A stretch of 64,000 nt of DNA, from positions 1,417 to 65,416 of IMG/VR virus record IMGVR_UViG_3300026035_000002; one strand, 5' to 3'. Origin of the DNA: a virus (Duplodnaviria; Caudoviricetes). The notes beneath the pieces were generated by a model. It saw nothing but the letters and a program-made list of their open reading frames with translations. It had not been told where the DNA came from and searched no databases. A program made the position numbers and the translations under genes. Numbering within the stretch: the stretch's first letter is position 1; each line of letters opens with the position of its first letter. This document shows, piece by piece, positions 1 through 64,000 of this stretch.

Positions 1-1
1 C

Positions 2-3000
2 GGAGCTTCGGCCACTCATGCGCGCTGGCGTTCGTCGTTTGCCCTGGAATCCCGCCTGCCCGCGAGTCAGGCGATCACGATGCTTCGCCGGTCCTGCAAT
101 CTGATCCTGCATTCATCGATTGAATCGGGCTTGAGCTGCTATATCGAGCAGACGCTGGCGGATCAGCAGCCGGACCTGGTGCCCGGCAGCAATTACAACA
201 CCCAAGTCGTCTCCATCCATGCAAACGGCACCGGGGGGATCGGGGTTTTCCCCGTTGGCTATCTGGCCTATCTCTTCGACGAATCGACGATCGACCCAGA
301 TTCCTTCGAATACACCGCAGAGCCGCTGAATAACACGCCCAACGAATTCACGATCGGCTTTCAGGACGAAGACAATCAGTGGCAATCTGATTCACTGAAG
401 CAGACCGACACCGACGCCCTTCCGTCCTCCGGACAGCGTGAACTACCCCTGGCGCTCGAAGTTCTGGGCCCCTGCAATTTCGATGAAGCGGGACGCCTGG
501 CGAACCTGCTACTCAACAAAGCGCAGACCGGCAACACTCGCGGCGACCATACTGGCAGCATCGGCTTCAAGTTCACGACCTCAATGCGGGCCGTGCACCT
601 TGCGACGCGTCCGGGCTACATCTGCGGCATCTCCTGGCAGGCCACCGGCCTCATCGCCCAGCAGTTCCGCGTGCTCTCGGCAAAGCCCGTCGGCACCGAT
701 GGTAGAAAGTGGGAGATTCGCGGCGCCTGGCACAACGATCTCTGGTACGTCGACGGCCTGCAGCAGATTACCGTCCCGATCACCACGCAACCGTTCCGCG
801 GCAGCACAAACGGCCCTCCGATCCCCTGGAAGCCAGATGCGGCGATTCCCGTCACGACAACTACTACTTACTCGGATCTGGTGATCGGGGCTACCAACAC
901 CCACCTGTCCAGCATCGGGCATCCTTTCACTGCTCTCCAGGTAAACACTCCGGTCGTAGTCAGCTCGGGCACCGGCTTCACCCCCGGCACGTACTGGATC
1001 AATTCCATCTCCGGTGGAGAAGCGGTCCTCGATCGGGCGGTAGGAACCGCGACCTCAACCGGGGGTGGCGGCACGGCCGTCATCGGAGATCCCCTCTACA
1101 AGCGATCGAGCACTTTCGCCTTGCAGCAGGGCCTTACCAACTATCAGAACGGCACTCCGCTCAACAGCATCACGGTCTCGGGTATCCGGCCCATCAATTC
1201 CTTGTCTGCGATCAGTGCGCCGCGAGTCCCCATTACGGCCTCGACCAGCACAGCATCGGGGGCTATTCCCCCTGGCGATTACGTCATCCAGATCTGCGGG
1301 ATTGATTCTGACAATCAATATTCTCTCGGCTCCGCGCTCGTCCATGCCACCCTCGCCGGTACAGGCACGATCACCCTTGACGGGATCAGTTTTGATCCGA
1401 GCACTGTTAAGTACGACGTCTTTCTCGGGACTTCCCAATTCCTGCTGAAGTCGGTCACGGGTCAGGCAGGCTCGCCTTCTTCCACCATCACGCTGACGTC
1501 GCTTCCGCTCGACGAAGTCGGGGTGCGCGGCTATGGTCCGCCTGATCCCTCGTTTTACCGGTTCAGGTTGCGCGCCAAGCCGCTGACCGTCAATGGAACT
1601 TTCCGCTCCCTGACCAAGGGGGCTTCGAAGGTCGCAACCATCTCAGGGACGACCATCACGACGGAGGACGGGCTCGGCATCGCCGGCACATTGATGCTAG
1701 TCTCCGGCCACGATCTCACCGTCCCCAGTCCGCTTTTCGACGCTAAGGTCCCACTGGCAACAATCGGCCCGCTCGTAGTGGGGGATTGGGTCCAATGCTT
1801 GCCGCAAGCTACCTCCTGGTCGTCCAATTCCATCGCTTCTACCAGCCTCGGCTCGGTACCCGATCAAACCGGTAACATGATCCGCCTGGTGGGCGGTACT
1901 GGCGCAGGGCAAACCGGAGTCATCACGTCAGGGGCTGGTGGCGCCTATACGATCGACGGCACCTGGACGACTACCCCGGATTCAAGCACAACGTTCTGGA
2001 TCGAAAAACAGCAGTGGAGCTATGACCACGAATGCGATCCCATTTCAGTGTCGACGCTCGATGTCAATCCAGTGGACATCGGGACGATTCCGGTCGACAA
2101 TTTCCTTGGCCAATCCCTCTTAATCGAAGTCCTCGCCGAAGACCAGAACGGCAACTTTGCGCCGGAGTATCTCGCTCCCATCCGGAGCATCTACATCCCG
2201 GGCGCGCAGGGCACCCGCGTTTTCGTCGCGACCCCCACGATACGCACGACGACAATCACTCCCTACGACGGGACGATCGAAGTCGACACAAGTGCATTTT
2301 CGACCCCCGACGAAATTACGCTGACGCTGCCCGCTGCCTCAGGCTTCCCCAACCAGAACCTCACATTTATCAAGATAACCCCCGATAAAACAGCTATTGT
2401 CATCGAGGGCGGCCACGGCCTGCAGGACGCAGACGGCATACCGGTAGACGGGCCCGCGGTTCTCAAACTGCCGTACCAGTCCGTCACTTATCACAGCGAT
2501 GGAAATATCTGGATCGAGACTGCTACCGTCCCTGACCTTAGCCAGTTCGCGACGAAGATCGGCGTACAGCAGGAGAAATATACTTTCGCGGTCGACTCAG
2601 GGCCCTCAGCCAACGTGTATATCTGCATGCAGACCCCGGGGCCTGGGATCGTAAACGGCTCCCAGGTAGTGCTCCAGGTAGCCCATACCAACACGGGCCC
2701 ATCGACTCTCACTCTCGCTCTAGAGGGGGGCGATTTCACAAGAGACGTGAAAAAGGAGTCCGTCAGCGGACTGGTAGCCACCGGCCTGGTCGACCTGTCG
2801 CCGAACGATTGGCAGGAGGGGCAAATCGTGTGGGTGGTCTACGACCACCCGAACGATGTCTGGCAATGGATCGGCGGCGGCTCAGGCGACGGAATCAGCG
2901 GCTCTCCGACGCAACCCTATCATCTGGTCACGTTCCTACCTGGCAAACCCGATGCCGGCCAGATCGTTTTGCAGTGGGAATGCCCAGCGGATCTGCCCGC

Positions 3001-5332
3001 CGGGGTCACTTTCCCCGTCGATTTCAGCTCCACCGGAAGCGGCACAGACGCAGCCGGCTTCCTTGCGGCCAATCCAACTAGCACCGCAACCTACACGCTC
3101 AACAAAGTCCCCGCGGGCAGCCCGGCGGGAACTGCCGGTTCTTCCATGGGATCGGTCAGTATTTCGACGAGCGGCGTTTTCACTTTCGCCTGCACGCTCA
3201 CTACTTTCACTGCGGGCGATATCCTCACTGCCACAGCTCCCGGCACCACAGATGCCACGTTATCGGGCGTCGGCTTCGTACTTCCCGGCTACCGGGCGAG
3301 CACTTACGGCACCGGAACACCGGCCGGCGTCACACCCGCTCAGATCCAGCAGGAAACGTTTATCTACGGACCCGATATTGGCACGGGCCCCAATATCTTG
3401 TCCGGGCTCAACCTGTACGAGATGGTGCAACTCCCGCCGCCGTCCCTCCTCGCCGGCGCTATCGCGGTCATCAAGATCGCGCACACCAACACTGGCGTGA
3501 CCCCCTCATTCAGTGGCGTCTCAACGCTTGTCGTGAGCGGAAGCGCTCCGATTCCGGTGATGAAACAAACCAAGCTCGGACTTGTGGATCTGCAGCCGGG
3601 CGACTGGCAAGCCGGCGACATGGCCGTGGTTCTCTATGACGGCACCGTCTGGCAGTGGATCAGCAACAAATCGCCGCTCATTCTGAAGGGCGATTTATGG
3701 ACCTTCGGCCCGGGCGGAGATGCGCGGCTTCCGGTAGCCACCAATGGCATGGTTCTGACGGCCGACAGCTCGACGGACACAGGTCTGGACTGGAAGATTC
3801 TGCCCATCGCTACGACGGGCAGCTCCGGCGTAGTGATTCCGGACGGCACGACGATCACGGTCCTGATGGACGGCACGATCAGCTCCACCGGCATGCTGAA
3901 CCCGATGACTACGGCGGGGGACATCATCGTCGGCGGGGCTGCCGGCGCTCCTTCCAGGCTTGCGGCGGGCCCATCAGGATACGTACTCACTTCGAACGGG
4001 TCTGGAACGGGCCCGACCTACCAGGCTTCTGGCGGAGGAGGCGGGGGAACCGTTACTAGCGTCGCAATCACGGTCCCGTCCGACCAGACCGTCTCGGGCT
4101 CTCCCGTCACGAGCACAGGCACTCTCGCCATCACCGACAATACTCAGTCGGCGAATACGGTCAAAGCCGGACCTGCTACGGGCAGCCCCGCGACTCCAAC
4201 CTACCGGGCATTGGTTGCGGCAGACATTCCCGCCATCCCTGAATCGGGTGTCACCAACCTCGTAACGGACCTGGCCGCGAAAGTCCCCACTTCCCGCACA
4301 ATCTCCACCACCGCACCCTTGACCGGCGGCGGTGATCTTTCGGCTAACCGGACCTTGGACATCTCGGATTTCGTAGGAGATTCGGGCAGCGGCGGCGTAA
4401 GGGGCACAGTACCCGCTCCTGGCGCTGGAGACGCGGCAGCAGGGAAGTACCTGAAAGCAGACGGGACCTTCGCTGTTCCGCCTGGAACGGGAGCAGGCGC
4501 GGTCACCAGCGTGGCCCTCACCGTTCCCTCATGGCTAACGGTTTCGGGATCCCCTGTCACTAGCACAGGAACGCTTGCTGTTACAGCGACGAGCGGCGAA
4601 CCAGCCAACCAAGTCTTAGCTACCCCCGATGGAACAACCGGGGCAGTCGGATTGCGCGCGCTAGTGGCTAGAGATCTTCCGCCCGTCCCTACGCTCGCCA
4701 AATACACGGCTTCCTGGACTTCGCAGACTTCCGTCACCGTGACGCACAACCTCGGAACTACTTCGGTTTTGGTGCAGGTTTACGATTCGGCCGGCGTTCA
4801 ATCGGCGCCGCAAAGCATCACCATCACGAGCTCGAGTGTTGTCACGCTCGCCTTTGGCGCGGCCTTCACGGGCTCGGTAGTCGTGATTGCGCCTGTCACG
4901 CAGAATCTGTTCCCGACTACTTATACGACTTCCTGGACTTCGCAGACTTCCGTCACCGTTACGCACAATCTCGGAACGCTGAACGTGTTCTGTCAAGTCT
5001 TTGACGGATCGGGTATCGAAGTATTGCCGCAGAGCATTAGCCTGACGAGCACGAGCGCCCTGACCCTGGCATTCGGAGCGGCTTTCACTGGATCGGTAGT
5101 GGTTTTCGCCCAACCAGCCAAGCCGGCACAATCCTATTTCGCAAGCTGGACGTCGCAGACCTCCGTCACCGTTACCCACGGCCTGGGATCAACTGCGGTG
5201 ATCGTGCAGGTTTACGACGCGGGCAGCCCGCCCGTTCGAGTGGCTCCCCAATCCATCACCGCGTCAGATGCCAACACCGTAATACTCGGTTTCGGATCTT
5301 CGTTCAGCGGCACAGTCACAGTTCTCGGTTGA
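2..5332 (+). CDS. Tail tip/host-specificity protein fused to tail-fibre-like modules (5' partial)
   Basis: Frame open from base 2 through ATG 80. N-terminal part resembles phage tail tip proteins (NEFTIGFQDEDNQWQSD, SAKP...WEIRGAWHND). Thr/Ser/Gly-rich fibre modules and internal duplications follow. Confidence 0.8.
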   Translation, partial: GASATHARWRSSFALESRLPASQAITMLRRSCNLILHSSIESGLSCYIEQTLADQQPDLVPGSNYNTQVVSIHANGTGGIGVFPVGYLAYLFDESTIDPDSFEYTAEPLNNTPNEFTIGFQDEDNQWQSDSLKQTDTDALPSSGQRELPLALEVLGPCNFDEAGRLANLLLNKAQTGNTRGDHTGSIGFKFTTSMRAVHLATRPGYICGISWQATGLIAQQFRVLSAKPVGTDGRKWEIRGAWHNDLWYVDGLQQITVPITTQPFRGSTNGPPIPWKPDAAIPVTTTTTYSDLVIGATNTHLSSIGHPFTALQVNTPVVVSSGTGFTPGTYWINSISGGEAVLDRAVGTATSTGGGGTAVIGDPLYKRSSTFALQQGLTNYQNGTPLNSITVSGIRPINSLSAISAPRVPITASTSTASGAIPPGDYVIQICGIDSDNQYSLGSALVHATLAGTGTITLDGISFDPSTVKYDVFLGTSQFLLKSVTGQAGSPSSTITLTSLPLDEVGVRGYGPPDPSFYRFRLRAKPLTVNGTFRSLTKGASKVATISGTTITTEDGLGIAGTLMLVSGHDLTVPSPLFDAKVPLATIGPLVVGDWVQCLPQATSWSSNSIASTSLGSVPDQTGNMIRLVGGTGAGQTGVITSGAGGAYTIDGTWTTTPDSSTTFWIEKQQWSYDHECDPISVSTLDVNPVDIGTIPVDNFLGQSLLIEVLAEDQNGNFAPEYLAPIRSIYIPGAQGTRVFVATPTIRTTTITPYDGTIEVDTSAFSTPDEITLTLPAASGFPNQNLTFIKITPDKTAIVIEGGHGLQDADGIPVDGPAVLKLPYQSVTYHSDGNIWIETATVPDLSQFATKIGVQQEKYTFAVDSGPSANVYICMQTPGPGIVNGSQVVLQVAHTNTGPSTLTLALEGGDFTRDVKKESVSGLVATGLVDLSPNDWQEGQIVWVVYDHPNDVWQWIGGGSGDGISGSPTQPYHLVTFLPGKPDAGQIVLQWECPADLPAGVTFPVDFSSTGSGTDAAGFLAANPTSTATYTLNKVPAGSPAGTAGSSMGSVSISTSGVFTFACTLTTFTAGDILTATAPGTTDATLSGVGFVLPGYRASTYGTGTPAGVTPAQIQQETFIYGPDIGTGPNILSGLNLYEMVQLPPPSLLAGAIAVIKIAHTNTGVTPSFSGVSTLVVSGSAPIPVMKQTKLGLVDLQPGDWQAGDMAVVLYDGTVWQWISNKSPLILKGDLWTFGPGGDARLPVATNGMVLTADSSTDTGLDWKILPIATTGSSGVVIPDGTTITVLMDGTISSTGMLNPMTTAGDIIVGGAAGAPSRLAAGPSGYVLTSNGSGTGPTYQASGGGGGGTVTSVAITVPSDQTVSGSPVTSTGTLAITDNTQSANTVKAGPATGSPATPTYRALVAADIPAIPESGVTNLVTDLAAKVPTSRTISTTAPLTGGGDLSANRTLDISDFVGDSGSGGVRGTVPAPGAGDAAAGKYLKADGTFAVPPGTGAGAVTSVALTVPSWLTVSGSPVTSTGTLAVTATSGEPANQVLATPDGTTGAVGLRALVARDLPPVPTLAKYTASWTSQTSVTVTHNLGTTSVLVQVYDSAGVQSAPQSITITSSSVVTLAFGAAFTGSVVVIAPVTQNLFPTTYTTSWTSQTSVTVTHNLGTLNVFCQVFDGSGIEVLPQSISLTSTSALTLAFGAAFTGSVVVFAQPAKPAQSYFASWTSQTSVTVTHGLGSTAVIVQVYDAGSPPVRVAPQSITASDANTVILGFGSSFSGTVTVLG
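4703..5329 (+). repeat. Three tandem ~70-aa C-terminal repeats (Y..SWTSQTSVTVTHNLG...VQVYD...PQSI......V.L.FG..F.GSVVV)
   Basis: Units start at 4703, 4922 and 5135; 31 bp CTTCCTGGACTTCGCAGACTTCCGTCACCGT identical in units 1 and 2. Confidence 0.95.
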
Positions 5333-5348
5333 GCACCAACAACACGTT

Positions 5349-6077
5349 ATGAAAAAGCTATTCAGTACTGCCCTCTTAGTTGCGTTCGCATTGCCCGTTT
5401 GTTTGTGGGCTCTCCAAGTCATCGGTTATCTGGACCTTCAGCTCATGGCTCCTCCGGGCAGCCCAGCCAGCGGATTTGTGCGGCTGTGGGCCGATAGCGG
5501 ATCGAGCACGGTCAACTGCAAAACCTCGTCCGGGACGACCTGTTATTTCGGCAACAACTCGATCACGGTAGCGGCCGGCACTGCGGCCCTCGGGACCAGC
5601 GCGATCGCGTCTGCCACTTGCGCCACTGTCGTCACCGTCAGCGCCAGTAACGTCGCCGTGGACATTGCCTATACGGATCTGGTGATCGGGTCAGGTTCCA
5701 ACACGAATCAGCTCACCAGCGCCGGGAATGCGTTCTCGTCAGGGCAACTCGGCAGCTCGCTCGTCATCTCGGGCGGAACGGGCTTCACCACTGGAACTTA
5801 CAGGATCATTTCGGTAAACGGTACGACGGCCATCATGGACCGGGCTGTAGGAACTGCGGCCTCGACCAGCGGAACGGGCACACTCGTCGGCGACAACGTA
5901 ATCACAGACTTCAACGTCGACCCCACTAGCACCACAGGATACTCTGCCAGTTCAAGCGGGATGCTGACGATCATCAAATATCCAACCGCAGGGAACGTCA
6001 ATTTCAAGGTCTGCAACAACACGAGCGGCAGCATCACGCCCGGGGCTGTGACGCTCAACTGGAGAGTGACGCGATGA
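5349..6077 (+). CDS. Signal-peptide protein, virion-decoration-like, with inserted 75-aa module
   Basis: MKKLFSTALLVAFALPVCLWA leader; two Cys pairs; module shared with the tail-tip protein. Confidence 0.75.
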   Translation: MKKLFSTALLVAFALPVCLWALQVIGYLDLQLMAPPGSPASGFVRLWADSGSSTVNCKTSSGTTCYFGNNSITVAAGTAALGTSAIASATCATVVTVSASNVAVDIAYTDLVIGSGSNTNQLTSAGNAFSSGQLGSSLVISGGTGFTTGTYRIISVNGTTAIMDRAVGTAASTSGTGTLVGDNVITDFNVDPTSTTGYSASSSGMLTIIKYPTAGNVNFKVCNNTSGSITPGAVTLNWRVTR

Positions 6078-7126
6078 AGCTTGCCTTATTACTGATCTTG
6101 TCCAGCCTCCTTCCTCTTTTTGGGCAGTGTTCACCGACCACGTCCGGGGGCAACACCATCGTGTTTTGCACGGGAACAGTAACCTCCTGGACGGTTCCCG
6201 GCGGAGTAACTTCGCTTTCGAAAGTAGAAGCGATCGGGGGCGGCGGAGGCGGCAATGCGCCTAATGCTCGTTTCGCCGGCGGTGGGGCCGGGGCATATGC
6301 GACTAAGAGTACTATCTCGGTAACGCCTGGCGCTTCTATGACCATCCAAGTCGGAGCAGGCGGCGCGGGTGGCGCATCGGCTGGCTCAAACGGAGCGGAC
6401 GGAACAGATACCACCTTCGATACGACTGTGGTGGTAGCCAAGGCGGGACTCGGTGGCCACGACAATAGCACCACGGGCGGAGCAGGCGGAGCGGCGGCAA
6501 GCTGCACGCCGAGTACGGGAGCATTTTCCGGTGGAGCTGGCGGCGATGATGGCAGTAATAGCCGCGCTGGCGCGGGCGGTGGCGGAGCGGCTGGGTCAGT
6601 GGGTGCTGGAAAAAAGGGCGGAGTCGGTGGCGCTACGAGTGCATTCAATGGCGCGGGCGGCGGCGGTGCGGATGGTGGAAGTTCAACAGTGGGCGGCGCG
6701 TCGAGCAGTTCCGATCCGTCTGGAGCAGGCGGCACTGCAACTGACGGAACAGCCGGAGGCGCCGGAGTAAATTCCACCAACACGGGAACTCCGAACCCCG
6801 GGAACAGTGGATCACACGGCTCCGGCGGCTCTGGCGGTGGAGGCGGAACGGGAGGCGGCGGCGCGCCAGGCGCAGGTGGCGCTGGCGGAAACGGTGTCGA
6901 ATATACCGCGAGTTATGGCTCTGGAGGCGGCGGGGGGGGGGGCGGCGGCGGATCTGCTGCGAACGGCGGTCTCGGCGGAAATGGCGGCACTTACGGAGCA
7001 GGCGGAGGTTCAGGCGGATACCCGAACGGACACGGGGGCAATGGGGCCGGCGGGCTGCTGGTCATCACATTTGTCACTCCAAGCAGCGTATCTTCCCAGG
7101 TTGGCGCGTTCTCAGTCGGACCGTAA
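6074..7126 (+). CDS. Signal-peptide glycine-rich protein
   Basis: MKLALLLILSSLLPLFG leader; WTVPGGV...VEAIGGGGGG...GGGAGAY and GGNGAGGLLVITF boundaries typical of phage Gly-rich domains; ATGA overlap with upstream gene. Confidence 0.8.
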   Translation: MKLALLLILSSLLPLFGQCSPTTSGGNTIVFCTGTVTSWTVPGGVTSLSKVEAIGGGGGGNAPNARFAGGGAGAYATKSTISVTPGASMTIQVGAGGAGGASAGSNGADGTDTTFDTTVVVAKAGLGGHDNSTTGGAGGAAASCTPSTGAFSGGAGGDDGSNSRAGAGGGGAAGSVGAGKKGGVGGATSAFNGAGGGGADGGSSTVGGASSSSDPSGAGGTATDGTAGGAGVNSTNTGTPNPGNSGSHGSGGSGGGGGTGGGGAPGAGGAGGNGVEYTASYGSGGGGGGGGGGSAANGGLGGNGGTYGAGGGSGGYPNGHGGNGAGGLLVITFVTPSSVSSQVGAFSVGP

Positions 7127-7136
7127 AACGAAACAA

Positions 7137-7838
7137 ATGCCACTCCCAACAGGCTCTCTACTTACCGATCTTCACTGGTGGTTTGATGCCAGAGATATTA
7201 CTCCCGTAGCTGACGGCACAACCGTAACAACTTGGGCCGACTCGACAGGCAACGGCCACACTGCGACCCGGAATTCCGGGATCTCGACCGGCAACGCGGT
7301 CTACTATAGCGGCCAGTACAATGGCAACCCGGCTCTGACGTTCACTAATGCCCGGTTCGATATCGCGAGTGTCGGCAGCATCCCTGCAACCGATGAACAC
7401 TCGTTTTTTGCCATATGCCGGCTGTCGAGCACATCAACCGACCAGAACATCATCGGGGACAGTGGGCTCAACTGGCGCTTTGGAGCAACTAACGGGTCAG
7501 TCCGGTACAACTCCGTGTTTAACGGAGGCTTTGGCCCGGGCTCCATTGGCACGGCCGCCATCGATACCACGTGGCATAAGCCGGCCCTGACCTATGATGG
7601 CGTTCACTCAGCAACGGGATTCTATCTCGAGGGTGTGAACGATCCGTCATCCGTAGCTACTGGGGCCCTGAATTATTCGCCGCCTGCATGGCTCTGCGGA
7701 ACGTCCATCGGTGAATTCTTCAACGGCCAGATTCTGCTGATCGGCTATTGGAACCGCATCCTCACCAGCACAGAGTTAAGCGACCTGGCGCCGATTGCAC
7801 CGCCGCATCCGACGCCCCGAATCTTCATCGTCACCTGA
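7137..7838 (+). CDS. LamG/concanavalin-A-like lectin-fold protein
   Basis: WWFDARDI..ADG..VTTWADSTGNGH start and FFNGQILLIGYWNRILTSTE end; ATG 7137 follows the stop of the previous gene. Confidence 0.75.
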   Translation: MPLPTGSLLTDLHWWFDARDITPVADGTTVTTWADSTGNGHTATRNSGISTGNAVYYSGQYNGNPALTFTNARFDIASVGSIPATDEHSFFAICRLSSTSTDQNIIGDSGLNWRFGATNGSVRYNSVFNGGFGPGSIGTAAIDTTWHKPALTYDGVHSATGFYLEGVNDPSSVATGALNYSPPAWLCGTSIGEFFNGQILLIGYWNRILTSTELSDLAPIAPPHPTPRIFIVT

Positions 7839-7894
7839 AACAACGCCATATTTTCCGCAGTTTTTCGTCGTTACCTTAAACCCCGGATTTCTAT

Positions 7895-8449
7895 ATGCTC
7901 ACTCGATACCGCATTGTCGCGGCGGCGCTCTCCCTTTGCGCCTGCCTATGCCTCCCGGCTTCCTCGCAGACGCCACCAACCACCACCGCCTCACAGCTCG
8001 CGAATCTGCAGCTTCCGTCCTATATCGCCGTTGGCGGGGCATATAACCAGTTCGTCGGAGCCAACCTCTGGGGATCGGCCATAATCCCGATTGCATCGAG
8101 CATCGGACTCTACGAATCGACCACGGCGGACATCTTCCCCGTGAAAGCCACAATCAACGGCAAGGCGGGATACATCTTCACCACCAGCCTCCGGCAGGGC
8201 TTCCACAAAGTCATCTACCAGGACCCCAAGAATATGGGGCTGTTCGGGGCTGATGCGGGAGTCGTGCTGCCGAGCGGCGGAACTCCGGGCTTCAGTGTCT
8301 CAGCTGCGGTGACTGCAACCTATGTACGGCACCTTAACGCATCGCTTGCGCTCATGATTCCGGCAAGGGTCGTCTACATTCCAAGCCTCGGCGGCTGGAA
8401 CCCGATCCTCGAGCTGGGAATCGTCTGGAAGCCGGGCGGGGGGAAGTAG
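7895..8449 (+). CDS. Exported protein, possible small outer-membrane beta-barrel
   Basis: Signal peptide; alternating hydrophobic strands (YIAVGGAY, ATYVRHL, ILELGIVW near the C-terminus). Confidence 0.5.
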   Translation: MLTRYRIVAAALSLCACLCLPASSQTPPTTTASQLANLQLPSYIAVGGAYNQFVGANLWGSAIIPIASSIGLYESTTADIFPVKATINGKAGYIFTTSLRQGFHKVIYQDPKNMGLFGADAGVVLPSGGTPGFSVSAAVTATYVRHLNASLALMIPARVVYIPSLGGWNPILELGIVWKPGGGK

Positions 8450-8454
8450 GAATT

Positions 8455-8706
8455 ATGTTCAGAGACCCTAAGACAACCTTCGGCGGCATCGTATGCATCC
8501 TGGCCGTAATCGGCTTGCTGTTCCATAAGATCGACCTCAGTGCCTGTGTAACTATTCTCGGCATCGCTGGGGGCGTGATTGGGTTTGCAAGTAAGGACAG
8601 CGGCGCTGCCCCCACCTATTCCACAACGGTTAAAACCGAATCACTCAGCAACGGCGGAGCGACTGCGGAAGCCGTTCAAACCTCCATAGAAACGAAGACA
8701 ACATGA
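8455..8706 (+). CDS. Putative holin
   Basis: Two hydrophobic helices, charged C-terminal tail, upstream of endolysin. Confidence 0.65.
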   Translation: MFRDPKTTFGGIVCILAVIGLLFHKIDLSACVTILGIAGGVIGFASKDSGAAPTYSTTVKTESLSNGGATAEAVQTSIETKTT

Positions 8707-8984
8707 CCTTTACCCTCACCCCCGCAGAATTCCAGAAACTTGACGCTCAACTCATCTCGTCCCACCAGGTCCTCATCCACGAGAACGCGGAATCCGACTC
8801 CGTCACAACCGGCTCGATCTCCACCATCGACGGTAAGGTGGCGGCCGACTTCACTTTCACGGGTTCAAAAAACTCCCTTGAAGTGAACCTCACCAAGCAC
8901 GACGGGTACCCGGGCTTCATCGCCAACGCCGGTCTCAAGTCGAAGCTGAACGACGCGCTGCGGGCGATTCGCAGCGGGCGGTAA
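8703..8984 (+). CDS. Hypothetical protein in lysis cassette
   Basis: ATGA-coupled between holin and endolysin. Confidence 0.65.
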   Translation: MTFTLTPAEFQKLDAQLISSHQVLIHENAESDSVTTGSISTIDGKVAADFTFTGSKNSLEVNLTKHDGYPGFIANAGLKSKLNDALRAIRSGR

Positions 8985-8991
8985 CTCTTCC

Positions 8992-9426
8992 ATGATTTAT
9001 TCCATTTCCGAAGCCGGGCTTGGGCTTATCAAGCGCTTTGAAGGACTGCGCCTGGCCGCCTACCAGGACCAGGTCGGAGTCTGGACAATCGGTTACGGCT
9101 CGACCCTCGGAGTCCGTCCGGGTATGGTCATCACTCAAGAGCAGGCGGATGCCCGGCTGCAGCTCGATGTCCAGACGGCCGTCTCTTGCGTAAACCGAAA
9201 AGTTGGACCTGCCCTGACGCAGAATCAGTTTGATGCCCTGGTGAGTTTCGTATTCAATCTGGGATGCGGCGCTTTCTCGGGATCGACGCTCTTGCGCCTA
9301 TTGAATGCCGGCGAGACGGCCGCGGCGGCTCAACAGTTCGTTCGCTGGGACCAGGCCGGGGGACACGTCCTCGAAGGCCTGCTCCGTCGCCGTGAAGCAG
9401 AGCGCGACCTATTTCTGAAACTTTAG
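8992..9426 (+). CDS. Endolysin, GH24 (T4-like) lysozyme
   Basis: IKRFEGLRLAAYQDQVGVWTIGYGST (E/D/T triad), QNQFDALVSFVFNLG, GLLRRREAE. Confidence 0.95.
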   Translation: MIYSISEAGLGLIKRFEGLRLAAYQDQVGVWTIGYGSTLGVRPGMVITQEQADARLQLDVQTAVSCVNRKVGPALTQNQFDALVSFVFNLGCGAFSGSTLLRLLNAGETAAAAQQFVRWDQAGGHVLEGLLRRREAERDLFLKL

Positions 9427-9456
9427 TTGCGCTTCTGATTTAGAGGGTGGTATGGT
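9427..9456 (+). promoter_or_regulatory. Sigma70-like promoter firing toward the leftward operon
   Basis: TTGCGC-N18-TATGGT with TG extended -10. Confidence 0.45.
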
Positions 9457-9511
9457 GTTGTTTCCGCTGTTCTGCAGTGATGAAAAGCGGAAACTCCCTT
9501 GTAGGGTAGAT

Positions 9512-10048
9512 TCACACGATCGGATCTTTCTTCTCGGTCGCTTTCAGCGCATCGACCTCGCCCAGAGTCATACGGCGGGCTCGTTTGTTCCGTGGCCATA
9601 GTTTCCGGATCGCCATGATCGCAAGTCTCTTTGGACTATGGCGTAGCTTGCCCTTGTCCTCGCGATCCAAGATCTTGAGATACCGCGTGGTGTCGCTGTA
9701 GTGAATCTTCTCGCGGGGTACGGTCTTATCCTTCGCGATCGGAATGTTCGTCGGCAGGACCAGTACTGCTTGCCGGATTTCCGGGAACAGCCAAGCCGCC
9801 TCCCTTTCCGACTTCAATTTTGCCATCGCTCGAGCGCGGATGATCCTTCGAAAGTGGGCAGCGCGCAGTGCCGAGTCGAGCTGCTCGAGGTATTCGGGAT
9901 CAGCCAGTTCAACAAGTTTCTCGATCAAATTTGCTATCGGCAGATCCGGATACAGAGCCTTCGCACTGTCCACAAGCTCTTCAGATTCGCGTTTTAGATC
10001 GTCTATCGACCGCTGAGTTAAGATCGGTTTTTCTCTTAAGCGTGTCAT
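9512..10048 (-). CDS. Hypothetical basic protein, last gene of lysogeny operon
   Basis: ATG immediately after the PAP2 stop; 178 aa. Confidence 0.7.
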   Translation of the reverse strand: MTRLREKPILTQRSIDDLKRESEELVDSAKALYPDLPIANLIEKLVELADPEYLEQLDSALRAAHFRRIIRARAMAKLKSEREAAWLFPEIRQAVLVLPTNIPIAKDKTVPREKIHYSDTTRYLKILDREDKGKLRHSPKRLAIMAIRKLWPRNKRARRMTLGEVDALKATEKKDPIV

Positions 10049-10049
10049 T

Positions 10050-11060
10050 TTAACCACACGTTGTATGCTTGCCGGAACACTGCTTTTCAGCAGTCCCGGC
10101 CTTCATTGCGCAATGTTCACCGTCGATGCATTTCCGGGCCAGTTGGATACAGGCCACCGCGAGCGCTGCTCCCGCAATTCCATCAGTGGCATAGTGCCAG
10201 CCCGTTGTGACGGTTGAGACCACAACCATCGCGGCAAGTACAATCGCAGGCCAGCGCAAGCGTCGGTAAGGCCATAGAGTGTAAGCTGCCATCACGGCCA
10301 GCGCCACATGAAACGAGGGAAAGGAAATCAACCCTCCCTTGTAATTCGGATCGGCTGAAAACGGACCGCTTGCCCGCAGTGCATAAAATTCCCGCATAAA
10401 AGTAGCCTGCTCGGGGAATGGCCTGAAGTTGAAGCCGTACCATGGGCCGACGGCTGGCATGACCGTGAGGACTAGGGAAGCTGCGATCGCGCTGATGCTG
10501 GTGGCGAGGATCAACACTTTGGCTCGCTTGAGATTACCGGATAGCGATGTGACGAAAATCGCGGCCGCTACCAGCCATTGCATGAAGGTATAGCTGACTG
10601 TCGAGAACAGATTGACCAGAGGATGAGCCCGCGTCCACGTCACGACGGCAGCGCAATCGAGTCCCATAAACCGATCACACTTCACGAGAAGGGGATCGAC
10701 CAAGGGGAGACCCGACCGAGCAGTCACAAGTGACGGCAGTTGGAGCAGGTTGACGAAAAGGGAAGACCACGCGATCAATAGGCATCCGTCGCGCAGACGG
10801 TCGTTTCCGGCCCAATGGCAGTAACCGGCTGTGGCGCAGATAGCGATAAGCGGAACGACACTGAACTGCACAAGCTCGAGTTTGGCTACCGAGACGGACT
10901 CAATTCGAAGCGCGATACCCACGACCAGCGCAAGCGAACCTGCAATCCACGCCATCAAGACATGGAAGCGATCGACTGTCTTTGAATCAGGTAAAGTGGT
11001 CGACCTGGCGGCGCCGTTTTCCGCTTCAGTCAGCAGTAGCTGATCAGCCATATTGCTCAC
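10050..11060 (-). CDS. PAP2-superfamily membrane enzyme (Aur1/IPC-synthase-like)
   Basis: Multiple TM helices; MPAVGP, FPSFHV and WHYATDGIAG motifs. Confidence 0.85.
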   Translation of the reverse strand: MSNMADQLLLTEAENGAARSTTLPDSKTVDRFHVLMAWIAGSLALVVGIALRIESVSVAKLELVQFSVVPLIAICATAGYCHWAGNDRLRDGCLLIAWSSLFVNLLQLPSLVTARSGLPLVDPLLVKCDRFMGLDCAAVVTWTRAHPLVNLFSTVSYTFMQWLVAAAIFVTSLSGNLKRAKVLILATSISAIAASLVLTVMPAVGPWYGFNFRPFPEQATFMREFYALRASGPFSADPNYKGGLISFPSFHVALAVMAAYTLWPYRRLRWPAIVLAAMVVVSTVTTGWHYATDGIAGAALAVACIQLARKCIDGEHCAMKAGTAEKQCSGKHTTCG

Positions 11061-11413
11061 TTCGCATCACCCACAAGGCTCTCGCAGGCGCGCAACCGCG
11101 AAAGATCCCGGCGGCTCAGTTGGGCTATCGGCTTATTGTCCAGGAGCAGGTGGATCTCCTGGCATGTAAGTGGAGTTGGTGGCGTCGACTTGCTGGTTTG
11201 GGTTGGGGGTGAGATCTCGTAAGCGACTATTGCGAGAACCACTATGCCGCCTAATACACAGAAGGCCACTGCCCATAAAGGCATGCCCGGATACGATTGT
11301 TGCTGTTCGGGCGAAATAGCCAACAGCTCGATCTTCCGAAGGCATCCACAGCCGGAGCAGAATTTCTCGAACCCCTCGGCTTGATGCCCGCACTTGGGAC
11401 AGAAGAGATTCAT
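11057..11413 (-). CDS. Zinc-ribbon single-pass membrane protein
   Basis: CPKCG...FCSGCG, then a TM helix. Confidence 0.8.
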   Translation of the reverse strand: MNLFCPKCGHQAEGFEKFCSGCGCLRKIELLAISPEQQQSYPGMPLWAVAFCVLGGIVVLAIVAYEISPPTQTSKSTPPTPLTCQEIHLLLDNKPIAQLSRRDLSRLRACESLVGDAK

Positions 11414-11422
11414 TGGCCGCTC

Positions 11423-11644
11423 CTACTTAGCTGCTAACTTCCCAGCCTTACTCTTCCCCGCTTTTTTCCCACCCGCTTTCTTGCGGCTCGACGCCGGACG
11501 TTTTGCATCGTGGCCCGCCCACCTCGCTTTAGCCGCGTTACTTGCAGCCGCACTTCTCTCCTCAGGCGTCATCATGGCGTAACGCCTCGCCACCATCTGG
11601 GCACCAATTGATTGCGTGCTGGCCGACTTCTCTTCCTTTGTCAC
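11423..11644 (-). CDS. Small basic protein (TPEERS..AAKARW motif) in repressor position
   Basis: GTG at 11644 lies 6 nt after a TACAAT -10 (leaderless); K/R-rich tail; first gene of the leftward operon. Confidence 0.65.
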   Translation of the reverse strand: MTKEEKSASTQSIGAQMVARRYAMMTPEERSAAASNAAKARWAGHDAKRPASSRKKAGGKKAGKSKAGKLAAK

Positions 11645-11650
11645 GACCAC

Positions 11651-11725
11651 ATTGTAGCCTACGTGGGCATCAGCTAAATTATTTGCGAAATTGTGATTGA
11701 CATGCCCACGTGGGCATGTCATACT
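11651..11725. promoter_or_regulatory. Divergent promoters with operator palindromes
   Basis: Rightward TTGACA(11697)-N17-CATACT; perfect 24-bp palindrome TGACATGCCCACGTGGGCATGTCA 11698-11721; 13/14 copy of the core at 11657-11670 next to leftward -10 TACAAT (11651-11656). Confidence 0.85.
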
Positions 11726-11756
11726 CAAAGAGTAGTAAGGAGCGAACGAAAACCCA

Positions 11757-12134
11757 ATGAAAACAGTCACCCGCTGGGAAGATATGTCGAAGCTGATGCA
11801 GCAGGAAGATGACGCGCTCGAAGCTTTCTACGAAGAGCGCGAAGCAGCAGAGTATCGCGCCCTCGAAGCGCGGATCGCCGCGGAGGACGCTGCGCTCCAG
11901 TGCGACGGCTCCGGAATTCTCGACGAATACTACATCGACGTCGACCAGACACGCGTAGTCAAATGCAACGGCTGCCCGGCCTGCGAACTCGCTCCCGCGA
12001 TGGTGTGCGAGACCGCCGACGAAGCGCCGATGCCGATGTGGATGGGCGAGGAAACGCCGCCGCGCCGCCCGATGCTCCCGGAACTCGACCCCAATTTAAA
12101 ATTCGTCTCGCTTCCCGAAAGGATGGCCTCGTAA
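11757..12134 (+). CDS. First early gene, acidic hypothetical with Cys motifs
   Basis: AAGGAG RBS; follows the rightward promoter. Confidence 0.7.
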   Translation: MKTVTRWEDMSKLMQQEDDALEAFYEEREAAEYRALEARIAAEDAALQCDGSGILDEYYIDVDQTRVVKCNGCPACELAPAMVCETADEAPMPMWMGEETPPRRPMLPELDPNLKFVSLPERMAS

Positions 12135-12271
12135 TGTCGAAGCTCGACCGGGTTGCGGTGTTACTGCTGGCGATGCCGGGCATCTTCGCGGTACTCCGCC
12201 TGGTGATCGTGCTTCACCACGAGCCGCTCACAGTGCAGCTCCTCGAGAAGATCGTGCGAGGTATCAATTGA
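12134..12271 (+). CDS. Small membrane peptide
   Basis: TAATG coupling; 45 aa, hydrophobic. Confidence 0.55.
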   Translation: MSKLDRVAVLLLAMPGIFAVLRLVIVLHHEPLTVQLLEKIVRGIN

Positions 12272-12747
12272 TCCTCCGCCACTACAAAGCGCCGAAGCAG
12301 GATCCGGCTCGCGATGCAGGCTACCTTCGATGGGTCCGGACGCAAGCTTGTGTGGTCTGCGGAACGTTTCGGCGAGTGGAAGCAGCGCACGTCGGCGAGC
12401 GCGGCCTCGGCCAGAAATGCCCGGACCGGCAATCACTCCCCCTTTGCGAAACGCATCACCGCATGGGGCCTCACGCCCACCATGTGCTTGGGAATAAATT
12501 CTGGAGTTACTGGAGCCTGGACCGGCACTCTTTGATTGCCGAATACAACCGGGCCTTTGAGAACAAGTTTGGGTCGGTCACTGATGACACGGCGGTGACT
12601 GGCTCCGAAAGAGGGGAAGGGACAAGGCGACTGGAAGAGGGCGCCACCCTTCCGCCTCATTTCGAAATCTGCAGTGAAGTGTCACAAAGCGAAAAAAGGA
12701 GAAACGACGATGGCAGTTTTACGATTCGATCCAAACGCAGCGCTTGA
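12268..12747 (+). CDS. DUF968-like His-Me finger nuclease
   Basis: YLRWVRTQACVVCG...AAHV....GLGQKCPD..SLPLCETHH. Confidence 0.75.
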   Translation: MILRHYKAPKQDPARDAGYLRWVRTQACVVCGTFRRVEAAHVGERGLGQKCPDRQSLPLCETHHRMGPHAHHVLGNKFWSYWSLDRHSLIAEYNRAFENKFGSVTDDTAVTGSERGEGTRRLEEGATLPPHFEICSEVSQSEKRRNDDGSFTIRSKRSA

Positions 12748-13423
12748 GGTTGCGTTGAAGTACGACGGCGGGAAGCAAGTGAAGTCCCGCATCCCAGACG
12801 CCCCGGACCAGATGATGTACACGGTCTGCGGTGACGATACGATTTACGTCCCCCTGCATGTCGGGGAACAGATTGAAAAGCTCGGCATCAAAAAGATGGA
12901 GCTATTTTCCATCTGCAAGACCGTTAAGCAGAACGTTACCAGGTGGGAAGTGAAGCGCTTGAGTGAAGCGGCCGAACCGGCGCCGCCCGCCAGAAACGGC
13001 GATACCTTCGAACGGCTAGCCACCGCTATCGACGCGACACCACTGGCACGCCAGCTCACCAACTCGATCAACAACGTCAGAGAACAGAAAGCGCAGCGGG
13101 CCTCATCCTTGCAAGATTCACCCGCCGCGCCTCAGTCGAGCACTCAACAGACAAGCACTCAGCAACCCAATGTTACCCCGCCGCTACAAGGCCACACTCG
13201 CGCCAGTTCCGTGATGGCCGCCGCCCTCATCGCAGGCATCGACGCCATGATCACGGCAGAGCAATACGCAGTCTCGAAAGGCATCCCGGTAAAGCCGCTC
13301 TCGGTCGAATTTCTGGCAGAGGACATTCGCTGCATCGCAAACACTCTCTACATCCAGGCCTGCAAGGATCCTCTTTTCTCCGAGCGCATGAATCAGGGAG
13401 GTGCATCGCAATGGCGGCAATAG
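12710..13423 (+). CDS. Hypothetical protein in recombination module
   Basis: AAGGAG RBS; lies between nuclease and Gp157. Confidence 0.7.
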   Translation: MAVLRFDPNAALEVALKYDGGKQVKSRIPDAPDQMMYTVCGDDTIYVPLHVGEQIEKLGIKKMELFSICKTVKQNVTRWEVKRLSEAAEPAPPARNGDTFERLATAIDATPLARQLTNSINNVREQKAQRASSLQDSPAAPQSSTQQTSTQQPNVTPPLQGHTRASSVMAAALIAGIDAMITAEQYAVSKGIPVKPLSVEFLAEDIRCIANTLYIQACKDPLFSERMNQGGASQWRQ

Positions 13424-14064
13424 CGATCGTTGCACCGCAACACAACCAGGGAGTCCCTACGGGGGCTCTCTTCGCGATCGAAGAGCACCTAGCCGCTCTC
13501 GAGAACTCAGCCGAGCTGGTTGCCCCGGAGCAGGAACAGCAATTCCTGGCCGAATTCCAGACCGCACTGACCACGGCCGTCGACAAGCGCGATCGCGTCG
13601 CCGGGTTCCTCGCCCGCCTCGAAGCGCAGCAAGCCTATGCAGCCTCCGAAATCTCCCGGCTGCAGGCCTTCAAGAAAGCCCGGGAAGCTGACCAGGCCCG
13701 CCTCGAGGGATACATCGCCTACACCATCGAATCGCTCGGCAAAGACGACAAGGGTAAGTACCGCCGCCTCGAGGGGAACTCGAGCGTGTTGTTCCTCCGG
13801 ACCTGCCCGGCATCGGTTGAAGTAACGGACGAATCATCCGTACCGCTCGACTACAAGACCGCCACTGTAAAGCTACCCGCCGCACTCTGGAACGACGTCC
13901 TCAATGCTCTCGACGACGGTCTACGAGACACCGTACTGGCCGCCACCTCGCGCGATCTGGCGTTGACGGCCGACAAACGCGCCATCAAAGCCGCCATCGA
14001 AGCGAAATCCGAAGTGCCCGGCGCCCGCCTCATCACCGACAAGACGAACGTGGGGAGGAAATAG
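13411..14064 (+). CDS. Siphovirus Gp157-family protein
   Basis: DKRDRVAGFLARLE...EISRLQAFKKARE....RLEGYI; DKRAIKAAIE...VPGARL. Confidence 0.85.
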   Translation: MAAIAIVAPQHNQGVPTGALFAIEEHLAALENSAELVAPEQEQQFLAEFQTALTTAVDKRDRVAGFLARLEAQQAYAASEISRLQAFKKAREADQARLEGYIAYTIESLGKDDKGKYRRLEGNSSVLFLRTCPASVEVTDESSVPLDYKTATVKLPAALWNDVLNALDDGLRDTVLAATSRDLALTADKRAIKAAIEAKSEVPGARLITDKTNVGRK

Positions 14065-14066
14065 CC

Positions 14067-14282
14067 TTGGAACAACAACTCAGTCCTTCCCACCGCTCCA
14101 TCCTCCACCTGCTGGCAAGCGGCCACACAACGCGGGATGTCGCGCTTCTCCGCCACGTCAGCCTCCACACCGTCAGAGCGCAACTCTCGACGGTCTACCA
14201 AGCACTCGGTATCCACCACCGGGCCGAACTCGTGCTCTGGGCCCTGAACAACGGCTTCGGATCGAAGGAGGTCCGCTCGTGA
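14067..14282 (+). CDS. Stand-alone LuxR/GerE-type HTH protein
   Basis: LSPSHRSILHLLASGHTTRDVA...VSLHTVRAQLSTVYQALG. Confidence 0.85.
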   Translation: MEQQLSPSHRSILHLLASGHTTRDVALLRHVSLHTVRAQLSTVYQALGIHHRAELVLWALNNGFGSKEVRS

Positions 14283-14500
14283 TCATCCTCAACATCCAGT
14301 TACCCTGCCCGAGCTGCGCCACACAGCCCGGGCAGGACAGCCAGCCGAACTACTGCCGCAAATGTGGAGGCCTCGGCTATCTCAGAAGCACGATATCAGC
14401 CCACCAGCTCTCACGCATGGGGGAGATACCGCAAATTCTCGGAGCTTCCGTCACCGTGGTTCCCCGCCGCCGGCACCAGAAAGTGAGGACCGCCCGATGA
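14279..14500 (+). CDS. Small DnaJ-type zinc-finger protein
   Basis: CPSC...CRKCGGLG; GTGA coupling. Confidence 0.6.
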   Translation: MIILNIQLPCPSCATQPGQDSQPNYCRKCGGLGYLRSTISAHQLSRMGEIPQILGASVTVVPRRRHQKVRTAR

Positions 14501-14820
14501 GCGCACTTGCCATCAATCACCAGCCCGGAGCCCTCGAGTCCGGAGCCTGGGCGGAAGACGAACAGCAATGCCACGTCTGCGGACAGCTCGGCAACGACGT
14601 CCAGGAGCTAGGCGCCGAACTTGAGCAATGTAAGAGACAACTTGCGAAAGCTCATCAAGTGCTGCGGGCAGTCCGGAAGATCGAACCTCGCCCCGCAAAG
14701 TGTGTCGGGTTCGACGACGATGCGACCGCCAACACCGTGGTTGCCTACGCCGAGACTCTCGCCGGCATCAAAGCCCGGATCGATTTGTACCTCGCTGCGG
14801 TACCGGAGGTGCGATCGTGA
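14497..14820 (+). CDS. Hypothetical protein
   Basis: ATGA coupling; CxxC plus coiled coil. Confidence 0.6.
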   Translation: MSALAINHQPGALESGAWAEDEQQCHVCGQLGNDVQELGAELEQCKRQLAKAHQVLRAVRKIEPRPAKCVGFDDDATANTVVAYAETLAGIKARIDLYLAAVPEVRS

Positions 14821-15107
14821 GCACTACTACCACCGTCCGCTTCCTCCAGGAGCCACTGCCGCGGCCAGTATCCCGGCAGCCGGGCAGGGAAGCCATCACG
14901 TACGCCCAGTCCGCGATCGTCGAGCAGCTCGCCCGCGGACTCAATACGAGGCAGACTGCCGAGCGGCTCGGCATCAGCGTACTCACCGTGCGCGCGCAGA
15001 TTCACTACACGCACCGGAGGCTCGGGTTCACCCACCGCGGCGAGTTGCTGGTGTGGGCGCTTGCTCACGGGTTCGGCAGCGGATCGCCGGCGAGAGGCGC
15101 TCAATGA
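14817..15107 (+). CDS. Second stand-alone LuxR/GerE-type HTH protein
   Basis: QSAIVEQLARGLNTRQTAERLGISVLTVRAQIHYTHRRLG; paralogue of 14067. Confidence 0.85.
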   Translation: MSTTTTVRFLQEPLPRPVSRQPGREAITYAQSAIVEQLARGLNTRQTAERLGISVLTVRAQIHYTHRRLGFTHRGELLVWALAHGFGSGSPARGAQ

Positions 15108-15229
15108 TGGCGCTGTACGTTGTGTGCCTGTCGGTTGCCGTAATTCTCGTGGTTCGGTGGGGGAGGCGGCGCGCACGGCGCCGTCGCCTTCGCCGGGCAC
15201 TTGAAAGGGCGTGTGCGACACTCACCTGA
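15104..15229 (+). CDS. Small membrane peptide with Arg-rich tail
   Basis: 41 aa, TM helix then RRRARRRRLRR. Confidence 0.5.
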   Translation: MMALYVVCLSVAVILVVRWGRRRARRRRLRRALERACATLT

Positions 15230-15261
15230 AAATGCCGCGGCGAACTCGATTAGATAAGCAG

Positions 15262-15942
15262 ATGCCCCAGAAGCAGCTCACCGCCGCGATCTATGCCCGC
15301 GTCTCGACGAAAGACAAGGGCCAGGACACGGAGAATCAACTCTCCCAGCTCCGGCGCTACGCGGCGAAGCAGGAATGGGAAGTTGTCGAGTTTATCGACC
15401 ATGATCACGGCGACGTGGCTGAGCGCGCCAGATTCCTGGATATGTTCGCAGCCGCGGCGAAGAGAGAGATTGATCTGGTGCTCACCTGGGCTCTCGACCG
15501 TTTCACCCGGGAGGGCGTTGCCGAGACCTTCATCTACATCGCCCGCCTCGCCACATGGGGCGTGAAATACGAATCGCTGACTGAGCCACACTTCCGCACA
15601 ACAGGACCGGCCGGCGAACTGATGATCGCGATCGCGGCCTGGATTGCCAAGCAGGAGCGGATCCGGATCAGCGAGCGTACCAAGGCTGGCCTGGCTACTG
15701 CGCGTGCCAAGGGGAAGATTCTCGGCCGGCCACGGAAGGTCTTCCGTCGCGATGTCGCCGAGGAACTTCGGGCGAAGGGGATGAGCTGGCGCAAGATCGA
15801 GAAGGAACTCGGAGTTCCCCAGGCTACAATCCGAAAAGCGCTCGCAGAGCGAAAAATCCGCCAAAAGACCGAAAAACCGCGTGTGCAGAAAACCTATGTG
15901 AAACCTCCCCGGAAAACGACGCAAACAAAACACAAGACTTAG
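15262..15942 (+). CDS. Small serine recombinase (resolvase/invertase)
   Basis: AAIYARVST (catalytic Ser), WALDRFTR, ERIRISERTKAGL..A...G..LGRP, C-terminal HTH; start may be 15211 or 15232. Confidence 0.92.
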   Translation: MPQKQLTAAIYARVSTKDKGQDTENQLSQLRRYAAKQEWEVVEFIDHDHGDVAERARFLDMFAAAAKREIDLVLTWALDRFTREGVAETFIYIARLATWGVKYESLTEPHFRTTGPAGELMIAIAAWIAKQERIRISERTKAGLATARAKGKILGRPRKVFRRDVAEELRAKGMSWRKIEKELGVPQATIRKALAERKIRQKTEKPRVQKTYVKPPRKTTQTKHKT

Positions 15943-16153
15943 GCAGTTTCCCTGTGCCGCATACGGTCGTTAGATGCACAGTCCCGCAACACTTCCCACC
16001 CCATAAATACCTCGCCAAACACGATTACATAGGCGTGGGGCTGTTGTCTCAAGAAGAGGGAGGCGCGCCGCCGGCGCCCGCTGGCGCGGCGTCTCCCCCG
16101 CTACAAAACGCGACAATTTCAACGCGATATAAGGCGCGGGTGCCGAACCATGT

Positions 16154-16432
16154 ATGAGGCGTAGGCGAATGAGAGCCCTTCGTCAGTTCACGTTTTTCTT
16201 CAGCGTTCAGGCGTTGAGCTACGCCGCGATCACCTGGAACTACCGATCGACCGCACAAGCGCGTTACGTCCACATGTTCTTTTCAGATATGCTCTGCGCG
16301 TTTCTCGGCTTCACCCTCATCAAGCGGATCGCCGACACCAAATCAAAGGTTGCCCTTGCAGGCTACGTCCTTGGCGGCGCGTGCGGCTCAGTCCTGTCGG
16401 CCTGGGCGTCGACTCTCGTTTTCGGGCAGTGA
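16154..16432 (+). CDS. Small multi-pass membrane protein (DUF5698-like)
   Basis: Three hydrophobic segments ending AGYVLGGACGSVLSAW. Confidence 0.65.
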   Translation: MRRRRMRALRQFTFFFSVQALSYAAITWNYRSTAQARYVHMFFSDMLCAFLGFTLIKRIADTKSKVALAGYVLGGACGSVLSAWASTLVFGQ

Positions 16433-16435
16433 ACG

Positions 16436-16744
16436 ATGACTCAAATGCCCCCCGAGTTCAGCTTCGCATTCCACTACAAGCACACCAAGATCTGGCACAT
16501 CCGCCGCATCGGGCCACGCGGCCGGCTGAAGTGCCCTGACACGCCCGCGCTCTGCCGCGCTCCCATCACCTGCGACATAGCGGTTGACGTGACGCTCGAG
16601 CGGATGCGCGATCCGGCGTGCTGTATCTTCTGCATGACATGCTGCATTGCTGAGACGGTTGATCCCGGCTCCCCGCAGGCAGCTCCGCCCGCGCTTGGAA
16701 TTGAGGACCTCGCGGATCAGTGGGGTGAGCACGCCGGCGGGTAG
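16436..16744 (+). CDS. Cys-rich hypothetical protein
   Basis: Co-oriented, 3 bp after the previous stop. Confidence 0.55.
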   Translation: MTQMPPEFSFAFHYKHTKIWHIRRIGPRGRLKCPDTPALCRAPITCDIAVDVTLERMRDPACCIFCMTCCIAETVDPGSPQAAPPALGIEDLADQWGEHAGG

Positions 16745-16977
16745 GCTCGCACTTTCTCCCTGGCACAACTCTGCTCCTGACCTGCCTGCCTGCCCCTCTT
16801 CTTATATTCACTATTTAAGAGTTTCTATTTCATATAAGGAGGGCCCCCCCGAAAACTCCCCTCCAGTTGGGTCGAAAACTCCCTTCGAAGGTAGTTAAAT
16901 CTACCCTCGAGTGCTAAGCCGGTTGGATTACCACCAAACGACGTAGTACTTTCCCCGAGGTCTTGACGCGTTTTTTA

Positions 16978-17007
16978 TTGACACTTAAACGCTTCCTCGA
17001 CTATGCT
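16978..17007 (+). promoter_or_regulatory. Putative int promoter
   Basis: TTGACA-N18-TATGCT, 20 nt before int ATG, preceded by a T-tract. Confidence 0.6.
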
Positions 17008-17027
17008 TCCCAACAAGCCTTACCCCG

Positions 17028-17948
17028 ATGACTTTTGGCGACCTGGTTAATGATTTCGAGACGGCCTACATGCCCAACCTTTCGGCACCGACGCGCAGTA
17101 AGTATGCGTCTCTGCTTCGTTGCCACGTGCGGCCGGAGTTTGCCGGCATGAAGGTGGAGGACGTAAGCCGGCGCCGCATCGACGAATGGCTCGCCAGCAA
17201 GTCGAAAGACGGGCTTTCATGGGCAACTCGCGCCGATTTACGCAACCTGGTCAGCTCGGTTTTCACCCGGGCCGATCTGTGGGACACGTATAACGGGAAA
17301 AATCCCGCTCAAAAAGCAAATCCCGGACGTAAGACAGCGTGTTACGAGAAACGTAAGATGTCTGTGGAGCAGACCAAGCGCCTTTTGCACGCATTGCCGC
17401 CGGATGTGCGCCTCGTTTGCATGGTCGCGCTGTTCCTCGGGTTGCGGATTTCCGAGGTGCTTGGGCTCTGCTGGAAGCACATCGACTGGGATCGCGGGAT
17501 GGTCCTGATCCGGCAGCGGTACTGGCGCGGCGACCTCGATCGCACAAAAAGCGAAGCGGCGGACCGTGATATTCCGTTCGGAAATCTGACCGATTTGCTG
17601 AGCAAACTCTGTCCCGGACCTGATGCCGGCGAGCGCTATTGTTTCGAAGTTCGCACGACGAAGGGCATAACTCGCGACGATCGATCGATCCGCAGATATT
17701 TTTTAAAGCCCGCCGCAGAAAAATTGGGCATTAACTATAAAGGTTTTGGTTTCCACGCGTTTCGGCGTGAAGCAGTGACCGCGATTGCCGGAAAAACCGA
17801 CGCAATTCAGGCTTCGAGACTTGCGGGTCACACCCGAATGGATGTTACACTCTTGTACGGACTCGATGATTACGCCCGACAAGAGCGCGCGATTAAATCC
17901 AACCAGGAGCCGTATGTGACGGCGGGCCTGCTGGGGGTCGCAAAGTGA
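17028..17948 (+). CDS. int: Tyrosine integrase
   Basis: GLRISE, FHAFRR, AGHT, TLLY catalytic set; adjacent tRNA-derived attP. Confidence 0.93.
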   Translation: MTFGDLVNDFETAYMPNLSAPTRSKYASLLRCHVRPEFAGMKVEDVSRRRIDEWLASKSKDGLSWATRADLRNLVSSVFTRADLWDTYNGKNPAQKANPGRKTACYEKRKMSVEQTKRLLHALPPDVRLVCMVALFLGLRISEVLGLCWKHIDWDRGMVLIRQRYWRGDLDRTKSEAADRDIPFGNLTDLLSKLCPGPDAGERYCFEVRTTKGITRDDRSIRRYFLKPAAEKLGINYKGFGFHAFRREAVTAIAGKTDAIQASRLAGHTRMDVTLLYGLDDYARQERAIKSNQEPYVTAGLLGVAK

Positions 17949-18018
17949 CGACGTTCACGCGTCTCTTTCGTAGCGCACTCGCAGCGGTGTCTCTACTTTT
18001 TTCTGTGGAGGGGATTTA

Positions 18019-18065
18019 CCTTGACACGGAAGAGGTCAGAGATTCGAGTTCTCTTAGGCCCACCA
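18019..18065 (+). other. attP core: 3' half of tRNA-Val(GAC)
   Basis: CC-TTGACAC-GGAAG-AGGTC-AGAGA-TTCGAGT-TCTCT-TAGGCCC-A-CCA; no 5' half upstream, so not a functional tRNA gene. Confidence 0.88.
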
Positions 18066-18390
18066 CTCTTTTTCAAAAGCAGCTTCGCTTAGAGGACCCA
18101 AACCACGACCTTATAGGCCCGCGGTTTATGCGGCCGCCTCCGCCCATCGTCCGCGTCAACGCTGACCAGCTACTTTTGGAAGAGGGCCCAATCAGCGTTT
18201 GCACGCGAAGGACGAACAAAGGCGGCCAGGATCGTTTTCGATCCGACGACTACTGAATTGTAGCCGCTCAGCGTTTCGTTCTCCAAGTTTTTCCGGATTT
18301 CCCGACGTACTATTTAGTGCAAACAGTACTAAAGTACTACCCGGGAGATGTGAGGGCGGTGCCTTCCTCTTCCACACCGCTCGCTTCACT

Positions 18391-18813
18391 TTGACAAGAG
18401 AAAGCGAGCAAACTTTGGCCACGTCAGCACTAGCCAGTCCCACCCAGGGCGCAGTCTCGCCCGCCCCCCAGAATTTCCCATCTTGCGCATATGCGCACAA
18501 TCGCGCACAGGATCCTGATCGCGACGCCTCGACCCGCGAAGGCCACGAACTGCTGTTGCGCGGCGCTCAGACGCCCGACGAGCTAGTGGTCGTCGCGGCC
18601 GTCATTGAGCTGACCGTCGCCGCGGAACTGCCGGCCGCTTATGTCTCGATCGATTCGGTCATCCACAACGCCGAACTCTACGGCGTCGACCAATGGGAAG
18701 CCAGGGTTGCGATCGCGCAGCTCGATCGCCGGCGTGTCTTGCGCCTGGACGATCAGAACGGCGAAGTGCGGGTGTCACTGCGGAGCCTGATCGTTGCGGA
18801 GGTGATGGCCTAA
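18391..18813 (+). CDS. Hypothetical protein, possible winged helix (start uncertain)
   Basis: C-terminal half reads as protein (SVIHNAELYGVDQWEARVAIAQLDRRRVL); TAATG coupling to rep. Confidence 0.5.
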   Translation: MTRESEQTLATSALASPTQGAVSPAPQNFPSCAYAHNRAQDPDRDASTREGHELLLRGAQTPDELVVVAAVIELTVAAELPAAYVSIDSVIHNAELYGVDQWEARVAIAQLDRRRVLRLDDQNGEVRVSLRSLIVAEVMA

Positions 18814-20084
18814 TGGCTGGGACCCGAGGAAAACAGTCATCGCCAGGCCAGCAATCGTTCGACTGGACCCTGCAGCCGGCGCCGGCGATGAAAGACCGCG
18901 GCAACTTCACGCAAACTCCGAAAGAGGTTCTCCGGCAGTTCATGGCCGGCTGCGATTCGATGGCGGCCGCCAGGCTGGTCGCATACATCGTCGACGAGAC
19001 CTACGGCGGCCAGTTCGACCCTCGAGTGTATGGCAAGAGCGCCGAAGCGCTACGCCAACGAGGAGAGCGGCCCAACTGCATCCCGCTGACCATAGAACGG
19101 ATCGCGGAGATCTGCTGCGTCTCGGAAAGCGGCGCCCTCAAGGTCAAACCCTACCTCGAGAAGGAGCTGGCAATCCTGAAGACCGACCGCAAGCACGGCC
19201 AGGAGTGGTACTGGCTCGACTACGAAAAGATGCGGTCACTCGAGCGGATAACGCCCCGCTCGGTCACGCCTAAGGTAGCCACTACTAACATACCGACTGA
19301 CATCCGACCGGTGGGAATGCCCATGGTCCGCGTCCCGGACTCGGACGTCGAGATTCCTCTGGCCGCAGCCTGCCCTTCCGGCGAGGCCTGCTGCCTTGTG
19401 GCCAAGTACGCTGGTCCGTCACCATGTGGCGGAAATTCGCATCTCATTGATACGATTACGCCGACATTTGCCAAACATACCCTCGAGGGTAGGAATGGCG
19501 ATTATTCGGGTGCCACGGCGAACGGAAACGGCGTTTCAGGGAACGGGCACAAACCTACCCTCGAGGGTATGTTTTCGCAGCAGACACCGGTACTGAAACC
19601 GGGCGCATCGACCACGGTCTCGCTTGGCCTCGACATCGAAGCCGTCCGCTTCCACAACGAGAACGGCCAAGTCCTCAGCATGTCCATGTCGCTGAAGCCG
19701 AGCAACACCGGACGAATCCTCGACCTCACTTTCTGCCCGCCTCCCTCCGCAGACGATGCCACCACCCAAGAGTGGACAGCGCCGCTCAACGCACTCACGC
19801 GCAAGCACTGGAAGTCCTTCCTCGGCGAGGCTGAAATCGCCGACATCGCCGGGCTTTGCAGCGCCATCGACGCCACACCCCAAGACTTCTGCGAATGGGC
19901 GGGCGGCAAAGACGGCAAACTCTTCCACCAGAACAGCCGGGTTCCTAAGAACTACGGGGTAAGCATCCTGGTCAAGCTGGCTCACGACGACTTCCAGAAA
20001 TACTGGCTCGCGAGCGACAATGCCGCGCTGCCGGTACCGGAAAGCGACCCGTTCGAAGAGTTGATGCGGAGGGCTTCGAAATGA
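18813..20084 (+). CDS. Replication initiator (lambda O/DnaD-like position)
   Basis: GNFTQTPKEV and LTIERIAEICCVSESG HTH-like N-terminus; internal inverted repeats; followed by loader-like gene. Confidence 0.65.
   Translation: MAGTRGKQSSPGQQSFDWTLQPAPAMKDRGNFTQTPKEVLRQFMAGCDSMAAARLVAYIVDETYGGQFDPRVYGKSAEALRQRGERPNCIPLTIERIAEICCVSESGALKVKPYLEKELAILKTDRKHGQEWYWLDYEKMRSLERITPRSVTPKVATTNIPTDIRPVGMPMVRVPDSDVEIPLAAACPSGEACCLVAKYAGPSPCGGNSHLIDTITPTFAKHTLEGRNGDYSGATANGNGVSGNGHKPTLEGMFSQQTPVLKPGASTTVSLGLDIEAVRFHNENGQVLSMSMSLKPSNTGRILDLTFCPPPSADDATTQEWTAPLNALTRKHWKSFLGEAEIADIAGLCSAIDATPQDFCEWAGGKDGKLFHQNSRVPKNYGVSILVKLAHDDFQKYWLASDNAALPVPESDPFEELMRRASK
19473..19574. repeat. 21-bp perfect inverted repeat pair inside rep; candidate origin iterons
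   Basis: AAACATACCCTCGAGGGTAGG (19473-19493) and its exact reverse complement (19554-19574); each contains the palindrome TACCCTCGAGGGTA. Confidence 0.7.
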
Positions 20085-20590
20085 AGTCCACCGACGAGAA
20101 CGTTAGCTTCTGCGGAAAGCAAGTCAGTCGTTTGCAGGGAACTCGATTCTTTGACAACCTGTCGACCGCGGCACTCTCCGAATTGCGATCTGCAATCGTC
20201 GGCGCGTCAGTCAACCAGGCCCAAGCCGAAGCGATCGTAACTGTCTGGCTGTCTGAACATTCGGAGTATCCGACGCCGGCGGACATCTACGCGATCGGGC
20301 GGACGATGAACGCGCCGGCGGTCGCGAGTGCGACGATGCTGCCTGGTCCGTGTGAGCGATGCGCGGAAATCCCCGGCTACATCCGCGTCACTTACACGGT
20401 AAACAGGGGTGTCTTTGCCGGAGAGACACGCGACGGCCTCGTGCTATGCGGCTGCGCCCGCGGTAAGGCAATGGGCGAAGCAGCGCTTCGTGTGAAAGCC
20501 TCCGACCCGTCAAATCGCCCGGAAGTGCGGGAAGGTTTCACTGCCCTCGCCAATCTCATTACGGCAGATCCGGAAGGTCGCGTGTCATGA
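20081..20590 (+). CDS. Putative helicase loader/inhibitor (G39P-like) with Zn finger
   Basis: YPTPADI motif; CERC...CGC; ATGA-coupled to rep. Confidence 0.5.
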   Translation: MKSTDENVSFCGKQVSRLQGTRFFDNLSTAALSELRSAIVGASVNQAQAEAIVTVWLSEHSEYPTPADIYAIGRTMNAPAVASATMLPGPCERCAEIPGYIRVTYTVNRGVFAGETRDGLVLCGCARGKAMGEAALRVKASDPSNRPEVREGFTALANLITADPEGRVS

Positions 20591-22574
20591 CCATGGCGCA
20601 GTCCCTGCGAGAAGCACTGCTCGAGGCCCGCGAAAACGGCGCCATGGTCGACAAAACGACCGCTCCGATCTTCGCCGCGATCCTCGCAGAATGCCCCGAC
20701 CTGGTAGAGCACATGGTCGCAGGGCTTCGGTACTCGGCGAAGGAAATCGTCTCGCGCCGGCCGGACGCAGCGGACGTCGTGGGGACTCAGTATCTGGCGC
20801 TGGGGATCTGGCTGGGCAGGCGGTCGAAGGAGCTGGAGCAGGCAGAGGCTGAAGCGAAGCCGAACTGAACGACTTACTTACTCGGGGACTCGAGTAAGTT
20901 AACGGGGCCAGCACGCGGCTGGAGCGCGGAGAAGGCGAGCAGGTAGCAGGAGGCATCAATGGGTAACTTGATCACTCAGATCGAAAAGGGCACAAGCGTC
21001 GAGGCGCGGACCCGGACTCTCGTAACCGGGTTAGCCCGCGGGGCGCAGGACGCGTCGAAGAACGGCACAATGCCGGAGTGGGCGGCGCAAACCTCACGGG
21101 ACCTCGATAACTACGCGACGGCCGTTGCAGGGACCGGCGGGCAGGGTGAAGCAGCGGGGGCAGGAGCCGGGGGAAAGACGGGGCGGTAAGTAGGCCAGAA
21201 AAAGCGAATGGCCCCGCTTTGAAGGAGCGAGGCCAACGAATCACCGAGGAAACAGTGAGGTCCGCAGTCATGATAACCGCAGTCACCACGGAAACACAAG
21301 CGACGCCCGCGATTATGCTGGCGTCAGATACCAACGGAGTCTTTCTCGACGTCGCAACCTGGAAGCCGCTCGCCGCACTCGTCGATGAGCTTTGCGAAAA
21401 GCGCTTCACTCTTCACCGGCTGATTCAAGCGATCTCCAGCGTCCCCGGAAGCTCCGAGGTCGACCTCGAGTTCTTCTGCGAGTTCGCCGCGCTCTACGCC
21501 AGGCGCATGAATTTCCCGCCGCAGTCGATGTCGATTGGCGTATTCACCGAAGTCGTGAAGCTATCCGTTGCGACCTGGAAGGCGATGGGCGGAAACCCCG
21601 TGTGGGAACACCTGCGAGGTGAAGCATGAGACTCGGCGGCGTTGATTTATCTATGGCTGTCCTTCGCCCGCCGCTGATATTTGGCGACTCTGTGCAGATC
21701 GCCGCCTCCGACCATGTGGCACTCTTCGAGCGGGCGATGGAACTCTTGGGCCGTGATCACGAAGTCTATGAGTGCGACGACTGCCATGGCAAGAAAAAGG
21801 TTCCGTGCCAATGCGAGTGCGGAAACTCCCGCCACTATCGAGTTTGTGGAGCGTGTAACGGCACGGGAGAAGAAATAGTCTTCCTCCGGGACATGTCGCC
21901 GAAGCAGCTCGCTCAAGTTATCGCCGAGGAAGAGGCCTCCGCATGAACTACCTCGAAAATCCCGAAGGCGCGAGCGTTACCTTGCGGCTCAACGCGAATC
22001 GCGCCGCTCTCCACTTCAACGCCATGCATCCGATCGGCACCAGGGTGCGCTACTGGGCCGATGAGAAAGTGGGGGAGCCAACCGGAACGGCGAGGACCAA
22101 CACGGCCGCCTATGTCTTCGGTGACATCGTGGCTGCAGTCGGCCTTGAGGTGCCTGTCGATAGCGCACCTAATGGCGTCCTCAGCCTCGGCATTACGGCT
22201 GCGACAGTCGTCGTACCTCTCGACAATGTGGAGGTGATCGCTTGACCCCCATGATCTCGAAGCACCGCGTGTTCAACGATGAGCACCGCAATTTCCTTCT
22301 GAACGAAGTGTTCAACGCCTTCGACAAAGCTTTTCGCGAGCACGACAGACAAGCGCTGCTGGCTCGCAAACAAAGACGGGGCACTCAACCCGAAGAAAGG
22401 AGGGCGCGGACCCAAAACACCAGTACCAGAGCAATCGTTCCAGCGCGGCCCATTCGGAGCACACTGCATCTGGCGGATGCAGTGGAGCGGGCCGCGGCTG
22501 GAGCGCCGAAATCGAGACGTCCGTTCGATCCCGCGTTCGTCGCGATGTTTGCGCCGAGGGAGCGTGCCTCGTGA
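20587..22574 (+). other. Run of small early hypothetical ORFs: 20587-20868, 20959-21189, 21219-21629, 21626-21946 (DnaJ-type Zn finger), 21943-22245, 22242-22574
   Basis: Mostly ATGA/TTGA overlaps, phage-like codon bias. Confidence 0.65.
20876..20899. promoter_or_regulatory. Intergenic inverted repeat
   Basis: ACTTACTCG-GGGACT-CGAGTAAGT; no U-tract. Confidence 0.45.
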
Positions 22575-23206
22575 GATGCGAACCGCACGTAATAGCCGCC
22601 GCAGTGGCGCAAGAGAAGACCGGCATCGTGCTTGGGGAGTCGGACGAAGGCGGAGTCATGATCGGCTTGATCAATCCGCATATCCAAGACACGCCGGAAG
22701 CCGCAATCGTCTACGGAATCATGCGCAAGCGGAAAGCCCTGCGGATCGCTCGGGACATCGCATGGATTTGCCTGCTACCCTCCAAGCGGTTTGTGCGCAC
22801 TGCCGTTGTCGCGTTAGTCGCACTGGTAGCCGCGGTTGTCGCCTCGCTGACAGTCGATGCAATCCGAACACTGTACTTCAAATCAAGTTCTCGCTCATCG
22901 CAACCAAGCGTCGATGAGCGGAAGACGCGAGCCATAGCCGCCATCTCCTCCGAGGCGTCCGAATGTGCCCGCGTCTTTTTCCAATCTTCGGGTCTCACCT
23001 GCCGCCCGAAGCTGACCAGCGGGCAGCCGGGGTTGACTGCCTCCGTGTTCCCCGCTGCGATACTTACAAGTTCAGACGTTGGGTCCAACGTCAGGAGCCG
23101 AGCCGCCGGTATCGCGGTCATTCGATGCATCGCTCATCTCAAATCCGCGTGGCGAGTTCTGCTGACGGGCTCGTCCCGCGGTTTTGTGTCTGGGGGTGCA
23201 GCATGA
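22571..23206 (+). CDS. Hypothetical protein with one TM helix
   Basis: GTGA and ATGA coupling at both ends. Confidence 0.5.
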   Translation: MRCEPHVIAAAVAQEKTGIVLGESDEGGVMIGLINPHIQDTPEAAIVYGIMRKRKALRIARDIAWICLLPSKRFVRTAVVALVALVAAVVASLTVDAIRTLYFKSSSRSSQPSVDERKTRAIAAISSEASECARVFFQSSGLTCRPKLTSGQPGLTASVFPAAILTSSDVGSNVRSRAAGIAVIRCIAHLKSAWRVLLTGSSRGFVSGGAA

Positions 23207-23985
23207 CGTACGGATCGCTGTTCAGCGGCATTGGAGGCTTGGATCGTGGCTTCGAGTCGGCAGGGTTTAAGCCAGTGTGGAGAGTCGAGAAGAATGCCCA
23301 GTGCATTGAAGTGCTTAAGCGATGGTGGCCGAATACCAGGACGCACGAGGACATCCGGCATTTCGATGCGACTGCCGAAGTCCGCGCCGATCTCATCTGC
23401 GGAGGCGATCCTTGTCCGGCGCACAGCCACGCCCGCTCAAATGGAGATTCCAAACATCCCGACTTGTCCGGCTACTTCCTCTCCGTGGTCGCAAGATGCC
23501 GCCCTTGGTGGGTGGTCCGCGAGAATGTTCCTGCACCAAGTGTCCAGCACTTCAAAGCCGCTCTGGACTACCTCGGATACGGAGCGGTTACTATCCGCAT
23601 CGAGTCCTCGCCACTTACGGGCCAGCTTCGGCAGAGGGATTACATTGTCGGGCGTTATCAAGCCACCCAGGAAAGCGTCCGCAACCTGTTTCCGGACGCC
23701 GCGAATGGTCGAGGGCCTTATACGACGCGCCTTGGCACGAGGGAGATCACTCCGGCTCTTACTACGCACCGGACGCGATACGATTCCCGTGATTGTTACA
23801 TTTGGGAACAAAGGAACGGGTTACGAATCCTGGACGCTGAAGAGCGCGAGGCCCTTGCGGGCTTCCCAGCGGGATGGACTGCTGGCTTTTCTGAAGCGAC
23901 ACGCGCCCGAATGCTCGGGAACTCAGCGCCACCCCAAGTAGCAGAGTGGATTGGCAAACACCTGAAGCCCGGCGGTGCGGCATGA
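23203..23985 (+). CDS. Orphan C5-cytosine DNA methyltransferase
   Basis: LFSGIGG (motif I), GGDPC (IV), RENV (VI), QLRQR (VIII), LGNS (X). Confidence 0.92.
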   Translation: MTYGSLFSGIGGLDRGFESAGFKPVWRVEKNAQCIEVLKRWWPNTRTHEDIRHFDATAEVRADLICGGDPCPAHSHARSNGDSKHPDLSGYFLSVVARCRPWWVVRENVPAPSVQHFKAALDYLGYGAVTIRIESSPLTGQLRQRDYIVGRYQATQESVRNLFPDAANGRGPYTTRLGTREITPALTTHRTRYDSRDCYIWEQRNGLRILDAEEREALAGFPAGWTAGFSEATRARMLGNSAPPQVAEWIGKHLKPGGAA

Positions 23986-25129
23986 AGCGGCGTTTCGAAC
24001 TGATCCGGACGATCGCGGGGCCGCCGTCCAAGCATCCGAACTTTCGCGACAAGCAGGGGACGTTCCTCGTCTACCTCGATCCTGACTACCTCGTGGAACT
24101 GATGGAGCGCGCCTCGAAGAACAAGAGTCAGAACAGCCACATGGGCGCGATCCGCGTGGAGTACAAGGCCAACGTTCCAGCGAGTGAAGTGGCCCCGCTG
24201 TTCGGCGTAGTGCAGCATCAACGGGGTGCGGTATGAAGGCCCGCCCTCTGAAAAGAAAGACCAATCCTCACTGGAGAAAGGGCAACGAGCGGTGGGATTT
24301 GGTGCTGATGGGTGATCCAGACTGCCATGCGTACATCATTCGATATTGGAGCAACGTCTGTAGGGACGCTGCATGGTGTTGGTGCCTTACGATGCCGCGG
24401 GGTAGCGCGAGCCGTTTCTCGGGGTGGGCATCTTCCGCCTTCGCCGCCAAGCTACAGGTTGAGTCAGCGATACGGAATCACTGGATCCAGGATTCCTACG
24501 TAAGACGTGGCGGTGCAGCATGAAGGCCCGTCCTCCGATGGCACCGCGTTACGCCGAAGCATTTCTGTGGACCCTGCTCGGTAGCATGCTGGTCGCGGGC
24601 GCGATCGCGTTCTGCGCGTTTGTGCAGGGGAGATTGCCGCGATGAACGAATCCCTATGTGTCTCAACCGCCGATCTTGTCTGTGTGGGCTGCGGCTGCAC
24701 TGACGAACGCGCATGCCGCGGTGGCTGCCATTGGGTAGAACTGGACCCTCCGCTATGCAGTTCCTGCTGCGAACTGGCGGCTGAGCTAGGACTGTTAGAT
24801 CCGGATGACGACTACGATCCTGACGACCCCCAGGGCATCTTGCGGCGCGACCGTGACGCGGAATTAGATGCACGCAATCCGATTGTCGAAGTCTTTCAGC
24901 CTCACGAAGCACAGCGTTTCATCGAACAACGGCGGGCTGCAGGAGGACTACTGTGAACCATTCTCGTAGTCACCGGCAAGTGTACGCTGTCGCGCTCGAC
25001 AGCGACGAGATATCGAAACTGCTGGCGATCCTCGACGGTGCTAGAAAGGCCGCCGTCGACATGAAAGAGCCCGAGGTATACGCAGAGATCTCACGGCTGG
25101 AGAAGATCTTCAGGGAGGCGCGCTCTTGA
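23982..25129 (+). other. Run of small ORFs: 23982-24236, 24233-24523, 24520-24645 (TM peptide), 24642-24956 (Cys-rich CGCTD..AC..GC.W), 24953-25129
   Basis: Successive 4-bp stop/start overlaps. Confidence 0.65.
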
Positions 25130-25782
25130 TCGACGCTCGGTTCGTCCCCATCACCGACTGGCCCGGTAAGAAGACGACAAGCCGCCAGCGGTCCCCATTC
25201 TCTGCAAAGTACGCCTCCACGCTCGATCTATTGGAAGCGGAACTAAAGCACCTGTCCGCTAAGGACATCACCATCCAGGCATACTTCGACCGCCGCGATA
25301 TCCGCAACGATGGGTGGCCGCGATCGAGTGCGCGGCCGTCGCAGCCCGGCGTGATTGTTTCGTTTGAGCAGCGCAAGGGTACTTACCAGGGTGGCAAGTG
25401 GGTCGAATCGATTCGCGAGTTCTCCTTCCCTTGCGACCGGTTCCTGGGATGGGAAGATAACCTACGCGCGATCGCCCTCGCCCTCGAAGCGCTGCGCAAG
25501 GTGGATCGCTACGGAGTAACTCAGTCAGGCGAGCAATACAAAGGCTGGGCTAGACTGCCCGCGCCTGGCCCGGCTGGTGAGATGTCACGAGAGGAAGCCG
25601 CACTATTCATCGCGGGGTACGCAGTTATTCCCAAGGACTATCTTCTCGATGGATCGGCATCGTTCATTAACGAAGCCTATCGAAAGGCCGCCGCTAAACT
25701 TCACCCGGATTCACAGAGCGGAAGCAACGAATTGTTCCTCCGTCTCCAGAAGGCGAAGCAGATCCTGGAGAGTCGCGTATGA
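25126..25782 (+). CDS. Phage J-domain protein
   Basis: C-terminal AYRKAAAKLHPD...F.RLQKA; N-terminal CDRF..WEDNLRAIALALEALRKVDRYG family motif. Confidence 0.85.
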   Translation: MIDARFVPITDWPGKKTTSRQRSPFSAKYASTLDLLEAELKHLSAKDITIQAYFDRRDIRNDGWPRSSARPSQPGVIVSFEQRKGTYQGGKWVESIREFSFPCDRFLGWEDNLRAIALALEALRKVDRYGVTQSGEQYKGWARLPAPGPAGEMSREEAALFIAGYAVIPKDYLLDGSASFINEAYRKAAAKLHPDSQSGSNELFLRLQKAKQILESRV

Positions 25783-26560
25783 CCGCCACCATCCGCCGCG
25801 AAGCACAGCGCTACTCCACGTGGATGAAAATCTTTGCCACTGACACCATTCGCATTATTGAGCCGCCAAAGCCAGGGCAAGGAGGATTTCTACGTATGCT
25901 CGTCGATGTCGCCGCGCTAACAGATGAACAGCGCGCGCGGTTGGCTCGTCATATTTCGAGCGTAAGACTGGTCCCCTGCGACCAAGCGATGAACGACATG
26001 ATGGAGGCTGGTTCGGTGCTGATATCTGCTCAGTACGTGGATGTTCGGACTGAGGAAGCGAGGCTGTTTTGAAAGCGAAGACGCAGCACGTGCATACGGT
26101 CAACGCATCGGGCCAGTCCATCGGCATCACCGACCAGTATCTTGACACCCTGAACGATCTTCTCAAGACAGCCTATCCAATTGGTGCTTATGCGATGGGA
26201 GTTGTCAGCGCGCTGGCGTGGCGTCAGAAGATGCAACCCGACCGCCGCCTCCTGTACAACGCCTCAGTCTGCATAGCGGTGCGCGCTGTCCCCATTATTT
26301 TCGATGCTTGGGCATCCGAGAAGTTGACGAAGGGAGCGAAGTAGATGCCGGTGGGCGACATTTCTGAGGCCGTGATTGCGAGATGCCCGCGATGCAAGGC
26401 CATCATAGCGGCGGTTTCCACTACTGACGAGCGGGCACGAGAAACAGCAGCGAAATGCGCGGCCCAATGGGTCAAGGAAGGGCTGAGCATCGAGACCGTT
26501 GCCGCGCAGAAGGTCCGCGAAGGCGCGTGGTGTAACTGCAACGTAACGGGAGTGAAGTAG
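25779..26560 (+). other. Small ORFs 25779-26072, 26069-26344, 26345-26560
   Basis: Coupled starts. Confidence 0.6.
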
Positions 26561-26782
26561 ATGCCAGTAACCAGAGACAACTTGAGCGACGTAATCGCCT
26601 ACCATGCTCCCGATCAGGAGCAGATCACGCGGATTGGAAACATCCGGCAAGAGGCGGAAGGCTTCATCGCCACGATTCTCGTCAACACGCCAAACTGCGC
26701 GGACCAGCAAGCCGCCATTCGTCACGTGCGCGAGGCCATGATGACCGCCAATGCGGCGATCGTACTGAAAGGAGCCGTGTAA
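26561..26782 (+). CDS. Acb2/Tad1-like helical-hairpin protein (putative anti-defence sponge)
   Basis: YHAPDQEQ..RI..IR..A..F...I....P.CADQQAAIRHVREAMMTANAAI pattern. Confidence 0.6.
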   Translation: MPVTRDNLSDVIAYHAPDQEQITRIGNIRQEAEGFIATILVNTPNCADQQAAIRHVREAMMTANAAIVLKGAV

Positions 26783-26789
26783 GTTAGCC

Positions 26790-26960
26790 ATGAAACTGCT
26801 CACCATAAAAGCTGCGCTCGAGTGTCCTTCGGACTGGACTGAGAAACAGGTCAGGAAATTCCTCGAAGGTCAGCTACTCAGTACCGAGAAGGAACGTAAG
26901 TCGCTGGAAGTTCGTGAGTGGCCGAAGACAAACGGCGAGGACGCAACCGGAGTAAGGTAA
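26790..26960 (+). CDS. Small hypothetical protein
   Basis: 56 aa; TAATG coupling to the next gene. Confidence 0.55.
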   Translation: MKLLTIKAALECPSDWTEKQVRKFLEGQLLSTEKERKSLEVREWPKTNGEDATGVR

Positions 26961-27436
26961 TGCCCATCCGTCCTGAGTTGCGCCACTTCTACACCGGTCC
27001 CGCCTGGCGCGCTGTCCGTGAGCGCATCCGCGCAAGGGCCGGGAACGCCTGCGAGTGCTGCGGGGTACCGAATGGCATTGTGGCGCTCCGAGCCTATTCC
27101 TGGTGGACACCTGCCACGCTGCCGGCCACTGTGTTCAAGATGGGCGGAACTCTCTACGGCTGCTCACTGATCGAGTTGCCGTGGCGCACGATCGGCCTGA
27201 AGGAGCCGATTCGAGCCTGCTTCGTACGGGATTCCTGTCACTGGGTAGGGATCGTCTGCACCTGCGCCCATCTGAACCACGTCGCCGGCGACGATCGCGA
27301 CGAGAACCTGATGTTTCTCTGTCAATGGTGTCACCTGTCGTATGACTCACCGCATCATGCACGCACACGTGAAGCGCGCAAAGACGCGGCTCGTCCGATA
27401 CTCGCGGCGGCGGCCGGTGAGGCGGAGGTGGCATGA
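26960..27436 (+). CDS. HNH-type endonuclease-like protein
   Basis: MPIRPE..Y....W...RERIR.RAGN.CECCGVPNG ... AHLNH..GDDRDENL.FLCQWCH. Confidence 0.8.
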   Translation: MPIRPELRHFYTGPAWRAVRERIRARAGNACECCGVPNGIVALRAYSWWTPATLPATVFKMGGTLYGCSLIELPWRTIGLKEPIRACFVRDSCHWVGIVCTCAHLNHVAGDDRDENLMFLCQWCHLSYDSPHHARTREARKDAARPILAAAAGEAEVA

Positions 27437-28912
27437 CTGAAGCCGAGCGCCTGCAAAAGATCGTTCTCGCCCAAGAGAAGGAGATCAAGCGACTACGCAA
27501 GACTCTGTCGGTAGTTCGCGTCGCCAGCGTTTTCTATGGAGTCGAAGACGACACCTTTTTTGTAAGTGTGACAGGAATAGGTTTCGACGAATACGGCTTT
27601 ACCGAGGCGGCACGTTCCCAACTTAAAAAGGTCGCGGAAATATTAGCAGGACAGAAACTGAAGGCAGATGCACCAGAGGACGGCATTACCGGAGACCCCC
27701 TGCATGGGGTCGGAGTGCCGCAGCCATGAGACTTCGCAGCGCCTACGTGCTCCACTGCCTCTGCGGCGCAACCGTGGAGTCGCACGAGCCTACCGTGAAG
27801 CACACATGCCCGGCTTCAAGCTTCGTTATTCCTGCGACACCTGGGATACATGGAGACTTCTCACCATGGCCGCAGATTAAAGAGCGATGGCTTGCTGTTG
27901 AGGGATGGGGTGAGGCGAAATGAGCGTCAAGCGGCAATTGATGGCTGAGCAGTGGGACCAATTCGCACGTGCCGTTCTACCTCCGCAGATATCCACTCTG
28001 CAGCGCAGGGAAATGCGCCGTGCGTTCTATGCCGGGGCCGAGTCGATCCTTTTCCGCGTGATCCAGTCGTTTGCTCCGGAGTCCGAACCGACCGACGAAG
28101 ACCTGAAGATCATGGAAAACATCGATCGGGAGTTGAAGGAGTTTGCCAGGGATGTGAAAGCAGGCAGGGCATGACCCCTTGGCAGTGGACCCTGATATGC
28201 CGATTCATGCTGATCATGCTGGAGAGCGTCATGGAAAAGCATCATCCGGTCGAGTTCTATACGGCCGCCTCCGAGCTGACTAACCAAATCGGAAAAGAGA
28301 TAGCGACTCCCACGTATGACGACAAGGGGCGAAGACGATGAGTCGCGAGGATCTCAGAATCACGGAAGCGGCGGTCAAGCGAGGCGATAAACTCTGGACC
28401 GGCAGGCGCCACTCTGAAATCATCGGCCGGGTATTCGAGGAAACAGGCCAGCGGGTCACACAGGAAGAACAAGGCTTTGTCGCGGATGATGGAGAGTTCT
28501 ATAACCGATTCCAATCCGGCTCGATCGCGTATTCAGCAGGCCAGACCAAGACAAGAAAGCAGCATCTGCTATCGGAGGATCTGTGGTGAAACGGCGACGG
28601 AGGGCGAAGACGATGAGCCATCGAGCCTTCCTTCTGCTCGCCGTGCTCTTGGCGTGGTTCGGACGCGATGGAGTGAGGTAAACAATGACCTACACAATTG
28701 AGCAGTTGAAACAAGTCCAGGCCTCGGGAGAACTCTACAGAGAGTTGATCGATGAGGTCGAGAGCCTGACCCGCCAGCTCCGTGCGCAAGAGATCACCGG
28801 CACCAACATCCGGCTCCGCACCATCCGCGAATGCGCGGAGCTGATGGACCTGCATAACGCCAGTGGCAGCGGTGGCCTTGCCATTCGCGAGAAGTTCGGA
28901 GTTCCCGCGTGA
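27433..28912 (+). other. Small ORFs 27433-27729, 27726-27923, 27920-28174, 28171-28341, 28338-28589, 28613-28681 (22-aa hydrophobic peptide), 28685-28912
   Basis: Coupled overlaps and RBSs. Confidence 0.6.
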
Positions 28913-29472
28913 TCACCCCTGAGAAATTGGCAGAGTGGGAAGCGCTGGCAGAGAAGGCAACGCCGGGACCGTGGCAAGTCGGCGATGGCGGAATGTGCCT
29001 TGAGCCAAAATCTGAGCGCATCGTATGGGTAGGCTACGCAGCTACATACACCCTTTTCTACCCATCTGAATATTGCGTTATAAGCGACGCTAAGTTCACT
29101 GCCGCTGCCCGCACCGCACTGCCAGAGGCCATCGCGGAGATCCGGCGCCTGCAAGCCGAGAACGCCCCCACAGCCGACGCCCCCGATAAGGCCGAAAACC
29201 TTACCCTTCGCCGACTATTGTGGCGTGCACATAGCGACGGGACACAGTACGGTGACGACGGCGAAATGCAGCTCGGCATGATCGACTTCAAGCGCGATCC
29301 GGTGGACAGCATCCAGGCGGCGATAAGAGATAGGGGGCTCAGAAAGCTGATGGCGACCGAATGCACCCGCACCGATTACCACGAAGGCCCCTGCAACGGA
29401 TACCCCAGAGAGAGCTGCCCCCAACTCAAAGCCGACGCCCCGATCGTCGCGCATACTCCTCATCCAAAATGA
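28909..29472 (+). CDS. Ead/Ea22-like protein
   Basis: LAEWEALAEKATPGPW...DAKFTAAARTALPEAIAEIRRL. Confidence 0.7.
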   Translation: MITPEKLAEWEALAEKATPGPWQVGDGGMCLEPKSERIVWVGYAATYTLFYPSEYCVISDAKFTAAARTALPEAIAEIRRLQAENAPTADAPDKAENLTLRRLLWRAHSDGTQYGDDGEMQLGMIDFKRDPVDSIQAAIRDRGLRKLMATECTRTDYHEGPCNGYPRESCPQLKADAPIVAHTPHPK

Positions 29473-29899
29473 ACTCAATCGAAGCAGGCGTAAACCCGAA
29501 CATCGCAGCGAGCAGATCGGCCGTTTTCCCGTGCTCCGATAGCTCGACGACACACTCCCCTTGCGTGTGCGATTCGCCCATGAACAGCGCTCTCCCGCAG
29601 ACCGTACAAAACCGGGATTCCCGCGATTCGCGGACAGTCGGCCGCTCCAGGCTGATCACATACCGCGTCAGGTCGAGATGCGGATCGTCGTATCCCAGCA
29701 GCCGGTCAGGCGTTGCCTTAACGGCGTGCGCCAGGCGGGAGAGTGTAGTGACGAGCATGTCCGTCGACTGCCCGCTCTCCATCGCGTTGACGGTGGAAGG
29801 AGCCAGTCCGCAGGCAATAGCGAGGTCCTTCTGTGACATTCCCAGGAGGACTCGATGGCGAATAATGCGCCGCGGAAGAACGTGTTTTAGCAACGGCAT
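29426..29899 (-). CDS. XRE-family HTH regulator with C-terminal Zn motif
   Basis: GGGGAG RBS; RIIRHRVLLGMSQKDLAIACGLAPSTVNAMESG...LSRLAHAV..TPDRLLG; CTVC...H...EC. Confidence 0.88.
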   Translation of the reverse strand: MPLLKHVLPRRIIRHRVLLGMSQKDLAIACGLAPSTVNAMESGQSTDMLVTTLSRLAHAVKATPDRLLGYDDPHLDLTRYVISLERPTVRESRESRFCTVCGRALFMGESHTQGECVVELSEHGKTADLLAAMFGFTPASIEFILDEEYARRSGRRL

Positions 29900-30018
29900 G
29901 CTCCCCAAGAGCCCGCATTTTCCGCACCGAACCGAATTCGGTGGGCCGTACTCAAATTCGTTGAAACCGATTAAATCCTTGTGTTTGTGCGGGTCTACAC
30001 ACCACAATCGTAGCTAAT

Positions 30019-30537
30019 ATGGGTACACTTCTGCACGCCACAACGGGTCTTTCGCGCATCCCAGCCACTGAAAAGAGCAACAAATTGGTGGAAATCTACT
30101 CCGATATTGTGCCAAGTATCGCGTCAAGCGTGGCGCGGAGGCTTCCACCATCGTTTGACAGGGATGATTTAGAGCAAATCGGCAGGCTGGCATTACTCGA
30201 AGCTGCACCCGCCGTCGAGAGCTACCTCCGGACCCGTGTTCACGGCGCCATCGTGGACACCGCACGCGGAGCACGGTATCGAGACGCCACACACCTCGAT
30301 CTGACGGCCGCCATCGCCACATCCGACGATGCCCGATCGCCGCTCACCGCCCTCATCGAAGAGGAAGAGCGGCTGACTGTACTTGATTCAGTACAGCGGC
30401 TCCCCGCTGACCAGGCCCGGGTGATCACCGCTAACTTCGGCGATGGGCGCCGGCGCGGAAGGCCGCGAAAGGCTGACGTTGCAACAGAACGCGCCGCGAT
30501 CGCGGGGCTTCGCAACGTGCTGGCGAAGGCCGCGTAA
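30019..30537 (+). CDS. Reduced sigma70-family (FliA/WhiG-like) factor
   Basis: IASSVARRLPPSFDRDDLEQIGRLALLEAA...YLRTRVHGAIVD (region 2); region 4 lacks the HTH helices. Confidence 0.75.
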   Translation: MGTLLHATTGLSRIPATEKSNKLVEIYSDIVPSIASSVARRLPPSFDRDDLEQIGRLALLEAAPAVESYLRTRVHGAIVDTARGARYRDATHLDLTAAIATSDDARSPLTALIEEEERLTVLDSVQRLPADQARVITANFGDGRRRGRPRKADVATERAAIAGLRNVLAKAA

Positions 30538-31115
30538 TGCCTATGGGACTACGAGTTGACCATTTCCACCATTTCGATCCAGTGAAGATCGACGTTGTCC
30601 ACCACCCCGATGCAGCTGAGGACCCGCGGCTGGATCAAATACTAACCCAGTTGCACGACAATTCAACCGTCTTGCAGCAAATCAAAGGAGACCTCAGCAC
30701 CATCATGGCGAATGACCAAATCCTCATCGACACTCTGAAAAAGATCGATGACACAACCACGAAGCTTGGAACCAATGTCCAGGCGATCGCAACAACCACG
30801 AGCAACATCTCCACCGCTCAAGCCAAAATCTCGGCCGACGTGACTACAATCGGGACCGAAGTCGACACCCTGGTGGCCGCAATGAAGAACGCCGGTGTCA
30901 GTCAGGCGATTGTGGATCAAGCGATAGCGGTTAGCGGCAAGCTTGACGCCGTGGCCAGCAATTCGGATACTGTCGCGGCGGCTTCCAGTCTGATAGCGGA
31001 CGCCTCACAGGCACTCGTCCCTGTGCTCGAAGGAATCGCAGCGAAGGGCGCCACTGATGTGGTTCCCGTCGAGCCGCCTCCTCCGCCCCCTCCGCCGCCT
31101 CTACCCACTGCGTAA
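30537..31115 (+). CDS. Coiled-coil protein with poly-Pro tail
   Basis: Heptad-like stretch; PPPPPPPPP C-terminus. Confidence 0.7.
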   Translation: MPMGLRVDHFHHFDPVKIDVVHHPDAAEDPRLDQILTQLHDNSTVLQQIKGDLSTIMANDQILIDTLKKIDDTTTKLGTNVQAIATTTSNISTAQAKISADVTTIGTEVDTLVAAMKNAGVSQAIVDQAIAVSGKLDAVASNSDTVAAASSLIADASQALVPVLEGIAAKGATDVVPVEPPPPPPPPPLPTA

Positions 31116-31131
31116 GTGCGGTTTCACTTCC

Positions 31132-31737
31132 ATGAACCGGCAATTTAAAAAGGGCGCTCTGCTACGGTGGGGCGCCCTTGCCCTTTTAATGTCGATCGCC
31201 ATTGCGCAGACGCCTACCACCCGAAAGCCCTATATCTACTGGTGGGCTCCCGGCGATGCGCTATATGACTGGAAGCCGCTCATAGTCGAACCGCCCCTCA
31301 AAGTGACAGTGGACGCAGCAGGCCAGTTTCACCTCTCCATTCCGGCGTCCGCCACCCAGGGAGGCTTCGCCGGGGCCGTTACAAAGACTTCCAGCTACGC
31401 CGTGACGGCCGCTGACTGCGGCAAGTGGCTAGTGTTCGACGGCGACAAGCTAACCGCTACCCTGCCTCCCACACCACCACCGAGCACGTGCGACTGGACA
31501 TTCCTCAACGTCAGCTCCAACGCAACCCCGCTCACCATCACCGGCGCCGGCAACCCGATCAATCACGCCGGCAATATTGTTCTGCAGCTCGGACAATCCG
31601 CAAAGATTGGAACCGACGGCATCACGAACTATTGGGCGCTCTCTGTGCCAGTTGATTGCGGATGGGGAATGATGTGCAAGTTTTACGGAAACCACTCTAC
31701 CGTGGAAATTGGACCGGTGATGACGCCCGCCAATTGA
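31132..31737 (+). CDS. Signal-peptide protein with tail-fibre-type domain
   Basis: MNRQFKKGALLRWGALALLMSIAIA; TKTSSYAVTAADCGK...TATLP...DGITNYW; two Cys pairs. Confidence 0.7.
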   Translation: MNRQFKKGALLRWGALALLMSIAIAQTPTTRKPYIYWWAPGDALYDWKPLIVEPPLKVTVDAAGQFHLSIPASATQGGFAGAVTKTSSYAVTAADCGKWLVFDGDKLTATLPPTPPPSTCDWTFLNVSSNATPLTITGAGNPINHAGNIVLQLGQSAKIGTDGITNYWALSVPVDCGWGMMCKFYGNHSTVEIGPVMTPAN

Positions 31738-31743
31738 ATTTCT

Positions 31744-33543
31744 ATGCCGAGAGTGCGGCCCGAGAACCGGAAGCGACCGTATAAACCCCGCAAACCCCGC
31801 CCGGATTGGCAGAAGCCCCATAACTGCTGCGCTTCAGATGTCGACATACATCCACAATTGGCGCGCTACACCCGCGAATGGCTAGAAATGAAGAGTATCT
31901 CGAGGATGATGTACGGCCCCGGCCCTCTCCGCATTCCTGATGTGTGGTTTGAACTTGCCGAAACCGCTACCAGGGTAGGCTATGTGCCTCAACGACTTGG
32001 GTGCGCTCCCAAAAACAGACACAGAAAGAGGTTGGACGCGGAAAAAGCACGGCAAGATCTTGCTTGGAGGCTTGCGGCTCCGGTAGGCGATATCGATTTC
32101 CCGCAAAAACAAATAAATCCCCGGCTGAACACGATTAGTATGGTGTGACCGAAGATCGCGCTCCCTCAACCTCCTCCGAAACCTCCGAAACCCCGTTTCA
32201 GTCCACCCGCGAACCCGCCTCTCGGCCCGCCAGTAAACCCAAGCCCCCCCTGATCACCCAGGAGGAATACGAGGCAAAACGCGCCGCTCGTAACATCCAG
32301 AGCGTCATCGACAAAGAGCAAGCCCGCCTCACGCCACGCGCCCGCCGCGCCATGCTGCTGGCGCTCCACAAGGCTACAGGAGCCGATGTGGAAGCAATGC
32401 GCCAGTCGGAGTTGGAAGCGGCACAGATCAAAGCGCAAGCCACACTGAGGCTTGCCCGAGAGATGGAGAAGGTCTTCCCCAAACATCCGCCCGGCGTCCT
32501 CTCCTCACACGCCACGGTCAACGCGGAGACTCCTTCCGAGTAGCCTATGGCCGACAAAGTGACCCCCATCAAATCGAAGATCCCGGCACCCGCCGAACGC
32601 CGCAAGTTAGTGGACGAGTACGCCATGCTCCACCACCAGCTGGGCCCTATGCGGAAACGCCACGACGATTTACGAGAGCAAATCGACTCCTGGAACCCGG
32701 CGCTCGAAAAATCAGCCGACGCCACTGTTCGCGAGGAAGGCGACAAGTACGTCGTCGACATCGGCGAATGCACGAACGAGACGAAAGTCACCGGCATCGA
32801 CAAGCTTTTCAAGCTGCTGACGCTGAAACCGTTTCTTCGCTTCGTCGAAGCCTGCAGGCCGACACAGAAAGCGCTCGACTCATCGCTACCGGATAAGTCT
32901 CAGCGTGGACTGTTCCTGGTTACCACTCAGACTGGCAGCCGCCGCGTCAGCATCACCAAGAAATTCAGCGAGGCAGCGTGAGAGGCATTCCCTTCGCGGC
33001 GGTCTTCGTAGCGATGGTTGTCGTCGCAATCGTTGCACTCATCTGCCAACTGGACAGTCTTCCAGCGAGCGCAAACCAGATACTTGCTGCGGACGGCATG
33101 ACCAACATAAAACTGACCGGATGGCAGTGGTTCGCATGCGGCGCAGACGATTCCGTAAATACCGGATTTGAAGGTCTGAAGAACGGCCACTATGTGAAGG
33201 GCGTCGTCTGCGGAGCCTGGAACAAAGGCTACACCGTGAGGTATCTGCCCTGACTCGCGCCTCCATCGAAGTCATCACCGAACTCACTCCCAACGGCGCA
33301 CCGATCCTCCGCGCTTGCTGCGGGCAGAACTGCGGCAACTTCGTCGAAATGGGCACATCCCCCGGCGAAGAACTAGGCTCGGCGGTTCTTGTGTTCCTCG
33401 AAAAGACACGGCTCGAAGGCTGGGCTATCGGACTGATGGGCAACTTCTGCCCGGCTCATGTACGCCAGCTCCGCGAGCAGCAATCCCGGCTTGTCCTGCC
33501 AGACGGGGGAACGATCCTCACACCTGGAGGCATGACCCAGTGA
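31744..33543 (+). other. ORFs 31744-32148, 32145-32543, 32547-32981, 32978-33253 (exported phage protein, GWQWFACG.DD..NTGF...GVVC), 33250-33543 (probable CTG start)
   Basis: Coupled co-oriented ORFs. Confidence 0.6.
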
Positions 33544-33588
33544 AAAATAAATCTGGCGAAGGGGGGTAATAAAATCGGACCTCGCCGC

Positions 33589-33710
33589 TATACTCATTCA
33601 GACTCGCGTCCTTCTGCGACGCATTTTTGACCCATTACGCGGGCGCGTCTCTCCCCGGGACGCGCTTGCGGCATCAGCCGCCTGGTGCTTGCTCGCCGTG
33701 AAGGGGCGAG
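33589..33710 (+). ncRNA. Candidate structured leader/sRNA
   Basis: TATACT -10 at 33589, then four adjacent hairpins in a 230-bp intergenic gap. Confidence 0.3.
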
Positions 33711-33776
33711 GGTAAAACAATCCTAAAACCGGTCACCGAATTCAAGTAGTACACGTGTGCCTTTTTTCCCTTTTGA

Positions 33777-34268
33777 ATGCCAGTCGTTATCCCAGTACGC
33801 GACTCACGTGATCGATTCGCCATCGTCAGCGCATCGGGCGACGTACTCTTTTGGGCTGAATACGAAAAGGCACAGCAGCTCATCAAGGACGGCAAAGTAG
33901 TCGCCATCCGGAGCAAAGGCGGGAAGGGCCGCATCCGCTGCCTCGCCGTAGCCGAAGAGCATGCACCCGGGCTTCAAAAGCCCACGGCTCTACGCCAGCA
34001 CGGCACCATGGGCGACTCGCACACTCAAATCCGAGAGTGCACTTGCAAGGAATGCCGTGAAAACGGCTCACCCGTCGCCAGACACTTAAACCGCTCGACG
34101 AACCCACCGGGAGTATGGACCATTGACACACTGCCTCGCTGGGGACGAAACGATTGGAAGACGCGGGCGCTGTTCCGCCGCCCTCTCCTCGAAGCCATGT
34201 ACGGCAAGGCGAAGGTTGACGCTTGTTTGAGCCCGGCGCCTACACAGTCCCATTCGAAGGCCGCGTAG
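33777..34268 (+). CDS. Hypothetical protein
   Basis: 163-aa ORF after intergenic gap. Confidence 0.65.
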   Translation: MPVVIPVRDSRDRFAIVSASGDVLFWAEYEKAQQLIKDGKVVAIRSKGGKGRIRCLAVAEEHAPGLQKPTALRQHGTMGDSHTQIRECTCKECRENGSPVARHLNRSTNPPGVWTIDTLPRWGRNDWKTRALFRRPLLEAMYGKAKVDACLSPAPTQSHSKAA

Positions 34269-34540
34269 AGCATTCGACACCCGATCCCGGGCCCGGAGTC
34301 TTAGAACAGCTCACTGAACGCCAGGCCGCCAGCATACTTGCCGCCTTTTCCGGTGTCCTGACACCCCGGCAAGTCGAAGTGATCGTGCTTCGGTATTCCG
34401 ACGAGCTGACCTTCGAGCAGATAGCCGAACGCCTCAGCATCTCACCACCCTCGGTACACCGGTTACACTCTCGGGCGCTCAACGCGCTGAAAGAGCGGCT
34501 CGCGGAAATGCGCGTACACAGCGTGCACGATCTGATCTGA
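34223..34540 (+). CDS. Stand-alone sigma70 region-4 HTH protein
   Basis: LTPRQVEVIVLRYSDELTFEQIAERLSISPPSVHRLHSRAL..LK; start uncertain. Confidence 0.8.
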   Translation: MFEPGAYTVPFEGRVEHSTPDPGPGVLEQLTERQAASILAAFSGVLTPRQVEVIVLRYSDELTFEQIAERLSISPPSVHRLHSRALNALKERLAEMRVHSVHDLI

Positions 34541-34549
34541 CGACGAAAT

Positions 34550-35316
34550 ATGGCTGGCGAATCAAAGTTTGCGCACATGGACCGCGGACAGCTCCAGATC
34601 CTTCTGAGCGAGTACCGCGCCGGCAACGAACGCGGGCAGTACACCTGGAAGATCGAAGAAATCGAAAACGAACTGCACCGCCGCGCCATCGACACTACCA
34701 TCGCGATCGATGACAAATTCCGCCTGGTCGTCCGGACTCCGGAGAACCGGGTCGGGCAAGTCTTCGCAATCCAGTGGGAAGTCGGGAAATGCGGTGCAGA
34801 TTGATTAAAGGAACCCTATGCCAGACGGATGGATTGAAGATTCGTCTGAAGACGTGGTCGCGATCGCCGCACCCCAACGCTTACTCCGCCCTTCAGCACA
34901 CCACAAGGTAACTCGCCATGATTTCAGCCGCACGACACTATCCGGACCACGCAACGCAACTCGCCAACCACGAAGCGCGGATTGAAGGGGTTGAAAAACA
35001 GCAGGACGGTCTCGAAAAGAAGTTCAACGACCTGACGAACCTGATCATCTGCACGCTACTCTCGTCGGTCGGAGCGCTTCTGGGTACTGTTGTTCTGCTT
35101 TTGAAGAAATAGAGCGAGGCGCACATGCCCATAGACCCTCTTCGCCAGGAATACATCGAGAGACTGGCGGACAGACTCGCCATCGACGGTCCTGAAGGAA
35201 ATCTCTGGGACAGCGCAAGCTCCGAAGCGCAAAAAGAGGCGAGGAAGCTTCTCAAACGGGCGAACATTCTGGTTCCCGGAGAAGCGGAATCCCGCTCTCG
35301 CCGCGCAGCCGCATAA
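34550..35316 (+). other. Small ORFs 34550-34804, 34918-35112 (coiled coil plus C-terminal TM, XhlA/holin-like), 35125-35316
   Basis: Co-oriented ORFs. Confidence 0.55.
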
Positions 35317-35322
35317 GCCGCG

Positions 35323-35431
35323 TGAGTTAGACAGTTCGTGAATTCGAATCGCATTTTCCGCGCCTGTAAGTCTTTTAGATTCGACTCGCGATTTGCGCCA
35401 GTTGAACAGAGTCCGAATACGGTCTAACTCA
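35323..35431. repeat. 10-bp inverted repeats flanking 89 bp directly upstream of FimB-like recombinase
   Basis: TGAGTTAGAC (35323-35332) / GTCTAACTCA (35422-35431). Confidence 0.7.
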
Positions 35432-35433
35432 AA

Positions 35434-36039
35434 GTGCCACGTTCCAAGCAGTGCGAAGACGCTCGTAAATACCTTACAGAGCAAGAGTTAAAGCAGTTCC
35501 TGGCGGTGATCAAATCCGTCCGGGACCGCGCAATCTTCACGCTTTGCTACTGGCGCGGGCTTCGAGCCGCGGAACTCGGCCGCATTCCCTGGTCGGACTG
35601 GGACCAGAAAAAGCGCAAGATCTACATCTCGCGACTGAAGCGTTCTCTCGCCGGCGAGTTCCCACTCTCCCCGGGGGAGACGAAGGCGCTCCAGGCATGG
35701 AAGGAAGTCCGCGGCGATCAGCCCGGCCCCATGTTCCCCTCGAGAGAGACTCGCAGTTTCGAGCGTACGGAGAAGGGTAAGCAGGCGCCTGGCATCTCCC
35801 GCGGCATGGTCTGGGTGTTGTTTCAGAAATATGCCGAGCAAGCGCGGCTGCCCGAAGATCTCCGGCATCCTCACTGCCTGAAGCATTCTATCGGCACGCA
35901 TCTGATCGCGAAGGGCGCCGGGCTATACGACGTCAAGGATTGGCTCGGTCACCGCGATATCAAGAGCACCATGGTCTACGCGCAAATGCGCAATGCCGAA
36001 CGCGATTCCGCGGCGCGCAAGATCTACGAGCAGGGCTAA
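35434..36039 (+). CDS. FimB/FimE-like catalytic-domain-only tyrosine recombinase
   Basis: KYLTEQE..QFL, RDRAIF...RGLRAAE, HPHCLKHS, WLGHRDIKSTMVY. Confidence 0.88.
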   Translation: MPRSKQCEDARKYLTEQELKQFLAVIKSVRDRAIFTLCYWRGLRAAELGRIPWSDWDQKKRKIYISRLKRSLAGEFPLSPGETKALQAWKEVRGDQPGPMFPSRETRSFERTEKGKQAPGISRGMVWVLFQKYAEQARLPEDLRHPHCLKHSIGTHLIAKGAGLYDVKDWLGHRDIKSTMVYAQMRNAERDSAARKIYEQG

Positions 36040-36095
36040 GATCTCCGTCGCAGCAAAAGGTTGTAAGGGCAGGTTGTAGGGTTGTAACCCCATTC

Positions 36096-37415
36096 ATGGC
36101 AGCGAAGTCATCATCCAAACCGAAGGTAGTCGAGCAGGCGTACGAAATCGTCTCGGTTGACGCCGTCCGCCCGCATCCGCGGAACGTGAACGAAGGCAAC
36201 ATCGACGCCATCGCGGCATCCATGCGCGCGAACGGCTTCTATGGTGCGCTCCGGGTTCAGCGGTCGTCCGGGCATATCTGCGCCGGCAATCACAGCTGGC
36301 GGGCGGCGAAGGAGATCGGGCTGAAGCAGGTCCCGGTCATCTACCTGGACATCACCGACGATCAGGCGCTGCGCATCATGCTGGCAGACAACCAGACGGC
36401 ACGCGAGGCGCACAACCGCGAGCAGGAGCTGGCTGACCTCTTAGGAGAGATTCAGCTTACCTCGGACGGGTTGCTAGGCACCGGGTTCGACGACGGTGCG
36501 CTCGATGACCTGCTGAAGAGACTGGGCGACAGTGCGCTCGCCGGGGCGGAAGCCGCTGGTGGCGATCCCGTCGAAGAGGAAGAAGAACCGCAGGTCGACC
36601 GCGCCGAAGAGCTGCTGGCGAAATGGAAGGTTCAACCCGGGCAGATCTGGCAGATTGGCAAGCACCGGCTGATGTGCGGTGATTCCACCGACGCGGCTGC
36701 CGTGGCGCGGCTTACGCAGGGCGAGAAGGCCGACATGGTGTTCACCGATCCACCCTTCAACGTTGCAGTTGTCGGTGGCACTCACGACCCGCGTGACGCC
36801 AAAAACTTCGGGGTTGGCCCAAAAATACAGAATGACTCAATGCCCGATGCGGACTTCAGGAAATTCCTGATAGTCGTGTTTGTTGCGATGCGAGAAGTGC
36901 TGAAAGACGGCGCTGCTGTATATGTCGCGCATTCTGATAAACAGAGCATCAACTTTCAATCCGCCTTTCTGGAATCTGGGCTTTTGCTGAAGCAGTGCCT
37001 GATATGGGCCAAGCAACATTTTGTGTTCGGCCGCAGTGACTATCATTACCAGCACGAAGCTATCTTGTACGGGTGGAAACCAGGCGCTGCGCATAACTTC
37101 TACGGCGAACACAACCAGGGAACGGTCTGGAATATTGACCGTCCGATGCGGTCTGACAAAGAGCATCCTACGCAGAAACCCGTCGCTCTTGTGGTGAAGG
37201 CGATTCTGAACAGCAGTAAATCCGGCGAGCTATTGTTTGAGCCTTTCGGGGGATCTGGAACCACTATGGTCGCGTGCGAGCAAACAAAGCGCATTTGCCG
37301 AAGTATGGAACTGGAGCCGAAATACTGCGCCGTAATCCTGGAGCGAATGGAGAAGCTCGGGCTCACTCCCGAATTGGCGAGCGATCCCGACGTCCCAATG
37401 GACAATGCTGCCTGA
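36096..37415 (+). CDS. ParB-like N-domain plus N6A/N4C DNA methyltransferase
   Basis: PHPRN...IAASM..NGF....AGNH..RAA; HRLMCGDST, FTDPPFN, HPTQKPV.L, EPFGGSGTT. Confidence 0.92.
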   Translation: MAAKSSSKPKVVEQAYEIVSVDAVRPHPRNVNEGNIDAIAASMRANGFYGALRVQRSSGHICAGNHSWRAAKEIGLKQVPVIYLDITDDQALRIMLADNQTAREAHNREQELADLLGEIQLTSDGLLGTGFDDGALDDLLKRLGDSALAGAEAAGGDPVEEEEEPQVDRAEELLAKWKVQPGQIWQIGKHRLMCGDSTDAAAVARLTQGEKADMVFTDPPFNVAVVGGTHDPRDAKNFGVGPKIQNDSMPDADFRKFLIVVFVAMREVLKDGAAVYVAHSDKQSINFQSAFLESGLLLKQCLIWAKQHFVFGRSDYHYQHEAILYGWKPGAAHNFYGEHNQGTVWNIDRPMRSDKEHPTQKPVALVVKAILNSSKSGELLFEPFGGSGTTMVACEQTKRICRSMELEPKYCAVILERMEKLGLTPELASDPDVPMDNAA

Positions 37416-37418
37416 TGA

Positions 37419-38180
37419 ATGACCGGCTCTCTCAACAGCTACGCCAAGCACCGCAAGGCTGCAAACCTCGCGGGTGGCAGCCTGCAGGCCGTCCAGAAGG
37501 CGATAGCCTCCGGCCGTATCTCAGTGAAGCGCGAAGGCGAGAGCTACCTCGTGGACTTCGAAGCTGCAGACGCCGAGTGGGCAGCGAATACGCACCCGAC
37601 GCAGGGGCGCGAAGAGAAACAGCCTCCCAAGCCCGAATCGCAGAAGTCTGACGCTAAGCCGGAACCCAAAGCGGATCCGGCCGCGCCGGCAGCAGGTTTT
37701 AACAAAGCTCGTACGGCGAAGATGGCCTACCAGGCCGCGGCCGAGGAGCTGAAGTACAAGCAGCGCCTGGCAAACGCGGCACGCTCGGAAGAGCAGCTGC
37801 GCGACTCGACGGAACGAGTCGAAGAGCAGGAAGAGTTTGACCTGGTGGCGATTCTCCAGGGGCATTTGCGCCGGCTGAAAGTAATCAGCGTGCTGGCTGA
37901 AATGGAAGGCGACTATTCGACCGCCGTCAAAGCCATCGCCGAATCGACACAGACCGCACTCAATACATGGGATCTTCTCGCGCCGAAGCGCTCCGAAGCC
38001 GAGGGGCAAGAGGGCAAGCCGTCCGGCGGATCGTCGAGCAGGGATATCGAGATTCCCAAGCCGGATTCACCGGATTCAAGCAGTACAAGCCTCTCCCCAG
38101 CCAGTACCGATTCCACCTTTCCCGTGCCCGCTTCAAAGGGTTCAGTGGGCCCATCGGCTCCGGGAAGTCGCTCGCATTAA
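37419..38180 (+). CDS. Putative terminase small subunit
   Basis: N-terminal YAKHR...SLQAVQKAI.SGRI HTH-like; position before terL. Confidence 0.6.
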   Translation: MTGSLNSYAKHRKAANLAGGSLQAVQKAIASGRISVKREGESYLVDFEAADAEWAANTHPTQGREEKQPPKPESQKSDAKPEPKADPAAPAAGFNKARTAKMAYQAAAEELKYKQRLANAARSEEQLRDSTERVEEQEEFDLVAILQGHLRRLKVISVLAEMEGDYSTAVKAIAESTQTALNTWDLLAPKRSEAEGQEGKPSGGSSSRDIEIPKPDSPDSSSTSLSPASTDSTFPVPASKGSVGPSAPGSRSH

Positions 38181-39418
38181 CGCATGAGGCTGTTCGGCTC
38201 GCTTTCAAGAACGCCGGCCGCTGGGGGCTGATAGGCGCTCCAACTTATCCGATTCTGCGGGACACGACACAGCGGGCATTCTTCGAGACGCTGGAAAACG
38301 AGGAGATCCGGTATCACCACAGCAAGTCTGACAACACGGTCTTTCTTCCGGATTGCGGCTCCTCGATTCTGTTTCGAGCGGTGGATGACTTCGAGCGATT
38401 GCGCGGTACAAACCTCGCATGGCTCGGGCTCGATGAGCTGACGTACACCAAGAAGGAATCATGGCTGCGGCTGCAGGGCCGGCTCCGCGATCCGCTGGCA
38501 ACCGAGCAATGCGGGTTCGCCGCATGGACGGCACGAGGCTACGACTGGGTTCACAAGACGTTCATCGCCAATAAGTCCTCGAACCACGAAGCGATTATCG
38601 CGGCGCCGTTCGAGAACAAAGCGCTTCTCGACTATTACAAGAGCCTTGCGGAAACGTACGACGAGCGCTTCTACCGGCAGGAAGTCCTTGGGGAATACCT
38701 CAACGTCTTCACCGGGCGGGCTTACTACGCATTCGACCGCACTGTGCATCTGAGCGCTGAAAAGTGCCAGTACGATCCGGGCCTACCGCTTTACTGGTCG
38801 CTCGATTTCAACAACACGCCGATGTGCAGCGTGATTGCGCAGGTCCCGGTCGCGAGGACGCCTTCTCATTTCGATTGGCTGCACGCCAAGCGGCACGACG
38901 AGAAGACGAAGCGAGAGTTCAGGATTCTCGATGAGATCTCGCTGCTCGATTCGAACATTGGCGAGGCCTGCGCGGAGTTTGAACGCAAAGCGCTGGCGAT
39001 GACGAAGAACCGGCCGATCCGGGTAATCCTTCACGGTGATGCGAGCGGAAACAACGCGATGCACTCCGGAAAGTCGGACTGGGAGCTGGTGCTTCGTTAC
39101 TTCCGGGATACGCCGGACATCATCGTCGAGAAGCAAGTCCCCGCGGCCAACGGCGCCGTAAAGGATCGCGTCAACGCGCTCAACGCGAAGCTGATGAGCT
39201 TCAGCCGCGAAATCGGGATGTTTGTCCATCCGCGGTGCAAAGCGTTGACCGAGGACCTGGAGCAGACCGGCTGGAAGCTCGACTCTCAGAAGAACGTCAC
39301 CGGCGTTCTCGACCAGGCCGGCGGACGGACGCACATTACGGACGCGCTGGGCTACTTGGTCGTCCAGGAAGAACCGATCAAGGGGCAGGCCGGCTACAGC
39401 GGCGAAAGGATTTTCTAA
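37967..39418 (+). CDS. terL: Terminase large subunit
   Basis: Walker A GPIGSGKS, Walker B WLGLDE, nuclease SLDFN and HITDALGY; true start uncertain. Confidence 0.93.
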   Translation: MGSSRAEALRSRGARGQAVRRIVEQGYRDSQAGFTGFKQYKPLPSQYRFHLSRARFKGFSGPIGSGKSLALTHEAVRLAFKNAGRWGLIGAPTYPILRDTTQRAFFETLENEEIRYHHSKSDNTVFLPDCGSSILFRAVDDFERLRGTNLAWLGLDELTYTKKESWLRLQGRLRDPLATEQCGFAAWTARGYDWVHKTFIANKSSNHEAIIAAPFENKALLDYYKSLAETYDERFYRQEVLGEYLNVFTGRAYYAFDRTVHLSAEKCQYDPGLPLYWSLDFNNTPMCSVIAQVPVARTPSHFDWLHAKRHDEKTKREFRILDEISLLDSNIGEACAEFERKALAMTKNRPIRVILHGDASGNNAMHSGKSDWELVLRYFRDTPDIIVEKQVPAANGAVKDRVNALNAKLMSFSREIGMFVHPRCKALTEDLEQTGWKLDSQKNVTGVLDQAGGRTHITDALGYLVVQEEPIKGQAGYSGERIF

Positions 39419-39419
39419 C

Positions 39420-39740
39420 ATGCAAATTGTTTCTCTCGGCAAGATCACGGCAACCGCCGGCACACCGGTCCAGGCGGTAACCGCCAGCACGCTGGCGCAC
39501 AAAATCATAGTGGAGCCGCTCGTCGGCAACAGCGGAAAAGCCTACGTCGGCACCTCAGCACTGAGTGTTTCCACCGGTGCAGGGCTCATCAAAACGTTTC
39601 TGCCGCCGGCCGCCAGCGGGCTCAATGACGACTGGACACTCGATGCCGGACGCCAGGGAAACCCGATCGACGTAAGCCAGTTCTGGTTCGACGTCCAGAC
39701 CACGGGCCAGGGCGTCACTGTTTCCTACGTGATCGGTTAA
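39420..39740 (+). CDS. Small beta-rich hypothetical structural protein
   Basis: Between terL and portal. Confidence 0.65.
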   Translation: MQIVSLGKITATAGTPVQAVTASTLAHKIIVEPLVGNSGKAYVGTSALSVSTGAGLIKTFLPPAASGLNDDWTLDAGRQGNPIDVSQFWFDVQTTGQGVTVSYVIG

Positions 39741-39767
39741 TCCGAAGCTTCCGCACCCCTTAACTCC

Positions 39768-41390
39768 GTGACCCCCTCATCCGAACAACAGCAGACCGGC
39801 TCCGTGCCAGTCAAGACGCTCGACCGCAAGCATGCCGAGTGGCTGCTGATGCATGATGTCTGGGATTCGGTCGACTTGCTCTACGAGGGCGGCGTCAAGC
39901 TGAAGAACAACGGCCAGAACTTCCTGCTCAAACGTCCGAAAGAGCTGTACGACGTCTACCAGGAGCGGTACCGGCGGCTGACTTACCAGAATCTGCTCGG
40001 CAACTGCGTCGGCTGGTACCTCGCCAAGCTATTCGCGCGAGAGCCGCAGATCGACGGAAAAACGAAGGACGAACGCTTCGCCCAATTCCTGCAGGACTGC
40101 GATCGCGCCGGAACGACCTTCATCAACTTCACTCGAAACTTGGTGGAGACGATGATCCTGTTCCGCCGGGCATTTGTCCTGACTGACAAACCGCAGCCCG
40201 GCGAAAAACCTGTCGTCACGAAGGCCGATGAGCAGGCGATGGGGCTGGACAGGCCCTATCTGGTGGCCTACGACCCCCGGCAAGTCTTCAACTGGAGCGT
40301 CGACGAGTACGGAAATCTGGAATGGATCGTGATCAAGACGGTCACAGCATCCCAGTCCGGACCCACCGAGCCGCTGAAGCGCTCGGCCAACTGGTACATC
40401 TTCGACCGCCAGAACTTCACGCACTATCAGTACATCGCTCCGGCTGACTCGATCGAAGCCACCCCATTCTTTGAAAACTCGGATCTGACGGCGAACAAAG
40501 ACGCGATGGCAAAGCTCGTCGACAGCGCTCCGCATGCCCTCGCCTCCGAGAACCGTGTTCCAGTGCGAGTCTGCGAGCTGCCGACAAGCCTCTGGTTCAC
40601 GAACCGCGCCTACCTGCATCTGCTCGAGCACTTGGACCATAAGAACGGCTACTCCTGGAAGCTGTTCATGTGCTCCCATCCTCAGTTGGTGATCAAAACT
40701 GAGAGGGAGATCAATGGGCAGACGCTCTCCGAAGTCGGCTATCTGAAGCTGGATCCGAAGGACGAAATCGAATGGCTGGAGCCGAACGGGTCATCGCTCA
40801 AAGAATCCCGCGACTACACGGAATCGCTCCGGCAGGAGATCTACCGCGACTTCAACCTGCAGGCGCAGGGCAGGGATTCCTCAGCCTCGGCCGCGGCATC
40901 CTCCGGTTATTCGAAAGAGGTGGAGATGGCACCCGCGATCGACATGCTTAATGCGCTGGGCGATGTCGTGCGCGCATCTCAGCAATTGGTGCTGGTGGAC
41001 TACAAAGCTGCTGCGGGGCTACCCGTGGACACGCCAGAAACGAAGCCGGATGTGAATGGCTTCAGATTCGAATCGAAGCCGATCCTGCAGGACATTGCCA
41101 TAGCGGAAGCGCTGATTGAAACCGGTGTCACGGAAAAAAGCCCCACACTCGAAAAGCTCGTCGACGACAATATTGCCATGAGCGTGTGCGACGGCCAAAA
41201 CGAAGAAACGAAGGAAACGATAAGGGCCGAAATTCAAGCTGCGCCAACGCGCAAGGAACAGGCGGCGATCGACCAGCAAGCGCAGGCGGACCAGCAGCAA
41301 AAGCAGTTTGAACAGCAACTGGACACCCGGCTGATGCGCAGCGGGGCCGCGGATATCACGAAGCAGGAAGCCGACGCAGTAGCAGATTAG
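39768..41390 (+). CDS. Portal protein (SPP1 gp6/DUF4055-like)
   Basis: Size and position; RPKE..DVYQERYRRLTYQN, QDCDRAGT, RPYLVAYDP.QV.NW. Confidence 0.85.
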   Translation: MTPSSEQQQTGSVPVKTLDRKHAEWLLMHDVWDSVDLLYEGGVKLKNNGQNFLLKRPKELYDVYQERYRRLTYQNLLGNCVGWYLAKLFAREPQIDGKTKDERFAQFLQDCDRAGTTFINFTRNLVETMILFRRAFVLTDKPQPGEKPVVTKADEQAMGLDRPYLVAYDPRQVFNWSVDEYGNLEWIVIKTVTASQSGPTEPLKRSANWYIFDRQNFTHYQYIAPADSIEATPFFENSDLTANKDAMAKLVDSAPHALASENRVPVRVCELPTSLWFTNRAYLHLLEHLDHKNGYSWKLFMCSHPQLVIKTEREINGQTLSEVGYLKLDPKDEIEWLEPNGSSLKESRDYTESLRQEIYRDFNLQAQGRDSSASAAASSGYSKEVEMAPAIDMLNALGDVVRASQQLVLVDYKAAAGLPVDTPETKPDVNGFRFESKPILQDIAIAEALIETGVTEKSPTLEKLVDDNIAMSVCDGQNEETKETIRAEIQAAPTRKEQAAIDQQAQADQQQKQFEQQLDTRLMRSGAADITKQEADAVAD

Positions 41391-41392
41391 CC

Positions 41393-41803
41393 ATGACCGA
41401 CACTCACGAAAACCTCGACCACGACCTGGACCGCTTGAGCGATGACGGTGCGCCGCATCCCGAACCGCCGGTATGGTGCGCCACCTGCGACCATCCCGCA
41501 GAGACGCATGACGGCGGCGGATATTGCGGCGTTCAATTTGACTCTTCCAGCAACATGGAGGGCTTCTGCGGCTGCGATCGATTCGTGCAAGGTGAACAAC
41601 AGCCTCCGCCGTTGACTCCCGAAATGCTTGCAGCGCACCACAGCGCTATCGACGCTGCGCTGGCAGGCTTGGGCGGGATTGCCTTGCTGCCTGCGACGCG
41701 AGAGGCATGGGCCGAAAAGATCGACCGCGAACTCGACAACGAGTATCTCCCCTACGGTCTGAAGGAACTGCAGCCCGAATCTCCCGAATCTCCGACTAAA
41801 TGA
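41393..41803 (+). CDS. Hypothetical Zn-binding protein
   Basis: CATCDHP..TH...C...CGCDRF. Confidence 0.6.
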   Translation: MTDTHENLDHDLDRLSDDGAPHPEPPVWCATCDHPAETHDGGGYCGVQFDSSSNMEGFCGCDRFVQGEQQPPPLTPEMLAAHHSAIDAALAGLGGIALLPATREAWAEKIDRELDNEYLPYGLKELQPESPESPTK

Positions 41804-43968
41804 CAGCCCCCGCCATCTCGCTCGCCACGAAGACCAGATCCACCGCTGCAATAGCGAAGTTCCTCTGCACTGTTGCGAAGCCGAAGCCACAGGATGACAA
41901 CGCAGCACAAGCCTACGCCTGGGCGCTGCAGCTCGATCCGAAATGTGCGGAAGCCTGGAACGGCATCGGTCGCGTCGAGATGGGCCGCGGCAAGTTCGAT
42001 AAAGCAATTGACGCTTTCTCGGCCGCCATCCGGCTGAACCCTCAGTTTGCCGAAGCTTTTATCCACCGCGGCGTGGCACTCGAGCGGCAGGGAATGTCGA
42101 ACGCTGCGCTGATCGACTTGGGAACAGCCGCGGAACTCGATTCTCGCCTCACCATGGCGGAACTGCTGATCTACGGGATCCTGGAGAACCAGGAACGGCA
42201 CCAGGAAGCGCACGAAATGCTGGACCGCGGGCTGAACAAGCGGCCGGACGATCCGGATCTGCTGTTCTGCCGCGCAACCCTCGACCTGGCCGCCTGCAAC
42301 TACGAGGCGGGCTGGAAGGGCTACGAATACCGGCCGACGAAGCTGCAGCTATCCGCGATGCTCGACGAGTACCAGGAGTGGGACGGCTCTCCGCTCAACG
42401 GAAAGCGTATCCTCATCTGCCGCGAACAGGGCCTCGGCGACGAGATCATGTTCGCCCGGTACATCACCGAAGTAGCGAACCGCGGCGGCCATGTCATCGT
42501 CTACTGCTACCCTCCGCTTGCGCGTCTGATCGCACGCATTCCGGGAGTGCAGGAAGTGGTCACCTCTGACCGGGACGTGCCGGAAGTGGACTGCTGGGTT
42601 GCGATCGGGTCGCTTCCGTTGGTGCTCGGCGCCGAACTGAAGGCCGAAACCTACATGACGGTCGAGCGCATGCAGCCGAAGTCAGGCTTGTTTCGTGTGG
42701 GGCTCTGCTGGAAAGGGAATCCGGCACATGCGCGGGATACCTTCCGCTCGATGCCGTTTGCCGCGCTGGCTCCGCTGCTGGCAGTGAAAGGCGTCGAATT
42801 CGTCAGCTTGCAGCAGCATGACAGCGAATCCGGCCTCGAAGGCGTTGCCGATCGCTGCCATGATCTGTACGACCTGGGCTGCGAGATGCTGGGCTTGGAC
42901 CTGGTCATCACAGTGGATACCGCAGTCGCTCACCTGGGAGGCGCGTTAGGCGTGCCGACGTGGGTGCTGTTGGGGAAACCAACCGACTGGCGGTGGAACA
43001 CGCCGCTGTATGAGTCGACGATGCTCCTGGTGAACGAAGCTCCCAAGAAATGGGATACGGCAATCAAATCGGTTGTGGCCACTCTGGAAAAGAGCCTGGA
43101 ACCGATTAGGAAGGCTCCAAAACGCCAGTGGCCGCATGACAAATCGGGATTCCCGCCGCTTCGTGACCACGTGCCAGCCGCGATCGAAACGGGCGAATCA
43201 TTTCCATGTGGCTATAACAATTTCGTGGAGACCGCCGACACCCGCTACGGGAAGATGCAGTACTTCAGCCGCGATATCTGGCTTGGGCGCTCGATCGAAC
43301 TCTACGGCGAATGGTCCGAGGGAGAATGCGACCTGTACCGCCGGGTAGTGGGATCAAACGATACCGTTGTCGAAGTCGGCGCGAACATCGGGACGCACAC
43401 GGTCGTGCTGGCTGGCTTGGCTGGTCGCGTAATCGCACTGGAGCCATGCCTTGAAACGTTCGACGTACTTGAAAGCAATCTCGACACCTTCGGCAATGTT
43501 CAACTGCTGCAGATCGCAGCCGGCGCTTCGAGGGGATCTGTTGGCCTGCTGACGAAGCCGAACAACCCGGGCGGCACAGAGGTCACGGGCGCAGGTGAAA
43601 TCGATATGTCCACCGTCGATTACATATTCTGCAATTCGGATATTGATTTCCTCAAGCTCGACTGCGAAGGCTCAGAACTGGCAGTGCTGCAGGGCGCGGA
43701 GCAAACCATCGCCCGCTGCCGGCCGCTGCTCTATGTCGAGAATGACCGGGCCGACAAATCAGAAGCGTTGGTGTCCTGGATTCACGCGCACGGCTACCGG
43801 ATGTATCAGCACCACGCCCCGCTTTACAACCCGGAGAACTTCCGGGGGAACAAAGTGAACGTGTTCGGCAACATCGTCAGCGCCATGCTGTTCTGTGTGC
43901 CGAATGAACGGAAGGATTTACGTCCTACTGAATGGGGAATGGAGCGGGTAAGGGTGGTTCGACAGTAA
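41800..43968 (+). CDS. TPR + GT-B (GT9-like) glycosyltransferase + FkbM-family methyltransferase fusion
   Basis: TPR helices; EQGLGDEIMFARY, VGLCWKGN, DLVITVDTAVAHLGGALG; EVGANIGTHT, KLDCEGSE, RPLLYVEN. Confidence 0.85.
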   Translation: MTAPAISLATKTRSTAAIAKFLCTVAKPKPQDDNAAQAYAWALQLDPKCAEAWNGIGRVEMGRGKFDKAIDAFSAAIRLNPQFAEAFIHRGVALERQGMSNAALIDLGTAAELDSRLTMAELLIYGILENQERHQEAHEMLDRGLNKRPDDPDLLFCRATLDLAACNYEAGWKGYEYRPTKLQLSAMLDEYQEWDGSPLNGKRILICREQGLGDEIMFARYITEVANRGGHVIVYCYPPLARLIARIPGVQEVVTSDRDVPEVDCWVAIGSLPLVLGAELKAETYMTVERMQPKSGLFRVGLCWKGNPAHARDTFRSMPFAALAPLLAVKGVEFVSLQQHDSESGLEGVADRCHDLYDLGCEMLGLDLVITVDTAVAHLGGALGVPTWVLLGKPTDWRWNTPLYESTMLLVNEAPKKWDTAIKSVVATLEKSLEPIRKAPKRQWPHDKSGFPPLRDHVPAAIETGESFPCGYNNFVETADTRYGKMQYFSRDIWLGRSIELYGEWSEGECDLYRRVVGSNDTVVEVGANIGTHTVVLAGLAGRVIALEPCLETFDVLESNLDTFGNVQLLQIAAGASRGSVGLLTKPNNPGGTEVTGAGEIDMSTVDYIFCNSDIDFLKLDCEGSELAVLQGAEQTIARCRPLLYVENDRADKSEALVSWIHAHGYRMYQHHAPLYNPENFRGNKVNVFGNIVSAMLFCVPNERKDLRPTEWGMERVRVVRQ

Positions 43969-44208
43969 TTCCCAATGATGGCGGCAGTTGAATCGCCCCC
44001 ATCTTTCCAGAACGTCTTGCTCAATCTGACTGTGAACCGCGTTTACCAGGTACTGCAGATGTGCATCCAGATTGAGGGGTGGCGGCGGCTTCGGGATCGA
44101 TATCGTCTTCGCTCCCGGAACCCACAGCAACCGCTCCGGATCAGCAACGAATGAAGCGGCAATAGCGGCGAGAAAGCCGCGACGATTTAGTTGTGAATTG
44201 CCCAGCAT
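43918..44208 (-). CDS. Small antisense protein with RRGFL leader
   Basis: NRRGFLAAIAASFVADPERLLWVPGAKTISIP; G-rich RBS. Confidence 0.5.
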   Translation of the reverse strand: MLGNSQLNRRGFLAAIAASFVADPERLLWVPGAKTISIPKPPPPLNLDAHLQYLVNAVHSQIEQDVLERWGRFNCRHHWELLSNHPYPLHSPFSRT

Positions 44209-44384
44209 AGGAACCCCCCGTCGTCATCAACGATAGCCCTAAGGGAGTCCTGATCTATCGGCTGACCGGATAGTTTCTCAAGCTCGCCCAGTGCGTCATG
44301 GCTGAGATATATCAGCCGTGGACCCGGCGGAATCGGCGTATTGAAGAGCGTTTGCTCCGTGCTGTCGATTGCGTCGGCGTCCAT
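44187..44384 (-). CDS. Small antisense hypothetical protein
   Basis: Fills non-coding gap on + strand; acidic 65 aa. Confidence 0.45.
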   Translation of the reverse strand: MDADAIDSTEQTLFNTPIPPGPRLIYLSHDALGELEKLSGQPIDQDSLRAIVDDDGGFLCWAIHN

Positions 44385-44495
44385 AAACCAAGTTTCGCAA
44401 GTAAGTAAGCCCGCCGTGGGGCATTCATCATTTCACGGGTTCGAACCCTACCAAAAACAAACGGGCCGCGCCGTCTCGCGGGTGTAAGGAGATCC

Positions 44496-45218
44496 ATGCC
44501 AGAACCAGTAGTAAACCCGGCGCCGGAGCCGAAAACAGATCCGGGATTCGATCCAACGGCCTTCGCCGCGACCCTGATGGAGCAGTTCAAAACCGAACTG
44601 AATAAAGGGCTCAATGCGATGGACAAAAAGATCAACAAGCTGTCCGAACCGAAGCCTGACTCAAAACCGGAGCCGAAACCGCAGGACCCCGCAGTAGACC
44701 CGACGAATCCGAACGATCTCAAGCCCGACCCCAAGACGCTGCCCGAACTCAATGCGCGCATTCAGAAACTGACTCTTCAACTCGAAGCCATCAGCCAGGA
44801 AAACGCGACATCGAAGAAAGCGGCCGAAGAGTCGAAAGCGAAGCAGCTCGAAACGGAACGGGTAGCAGCATTTGATGCAGCCATAGCGGATATCCCTTTC
44901 GCGGATGCCAAGGCTCGCGCAACCTTCCGAAAAGCCTACCTCGCCGATGTAGTCCGCGACGAGGACGGCAATCTGGTGGCGCAAACGGACAAAGGGCCGA
45001 TGGCTTACGCCGAGTACCTCAAGGCGGAAGCGCAATCGCAACCCTCGCTCTTGCTCAAAGAAGGGCATTCGGGAGCGGGCGCAAGCGGAGGCAAAAAAGC
45101 CTTCGGTTCTTCAAAAATCGACATCTTCTCGATGTCGCAGAAGGAAATCGCAGCGCTTCCCACAGAAGTCCGCGACCAACTTCTCGCGGAAGCAGCCTCA
45201 GCGCTGATGCCGCGTTAA
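44496..45218 (+). CDS. Capsid scaffolding protein
   Basis: AAGGAG RBS; Pro-rich N-terminus, coiled coil, GAGASGG tail; directly before MCP. Confidence 0.75.
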   Translation: MPEPVVNPAPEPKTDPGFDPTAFAATLMEQFKTELNKGLNAMDKKINKLSEPKPDSKPEPKPQDPAVDPTNPNDLKPDPKTLPELNARIQKLTLQLEAISQENATSKKAAEESKAKQLETERVAAFDAAIADIPFADAKARATFRKAYLADVVRDEDGNLVAQTDKGPMAYAEYLKAEAQSQPSLLLKEGHSGAGASGGKKAFGSSKIDIFSMSQKEIAALPTEVRDQLLAEAASALMPR

Positions 45219-45247
45219 GCCAATCCCAACACAAAGGAGCCATATAA

Positions 45248-46171
45248 ATGGCAACGTTCACCTCTCAAAATGCAGCCCAGGCGATCGTAAAGCTCGTCGC
45301 CCCGATGGCGCTCGAAGCCCTGGTCGGAAACCTCGTCATGGGGAATCTGGTCAACCGCGATTTCGAGCCCACTCTGCAATCCGCCGGCGACCAGATCAAT
45401 ATCCCGATCCCACCGGTAATGACCTCCAACAACATCGCGGAAGGCGGCAGCGTAAACGCACAGGCCCCCTCCCTCGGAAACGCTCAGATCACTCTGAACT
45501 ACCACCAGGAATCGACTTTCATCCTGCCCGACGTGACCCGCGCGATCGCCGTTCCGGATCTCATCAAAACCCTGATGAACCCGGCCATCATCGCCATCGT
45601 CGAGAAAATCGAGACCGACTTGCTCTCGCTTTATCCCAATTTCACCGTGAACAGCGCAACCGGCGGAGCGTCCACCATGGACGAAGCCCGCATCGACTCC
45701 GCTGAAAACACTCTCTTCGGCCAGAAGGTTCCCAAGGCCCAGCCGAAATTCCTCATCCTGTCCGGTACGGCTTATAGTCAGACCCGGCAGCTCGGCGTGT
45801 TCCGCGACTGGAACAACCTCGGACCCTCCGGCCAGCCGTCCCCGATCGTCAGCGCAGTGCTCCCCGGCGGCGCCGCGGAAGGCAAGATCAAGGACTTCTT
45901 CGTCTATCGCTCTCAGTTCGTGCAGAAGCCCAGCTCCACCACCTACAACCTGGCCTTTGCCAAGGATGGTATCGGCCTGGTCGTCCGGCGCATGCCGCTC
46001 CCGATCCCCGGTACCGGCGTGATCGGCGAATACGCGGAAATGGGCAACTTCGGCGTTCGCGTGCTGATGTCCTATGCCCCGAACACTCTCGCCCAACAGT
46101 TCACCGTGGACGTGCTCTACGGATGCGGCGTGCTTCGCAACAACTTCGGCCTCCAGGTTCAGAGCAACTAG
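45248..46171 (+). CDS. Major capsid protein, P22 coat family
   Basis: AAGGAG RBS; LVMGNLVNRDFE....AGDQINIPIP, LAFAKDGIGLV.R, DVLYGCG.LR. Confidence 0.88.
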   Translation: MATFTSQNAAQAIVKLVAPMALEALVGNLVMGNLVNRDFEPTLQSAGDQINIPIPPVMTSNNIAEGGSVNAQAPSLGNAQITLNYHQESTFILPDVTRAIAVPDLIKTLMNPAIIAIVEKIETDLLSLYPNFTVNSATGGASTMDEARIDSAENTLFGQKVPKAQPKFLILSGTAYSQTRQLGVFRDWNNLGPSGQPSPIVSAVLPGGAAEGKIKDFFVYRSQFVQKPSSTTYNLAFAKDGIGLVVRRMPLPIPGTGVIGEYAEMGNFGVRVLMSYAPNTLAQQFTVDVLYGCGVLRNNFGLQVQSN

Positions 46172-46231
46172 TTCGCTCACCGGCCACTCGATCCACAAAC
46201 GGACAAAACCCACCAACAGGACAAAACCGAC

Positions 46232-47203
46232 ATGATCGCAACCCAACACACCGAACATCCCTCTGCCTCCCAACCCCGCAACGGCGCAACCATGAACGAT
46301 GCCGAACTGACGAGCGCCTTTTATGGGCCTCCATCAGCGGCGATCGACAATTCACCCCGCGCCCAGCGCCTCCGCCGCGTAAAAGCCGCCCGCGAGATGC
46401 TGGTCCGAAAGGGTCACACCGCCCAGTCCGCCGTCTTCGTCACAGCCGCCGATTTTCTCGACGACTCCGACCTCGAAGACAGCCCCCAATCGAGCAAGCC
46501 GAAACCCCAAGTCTGCGAAGTGACCGGCCACTATGCCGCGTATCTCATCGCAGACCGCACGCACCGGCTCTCCACCGACGAAGAAATCGCTCGCTTCCAC
46601 GGCGAACAGCGCGCACGTGAAGAAGCGTGCCGCCTGATCGAAGCGAAAAACCCCAATAACAAATCCGTGCACCAGACGATCAACTACATTTCGTCGCCTG
46701 GTGACGGACCCAACAAGGTCGGAGTTCCGGCCACGGCCGAAAGGACACCTGCCCGTCCTGGTCGGAGTGTTGCGGCAGGAGATAAGGAAACATAATCAAT
46801 GTCAATCACAGCACTCACCACTGGGCTGCAGACCGTTACCGCGACCGGCGCGGTGACCGCGACCGCCGGGGCTGATATTTCGGCCATGACTGGCGACGTT
46901 ACGGTGTGCATCGAGGTGGTCTCGATGACCGCCGCAAAGACGGCGCGCATCCAACTGGAGGATTCCGTCAACGCCTTTACGGCCTCCGTCCCGGTTGCGG
47001 TTTTCGACGTCATCGGACAGCTCGGGCAGGGAGGCACCAGCTACACTGCCGGCGCATACAACCCGACCACGCAGAAGTTCACGATCCGCAAGTACCAGCT
47101 CGCGAACAATCGCTTTGGCACTGCCAGCGCGGTTCTGCGGCTCAATGTCACCGCCATCGATTCCGCTTCGAGCCTCTCGCTCAACGCCTGGATCGAAACG
47201 TAG
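46232..47203 (+). other. Two hypothetical head-associated ORFs 46232-46795 and 46799-47203
   Basis: Co-oriented downstream of MCP. Confidence 0.6.
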
Positions 47204-47218
47204 TCGTCTTCAAATGCA

Positions 47219-47250
47219 GGGCGGCTCGTTTCAGGGCCGCCCGACTTCTC
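47219..47250 (+). terminator. GC hairpin, weak terminator candidate
   Basis: GGGCGGCTC-GTTTCA-GGGCCGCCC followed by a pyrimidine-rich tract. Confidence 0.4.
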
Positions 47251-47264
47251 TTAGCTGACATCAA

Positions 47265-48224
47265 ATGCTCTTCACTGACGGCAACTTCATCACGACCGCG
47301 CTGCTCGACCAGATCGACGGCGAGTTCTCCGCAGTTGCAGCGGCAGAGGGCATGGATACCTCTGCCTTCATCACAGAGGCAGTGAACGCGGCAGGCTCCG
47401 AGTTTATCGCAAAAATTCAATCCTTCTCAGGCTACTTGTGCGGAGTTGGGGCGAATGCCAACCACCAGGCCGCCGTGCTCAACGTTCTCACCACCGCCAT
47501 TCAGCGGCCACGAGCGATCCTGAACCAGATCCCGGCAACCGAGCCCAATCCGACGCGCACGGCATTTCGTCGCTGGATCCAGTTCTTCTGCCTGTACGAG
47601 TTCTACCTGGCGGTCAGCAACCGCAAGATCAAGGACCGGTACGACCAGAAGGCCACGAAGTACGAAAAGCAGAAAAAGCGCTATTGGGAGAACTTGAAGG
47701 GCTGCGGCTTCCCCGTCGTGCTCAATCCGCTTCCTTGCCCCGGCGCCACCCTCGAATACAACTCCGGCAGCTGGTCGAATGCCAACGTTACGGCGGTTTC
47801 GGGCGGCGCATCAGTTGCCCAAGTGACTTATGACGTTACGGTGACGTGGTGCAGCCTTCCTACTTATGTTTCGGCCACAAACCAGAACAACGGGGAAAGT
47901 GCCGGCGCGGCAACCCAAACGATCGCAGTTCCGGCAGCCAACGTTATCGCGGTCAGCATCGTGGGCCTCAACCCCCCGACAGGCACTGCACCACTGGCAA
48001 TCGGTAGCGCACAAGGGGCTTATTCCCCACTCGCCGCAACGCACTGGAACGTCTATGCCGGCCCAACCGGCGGAACGATGACGCTGCAGAACAGTTCGCC
48101 CATTCCAGTAGCCACGACTTCTTACACTTTTGCGGCAGCGCCGACGACCAGCGGTGTTCCGATTAACGCGGGACAGGCTGCGATTTACGACTTCTCGTTT
48201 CTCAACATGCTCTGGCGGGCATAA
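47265..48224 (+). CDS. Putative head-tail adaptor with C-terminal beta domain
   Basis: Helical N-half ending KDRYDQK..KYE, then Thr/Ala-rich beta domain; position. Confidence 0.5.
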   Translation: MLFTDGNFITTALLDQIDGEFSAVAAAEGMDTSAFITEAVNAAGSEFIAKIQSFSGYLCGVGANANHQAAVLNVLTTAIQRPRAILNQIPATEPNPTRTAFRRWIQFFCLYEFYLAVSNRKIKDRYDQKATKYEKQKKRYWENLKGCGFPVVLNPLPCPGATLEYNSGSWSNANVTAVSGGASVAQVTYDVTVTWCSLPTYVSATNQNNGESAGAATQTIAVPAANVIAVSIVGLNPPTGTAPLAIGSAQGAYSPLAATHWNVYAGPTGGTMTLQNSSPIPVATTSYTFAAAPTTSGVPINAGQAAIYDFSFLNMLWRA

Positions 48225-48234
48225 GGACACTTCC

Positions 48235-50220
48235 ATGAAATCTCTCGTTGCTGTACTCTCGCTCCTTCTGCTCGTGCCGCTGTCGTGCGCGCAGGAGACG
48301 GTAGACCATTCGACCGCGCTCAAGGTAATCCCCTGGACGATGCGGTACGACTTCCCCGGCAAGTGCTCTCCCAGCCAACGGATGACGCTGATCTCCGGAA
48401 CCTGGGGCAGTAACGATTACGTCTGCGGCTTGACGAATAACTGGGTAGCCACAGCCAGTAGCGGGGGTGCTTCGCCAGCGGGAAATGACGGAGATGTGCA
48501 GGTAAAGGCAGGGACGGCGCTCGGCGCGGCTCCGATGAATTGCGCCGGAGGCAACTGCACGATAGGGACTAGAGTGCTTGCGCAGGGGTCGGACGGCTAC
48601 GTCGATCCACTATTGGCAGTCAAGGCCCCGAACCAGAACGTTATCTATGCTTCCACGAGTTGCGGCGGAGCCACAAACTGCGTGACGGTTAAGGCGGATA
48701 CCAAGTGGGTATCTGATGCGACCTCGACCAATACATCGCAGACCGTAACCTGCCCCAATAACGACTGCAATTTTGTGGCTGGGGACGTTGGCAAGGTGGT
48801 ATTTGGAACAGCTGACGTTCTCGCGGGTGCAGTGCATGTCCCGATCGGAACGATTAGCGCGGTCAATGGAGCGCAATCCATTACCGTCTCCGTGGCAGCT
48901 ACCGCAAGCCACACAGCCAATCTTGTCTTGGTGTGGGGATCTGACGATACTGCCGCTCTCGACACCCTTTCGACCACTGTTGGCACAGCCTGTGCGATGG
49001 GAATCTTCCCGGCAGGCTACATGATCACCAAGCACGGACAGTTCAAAAGCCAGTCAGGATGCAAGGGGGCAGGATTGTCCGTCTATGCAGGTCCGGCGTG
49101 GAGAGGGCAAGGGATCAACGCTTCGTGGATCATCCCAACTCCAGACTTTGATTTCACCACATGCACGGGGGGCGTCAGCACAACGGCGTGCTTCTTTGGT
49201 ACGAATGCTGGCGAACTCTCCAGCTTTACGATATGGGGCGGCGGTGCGCTGCTCGGTGGCACTCAGGCCAAGAACCTTGTGGAGATAGGGAACGCATGCC
49301 GCGTAACCTTAGTTGATTTTGAGGGCTTTGCGGCCAACACATCCAGTCTTGTAGGTCTAAGCTGGCATAGCTCTTCCGGGGTCATGTACAGCGGTGGCGT
49401 GATCCAGTTTGGGTCCACGCAGTTTAAGGCGGAAGCCAACCAAACCATATCCATTGGAAATTATTACTACGGCACTTTCGGACCCGCTCTGCAAGTTGGA
49501 CAAGGAGGAATCGGGACGCTGATGTCGATAGCGGATTACTTTCAAGGTTGCTCCGCAAGTAGTTACACCACTGCCGTCACGACAGAGGCGCAGTTCCATA
49601 ATGTCTTCATCGCCCCCAATTCTGGCTGCACTGCGATAAACACAACGGGTGGAGTGGTCACACTTTCAGACAATTCTCGAATAAATGTCCTGAACGCCAG
49701 TGGGGTTACCGGAATCGTGGCACTCAGCGGAGCAAAGGTGTACATGCAGAATTCCACGATCACCGGGGGATCGGGAGCATCGCCTTTAAACACGAACTCG
49801 ACGGGAAATCTGTATGACCAAGGCGGGATGACCTTTGTGGCGACATCCGGGGCCATCGGCGCAAATGTCGTGGGTCCGGTGTTTGGATCAGCCTCAATTA
49901 CTGGAACGGCTTTCACCACCACCGGGTTCGCGCTAACATCCGGCTGGGATACCAGCACCAAGACCTCTGCATCGGGCAATGCCCAGAAACTCACTTATTT
50001 GATCACTCTTGCCGGAACGCCCACGACAGGCGCAGTGGCTACCGTCACGTTCCCAAACACGTTCCTGGTTGCTCCGATCTGCACGCATAGCGAGGGTGGA
50101 ACGCAACTCCTTACGAACGTCACGCTTGGCACCCCGTCAACCACATCGGTGACGGTGACATACACCGGGACGCTGACTGCCGCGAACACGATCCAGCAGG
50201 TTTTAAGCTGTTCGAACTAG
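48235..50220 (+). CDS. Signal-peptide, Cys-rich beta-helix (pectin-lyase-like) protein
   Basis: AAGGA RBS; MKSLVAVLSLLLLVPLSCA; GSDDTAAL...IFPAGY beta-helix cap; about 17 Cys after the leader. Confidence 0.75.
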   Translation: MKSLVAVLSLLLLVPLSCAQETVDHSTALKVIPWTMRYDFPGKCSPSQRMTLISGTWGSNDYVCGLTNNWVATASSGGASPAGNDGDVQVKAGTALGAAPMNCAGGNCTIGTRVLAQGSDGYVDPLLAVKAPNQNVIYASTSCGGATNCVTVKADTKWVSDATSTNTSQTVTCPNNDCNFVAGDVGKVVFGTADVLAGAVHVPIGTISAVNGAQSITVSVAATASHTANLVLVWGSDDTAALDTLSTTVGTACAMGIFPAGYMITKHGQFKSQSGCKGAGLSVYAGPAWRGQGINASWIIPTPDFDFTTCTGGVSTTACFFGTNAGELSSFTIWGGGALLGGTQAKNLVEIGNACRVTLVDFEGFAANTSSLVGLSWHSSSGVMYSGGVIQFGSTQFKAEANQTISIGNYYYGTFGPALQVGQGGIGTLMSIADYFQGCSASSYTTAVTTEAQFHNVFIAPNSGCTAINTTGGVVTLSDNSRINVLNASGVTGIVALSGAKVYMQNSTITGGSGASPLNTNSTGNLYDQGGMTFVATSGAIGANVVGPVFGSASITGTAFTTTGFALTSGWDTSTKTSASGNAQKLTYLITLAGTPTTGAVATVTFPNTFLVAPICTHSEGGTQLLTNVTLGTPSTTSVTVTYTGTLTAANTIQQVLSCSN

Positions 50221-50268
50221 GCACTCATTTCGAGGGGATCTGTTCTTAGTACTATTGCCTGACTCACA

Positions 50269-51099
50269 GTGTCCACAGTCAAAGAAATCATCCTCGCGCA
50301 CGACGGCTACGTCACCGCCACAGTCAACGCGTACACGCACCGGCTCCAGGACATTGTAGGAATAGCCACCGCCCGCACGGTCTCTGAACTCCATCGGAAG
50401 CTCACGATCCTGCCGGATGGAACGATAGCCAACACGCCGGGAAACACGCGAGTACTGAAGGGAATAGCAGCAATCTTCCAGGATGAGATGGATGCTGCCG
50501 GGTTCCAGGGGCTGAACAAAGCGTACGCCGGCCAGTTTAGCGGCCAGCTCCCGTTTCTCGACCAGCTCGTCGACAAAGTCGGAGAGTCGCTCAGCCATAC
50601 GTTCCCCGACGTGAAGGACGCGCTCGACGCGCAGGACCGGAAAGCTCTGGCAGCGCTGCAGTCGTCGACGGTCGCCAATCTGGAGACTGTAGTCGATACG
50701 GCAGCAGCGGCGGCGACCCGGCAAGCGCTCTTCAATGTGGCCGGATTGTCAGCCTCGGACCTGGCCGCTACGCTGGCAAAGGCCTTCGGGGCTACGGTAC
50801 CGCACGCGGAAGCGATCGCGGACACGGCTCAAGTGGCCTGGTACCGGACAGCCTCCGATCGAACTTACCGGGCGATTGAGTCTGATTTACCGGGCTTCAA
50901 GATCGAGTACGAATATGATGGACCGCTCGATAGTTTGAACCGCAGGGTTTGCAAGCTCTGGAGACAGCAGTCGATCGCCGGGAAGCGCTGGACGCGGGAA
51001 GACATCGACAAGCTCGACAACGGAGCGGGGCAGCCCAAACCGGTCATGATCTTCTGCGGGGGCATACGCTGCCGACATCAGTGGATAGTCAGCGTCTAA
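50269..51099 (+). CDS. Minor head protein, SPP1 gp7/Mu gpF-like
   Basis: ADTAQVAWYR, YEYDGPLDSLNRRVC, FCGGIRCRHQW. Confidence 0.75.
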   Translation: MSTVKEIILAHDGYVTATVNAYTHRLQDIVGIATARTVSELHRKLTILPDGTIANTPGNTRVLKGIAAIFQDEMDAAGFQGLNKAYAGQFSGQLPFLDQLVDKVGESLSHTFPDVKDALDAQDRKALAALQSSTVANLETVVDTAAAAATRQALFNVAGLSASDLAATLAKAFGATVPHAEAIADTAQVAWYRTASDRTYRAIESDLPGFKIEYEYDGPLDSLNRRVCKLWRQQSIAGKRWTREDIDKLDNGAGQPKPVMIFCGGIRCRHQWIVSV

Positions 51100-51115
51100 A
51101 TGGGATCATGGCGGC

Positions 51116-51589
51116 ATGAAAGCCTTTTTGCTCCTGCTGGCGTCTGTTGCGATCGCAAGCGCTCATTCAGTTGACCTGGCCTGGACCTGGTCGCAAGGTG
51201 ACGGAGTGGCTGCCACGGGCTTTCATGTGGAGCGGTCCCTGGTTTCAGGCGGACCCTATGCCGTGATTGCCACGGTGTCAGATCCGGCGGTAATGGCCTA
51301 TTCTGACGCCACCGTGCTCTCGGGCCTGACGTATTACTACGTGGTGACGGCGTTTAACGATGATGGGGATTCGGCGCCCACGAACGAAGCGGCGGCTATC
51401 ATTCCCGGCTCATCGGTAGTGCTGACGAGCAGTGTTGACGCCGTCTATCCGCAGCCGATTCTGTACGGCGGCTATCCGGTTTTCGGGCTGGGATCCTATC
51501 TGCCCATGATTGTAAACGGCGCTTATCCCGTGAGTGAGGCATCCGGAGTTTATCGAGCTATGACGTCCATCCTGGTGGTAACGCAGTGA
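51116..51589 (+). CDS. Signal-peptide fibronectin type III protein
   Basis: MKAFLLLLASVAIASA; VDLAW...GFHVERS..SGGPY...YSD......TYYYVVTAFN..GDSAPTNE. Confidence 0.85.
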   Translation: MKAFLLLLASVAIASAHSVDLAWTWSQGDGVAATGFHVERSLVSGGPYAVIATVSDPAVMAYSDATVLSGLTYYYVVTAFNDDGDSAPTNEAAAIIPGSSVVLTSSVDAVYPQPILYGGYPVFGLGSYLPMIVNGAYPVSEASGVYRAMTSILVVTQ

Positions 51590-51948
51590 AGAAAGCCATC
51601 CTCGCAGCCCTTTTGTTCTGTGTTTCGGCAACTGGCGCGAACATCCTGACAATCACCAAGACTCCGTACGAGCAGGTGAACTGTTCGGTGGATTTCGGGG
51701 CGGTAGTCGGCTCGGGAGCTATCGTGCTCGACTCGGTTGTGACCACCCTCCAGAACGGGGCGGTTACCAAGGGGATTGTTGCGACGACACCGGCTCCAGC
51801 GATCACCGCCAGCACTTCGACTGTGGTCCTGCAGCTCGTTGGCGGTGTGGCGCGCACCACGTATCTAGTTTCGGTCCGGGTATCGAATTCAGTGACCGGC
51901 GAGAAGTGGGACGGCGTTATCACGCTGAACGTTACGGCCGGTCCCTGA
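51586..51948 (+). CDS. Signal-peptide protein resembling phage fibre-tail adaptor domains
   Basis: MKKAILAALLFCVSATGA; KTPYEQVNCSVDF...GGVARTTYLVSVRV. Confidence 0.6.
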   Translation: MKKAILAALLFCVSATGANILTITKTPYEQVNCSVDFGAVVGSGAIVLDSVVTTLQNGAVTKGIVATTPAPAITASTSTVVLQLVGGVARTTYLVSVRVSNSVTGEKWDGVITLNVTAGP

Positions 51949-51959
51949 CCGTTTCCCTC

Positions 51960-52220
51960 ATGGCTTCATCAGAACCAGATTACGCGAACATCCGAAACTT
52001 CCTCGGCCATTTAGTTGGTAAGACGCTGGTCGACGTGACTCAGCATGACGAGGATGAATACCTGGAGACGCAGGAATCCTACGTGATGCTGCTGTTCGAT
52101 TGCGGCGACACCGTGAAGTTCCCGATATCGGATGCCGGGTTTTGCTTTACCCGCGAAGGGGAAGAAGTCCCGGTCGAGCCATACGACGAGGATGCCAACG
52201 ACGACGGCGAGGGCAGCTGA
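51960..52220 (+). CDS. Acidic hypothetical protein
   Basis: 86 aa. Confidence 0.6.
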   Translation: MASSEPDYANIRNFLGHLVGKTLVDVTQHDEDEYLETQESYVMLLFDCGDTVKFPISDAGFCFTREGEEVPVEPYDEDANDDGEGS

Positions 52221-52402
52221 ATCACTTCGGCAGGCCCGTTCGAGATCTCTCGCGCTTCGACGCGAGTCCGGATCTCGAAACGCCTGGCGCCAACCCGGAA
52301 GATAAACCGGTGAGTACCGGCGTCATCGGGTAAGTTCGGTTCTGGCTTGAATTCGGTTATTGCCACAGAACCAGTTTTGGCCGATATCGAGGCCTTGCGC
52401 AA
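52079..52402 (-). CDS. Possible small antisense protein
   Basis: N-terminal 65 aa fill a gap on + strand and read protein-like; C-terminus overlaps 51960 gene. Confidence 0.35.
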   Translation of the reverse strand: MRKASISAKTGSVAITEFKPEPNLPDDAGTHRFIFRVGARRFEIRTRVEAREISNGPAEVIQLPSPSSLASSSYGSTGTSSPSRVKQNPASDIGNFTVSPQSNSSIT

Positions 52403-52425
52403 TTACGCAAATGTACTAAAAAGTC

Positions 52426-52992
52426 ATGGAAGCATCATTCTCTGGGCCGGGCGGCAGTGACCCGGTAATCGCCGCGCGCCGCACCGTTGTCTCCGCATTT
52501 CCAACCGAGGGCGATGGCTTGTACGCGATGCAGCGGCAGCGCTCCCGGATGCTGAAGCGAACTGATGCAGGCGTCGACGCGCACGGCGCTCCTTTCGCGC
52601 AGTATGAAGCGAAATATGCCAAGCGAAAGGCCAAGTACGGCCGGTCCGCCAAAGTCGATTTACGCGGGCGCAACGCCCCCCATATGCTCCAGGCCATGCT
52701 CGTCACTTCAGGCGGGCTGACGGAATCCGGCGACTCTACGGCACTGGTCGAAGAGATGAGCATCGCCTTCTACGATGAGCGCGCGGCGAAGCTGGCTAAG
52801 GTTCACAACGAGGGCGGCACGGTACCAACCCGGCTCGGCAAGGGCAAGGGGAAGCCGAAAAAGGGCGGCAAGTCCAGCTTTCAGATGCCACGGCGTCATT
52901 TCTTCGAAGCTACCGACGAGGACCTGAACGCGATCCATCAGGACATCGGCGAGCGCGTCGCAGCTCGCTTGCAGGCACAGAACAATCAATGA
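52426..52992 (+). CDS. Virion morphogenesis/neck protein (Mu gpG-like)
   Basis: GVDAHGAPFAQY...YAKRK, LAKVHNEG, MPRRHFF. Confidence 0.7.
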   Translation: MEASFSGPGGSDPVIAARRTVVSAFPTEGDGLYAMQRQRSRMLKRTDAGVDAHGAPFAQYEAKYAKRKAKYGRSAKVDLRGRNAPHMLQAMLVTSGGLTESGDSTALVEEMSIAFYDERAAKLAKVHNEGGTVPTRLGKGKGKPKKGGKSSFQMPRRHFFEATDEDLNAIHQDIGERVAARLQAQNNQ

Positions 52993-53549
52993 GCATCGTC
53001 TCCCCCATCGGCTTCTGCCGAACCGCCGTCAAAGCGCAGCTGGCGCACGCAACGCTCGGCCTCAACCCGAACCTTGTCACTTATGCCGCGGCGTACGGCG
53101 TCCCGGCGTGGTCGTTCGACTTCACCGCATCGAGCCGCAATTTCTTCGAAGCAAACGTCGATTACACCAACTCGGAAGAGACGGACATCCCGCAGAAGAA
53201 CCTGCTGACGTTGTACGGTGACCCGGCATTACCCTTTCCGGAACATGATCGAGTCTTCGGAACGGCATTCTCCGGTACCGTGGCGCTCTGCTGCGACATG
53301 TATATCGGATCGCTGGCGGAGAAAATCGGCAAGTTCGAGGCTTATGTGGACGCGGCGTCGGCAGCGATGCTGCAGACGATGAACACCGTCACCAACCAGA
53401 ACGTTTTGAACGCGGCAGACTCCACGACCCGCAGCGGCAAAGTCTACAAGATGGACCTGGGAATCCGGCCTGCGAAGTGCCAGTTTGACGGCGAAAACTG
53501 GATCATCCCAGTGCGGTTCACGATGAGCTTCGGCGTCATCATCCCCTGA
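52989..53549 (+). CDS. Putative tail terminator
   Basis: Position between neck and tube; C-terminal beta strands. Confidence 0.5.
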   Translation: MSIVSPIGFCRTAVKAQLAHATLGLNPNLVTYAAAYGVPAWSFDFTASSRNFFEANVDYTNSEETDIPQKNLLTLYGDPALPFPEHDRVFGTAFSGTVALCCDMYIGSLAEKIGKFEAYVDAASAAMLQTMNTVTNQNVLNAADSTTRSGKVYKMDLGIRPAKCQFDGENWIIPVRFTMSFGVIIP

Positions 53550-53566
53550 TTTCTTTATACAAACAA

Positions 53567-53887
53567 ATGAAAACCTTCTATTTCCTTGGCGCACACAGCG
53601 CCATCAGCGGCGACAACTACGCCCACATACTCACCAAGTTCGGTGAAGCAGTCGAACTGACCGACGAAGCCGCGGCGAACCACGCGATCCACGGCGCGCG
53701 CCTCGTCCCGGCCTCCGACTTCGAGACAATCGGCTTCACCCCGGAAGAGCTTGAACTCAATTCCGACCTCCTCGCCCATGACGACACCGCGGACGAAGAG
53801 TTCCTCGCAAAACGCACGGCTGCTTTCGATGCAGCAGACAAATTCCGCACCGAGGCCATGGCCGCGGCGCAAACCCCACAGGAGTAA
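53567..53887 (+). CDS. Hypothetical protein
   Basis: Co-oriented, 106 aa. Confidence 0.6.
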   Translation: MKTFYFLGAHSAISGDNYAHILTKFGEAVELTDEAAANHAIHGARLVPASDFETIGFTPEELELNSDLLAHDDTADEEFLAKRTAAFDAADKFRTEAMAAAQTPQE

Positions 53888-53893
53888 CACACA

Positions 53894-54949
53894 ATGGCAC
53901 TCGGTAATATCGGCTCCAGTCGTCTTCAGACGCTGTGGGCCCAGACCCAAACGGCTTTTTCCACGTTCACGAACAGCTCTGGAACGTGGACCAACACCGG
54001 CGCAATCAAGCAGCGCTATGACGAATTCTCCCCGCAAGGCGTGAACCCGGTCAACAGCCCGACCTACTTCACCGGCACCTCTTCGCCGCTGATCGGCACT
54101 CGCGGCCGGCAGAACGCCAACTGGACCCTGGCCATGCCCTTGATCCCGTCCGGCGCTGCTGGCACGGCTCCCGATGCAGGGCCGATCCTCGCGTCCATCT
54201 TCGGCGCTGCAGGCACGGTCAGCACCAGCACTTCGGTGACGTACAACCTGCTCGACACCGTCTCTCCCCTCGGCTTGTTCTGGTACAACGAAAACTCGAA
54301 CGAAACCAACCCCACGAATTACTACATTCTGGGAGGCTGTCCGACTCAGGCGACGTTCATTTTGAACCAGAATTTCCTGTCGATGCGCGCTCAGGGCTTC
54401 GGCTACGGCCGCGGCGACAGCACATCGTTCTCCTCCTATACCTCGGGCGATGCGGGACTAAAGGGCGGCTTGACCGTCTACCCGGCAGAACCGGGCTCAG
54501 TGACGCAGAACGGCAACGTGATCCCGGGCTACGGCAACGGCAACACGGCAACTTTCGATTCCAATGCGACGCTGGAACTTCGCGGCCAGGTCGAGCTGAC
54601 GGTCAACACAGGGCTCGAGGGCCTGGGCGACACCTTCTCGAATGCGTATCAAGTCGCAGCGGGCCGAGGGCTTCGTACCGTTTCCATGCAGCGCATCCAG
54701 TGCGTGGACTCGGATGGCACTACGATCTCCAACTTGAAGGCGAAAGCGTTCAGCAAAACGCCCATTACCATCGCCCTGCAAGTCGGTGGAACGGCTGGCA
54801 GCATCTTCACTTTCACGCTGCGCAACGTCCAGCTTGGCGGCTCCGAGATCAGCGTCAACGGAGCGTTCCTCGACATCATCTGGTCGGACAACCAGGCGCA
54901 CGCAACAAGCGCCGCAGTAACCGACGATATGACGCTCGCCTGCACGTAA
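53894..54949 (+). CDS. Major tail tube protein
   Basis: GGAG RBS; NWTLAMPLIPSGAAGTAPD, QATFIL, FTFTLRNVQL; followed by chaperones and TMP. Confidence 0.75.
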   Translation: MALGNIGSSRLQTLWAQTQTAFSTFTNSSGTWTNTGAIKQRYDEFSPQGVNPVNSPTYFTGTSSPLIGTRGRQNANWTLAMPLIPSGAAGTAPDAGPILASIFGAAGTVSTSTSVTYNLLDTVSPLGLFWYNENSNETNPTNYYILGGCPTQATFILNQNFLSMRAQGFGYGRGDSTSFSSYTSGDAGLKGGLTVYPAEPGSVTQNGNVIPGYGNGNTATFDSNATLELRGQVELTVNTGLEGLGDTFSNAYQVAAGRGLRTVSMQRIQCVDSDGTTISNLKAKAFSKTPITIALQVGGTAGSIFTFTLRNVQLGGSEISVNGAFLDIIWSDNQAHATSAAVTDDMTLACT

Positions 54950-54968
54950 AGCTTTCAGTTTGGGCAAA

Positions 54969-55009
54969 GCAAGCGCTGCCGATCCACCCACCTGTCGGCA
55001 GCGGCTTGC
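54969..55009. terminator. 14-bp hairpin between convergent genes
   Basis: GCAAGCGCTGCCGA / TCGGCAGCGGCTTGC with one bulge; short T run on minus strand. Confidence 0.55.
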
Positions 55010-55098
55010 ACTCCTTGGCGGCTTAACGGGGTACACGCCGTATGTGCGTGACTCACTAGCCGGTCTGTGCCGCGCCCACTACAGACCGGCACCCCTTT

Positions 55099-55317
55099 TC
55101 ATTTGGGAGCCTTGACGATATTCCATTCAGCTGGCGTCCATTCCGGATGCCCGACGGATCGGTTGAGCTCGATCTTTCTTTGCTTCCACTCTTCAAACTG
55201 TTCGCGCCGAACGTGTTGTTGGGACCATGCGGATAGCAGCATCCCTCCGCCAAGGAAGGCAATCCCAGCCATTTGAAGCACGAACGCGATGACATCTAGA
55301 TCCATTGTTACTTTCAA
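55099..55317 (-). CDS. Small antisense membrane protein
   Basis: One TM helix; GAGGTG upstream; occupies a gap on + strand. Confidence 0.55.
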   Translation of the reverse strand: MKVTMDLDVIAFVLQMAGIAFLGGGMLLSAWSQQHVRREQFEEWKQRKIELNRSVGHPEWTPAEWNIVKAPK

Positions 55318-55327
55318 TTTTCACCTC

Positions 55328-55936
55328 ATGGACTTCTCCAAAACCTACACTCTTGAATCGAAGACTTACCCCGGCGTCGAAGTGAAACTGTCCCGCCTGG
55401 GACCGAAGCTGCGCGCCAACCTGGAACTGTCGCTCACCGAACCCCGCGCCCGCGAACGCGACCTCGCCATGAAACGCGATTTCCTCGGCGAACAATTGAA
55501 CGCCATCCTCGAGAAGTCGCCGCGGAGTGCGGATGGAAAAGTCATCGAAGCGGATCTGCCCAAGGAAGCGCTCAAGATCGCAGACGAACTGATCGCCGTG
55601 CGGACGGAACTCGAGAACGTGCAGCGCGCGCTCATCTACCCGGTGTTCGTCAAGGCTGCCGTGAAGGGCTTCAATTCGGAGCTGACCTATGAAGGGCAAC
55701 CTGCCACCGCGGAGCTGCTGAGCGAGCACGGGCCGGATGACTTGTTCCTCGAGGTAGTGAAAGCCATCAATGGCAACGGCTATCTCACTGAGGAACAGGT
55801 GGGAAACTCGCCGTCGCCTATCACTTCGCCCGTAGTGGGGGATACCGCGACGAACAATACCACTGCGACACCTGCAAGCAACGCGCCGGACTCCCCATCA
55901 AGCGCCGCTGCCTCAAGTACTTCCCAACCCGGGTAA
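55328..55936 (+). CDS. Tail assembly chaperone (gpG equivalent)
   Basis: Between tube and TMP; contains slippery heptamer. Confidence 0.8.
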   Translation: MDFSKTYTLESKTYPGVEVKLSRLGPKLRANLELSLTEPRARERDLAMKRDFLGEQLNAILEKSPRSADGKVIEADLPKEALKIADELIAVRTELENVQRALIYPVFVKAAVKGFNSELTYEGQPATAELLSEHGPDDLFLEVVKAINGNGYLTEEQVGNSPSPITSPVVGDTATNNTTATPASNAPDSPSSAAASSTSQPG

Positions 55937-56307
55937 AGCAGCCCAAGCACCAGTGGGTGAAGGTTCTCCGGTTCTGGTTCCAATACTGGACGCCGAAACC
56001 AGGGTGGAAGTGGACACCGACTTATCCCATGCCATTCGAAACCACCAAGGGCACCCGGACCGCCTACGTTTCGATTGATGATGTTGATTCTCCGGAGTGC
56101 CCGGTCTCCCGCCTGACGCGCAACCCGGCGGACGAATCCCGGGACTTAGTCCAGATCTTCAGCCAGACGCAGCCGATCGAGCAGCTGCACCCGATGGGCG
56201 AGGCGAAAGACTGGCCAGGCGCATGGCTTGAAACATATCTTTTACTTTCAAGGGAAAAGATGCGGCACGATCAGGCACAACAGGTCGCGGCGCAAAAGGC
56301 ACTATGA
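55801..56307 (+). CDS. -1 frameshift extension of tail chaperone (gpGT equivalent)
   Basis: G GGA AAC at 55801-55807; -1 frame open without stops into ORF 55957-56307. Confidence 0.88.
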   Translation, partial: GKLAVAYHFARSGGYRDEQYHCDTCKQRAGLPIKRRCLKYFPTRVKQPKHQWVKVLRFWFQYWTPKPGWKWTPTYPMPFETTKGTRTAYVSIDDVDSPECPVSRLTRNPADESRDLVQIFSQTQPIEQLHPMGEAKDWPGAWLETYLLLSREKMRHDQAQQVAAQKAL

Positions 56308-57318
56308 CTGGTGCTTTGATCCCCACCGGGCCTTATTTGCGGCCAGGTTGGCTTTACGGGCATTAGCCCTCCTAGTTTCAGGAGGAACTGAGGCTGCGGA
56401 TTTTTTAGCCCATGCGCTTCGCTGTTCATGTGTTGAGTTTGCGAGCCGGGTTTGAGCGGCGCGCCTTCCAGCGGCACTGCGTTCTTCCTGTGTTCTAGCG
56501 GCTTGAAATTGTTTCGCGGTATCGCGCCTCTGTTCAGTAGTGCGGGAACCCGAAAAAGAGGAAAGCTGTTGGCGGCGTTCTTCTGGTGTGACGGCGGCCC
56601 AGCGTTTTCTAGCCGCAGCCCCCCGATCTTCGCCATTTTTGTTTAGCCATTGTTTTTGGGCGATCGCAGTGCGGCGCTCGGGCGTCATATTGGCGGCTCG
56701 CTTACGTGCTGCGTCGCTTCGTTTCTCTGGCCCCATCGTGGCCTTTGCCTTTTTGATGATCTGCGTTCGCTGTTCTTTACTCTTGTTCGCCCAACGCCCC
56801 TTCGCTGCCTGCGACTTTACCTCAAAAGGGACACGCTCTTGTAGTGTTCTTACCTTGTCGCTTCGTTGCTCCGGCGTCAATCTCGCCCATATTTCTTTGC
56901 TGACGGCGCTTCGTTGCTCGAATGTCTGCTTCAGTGCGTTGCGCTTTCCTACGGCGCTGCGCTCTTCAAAGGTCCCCCAGAGTCGCCTGGTTCCATCGCC
57001 GCCGTTGGTTGTATTCCAGAGCTTAGCGCCGGCGGTTTTGTAATGAGCGATCCAGTGTTTTTCCGCGTCAACCCATCCGTCTCCCTCGCCGTTTTCAATC
57101 GGTTCGATGAGGGGTAAAAGGCCAATGCAGATGTATTCGAAAAGTCGCCGATCGCGATAAGTTGCCGTGGGATTCTTTAGTGCCGAAACAATATGCTGCT
57201 GCAGCCGTCTCTTGAGCGTCCTGTTAGTCTTGCCGACATATTTGACCTGAAGAGTCCGTGGGCACTTCAGCATATAAATAACCCAAGGCAGATTGGGCGC
57301 GCTGTCAGGATTGCTCAC
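56302..57318 (-). CDS. Free-standing GIY-YIG endonuclease with 13 tandem ~16-aa repeats
   Basis: VIYML.......KYVGKT...LKRRLQQH, AEKHWI, NTTNGGDG. Confidence 0.88.
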   Translation of the reverse strand: MSNPDSAPNLPWVIYMLKCPRTLQVKYVGKTNRTLKRRLQQHIVSALKNPTATYRDRRLFEYICIGLLPLIEPIENGEGDGWVDAEKHWIAHYKTAGAKLWNTTNGGDGTRRLWGTFEERSAVGKRNALKQTFEQRSAVSKEIWARLTPEQRSDKVRTLQERVPFEVKSQAAKGRWANKSKEQRTQIIKKAKATMGPEKRSDAARKRAANMTPERRTAIAQKQWLNKNGEDRGAAARKRWAAVTPEERRQQLSSFSGSRTTEQRRDTAKQFQAARTQEERSAAGRRAAQTRLANSTHEQRSAWAKKSAASVPPETRRANARKANLAANKARWGSKHQS

Positions 57319-57375
57319 CGGATCATTTTAATCACGTTCGCATTCAATTTCCAATAAGCAGAATGTACTAAATCC

Positions 57376-60300
57376 GTGCCCTACGATATCCGCTTCCAAA
57401 TCTCAACCCCCGGCAAGGACGACCTCGCCCAGATCCCCGGCATCGTCGAGAAGCTTTCGCAATCGACGAAGGCAAGCTCTGCCGATCTGCGGGTATTCGA
57501 GGCTGCGCTAAGGGCCGATGTCGCAGCGGGGTCGTCACTGAGCGAAGCGTTGCAGCGGATCGCCGCGACCTCAAACGGCGGGTTCGAAGGCTTGGCACGT
57601 CTCGGCAAGGAAGCCGCGGCACTGGCTGCCTCCCAGCAACAGGCGGCGCGTGGAGCGCACGACCTGGCGGCGGCGAACGAAAAGACGGCCACTTCCGCAA
57701 ATGCGGCAACTGCGGCAACTGATAAGCTCACCCAGGCGCAGCGCAATCAGGCTTCGGGGCAACGCTTCGGCGGCCGGGATTTTGCCGCTCAGCCATTCGG
57801 TTCCAACGTCCAGGCGGATGGCCGGATCCAGGAACTGGCGTATGCGGAGAATGCGCGGCGGACTCAGGCTGGCGGACGGCTTCAGGCAATCGCCGAAGCT
57901 GAAAACATAAGGCGCGCCGAGCAGGAGTTAAAGAAGGCGGAACAGGCCGCGAACGCAACATCGAGCGCGTTTCTGCGTCTCGGCCAATCGGCCGGTATTG
58001 TCGACGGACAGGTGGGCTCGCTCCTTCAAGGCACCGGTTCACTCGCGGGTGGACTCGGCGCAATCCTCAGCCCGGCAACACTGGCCGCCGGCGCAATTGT
58101 GGCGCTTGGCGTTGTGGCGGTGAAAACCGGCTTCGACCTGGTCCAGGAAGCAGGCAAGGCTGAGGAAGCGATATCAAACCTGGCCGACAGGATCGGCTTA
58201 TCGGTTGGCGAAGCGCAGAAACTCCAGGCCGCCGCACACATCGCCGGCGTGGACATCAGCGCCCTCGAGGCGGCTTCACGCCTGCTCGGGGAAGCGCTCG
58301 AAAATCCCACCACCACCGGCAAGAAAGCGGCCGACGCCCTGCACAAGCTGGGCATCGAAACCATCGGCTTGAAGGGTGGGCTCAAAGAAACAGGGCCGAT
58401 CGTCCTGCAGGCTCTCAACGAGCTGTCGAAGATTCCGGAGACTGCAACCCGGCTGGCACTTGCCAACGAGACCCTCGGCCGAAGCGCCAAAGTCCTACAG
58501 CCGCTCATCAAGGATTACGAGAACCTCAAAAAAGTAGTTTCCGAGATCCACATCGGCGAAGATGTTGCCGGGACGCAGAAACTCCTCGAGGCTGACGACG
58601 CAATCGACAAGCTCGAGCTTAGCTGGGAAAAGTTCAAGCGATCGCTGGCTGTTGAGCTGTCGCCCGTCGTTATTCCTGTCATCGCCAAAATCACGGCGAT
58701 CCTGCAGAATCCTATTCTTCAGAACGTGGTGGGCGATGCCGGCACAGCGCTAGTGCATACATCGCCCGTAGCCACGGCGATTGAAGGGCTACTGAAATTC
58801 GATGAAGCCAGGACCGAGGCAGGAAAGCCGAAGCCGAAAGAATCAGTTTCGGCAGCTATCTCCTTCCCGACGAGCGGTGAGGATTTTAAGCGCCGCGACG
58901 ATCAAACGAAGGAAGCCCTGGAAGAGCAACTCCACACGGCGAAGGCGGCGGCAGCCAAACTGCGTCCGGACCTGCGCAGCGATAGCATCGACGCCGAAAC
59001 ACGCGCCAAAGAGACTGCCGAGTACAACAAGCAACAGGCAGCGATACAGCGCCTCGAAGCCTCCCTCGAATCGCTGAACAAGGCCAAACACCTTCCCGCC
59101 CAGCAGGCGCAAGAAGCCATCAATCTGCGCGCCGAAGCCGAAAAGGCGGAAGCGGGCGAACTCACCGGCCACAAGAAAATCAACGTCGAAATCGCCGCTC
59201 GCATTGAGAAGCTCCGGGAAGAGAACAAGCTCAATGCCGAAGGCCGTGAGCAGATCGAGCGGATCAGAGTAGCCCAGCATGCGCGACTCGACCAGGAACT
59301 GCAGATATCCCAGGCTCAGAATCGCCGGTCTGTCGCTGCCACGGTAATCGACCAATCGCGAAGGCTCGACAAAGCCCGGTCGTCAGGCGAGGCTGAAATC
59401 GCACTGGCGCAGGGGCGCAACCAGGGAGAGGACGAAGCCGGCATCCAGGCAGCGTTCGATGCCAAGATCCGTGAGGCGAACGCCGCGTTCCAGGACGCGT
59501 CCCGCGAAATCGCGGAACTCCGGAAACAACGCGACGAACGCCAGCAGATCAAGCCCGACCAGAAGCAGCTAGGGACAGACAATAAGGCCATCGACCAGGC
59601 GGCAATCAAGGCCGCCGGTGATGCCGCACTGGCACTCTACGAAGCCCAAAAGGCGCGCATCCTCGAATTAACCGCGCTCGACAGAAAGCGGTTCGAAGAT
59701 GCCGCATCGGCGGCGCGAAACGCCCGCCTGATCACCGACGCCACAACTCATGCCGATATTGAGGACCGCAAGTCGGAACTCTCGCGGCAATCCCGCCTGG
59801 TGGCGATCAATTCGGACAGCGGTCCCGGCGCCGAACTCGACACCCTACGGAAGCAACTCGACCTTCGCCGGCAAGCAGCGCAACTGGACCTCGACGAACG
59901 GCAGCGCAACATTAACGCGCAGCGCAAAGAACAGGAAGACCTCGGCCAGCGCTTTCCCGCACGGCAGAAAGAAGTCGAAGAGCAACTTGCCCGGCTTAGA
60001 GTGGAAGAGATCCAGTCACAGCGTGGCTTCGAGCGCGAGCTGGGCGACGAGCGGATCGAAATCGAACTGCGGATAGCCGAGATCCGAAAGAAGGGCGAGG
60101 AAGAGTACAAGCAGTTCGTTGTCGGCGTCGTCAATTCCGGACTAACCGGAGGGAGCGCCACCAGCGATTTCCTGCGGAACTTCGGGCACAAGATCTTCGA
60201 CCAGATCGTTTCTAACGTCGCCGGACTGACTTTCGACACCGTCAAAAAAGTAGCGCCGAAGATCCCCGGCCAAACCGACGCGGAGGGTAAACCGACGACG

Positions 60301-61944
60301 CTCGGCAAGGTCCTGGCCGGTACCCCGCTCGGAGACCAGGAAGGCGCGGCGAAACGCGCTCAGCAGGACCTGCTCAAAGCACAGGCGGACCATCAGAAGA
60401 GCGTCCAGGCCAACTCAACCTCGACGGACAGAAACACCCGCGCTACCGAAGACCTCAACCGGACTTTGAGCAACGCAGGCGGTGAACCCTCGAGCACCGG
60501 TACCGACCCTAATCACCGGGCAACGCTCGATGCCAACACCGAATCGAACAATGCGCTGAACGACACCATGACCCGGATTCACCGGGACAATGCCGCTCAG
60601 CAGAACGACCCGAACGACCCCACAGTCCGGCTGACGCAGTCCCTCGACCGCTTCCGCTACTTGCTCGAGAATCCTTCCATCTTCGGAGGGGCGAGCCGCA
60701 ATAACCCGTTCATCTTCCATCAGAACTCACCGGAGCGACCGGGCAGCACATTCTCAAGCCAGATCGGGCAACCGGCCAACCCGCAAGCGGGGGAAGGGAT
60801 CATTGCGCTTCCGCTCTCCGTCAATAGCTATTCGACCGACCGCAACACGGCGGCGCTGAACGTGAACACGAGCGCGCTTATCAATGCGCGGTCAACTGCG
60901 ATCGCAGCGTCCGGAGGGGGAGGCGGGGCGGTTAACGGTTCGACGTATTCGGCCATCCTCCGCTCGCTTGGTAAATCCGGAGTGGCGTCTGGATCCGAAA
61001 TAGGAAGTGCAGCGGATTCAGTGTGGTCCGAGCGCCCGTCATTGATGCGCGATTCCCCGAACTACATCGGAAATGAACCGGCTTCCGGTACCTCCGGCGG
61101 GGTACTGGACAAGCTCAGCAAAGCGCTCGGAGTCGGTAGTTCTCAGGCACCGTATTCCGGGCTGAACGGAGTTTTATCCGGACTCGGCCATACCGGAGAC
61201 TTGCAAGGCATCTTCACTGGAGTTGGAAAGGGACCGGGCGGCGTCGGGGCCCAGAATTTCACCACCTCGGAACGGATCGGCGCTGGAATCGGCACGGCCG
61301 GGGTAGTAGCAGGCGGCGTGATGGGCGCGATCGGCGGCTTCAGTAAGGGCGGCGCGAGGGGCGCGCTTCAAGGCACAGGCTCCATTCTCGGCACCGCAGC
61401 CGTTCTCGACCCGGAACCGATCAGCAAGGCCGTACTCGCGGCTGGCGCGATGGTAACCGGGATCATTTCGGCAATCTTGCCCGACCCTCATCTTGTGCGA
61501 CAGCAGGCGATCGCCCACGAACTGGCGACCAACCAATACCTTGCACCTGAAGCGCTGAATCTCTCGACAGACATGCACGGCAACTTCACGGATACCGACC
61601 AGTTCGGCAAGGTCCGCAGCTCGCCGTTCCGCTCCGCGCCGCAAGTCGTCGAACCCTACATCTATACTCACGGCTCGAATTACGTGTCGCCGGTACCGGG
61701 AAGCGTGCTCGCGCCGTTCACTCCGTCTTCACCAGCGCAGACTCAGGCTCCGACCGTCATCAACAACTACAACGGACCAGTCCACAACGCGCCGGCATAC
61801 ACCGGGAACATCAATGCGATCGACACGCAATCGATGTCCGAAGCCCTCATGAAACATAGTGATGCGGTCGGCGCGGCCAGTGCGGCAAATCTGAAGAATG
61901 GGGATTCGGAACACTCGCGGCAGATCCGGTATCTGGTCGGCTAG
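57376..61944 (+). CDS. Tape measure protein
   Basis: 1522 aa, Ala-rich helical, central hydrophobic segment, follows G/GT chaperones. Confidence 0.92.
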   Translation: MPYDIRFQISTPGKDDLAQIPGIVEKLSQSTKASSADLRVFEAALRADVAAGSSLSEALQRIAATSNGGFEGLARLGKEAAALAASQQQAARGAHDLAAANEKTATSANAATAATDKLTQAQRNQASGQRFGGRDFAAQPFGSNVQADGRIQELAYAENARRTQAGGRLQAIAEAENIRRAEQELKKAEQAANATSSAFLRLGQSAGIVDGQVGSLLQGTGSLAGGLGAILSPATLAAGAIVALGVVAVKTGFDLVQEAGKAEEAISNLADRIGLSVGEAQKLQAAAHIAGVDISALEAASRLLGEALENPTTTGKKAADALHKLGIETIGLKGGLKETGPIVLQALNELSKIPETATRLALANETLGRSAKVLQPLIKDYENLKKVVSEIHIGEDVAGTQKLLEADDAIDKLELSWEKFKRSLAVELSPVVIPVIAKITAILQNPILQNVVGDAGTALVHTSPVATAIEGLLKFDEARTEAGKPKPKESVSAAISFPTSGEDFKRRDDQTKEALEEQLHTAKAAAAKLRPDLRSDSIDAETRAKETAEYNKQQAAIQRLEASLESLNKAKHLPAQQAQEAINLRAEAEKAEAGELTGHKKINVEIAARIEKLREENKLNAEGREQIERIRVAQHARLDQELQISQAQNRRSVAATVIDQSRRLDKARSSGEAEIALAQGRNQGEDEAGIQAAFDAKIREANAAFQDASREIAELRKQRDERQQIKPDQKQLGTDNKAIDQAAIKAAGDAALALYEAQKARILELTALDRKRFEDAASAARNARLITDATTHADIEDRKSELSRQSRLVAINSDSGPGAELDTLRKQLDLRRQAAQLDLDERQRNINAQRKEQEDLGQRFPARQKEVEEQLARLRVEEIQSQRGFERELGDERIEIELRIAEIRKKGEEEYKQFVVGVVNSGLTGGSATSDFLRNFGHKIFDQIVSNVAGLTFDTVKKVAPKIPGQTDAEGKPTTLGKVLAGTPLGDQEGAAKRAQQDLLKAQADHQKSVQANSTSTDRNTRATEDLNRTLSNAGGEPSSTGTDPNHRATLDANTESNNALNDTMTRIHRDNAAQQNDPNDPTVRLTQSLDRFRYLLENPSIFGGASRNNPFIFHQNSPERPGSTFSSQIGQPANPQAGEGIIALPLSVNSYSTDRNTAALNVNTSALINARSTAIAASGGGGGAVNGSTYSAILRSLGKSGVASGSEIGSAADSVWSERPSLMRDSPNYIGNEPASGTSGGVLDKLSKALGVGSSQAPYSGLNGVLSGLGHTGDLQGIFTGVGKGPGGVGAQNFTTSERIGAGIGTAGVVAGGVMGAIGGFSKGGARGALQGTGSILGTAAVLDPEPISKAVLAAGAMVTGIISAILPDPHLVRQQAIAHELATNQYLAPEALNLSTDMHGNFTDTDQFGKVRSSPFRSAPQVVEPYIYTHGSNYVSPVPGSVLAPFTPSSPAQTQAPTVINNYNGPVHNAPAYTGNINAIDTQSMSEALMKHSDAVGAASAANLKNGDSEHSRQIRYLVG

Positions 61945-62183
61945 CGGAAGATTCTAGCGGCTTCTTTTCGGAGTTCGTCGAGGGACATGCCTTCCAGTTC
62001 CGTTCTTAATAATTCGGCCTGCTTTTCAATGTGTTCGAGGCTTATTCGCCGGTCCTCTTCTCTGTCGGTAAGGATGGGGATTCTCAATCTCATCGTCGCG
62101 AGCTTGATCTCTTTCCAGAGATTGACGATGGCATCAACGCTTTCCACTCGATCTCCATACCGGTCAAAGATTACCGCTTCCAT
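61941..62183 (-). CDS. Small antisense helical protein
   Basis: GAGGGA RBS; stop shares CTAG with the TMP stop. Confidence 0.65.
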   Translation of the reverse strand: MEAVIFDRYGDRVESVDAIVNLWKEIKLATMRLRIPILTDREEDRRISLEHIEKQAELLRTELEGMSLDELRKEAARIFR

Positions 62184-62202
62184 TCCCTCACTCTAGCCTG
62201 AA

Positions 62203-63693
62203 ATGTCTCTCGCTCTCCCCACCCTCCGCGGCACGGCACAGCAGGCGCTCTATCCGTTCAAGCGCACCATCAAGTGCTCGACCCTGGTCACGACGAACCA
62301 GGACGGCTCCCAGCAGCGCTCGATCCTTTCGAGTCCCCGGGTGCTTTTCGACCTCCCCTTCACTCGCCTCAACCCCGCCGACAAAAACAGCGTCAAAGCA
62401 TTGGCCGCCTCCGCTCTCGGGCAGAACGCCACCAACGAAACCCTGACGCTCGGCAACGTCACTTACACCAACCTTTCCCTCGATTCCGACTTGTACTCCG
62501 GCAAGGTCCGCGCTACCACGATGTGGGACTCCGGACTGAAACTGAGCCAGACGCAAGCGCAGAATTTGCGGCCAACTACGACACTGGGAGCGGATGTGCT
62601 GATCGGGGACACCTCGATCACCGTCGCATCAGTCGCCGGCTTCAATGGCTACATCACGATCGGCACGGAAACGATGCTGATCACTTGGACGCCGGATTCG
62701 ACGCACTTCACGGTATCCCGCGGGCAGCTCGGCACAACCGCCGCGACGCACACTTCGGGAGATACGGTCTCCTGGGGCCCGGCATTCGCACTTGGGGCTG
62801 CTCTTCCGGCGTTTCCCAACACCACCAGGACTCAGATTCCCTGGCAGCAAAACCAGCAATACAAGACCGAAGTGTCGAGCATGGAAGCCGGGCCGAAGTG
62901 GACTTATCCCTGGTACGGCGGCCATCTTATTGCCTTTCCAACCGAAGGCTTGCGGCAGTGGGTTATCGGGGGCGACATGCTGACCGACGCGGAAACGGCG
63001 CTGCTCGAAGCTCACTTCCTGGCGAATTGGGGCCGATTCTCTTCCTTTACATTCACCGACCCGGAAACACTCACTACTTACGAGGACGCTTATTACACGA
63101 CGGACGAGATGGTCATCGAGTACATCGAGCCGAATGTGAACCGCGTCAGCCTCACCGTCGAAGCCTATCAGCAGGGATCGGGTGCAGTCAGTGCGGTGTT
63201 AACTTGCATCACTGCCCACAACGCCGGACCCGACACGGCGGGCAACGCGTGTATCACGCTGGGATCGTTCGCAGTCCTTGGAGCGGGTACGGTCATCTTC
63301 GACCCGAGTACCTATGCCAAGCGGACCAACACCTCGAGCTGGGCTGGAACGACTTGGAGCGCGAGCATCGGCCCGCTTTACAGCAACCCGAACCCAATCG
63401 ACATGTTCGTCAACTTCTACACGTTCCAGTCGCTGGCAGGGACGAACTCACCGCCCGATGAATACCTGATTTACGACTGCTATATGGACGTCACGTTCTC
63501 GGACGGAACCACCAGCCGCTACCGGCCCACTGCGTACGTCGTCGTCCCAAATGCACACGGAACTGTGGTCAACCCGGGAAACGCGATCGACGGCGACGAT
63601 ACTACCTTCGCGCAGATCAACCAGAACTCATACACGCTTGGCGGCCTCACATTCTGCCAGTTGGTTCTCCTCAACTTCTCACTTTCGGCATAA
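62203..63693 (+). CDS. Distal-tail-like protein with two DUF2460-like domains and C-terminal extension
   Basis: YPFKRTIK.STLV....DGSQQR; second unit LEAHFLANWGRFSSFTFTDPET; directly after TMP. Confidence 0.6.
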   Translation: MSLALPTLRGTAQQALYPFKRTIKCSTLVTTNQDGSQQRSILSSPRVLFDLPFTRLNPADKNSVKALAASALGQNATNETLTLGNVTYTNLSLDSDLYSGKVRATTMWDSGLKLSQTQAQNLRPTTTLGADVLIGDTSITVASVAGFNGYITIGTETMLITWTPDSTHFTVSRGQLGTTAATHTSGDTVSWGPAFALGAALPAFPNTTRTQIPWQQNQQYKTEVSSMEAGPKWTYPWYGGHLIAFPTEGLRQWVIGGDMLTDAETALLEAHFLANWGRFSSFTFTDPETLTTYEDAYYTTDEMVIEYIEPNVNRVSLTVEAYQQGSGAVSAVLTCITAHNAGPDTAGNACITLGSFAVLGAGTVIFDPSTYAKRTNTSSWAGTTWSASIGPLYSNPNPIDMFVNFYTFQSLAGTNSPPDEYLIYDCYMDVTFSDGTTSRYRPTAYVVVPNAHGTVVNPGNAIDGDDTTFAQINQNSYTLGGLTFCQLVLLNFSLSA

Positions 63694-63718
63694 GCCAAGC
63701 CTCCTCCACTTTCTCTAA

Positions 63719-64000
63719 ATGTCGTTCACAATCCTCGGTCAGAAAGACCAGTCGAACCCGCCACGCCCGCTCATACTTGTGAGCATTGTCGCGCTCGATG
63801 GCGACACCGTTTACTATTCGACGGCTTCAGACCCCGGCGCCACTTCCGTCACTTATGGCGGAAACACGTACGAATGCCGGCTGGCAGATTCGAATATCGA
63901 TGCCATCCAGGCCATGTCGCAGGCGGGCTTCGACCAGATTCCCTCCTTCACGCTGACGATTGCGGATCCGGCCAGCACCATCTGGACCACGAAAGCCGGG
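63719..64000 (+). CDS. Tail hub/tip protein N-terminus (3' partial)
   Basis: MSFTILGQKDQSNPPRPLILVSI...YYST...VTYGGNTYECRL; open to the window end. Confidence 0.65.
   Translation, partial: MSFTILGQKDQSNPPRPLILVSIVALDGDTVYYSTASDPGATSVTYGGNTYECRLADSNIDAIQAMSQAGFDQIPSFTLTIADPASTIWTTKAG

What the first reader, a model, noticed from the sequence alone, without database searches (positions are those of the whole stretch)
5349..51948. Set of Sec-exported, disulfide-type 'virion decoration' proteins mostly inside the morphogenesis modules
Seen: at least seven genes (5349, 6074, 7895, 31132, 48235, 51116, 51586) begin with classic signal peptides. Most carry domains normally found on virions: Gly-rich, beta-helix, FN3, fibre-adaptor and tail-fibre repeats. 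One shares a module with the tail-tip protein. Several have closely spaced Cys pairs (about 17 Cys in 48235), whereas the unsecreted fibre portion of the tail-tip protein is Cys-poor. Established: tailed-phage virions assemble in the reducing cytoplasm, and their structural proteins normally lack signal peptides. Inference: the phage routes a set of adhesin-like parts to the periplasm for oxidative folding. They may then be added to virions at lysis, or they may build a phage-encoded surface coat or appendage. Either would be an unusual assembly pathway.
Basis: partly seen in the sequence, partly recalled or inferred. Interest (0 to 1): 0.85.

Follow-up and report, generated by a model that had tools for sequence, protein, structure and literature searches.

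The report
Exported fibre-like accessory proteins of a phage
A complete soil-phage genome (host: Acidobacteriota) carries seven optional genes built from tail-fibre and tailspike parts, each starting with a conserved bacterial export signal; this suggests they work outside the cytoplasm where the virus particle is built, a class of phage protein I did not find described in my searches.

Summary
All seven genes start with Sec-type leaders. Nine of 88 N-termini pass my leader rule, against 0.7% of internal positions (P about 1e-8). The leaders are kept in homologues while their sequences drift.

- 48235 is a tailspike-like beta-helix with conserved cysteine pairs.
- 5349 ends in a lectin-like tailspike C-terminal domain with two invariant cysteines. 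This domain occurs in about 70 phage and prophage loci, nearly always behind a leader. A second exported gene usually follows it, as 6074 (Gly_rich_2) does here.
- 7895 looks like an outer-membrane protein and sits beside the lysis genes.

The genes are not core virion parts. Six to seven related phages keep the same head-neck backbone with no gene in the slot where 48235 sits, and only the closest relative keeps 51116 and 51586. The phage also has its own leaderless 2300-aa tail-tip fibre. One bacterial genome carries the 5349-type module with no phage genes seen nearby.

I therefore support export and oxidative folding, by inference only. I do not support "virion decoration added at lysis", though I cannot exclude it (about 0.3). 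My preferred reading (about 0.45) is accessory exported proteins that act on the host's surface polysaccharide or receptor layer.

This scan has noted the same phenomenon in over 100 other genomes. No experiment exists.

The parts
5349..6077 (+). Exported protein, 242 aa. Leader, short N-part with a Cys pair (C57, C65), then a lectin-like C-terminal domain (residues 71-99 plus 181-242; invariant C91 and C222). That domain is split by a roughly 80-aa insert (residues 108-182).
   Evidence: Leader. Family of about 70 loci, nearly all with leaders. Alignment A2. AF2 gives pLDDT above 90 in the domain. Fold matches to tailspike C-terminal domains and H-type lectins, Z 5.6-7.4.
869..1090 (+). Module inside the leaderless tail-tip protein (residues 814-887 of 2300), homologous to the insert in 5349.
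   Evidence: BLASTP: 54% identity over 76 aa, E 5e-10.
6074..7126 (+). Exported Gly-rich protein, 350 aa. Its start overlaps the stop of 5349. It is the partner gene of the two-gene module, but lacks the PGPG motif that most partners carry just behind the leader.
   Evidence: PF21722 Gly_rich_2, 44.3 bits. Partners in other loci: 43 of 66 have the PGPG-like motif; 5 of 10 tested have Gly_rich_2.
7137..7838 (+). Context only.
   Evidence: Translation. No Pfam or NCBIfam match.
7895..8449 (+). Exported 184-aa protein next to the lysis genes. Candidate outer-membrane beta-barrel protein.
   Evidence: Leader. ESM Atlas feature score 0.97 to Acidobacteriota clusters auto-named 'outer membrane protein beta-barrel'. 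A 94% homologue with its leader lies beside the 8703 homologue in L168. PF13505 did not match.
8455..9426 (+). Lysis cassette: two-TM holin candidate (8455), 8703, and endolysin (8992). Context only.
   Evidence: PF00959, E 1e-48, and phrog_7 for 8992. TM segments in 8455.
31132..31737 (+). Exported 201-aa protein outside the morphogenesis modules. Leader, a roughly 50-aa N-domain, then a roughly 95-aa domain that recurs in tail-fibre proteins.
   Evidence: Relatives that match its N-domain mostly show a leader by my rule, and the few that fail look N-terminally truncated. The C-domain lies in proteins that match tail-fibre PHROGs.
47265..48224 (+). Conserved core gene of unknown role that precedes the insertion slot. 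Context only.
   Evidence: Homologues beside the capsid gene in 113 loci. No family or PDB match.
48235..50220 (+). Exported tailspike-like protein, 661 aa. Leader, conserved N-domain (Q20-W70, with C44 and C64), Gly/Ser linker, beta-helix body, C-terminal sandwich domain. 17 Cys in the mature protein.
   Evidence: Ten of 11 homologues carry leaders, and all sit in phage late operons. AF2 pLDDT 62. Foldseek to tailspikes and depolymerases, E 1e-7, TM 0.2-0.3. N-domain shared with the slot proteins of L240 and L127. Conserved Cys pairs.
50269..51099 (+). Conserved core gene that follows the slot. Context only.
   Evidence: Directly abuts the 47265 homologue in L087, L051, L115, L116 and L125. 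In L085 and L241 only a short ORF separates them.
51116..51589 (+). Exported 157-aa protein with an FN3/PKD-like domain. No Cys.
   Evidence: Leader. PKD_4, E 0.002, below cut-off. A 60% homologue (P0015) and the L241 homologue keep a leader of different sequence.
51586..51948 (+). Exported 120-aa Ig-like protein with a weak Gp77-like match. Its start overlaps the stop of 51116.
   Evidence: PF23148, 22.6 bits, below cut-off. A 76% homologue (P0017) has a diverged but intact leader at the same place in L241.

Best explanation
These are accessory genes of a temperate-type siphophage of Terriglobia (Acidobacteriota). They are not parts needed to build the particle. Each encodes a pre-protein with a Sec leader, cut by signal peptidase I, mostly before a Gln. 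The mature proteins fold in the periplasm, where conserved cysteine pairs can form disulfides.

They are assembled from the same pool of modules as tail fibres and tailspikes: a beta-helix, a lectin-like C-terminal sandwich, a Gly-rich adhesin domain, and Ig/FN3 domains.

My preferred mechanism is that they act on the envelope of the producing cell. 48235 would bind or cut the surface polysaccharide that the virion also recognises. 5349 and 6074 would form a lectin-type pair. 7895 would enter the outer membrane. The receptor layer of the infected or lysogenic cell and its debris would then be stripped or masked. That would block superinfection and stop progeny from sticking to debris.

Shown:
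- The leaders are real and conserved.
- The folds and domains are as stated.
- The genes are insertions into fixed slots.
- They can be absent from relatives.
- The module occurs outside a phage.

Inferred:
- Export and leader cleavage.
- Disulfide formation.
- Co-expression with the late genes.
- The target and the benefit.
For: - Leaders: 9 of 88 N-termini pass against 0.7% background.
- Leaders are conserved across families. 10 of 11 homologues of 48235 have one. At least 49 of 57 carriers of the 5349-type domain have one, and most of the rest are cut off or missed by my rule. Leader sequences drift while the mature parts stay 60-76% identical.
- Conserved Cys pairs.
- Tailspike or depolymerase fold for 48235, and tailspike C-terminal or H-type lectin fold for the 5349 domain.
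- Accessory status. The 47265 and 50269 homologues abut in L087, L051, L115, L116 and L125, and are separated only by a short ORF in L085 and L241. The slot is filled in the window, L240 and L127. L085 instead has a different 669-aa leader protein between the tail tube and chaperone genes.
- The phage has its own leaderless 2300-aa tail tip.
- 7895 resembles outer-membrane proteins.
- In genome G003, a 5349-type gene and its exported partner lie between TsaD and HipA_2/DUF3037/CysS, with no phage gene found within about 15 kb.
- 3-5 of 68 family leaders are lipoprotein-type.
- Published parallels: exported tailspike-like WceF (PMC7949094, title and abstract only), surface MAT fibres (PMC10769870), and Q-rule leader proteins of Porphyromonas phages read as envelope modifiers (PMC10367356).
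Against: - No experiment, no RNA data and no trained signal-peptide predictor.
- The genes are packed tightly into the late operon, with no excess of promoter-like or terminator-like sites. This is unlike classic self-transcribed morons.
- 48235 has a conserved N-domain with a swapped body, which is the layout of virion-anchored receptor-binding proteins.
- Family members reach 2000 aa and come with a tip-adhesin partner. That seems elaborate for a masking or degrading role.
- A periplasmic protein cannot reach an outer-surface receptor unless it acts on the polysaccharide in transit or after lysis.
- No catalytic residues were identified.
Confidence: 0.45

Rival explanations
1. One reading: these are exported virion appendages. 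The proteins fold and form disulfides in the periplasm, then dock onto particles built in the cytoplasm when holin and endolysin merge the two compartments. They would serve as optional neck or tail spikes and fibres.
For: - 48235 has the anchor-linker-variable-body layout. The same roughly 50-aa N-domain (with invariant C44 and C64) heads three different bodies in the same slot of three phages.
- It has a tailspike fold.
- The genes are embedded in the late operon with gaps of 10-17 nt or overlapping stop and start codons, and no sign of separate transcription signals.
- The arrangement of fibre then tip-adhesin gene, with overlapping stop and start, recalls T2/S16 gp37-gp38 (own knowledge).
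- 5349 shares a module with the tail tip.
- In prophage G004, a leader-bearing giant of about 2480 aa is the last gene of the tail block.
- The C-terminal domain of 31132 occurs in fibre proteins both with and without leaders.
Against: - The genes are dispensable: close relatives with the same backbone lack them.
- This phage already has a leaderless 2300-aa tail-tip fibre.
- No docking site or partner was identified.
- The module stands alone in G003 without a phage.
- Some family members have lipoprotein leaders.
- 7895 looks like a membrane protein.
- My literature searches found no tailed phage with this route.
- No cultured relative exists for proteomics.
Confidence: 0.3
2. Lysogenic-conversion cargo. 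The genes are expressed from the prophage for the host's benefit, as surface adhesin fibres or outer-membrane proteins. Known examples are lambda Lom and Bor, the prophage-borne Eib adhesins (own knowledge), and Bdellovibrio MAT fibres.
For: - Presence or absence between conserved genes is the moron pattern.
- Relatives of the capsid gene sit in Terriglobia chromosomes as prophages.
- 7895 is outer-membrane-like and follows the tail genes, as lom does in lambda (own knowledge).
- A stand-alone chromosomal copy of the module exists in G003.
- MAT fibres likewise have a leader, a conserved N-domain and a variable tip, and sit on the cell surface.
- GC3 of 48235 and 51116 is slightly below that of the core genes.
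Against: - No promoter or terminator signals around the genes beyond chance, though Acidobacteriota promoters may differ from the consensus used.
- Gaps of 10-17 nt and overlapping stop and start codons suggest co-translation with the late genes.
- No outer-membrane translocator was seen in the cassettes.
- No expression data.
Confidence: 0.17
3. The leaders are not export signals. They would be chance hydrophobic N-termini, wrong start codons, or uncleaved tethers on the cytoplasmic face of the membrane.
For: No trained predictor or experiment was available. One homologue of 48235 (P0010) lacks a leader.
Against: - Enrichment with P of about 1e-8.
- Leaders are retained in distant homologues despite sequence drift.
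- Small-x-small sites are followed by Gln in 40 of 68 family members and 37 of 66 partners.
- Cysteine pairs are invariant.
Confidence: 0.03

Closest known systems
Phage tailspikes and capsule or O-antigen depolymerases (phi297 gp61, AP22 gp54, LKA1 gp49, Kp32gp38, HK620 and Sf6 tailspikes)
   Same: 48235 models as a right-handed beta-helix that matches these chains (Foldseek E 1e-7 to 1e-4). The C-terminal domain of 5349 matches their C-terminal sandwich domains (Z 5.6-7.4).
   Different: The known spikes have no leader and fold in the cytoplasm onto the particle. TM-scores here are low (0.2-0.3). No catalytic residues or particle-binding domain were identified. There is no sequence match to any GenBank phage.
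Pantoea stewartii WceF, an exported bacterial enzyme with a tailspike-like fold that trims exopolysaccharide (PMC7949094, title and abstract only)
   Same: A tailspike-type fold in a protein that acts on the cell's own polysaccharide rather than on a virion. This is the working model I prefer for 48235.
   Different: WceF is a chromosomal gene of an EPS cluster, not a phage gene. Homology was not tested. I did not read its export route in the paper.
Bdellovibrio bacteriovorus MAT fibres (PMC10769870)
   Same: Signal peptide, then a conserved N-terminal domain, then a trimeric phage-like fibre with swappable adhesive tips. The proteins are located on the cell surface.
   Different: MATs are cellular genes with an N-domain of about 130 aa. 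Here the genes are phage-borne and the N-domain of 48235 is about 50 aa. No sequence relation was tested.
Phage morons and exclusion proteins that enter the envelope: lambda Lom and Bor, T5 Llp, phi80/N15 Cor, prophage-borne Eib adhesins (own knowledge)
   Same: Leader-bearing accessory genes placed beside tail or lysis genes. They are present or absent among relatives and act on the host envelope or receptor.
   Different: Those are small lipoproteins or barrels, or autotransporters. They are not built from tailspike or fibre modules. Classic morons have their own promoter and terminator, and none were seen here.
Leader-bearing 'Q-rule' proteins of Porphyromonas gingivalis phages (PMC10367356) and the Bacteroidetes Q-rule (PMC5837995)
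   Same: Phage proteins of unknown function with SPase I leaders that expose an N-terminal Gln. The authors read them as potential modifiers of the outer membrane. Here 4 of 7 leaders, and over half of those in the related families, end before Gln.
   Different: Different host phylum: the Q-rule paper does not mention Acidobacteria. That work makes no link to tail-fibre or tailspike modules.
T2/S16-type long tail fibre with a separate Gly-rich tip adhesin (gp37-gp38; own knowledge)
   Same: A fibre gene followed directly by a Gly-rich adhesin gene. The conserved fibre C-terminus could be the docking site for the partner.
   Different: gp37 and gp38 have no leaders. No homology was tested. 6074 lacks the PGPG motif that most partners carry.

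Membership tests
Sec / signal peptidase I signal peptide | Positively charged n-region followed by an uncharged hydrophobic h-region of about 7-15 residues near the N-terminus | tested here: met
   All seven pass my hydropathy and charge rule. Background pass rate is 0.7%.
Sec / signal peptidase I signal peptide | Small residues at -3 and -1 before the cleavage site | tested here: met
   Read by eye. Clear cases: IAIA|Q (31132), LSCA|Q (48235), ASS|Q (7895) and ASA|H (51116). Poorer fits: SATG|A (51586), LFG|Q (6074, Leu at -3) and LWA|L (5349, Leu at -3). No weight matrix or SignalP was run.
Sec / signal peptidase I signal peptide | Export and cleavage shown experimentally | not testable with these tools
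   No cultured relative and no RNA or proteome data.
Phage tailspike / depolymerase (right-handed beta-helix) | Beta-helix fold matching solved tailspikes | tested here: met
   For 48235: Foldseek E 1.4e-7 to phi297 gp61, followed by many other tailspikes. TM is only 0.2-0.3 and mean pLDDT is 62.
Phage tailspike / depolymerase (right-handed beta-helix) | N-terminal particle-binding domain, and presence in the virion | not testable with these tools
   The N-domain (residues 20-70) is conserved in the slot proteins of three phages. It has no recognisable relative. No complex prediction or proteomics was possible.
Gly_rich_2 (PF21722) | Score above Pfam's gathering threshold | tested here: met
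   6074 scores 44.3 bits against a cut-off of 24.3.
Gp77 fibre-tail adaptor (PF23148) | Score above Pfam's gathering threshold | tested here: not met
   51586 scores 22.6 bits against a cut-off of 27. Its 76% homologue carries a 'weak' precomputed hit.
PKD / FN3 domain | Score above Pfam's gathering threshold | tested here: not met
   51116 scores 18.4 bits for PKD_4 (cut-off 27) and 16.7 bits for PKD (cut-off 23.5).
Moron (accessory gene inserted in a late operon) | Present between genes that are adjacent in related phages | tested here: met
   47265, 50269 and 52426 homologues abut in L087, L051, L115, L116 and L125. The slots are filled in the window, L240, L127 and L241.
Moron (accessory gene inserted in a late operon) | Own promoter and terminator, and expression from the prophage | tested here: inconclusive
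   Consensus scans found no more sites than shuffled sequence and none flanking the genes. The scan uses the sigma-70 consensus only. Expression could not be tested.
Outer-membrane beta-barrel protein (OMP_b-brl, PF13505) | Match to the family model | tested here: inconclusive
   No match in the genome at E up to 10 and no Pfam hit. ESM Atlas features score 0.97 to clusters auto-named OMP beta-barrel. The C-terminus does not end in an aromatic residue.
Bdellovibrio MAT fibre family | Conserved beta-rich domain of about 130 aa right after the signal peptide | not tested
   I held no MAT sequences. The N-domain of 48235 is about 50 aa.
C-terminal sorting domains (such as the T9SS CTD) | Match to an NCBIfam or Pfam sorting-domain model | tested here: inconclusive
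   5349 gave no hit in NCBIfam at E up to 0.1 or in Pfam at E up to 10. The fold matches tailspike C-terminal domains and H-type lectins instead.

The most novel reading that the evidence does not exclude
Some tailed phages of soil bacteria mature optional spikes and fibres in the periplasm. These parts are exported by Sec, trimmed, and disulfide-bonded. The phages attach them to cytoplasm-built particles only when lysis merges the two compartments. This would be a two-compartment assembly route for tailed virions. Here it would apply to the 48235 slot protein, docking through its conserved N-domain, and to the 5349-6074 fibre-adhesin pair.
Probability: 0.28. Interest if true: 0.9.

Novelty: new variant of a known kind. 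Interest (0 to 1): 0.62.

Why it matters
Textbook tailed-phage assembly takes place wholly in the cytoplasm. Known exported phage proteins are lysis factors, small exclusion lipoproteins or morons.

Here, a recurrent and conserved class of exported proteins is built from the virion's own host-recognition modules. It spans a phage-specific tailspike-like family, and a two-gene fibre-plus-adhesin module seen in about 70 loci.

Whichever reading is right, something is missing from the current picture. One possibility is a widespread way for phages to remodel or mask the host's surface polysaccharide from within. The other is a second compartment in virion assembly.

The finding also gives practical handles:
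- the invariant Cys pair;
- the PGPG motif behind the partner's leader;
- the fixed insertion slot after 47265.

Finally, it suggests that leaders exposing an N-terminal Gln are common outside Bacteroidetes.

Tried and rejected
- **RNA evidence:** no RNA holder was listed for the stretch. The contigs laid from two rhizosphere runs only showed that a relative about 91% identical covers 51152-51881. Parts without cover are not used as evidence.
- **Family searches with nothing usable:** Pfam at E up to 10 and NCBIfam at E up to 0.1 gave nothing for 5349, 7895 or 31132. For 48235 they gave only a chance-level DUF4772 hit (E 0.01, below cut-off). PHROGs had no family for 5349, 7895, 31132 or 51586.
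- **PDB sequence-profile searches:** the 5349 domain family, 47265 and 50269 found nothing.
- **Outer-membrane test for 7895:** PF13505 did not match in the genome.
- **ESM Atlas on the N-domain of 48235:** scores of 0.83 or lower, so uninformative.
- **Shared docking motif idea:** I looked for a motif of the kind P..P.SG....W.D behind the leaders of the 5349 family. It occurred in only 1 of 68 members, so I dropped the idea.
- **BLAST of 6074 against partner proteins:** no hit, because of composition correction. The relationship rests on Pfam Gly_rich_2 instead.
- **GenBank phage collection:** no match for 5349, 48235 or 6074. No cultured relative or virion proteome could be used.
- **Genome-contig scan with 48235:** found no relative.
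- **u-spanin reading of 7895:** considered and rejected, because there is no C-terminal transmembrane segment.
- **Sorting-tag reading of the 5349 C-terminal domain (T9SS-like):** considered. There was no model match, and the fold points to tailspike or lectin domains.
- **Literature searches:** none found a paper describing leader-bearing tail fibres of tailed phages.

Full report
**What the window is.** The contig is 65,416 bases with a 127-base direct terminal repeat. It is therefore a complete circular-map genome of 65,289 bp, and the window covers all but 1,416 bases of it. There are no tRNAs and GC is about 60%.

The layout is that of a siphophage:
- large terminase at 37967, portal at 39768, and a TPR/methyltransferase fusion at 41800;
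- a scaffold-like gene at 44496 and the major capsid protein at 45248;
- a neck or tail-completion gene at 52426 and a tail-tube candidate at 53894;
- the tape measure at 57376 and a distal-tail candidate at 62203;
- a 2300-aa tail-tip protein that starts at 63719 and runs across the genome ends to 5332;
- then a holin candidate at 8455, gene 8703, and the endolysin at 8992.

Capsid relatives at 59-64% identity lie in chromosomes of Bryobacteraceae, Solibacteraceae and other Terriglobia. The host is therefore an acidobacterium, and the sample is a rhizosphere metagenome.

**The observation.** All seven ORFs are there, and all begin with a basic n-region, an uncharged hydrophobic core and a small-x-small site. 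Four of them are followed by Gln. With a fixed rule, 9 of 88 N-termini pass: the seven, the holin, and the small membrane protein 32978. Only 0.7% of internal positions pass, giving P of about 1.5e-8. I had no trained signal-peptide predictor, so "cleavable" rests on inspection and on conservation.

**48235.** The large protein search found 11 relatives at 25-39% identity. Ten of them start with a leader, mostly ending before Gln. Those with context all lie in phage late operons. These operons are of different kinds: some follow a terminase, and one closes a tail block next to a VanY-type endolysin.

The AF2 model is mediocre (mean pLDDT 62, with residues 135-400 good). It still matches tailspikes and capsule depolymerases first and almost exclusively (phi297 gp61, E 1.4e-7; TM only 0.2-0.3). 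Cys173/178, 310/319 and 616/659, plus Cys253, are conserved in the family.

The first ~50 mature residues (Q20-W70, with invariant C44 and C64) recur at 77% identity in P0005, and more weakly in the L127 protein. All three occupy the same slot, directly after the 47265 homologue, but carry different bodies. The leaders themselves have diverged.

**5349 and 6074.** The conserved part of 5349 is a C-terminal domain made of residues 71-99 and 181-242. It is interrupted by an insert of about 80 aa that is 54% identical to residues 814-887 of the tail-tip protein.

The domain was found in 57 IMG/VR loci and 14 genome loci, mostly Terriglobia. It lies at the very end of proteins of 200 to over 2000 aa. 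At least 49 of 57 have a leader by my rule, and most of the others are cut by a contig end or were missed by the rule. C91 and C222 are present in 67 of 67 aligned members.

The domain models with pLDDT above 90. Its best structural matches are the C-terminal domains of tailspikes (Kp32gp38 Z 7.4, phi297 gp61 6.5, LKA1 gp49, Pam1, AP22 gp54) and H-type lectins (discoidin I, Helix pomatia agglutinin). These Z values are middling, but the theme is consistent.

In most loci the next gene overlaps the stop codon and again encodes a leader protein. Forty-three of 66 distinct partners carry a PGPG-like motif a few residues behind the leader, against about 1.5% of other ORFs. The partner bodies vary: Gly_rich_2 in 5 of 10 tested, Laminin_G_3 in one, CHB_HEX_C in one. 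6074 is such a Gly_rich_2 partner but lacks the PGPG motif. The tail-distal pair of the window therefore belongs to a widespread two-gene exported module.

**The other four.**
- 7895 has a 94% homologue, with its leader, next to the 8703 homologue in another phage. Its language-model features resemble acidobacterial clusters auto-named as outer-membrane beta-barrel proteins (0.97). Pfam does not confirm this.
- 51116 and 51586 are small FN3/Ig-like proteins whose Pfam matches fall below threshold. Their few homologues keep a leader of different sequence.
- 31132 lies outside the morphogenesis modules. Relatives matching its N-domain mostly show a leader, and the few that fail my rule look truncated. 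Its C-domain recurs, often in several copies, in proteins that match tail-fibre PHROGs. Of the 123 related proteins, 51 have a leader by my rule.

**Are they virion parts?** The strongest new evidence is comparative.

Relatives with the same backbone order (capsid, 46232, 46799, 47265, 50269, 52426, 52989, 53567, 53894) differ in whether the slots are filled:
- In L087, L051, L115, L116 and L125 the 47265, 50269 and 52426 homologues directly abut.
- In L085 and L241 no 48235-type gene is present.
- L241, the closest relative (capsid 89% identical), keeps the 51116 and 51586 homologues.
- L240 and L127 fill the 48235 slot.
- L085 has instead a different 669-aa leader protein between the tail tube and chaperone genes.

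So the head-neck genes are insertions that particle assembly does not need. The phage also has a leaderless 2300-aa tail tip.

Two bacterial genomes add to this. In G004, a leader-bearing giant of the 5349 family is the last late gene of a prophage and lies next to host genes. In G003 (a Terracidiphilus MAG), a 1309-aa family member and its 737-aa exported partner lie between TsaD and HipA_2/DUF3037/CysS, and no phage gene was recognised within about 15 kb. Three to five of 68 family leaders look like lipoprotein leaders.

Some evidence points the other way. The genes are packed into the late operon with gaps of 10-17 nt or overlapping stop and start codons. No promoter-like or terminator-like site flanks them beyond chance. 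Only GC3 is slightly lower: 0.63-0.65 against 0.70-0.80 in the core genes. 48235 has the anchor-linker-variable-body layout of virion receptor-binding proteins.

**Reading.** I consider export and oxidative folding well supported by inference. For function, I prefer accessory envelope-acting proteins that bind or cut the surface polysaccharide or receptor layer of the producing cell (0.45). Optional virion appendages added at lysis remain a serious rival (0.30). Lysogen-expressed surface or outer-membrane cargo is a third possibility (0.17), and non-functional leaders are unlikely (0.03).

Published parallels exist for each element, but not for the combination:
- an exported tailspike-like enzyme, WceF (PMC7949094, title and abstract only);
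- the leader-bearing MAT fibres of Bdellovibrio (PMC10769870);
- Q-rule leader proteins of Porphyromonas phages (PMC10367356).

**Relation to earlier notes of this scan.** A word search returned 125 notes in at least 123 genomes on leader-bearing fibre proteins of phages. Several had been followed up. A later check of one of them put the bold "periplasmic maturation" reading at about 9 in 100. One follow-up on other DNA describes what appears to be the same C-terminal-domain module, though it shares only three short words with 5349. I used these notes only as leads. The slot comparison, the partner motif and the stand-alone island were worked out here.

**Limits.** There is no experiment, no RNA data, and no cultured relative. 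The ORF calls in the fetched loci are my own crude ones. The leader rule is a heuristic. The 48235 model is of modest quality. The absence of phage genes around the G003 module rests on about 20 ORFs tested by Pfam or BLAST.

Noticed in passing
window 45248-46171; loci L004-L163: The capsid protein has relatives at a very uniform 58-64% identity in at least 189 stretches of Terriglobia species genomes. Many IMG/VR proviruses holding it are only 15-17 kb long and carry terminase, portal, capsid, and 47265-like, 62203-like and tail-tip-like genes. 62203 has a weak DUF2460 match. This looks like a conserved small head-tail element, possibly like a gene transfer agent, in Acidobacteriota.
   Followed up: partly
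window 7137-7838: A leaderless 233-aa gene lies between 6074 and 7895, overlapped by a longer out-of-frame ORF call. Its N-terminus resembles LamG-type jelly-roll proteins by eye, but no family matched.
   Followed up: partly
loci L169-L239, the gene after each 5349-type gene: A PGPG-like motif (for example PWPGPG, PFPGPG or GMGPGPG) sits a few residues behind the leader in 43 of 66 partner proteins. These partners otherwise have unrelated bodies. It could be a docking peptide for the conserved C-terminal domain of the upstream protein, or a processing signal.
   Followed up: partly
leaders in the window and in loci L001-L003 and L169-L239: More than half of the leaders end in small-x-small followed by Gln (4 of 7 here, 40 of 68, and 37 of 66). 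This is the pattern published as a Bacteroidetes-specific 'Q-rule', but here it appears in phages of Acidobacteriota.
   Followed up: partly
G003:C5 about 62900-70800 (loci L244, L245): A 1309-aa leader protein of the 5349 family and its 737-aa exported partner stand between TsaD and a HipA_2/DUF3037 pair and CysS in a Terracidiphilus MAG. No phage genes were recognised nearby.
   Followed up: partly
L085 12771-14780: The closest syntenic IMG/VR relative has its own unrelated 669-aa leader protein, inserted between the tail-tube and tail-chaperone genes. This is a different slot from those used in the window.
   Followed up: no
L240 3889-4533: In a close relative, the slot after 47265 holds a leaderless GDSL/SGNH esterase in addition to a leader-bearing spike-like protein. 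The slot therefore collects polysaccharide-acting genes both with and without leaders.
   Followed up: no
window 47219-47242: The only strong terminator-like hairpin of the late region (9-bp stem, 8 of them G-C) lies between 46799 and 47265, after the capsid block.
   Followed up: no
window 50269-51099: The conserved C-terminal motif (RPFCR ... NCRH.W, with invariant C228, C268 and H270 in the alignment) recalls SPP1 gp7 / Mu F minor head proteins. This is from my own knowledge; Pfam gave no match.
   Followed up: partly
window 32978-33253: A small 91-aa protein with an N-terminal membrane anchor or leader and three Cys lies in the middle region. It is a further candidate envelope protein.
   Followed up: no
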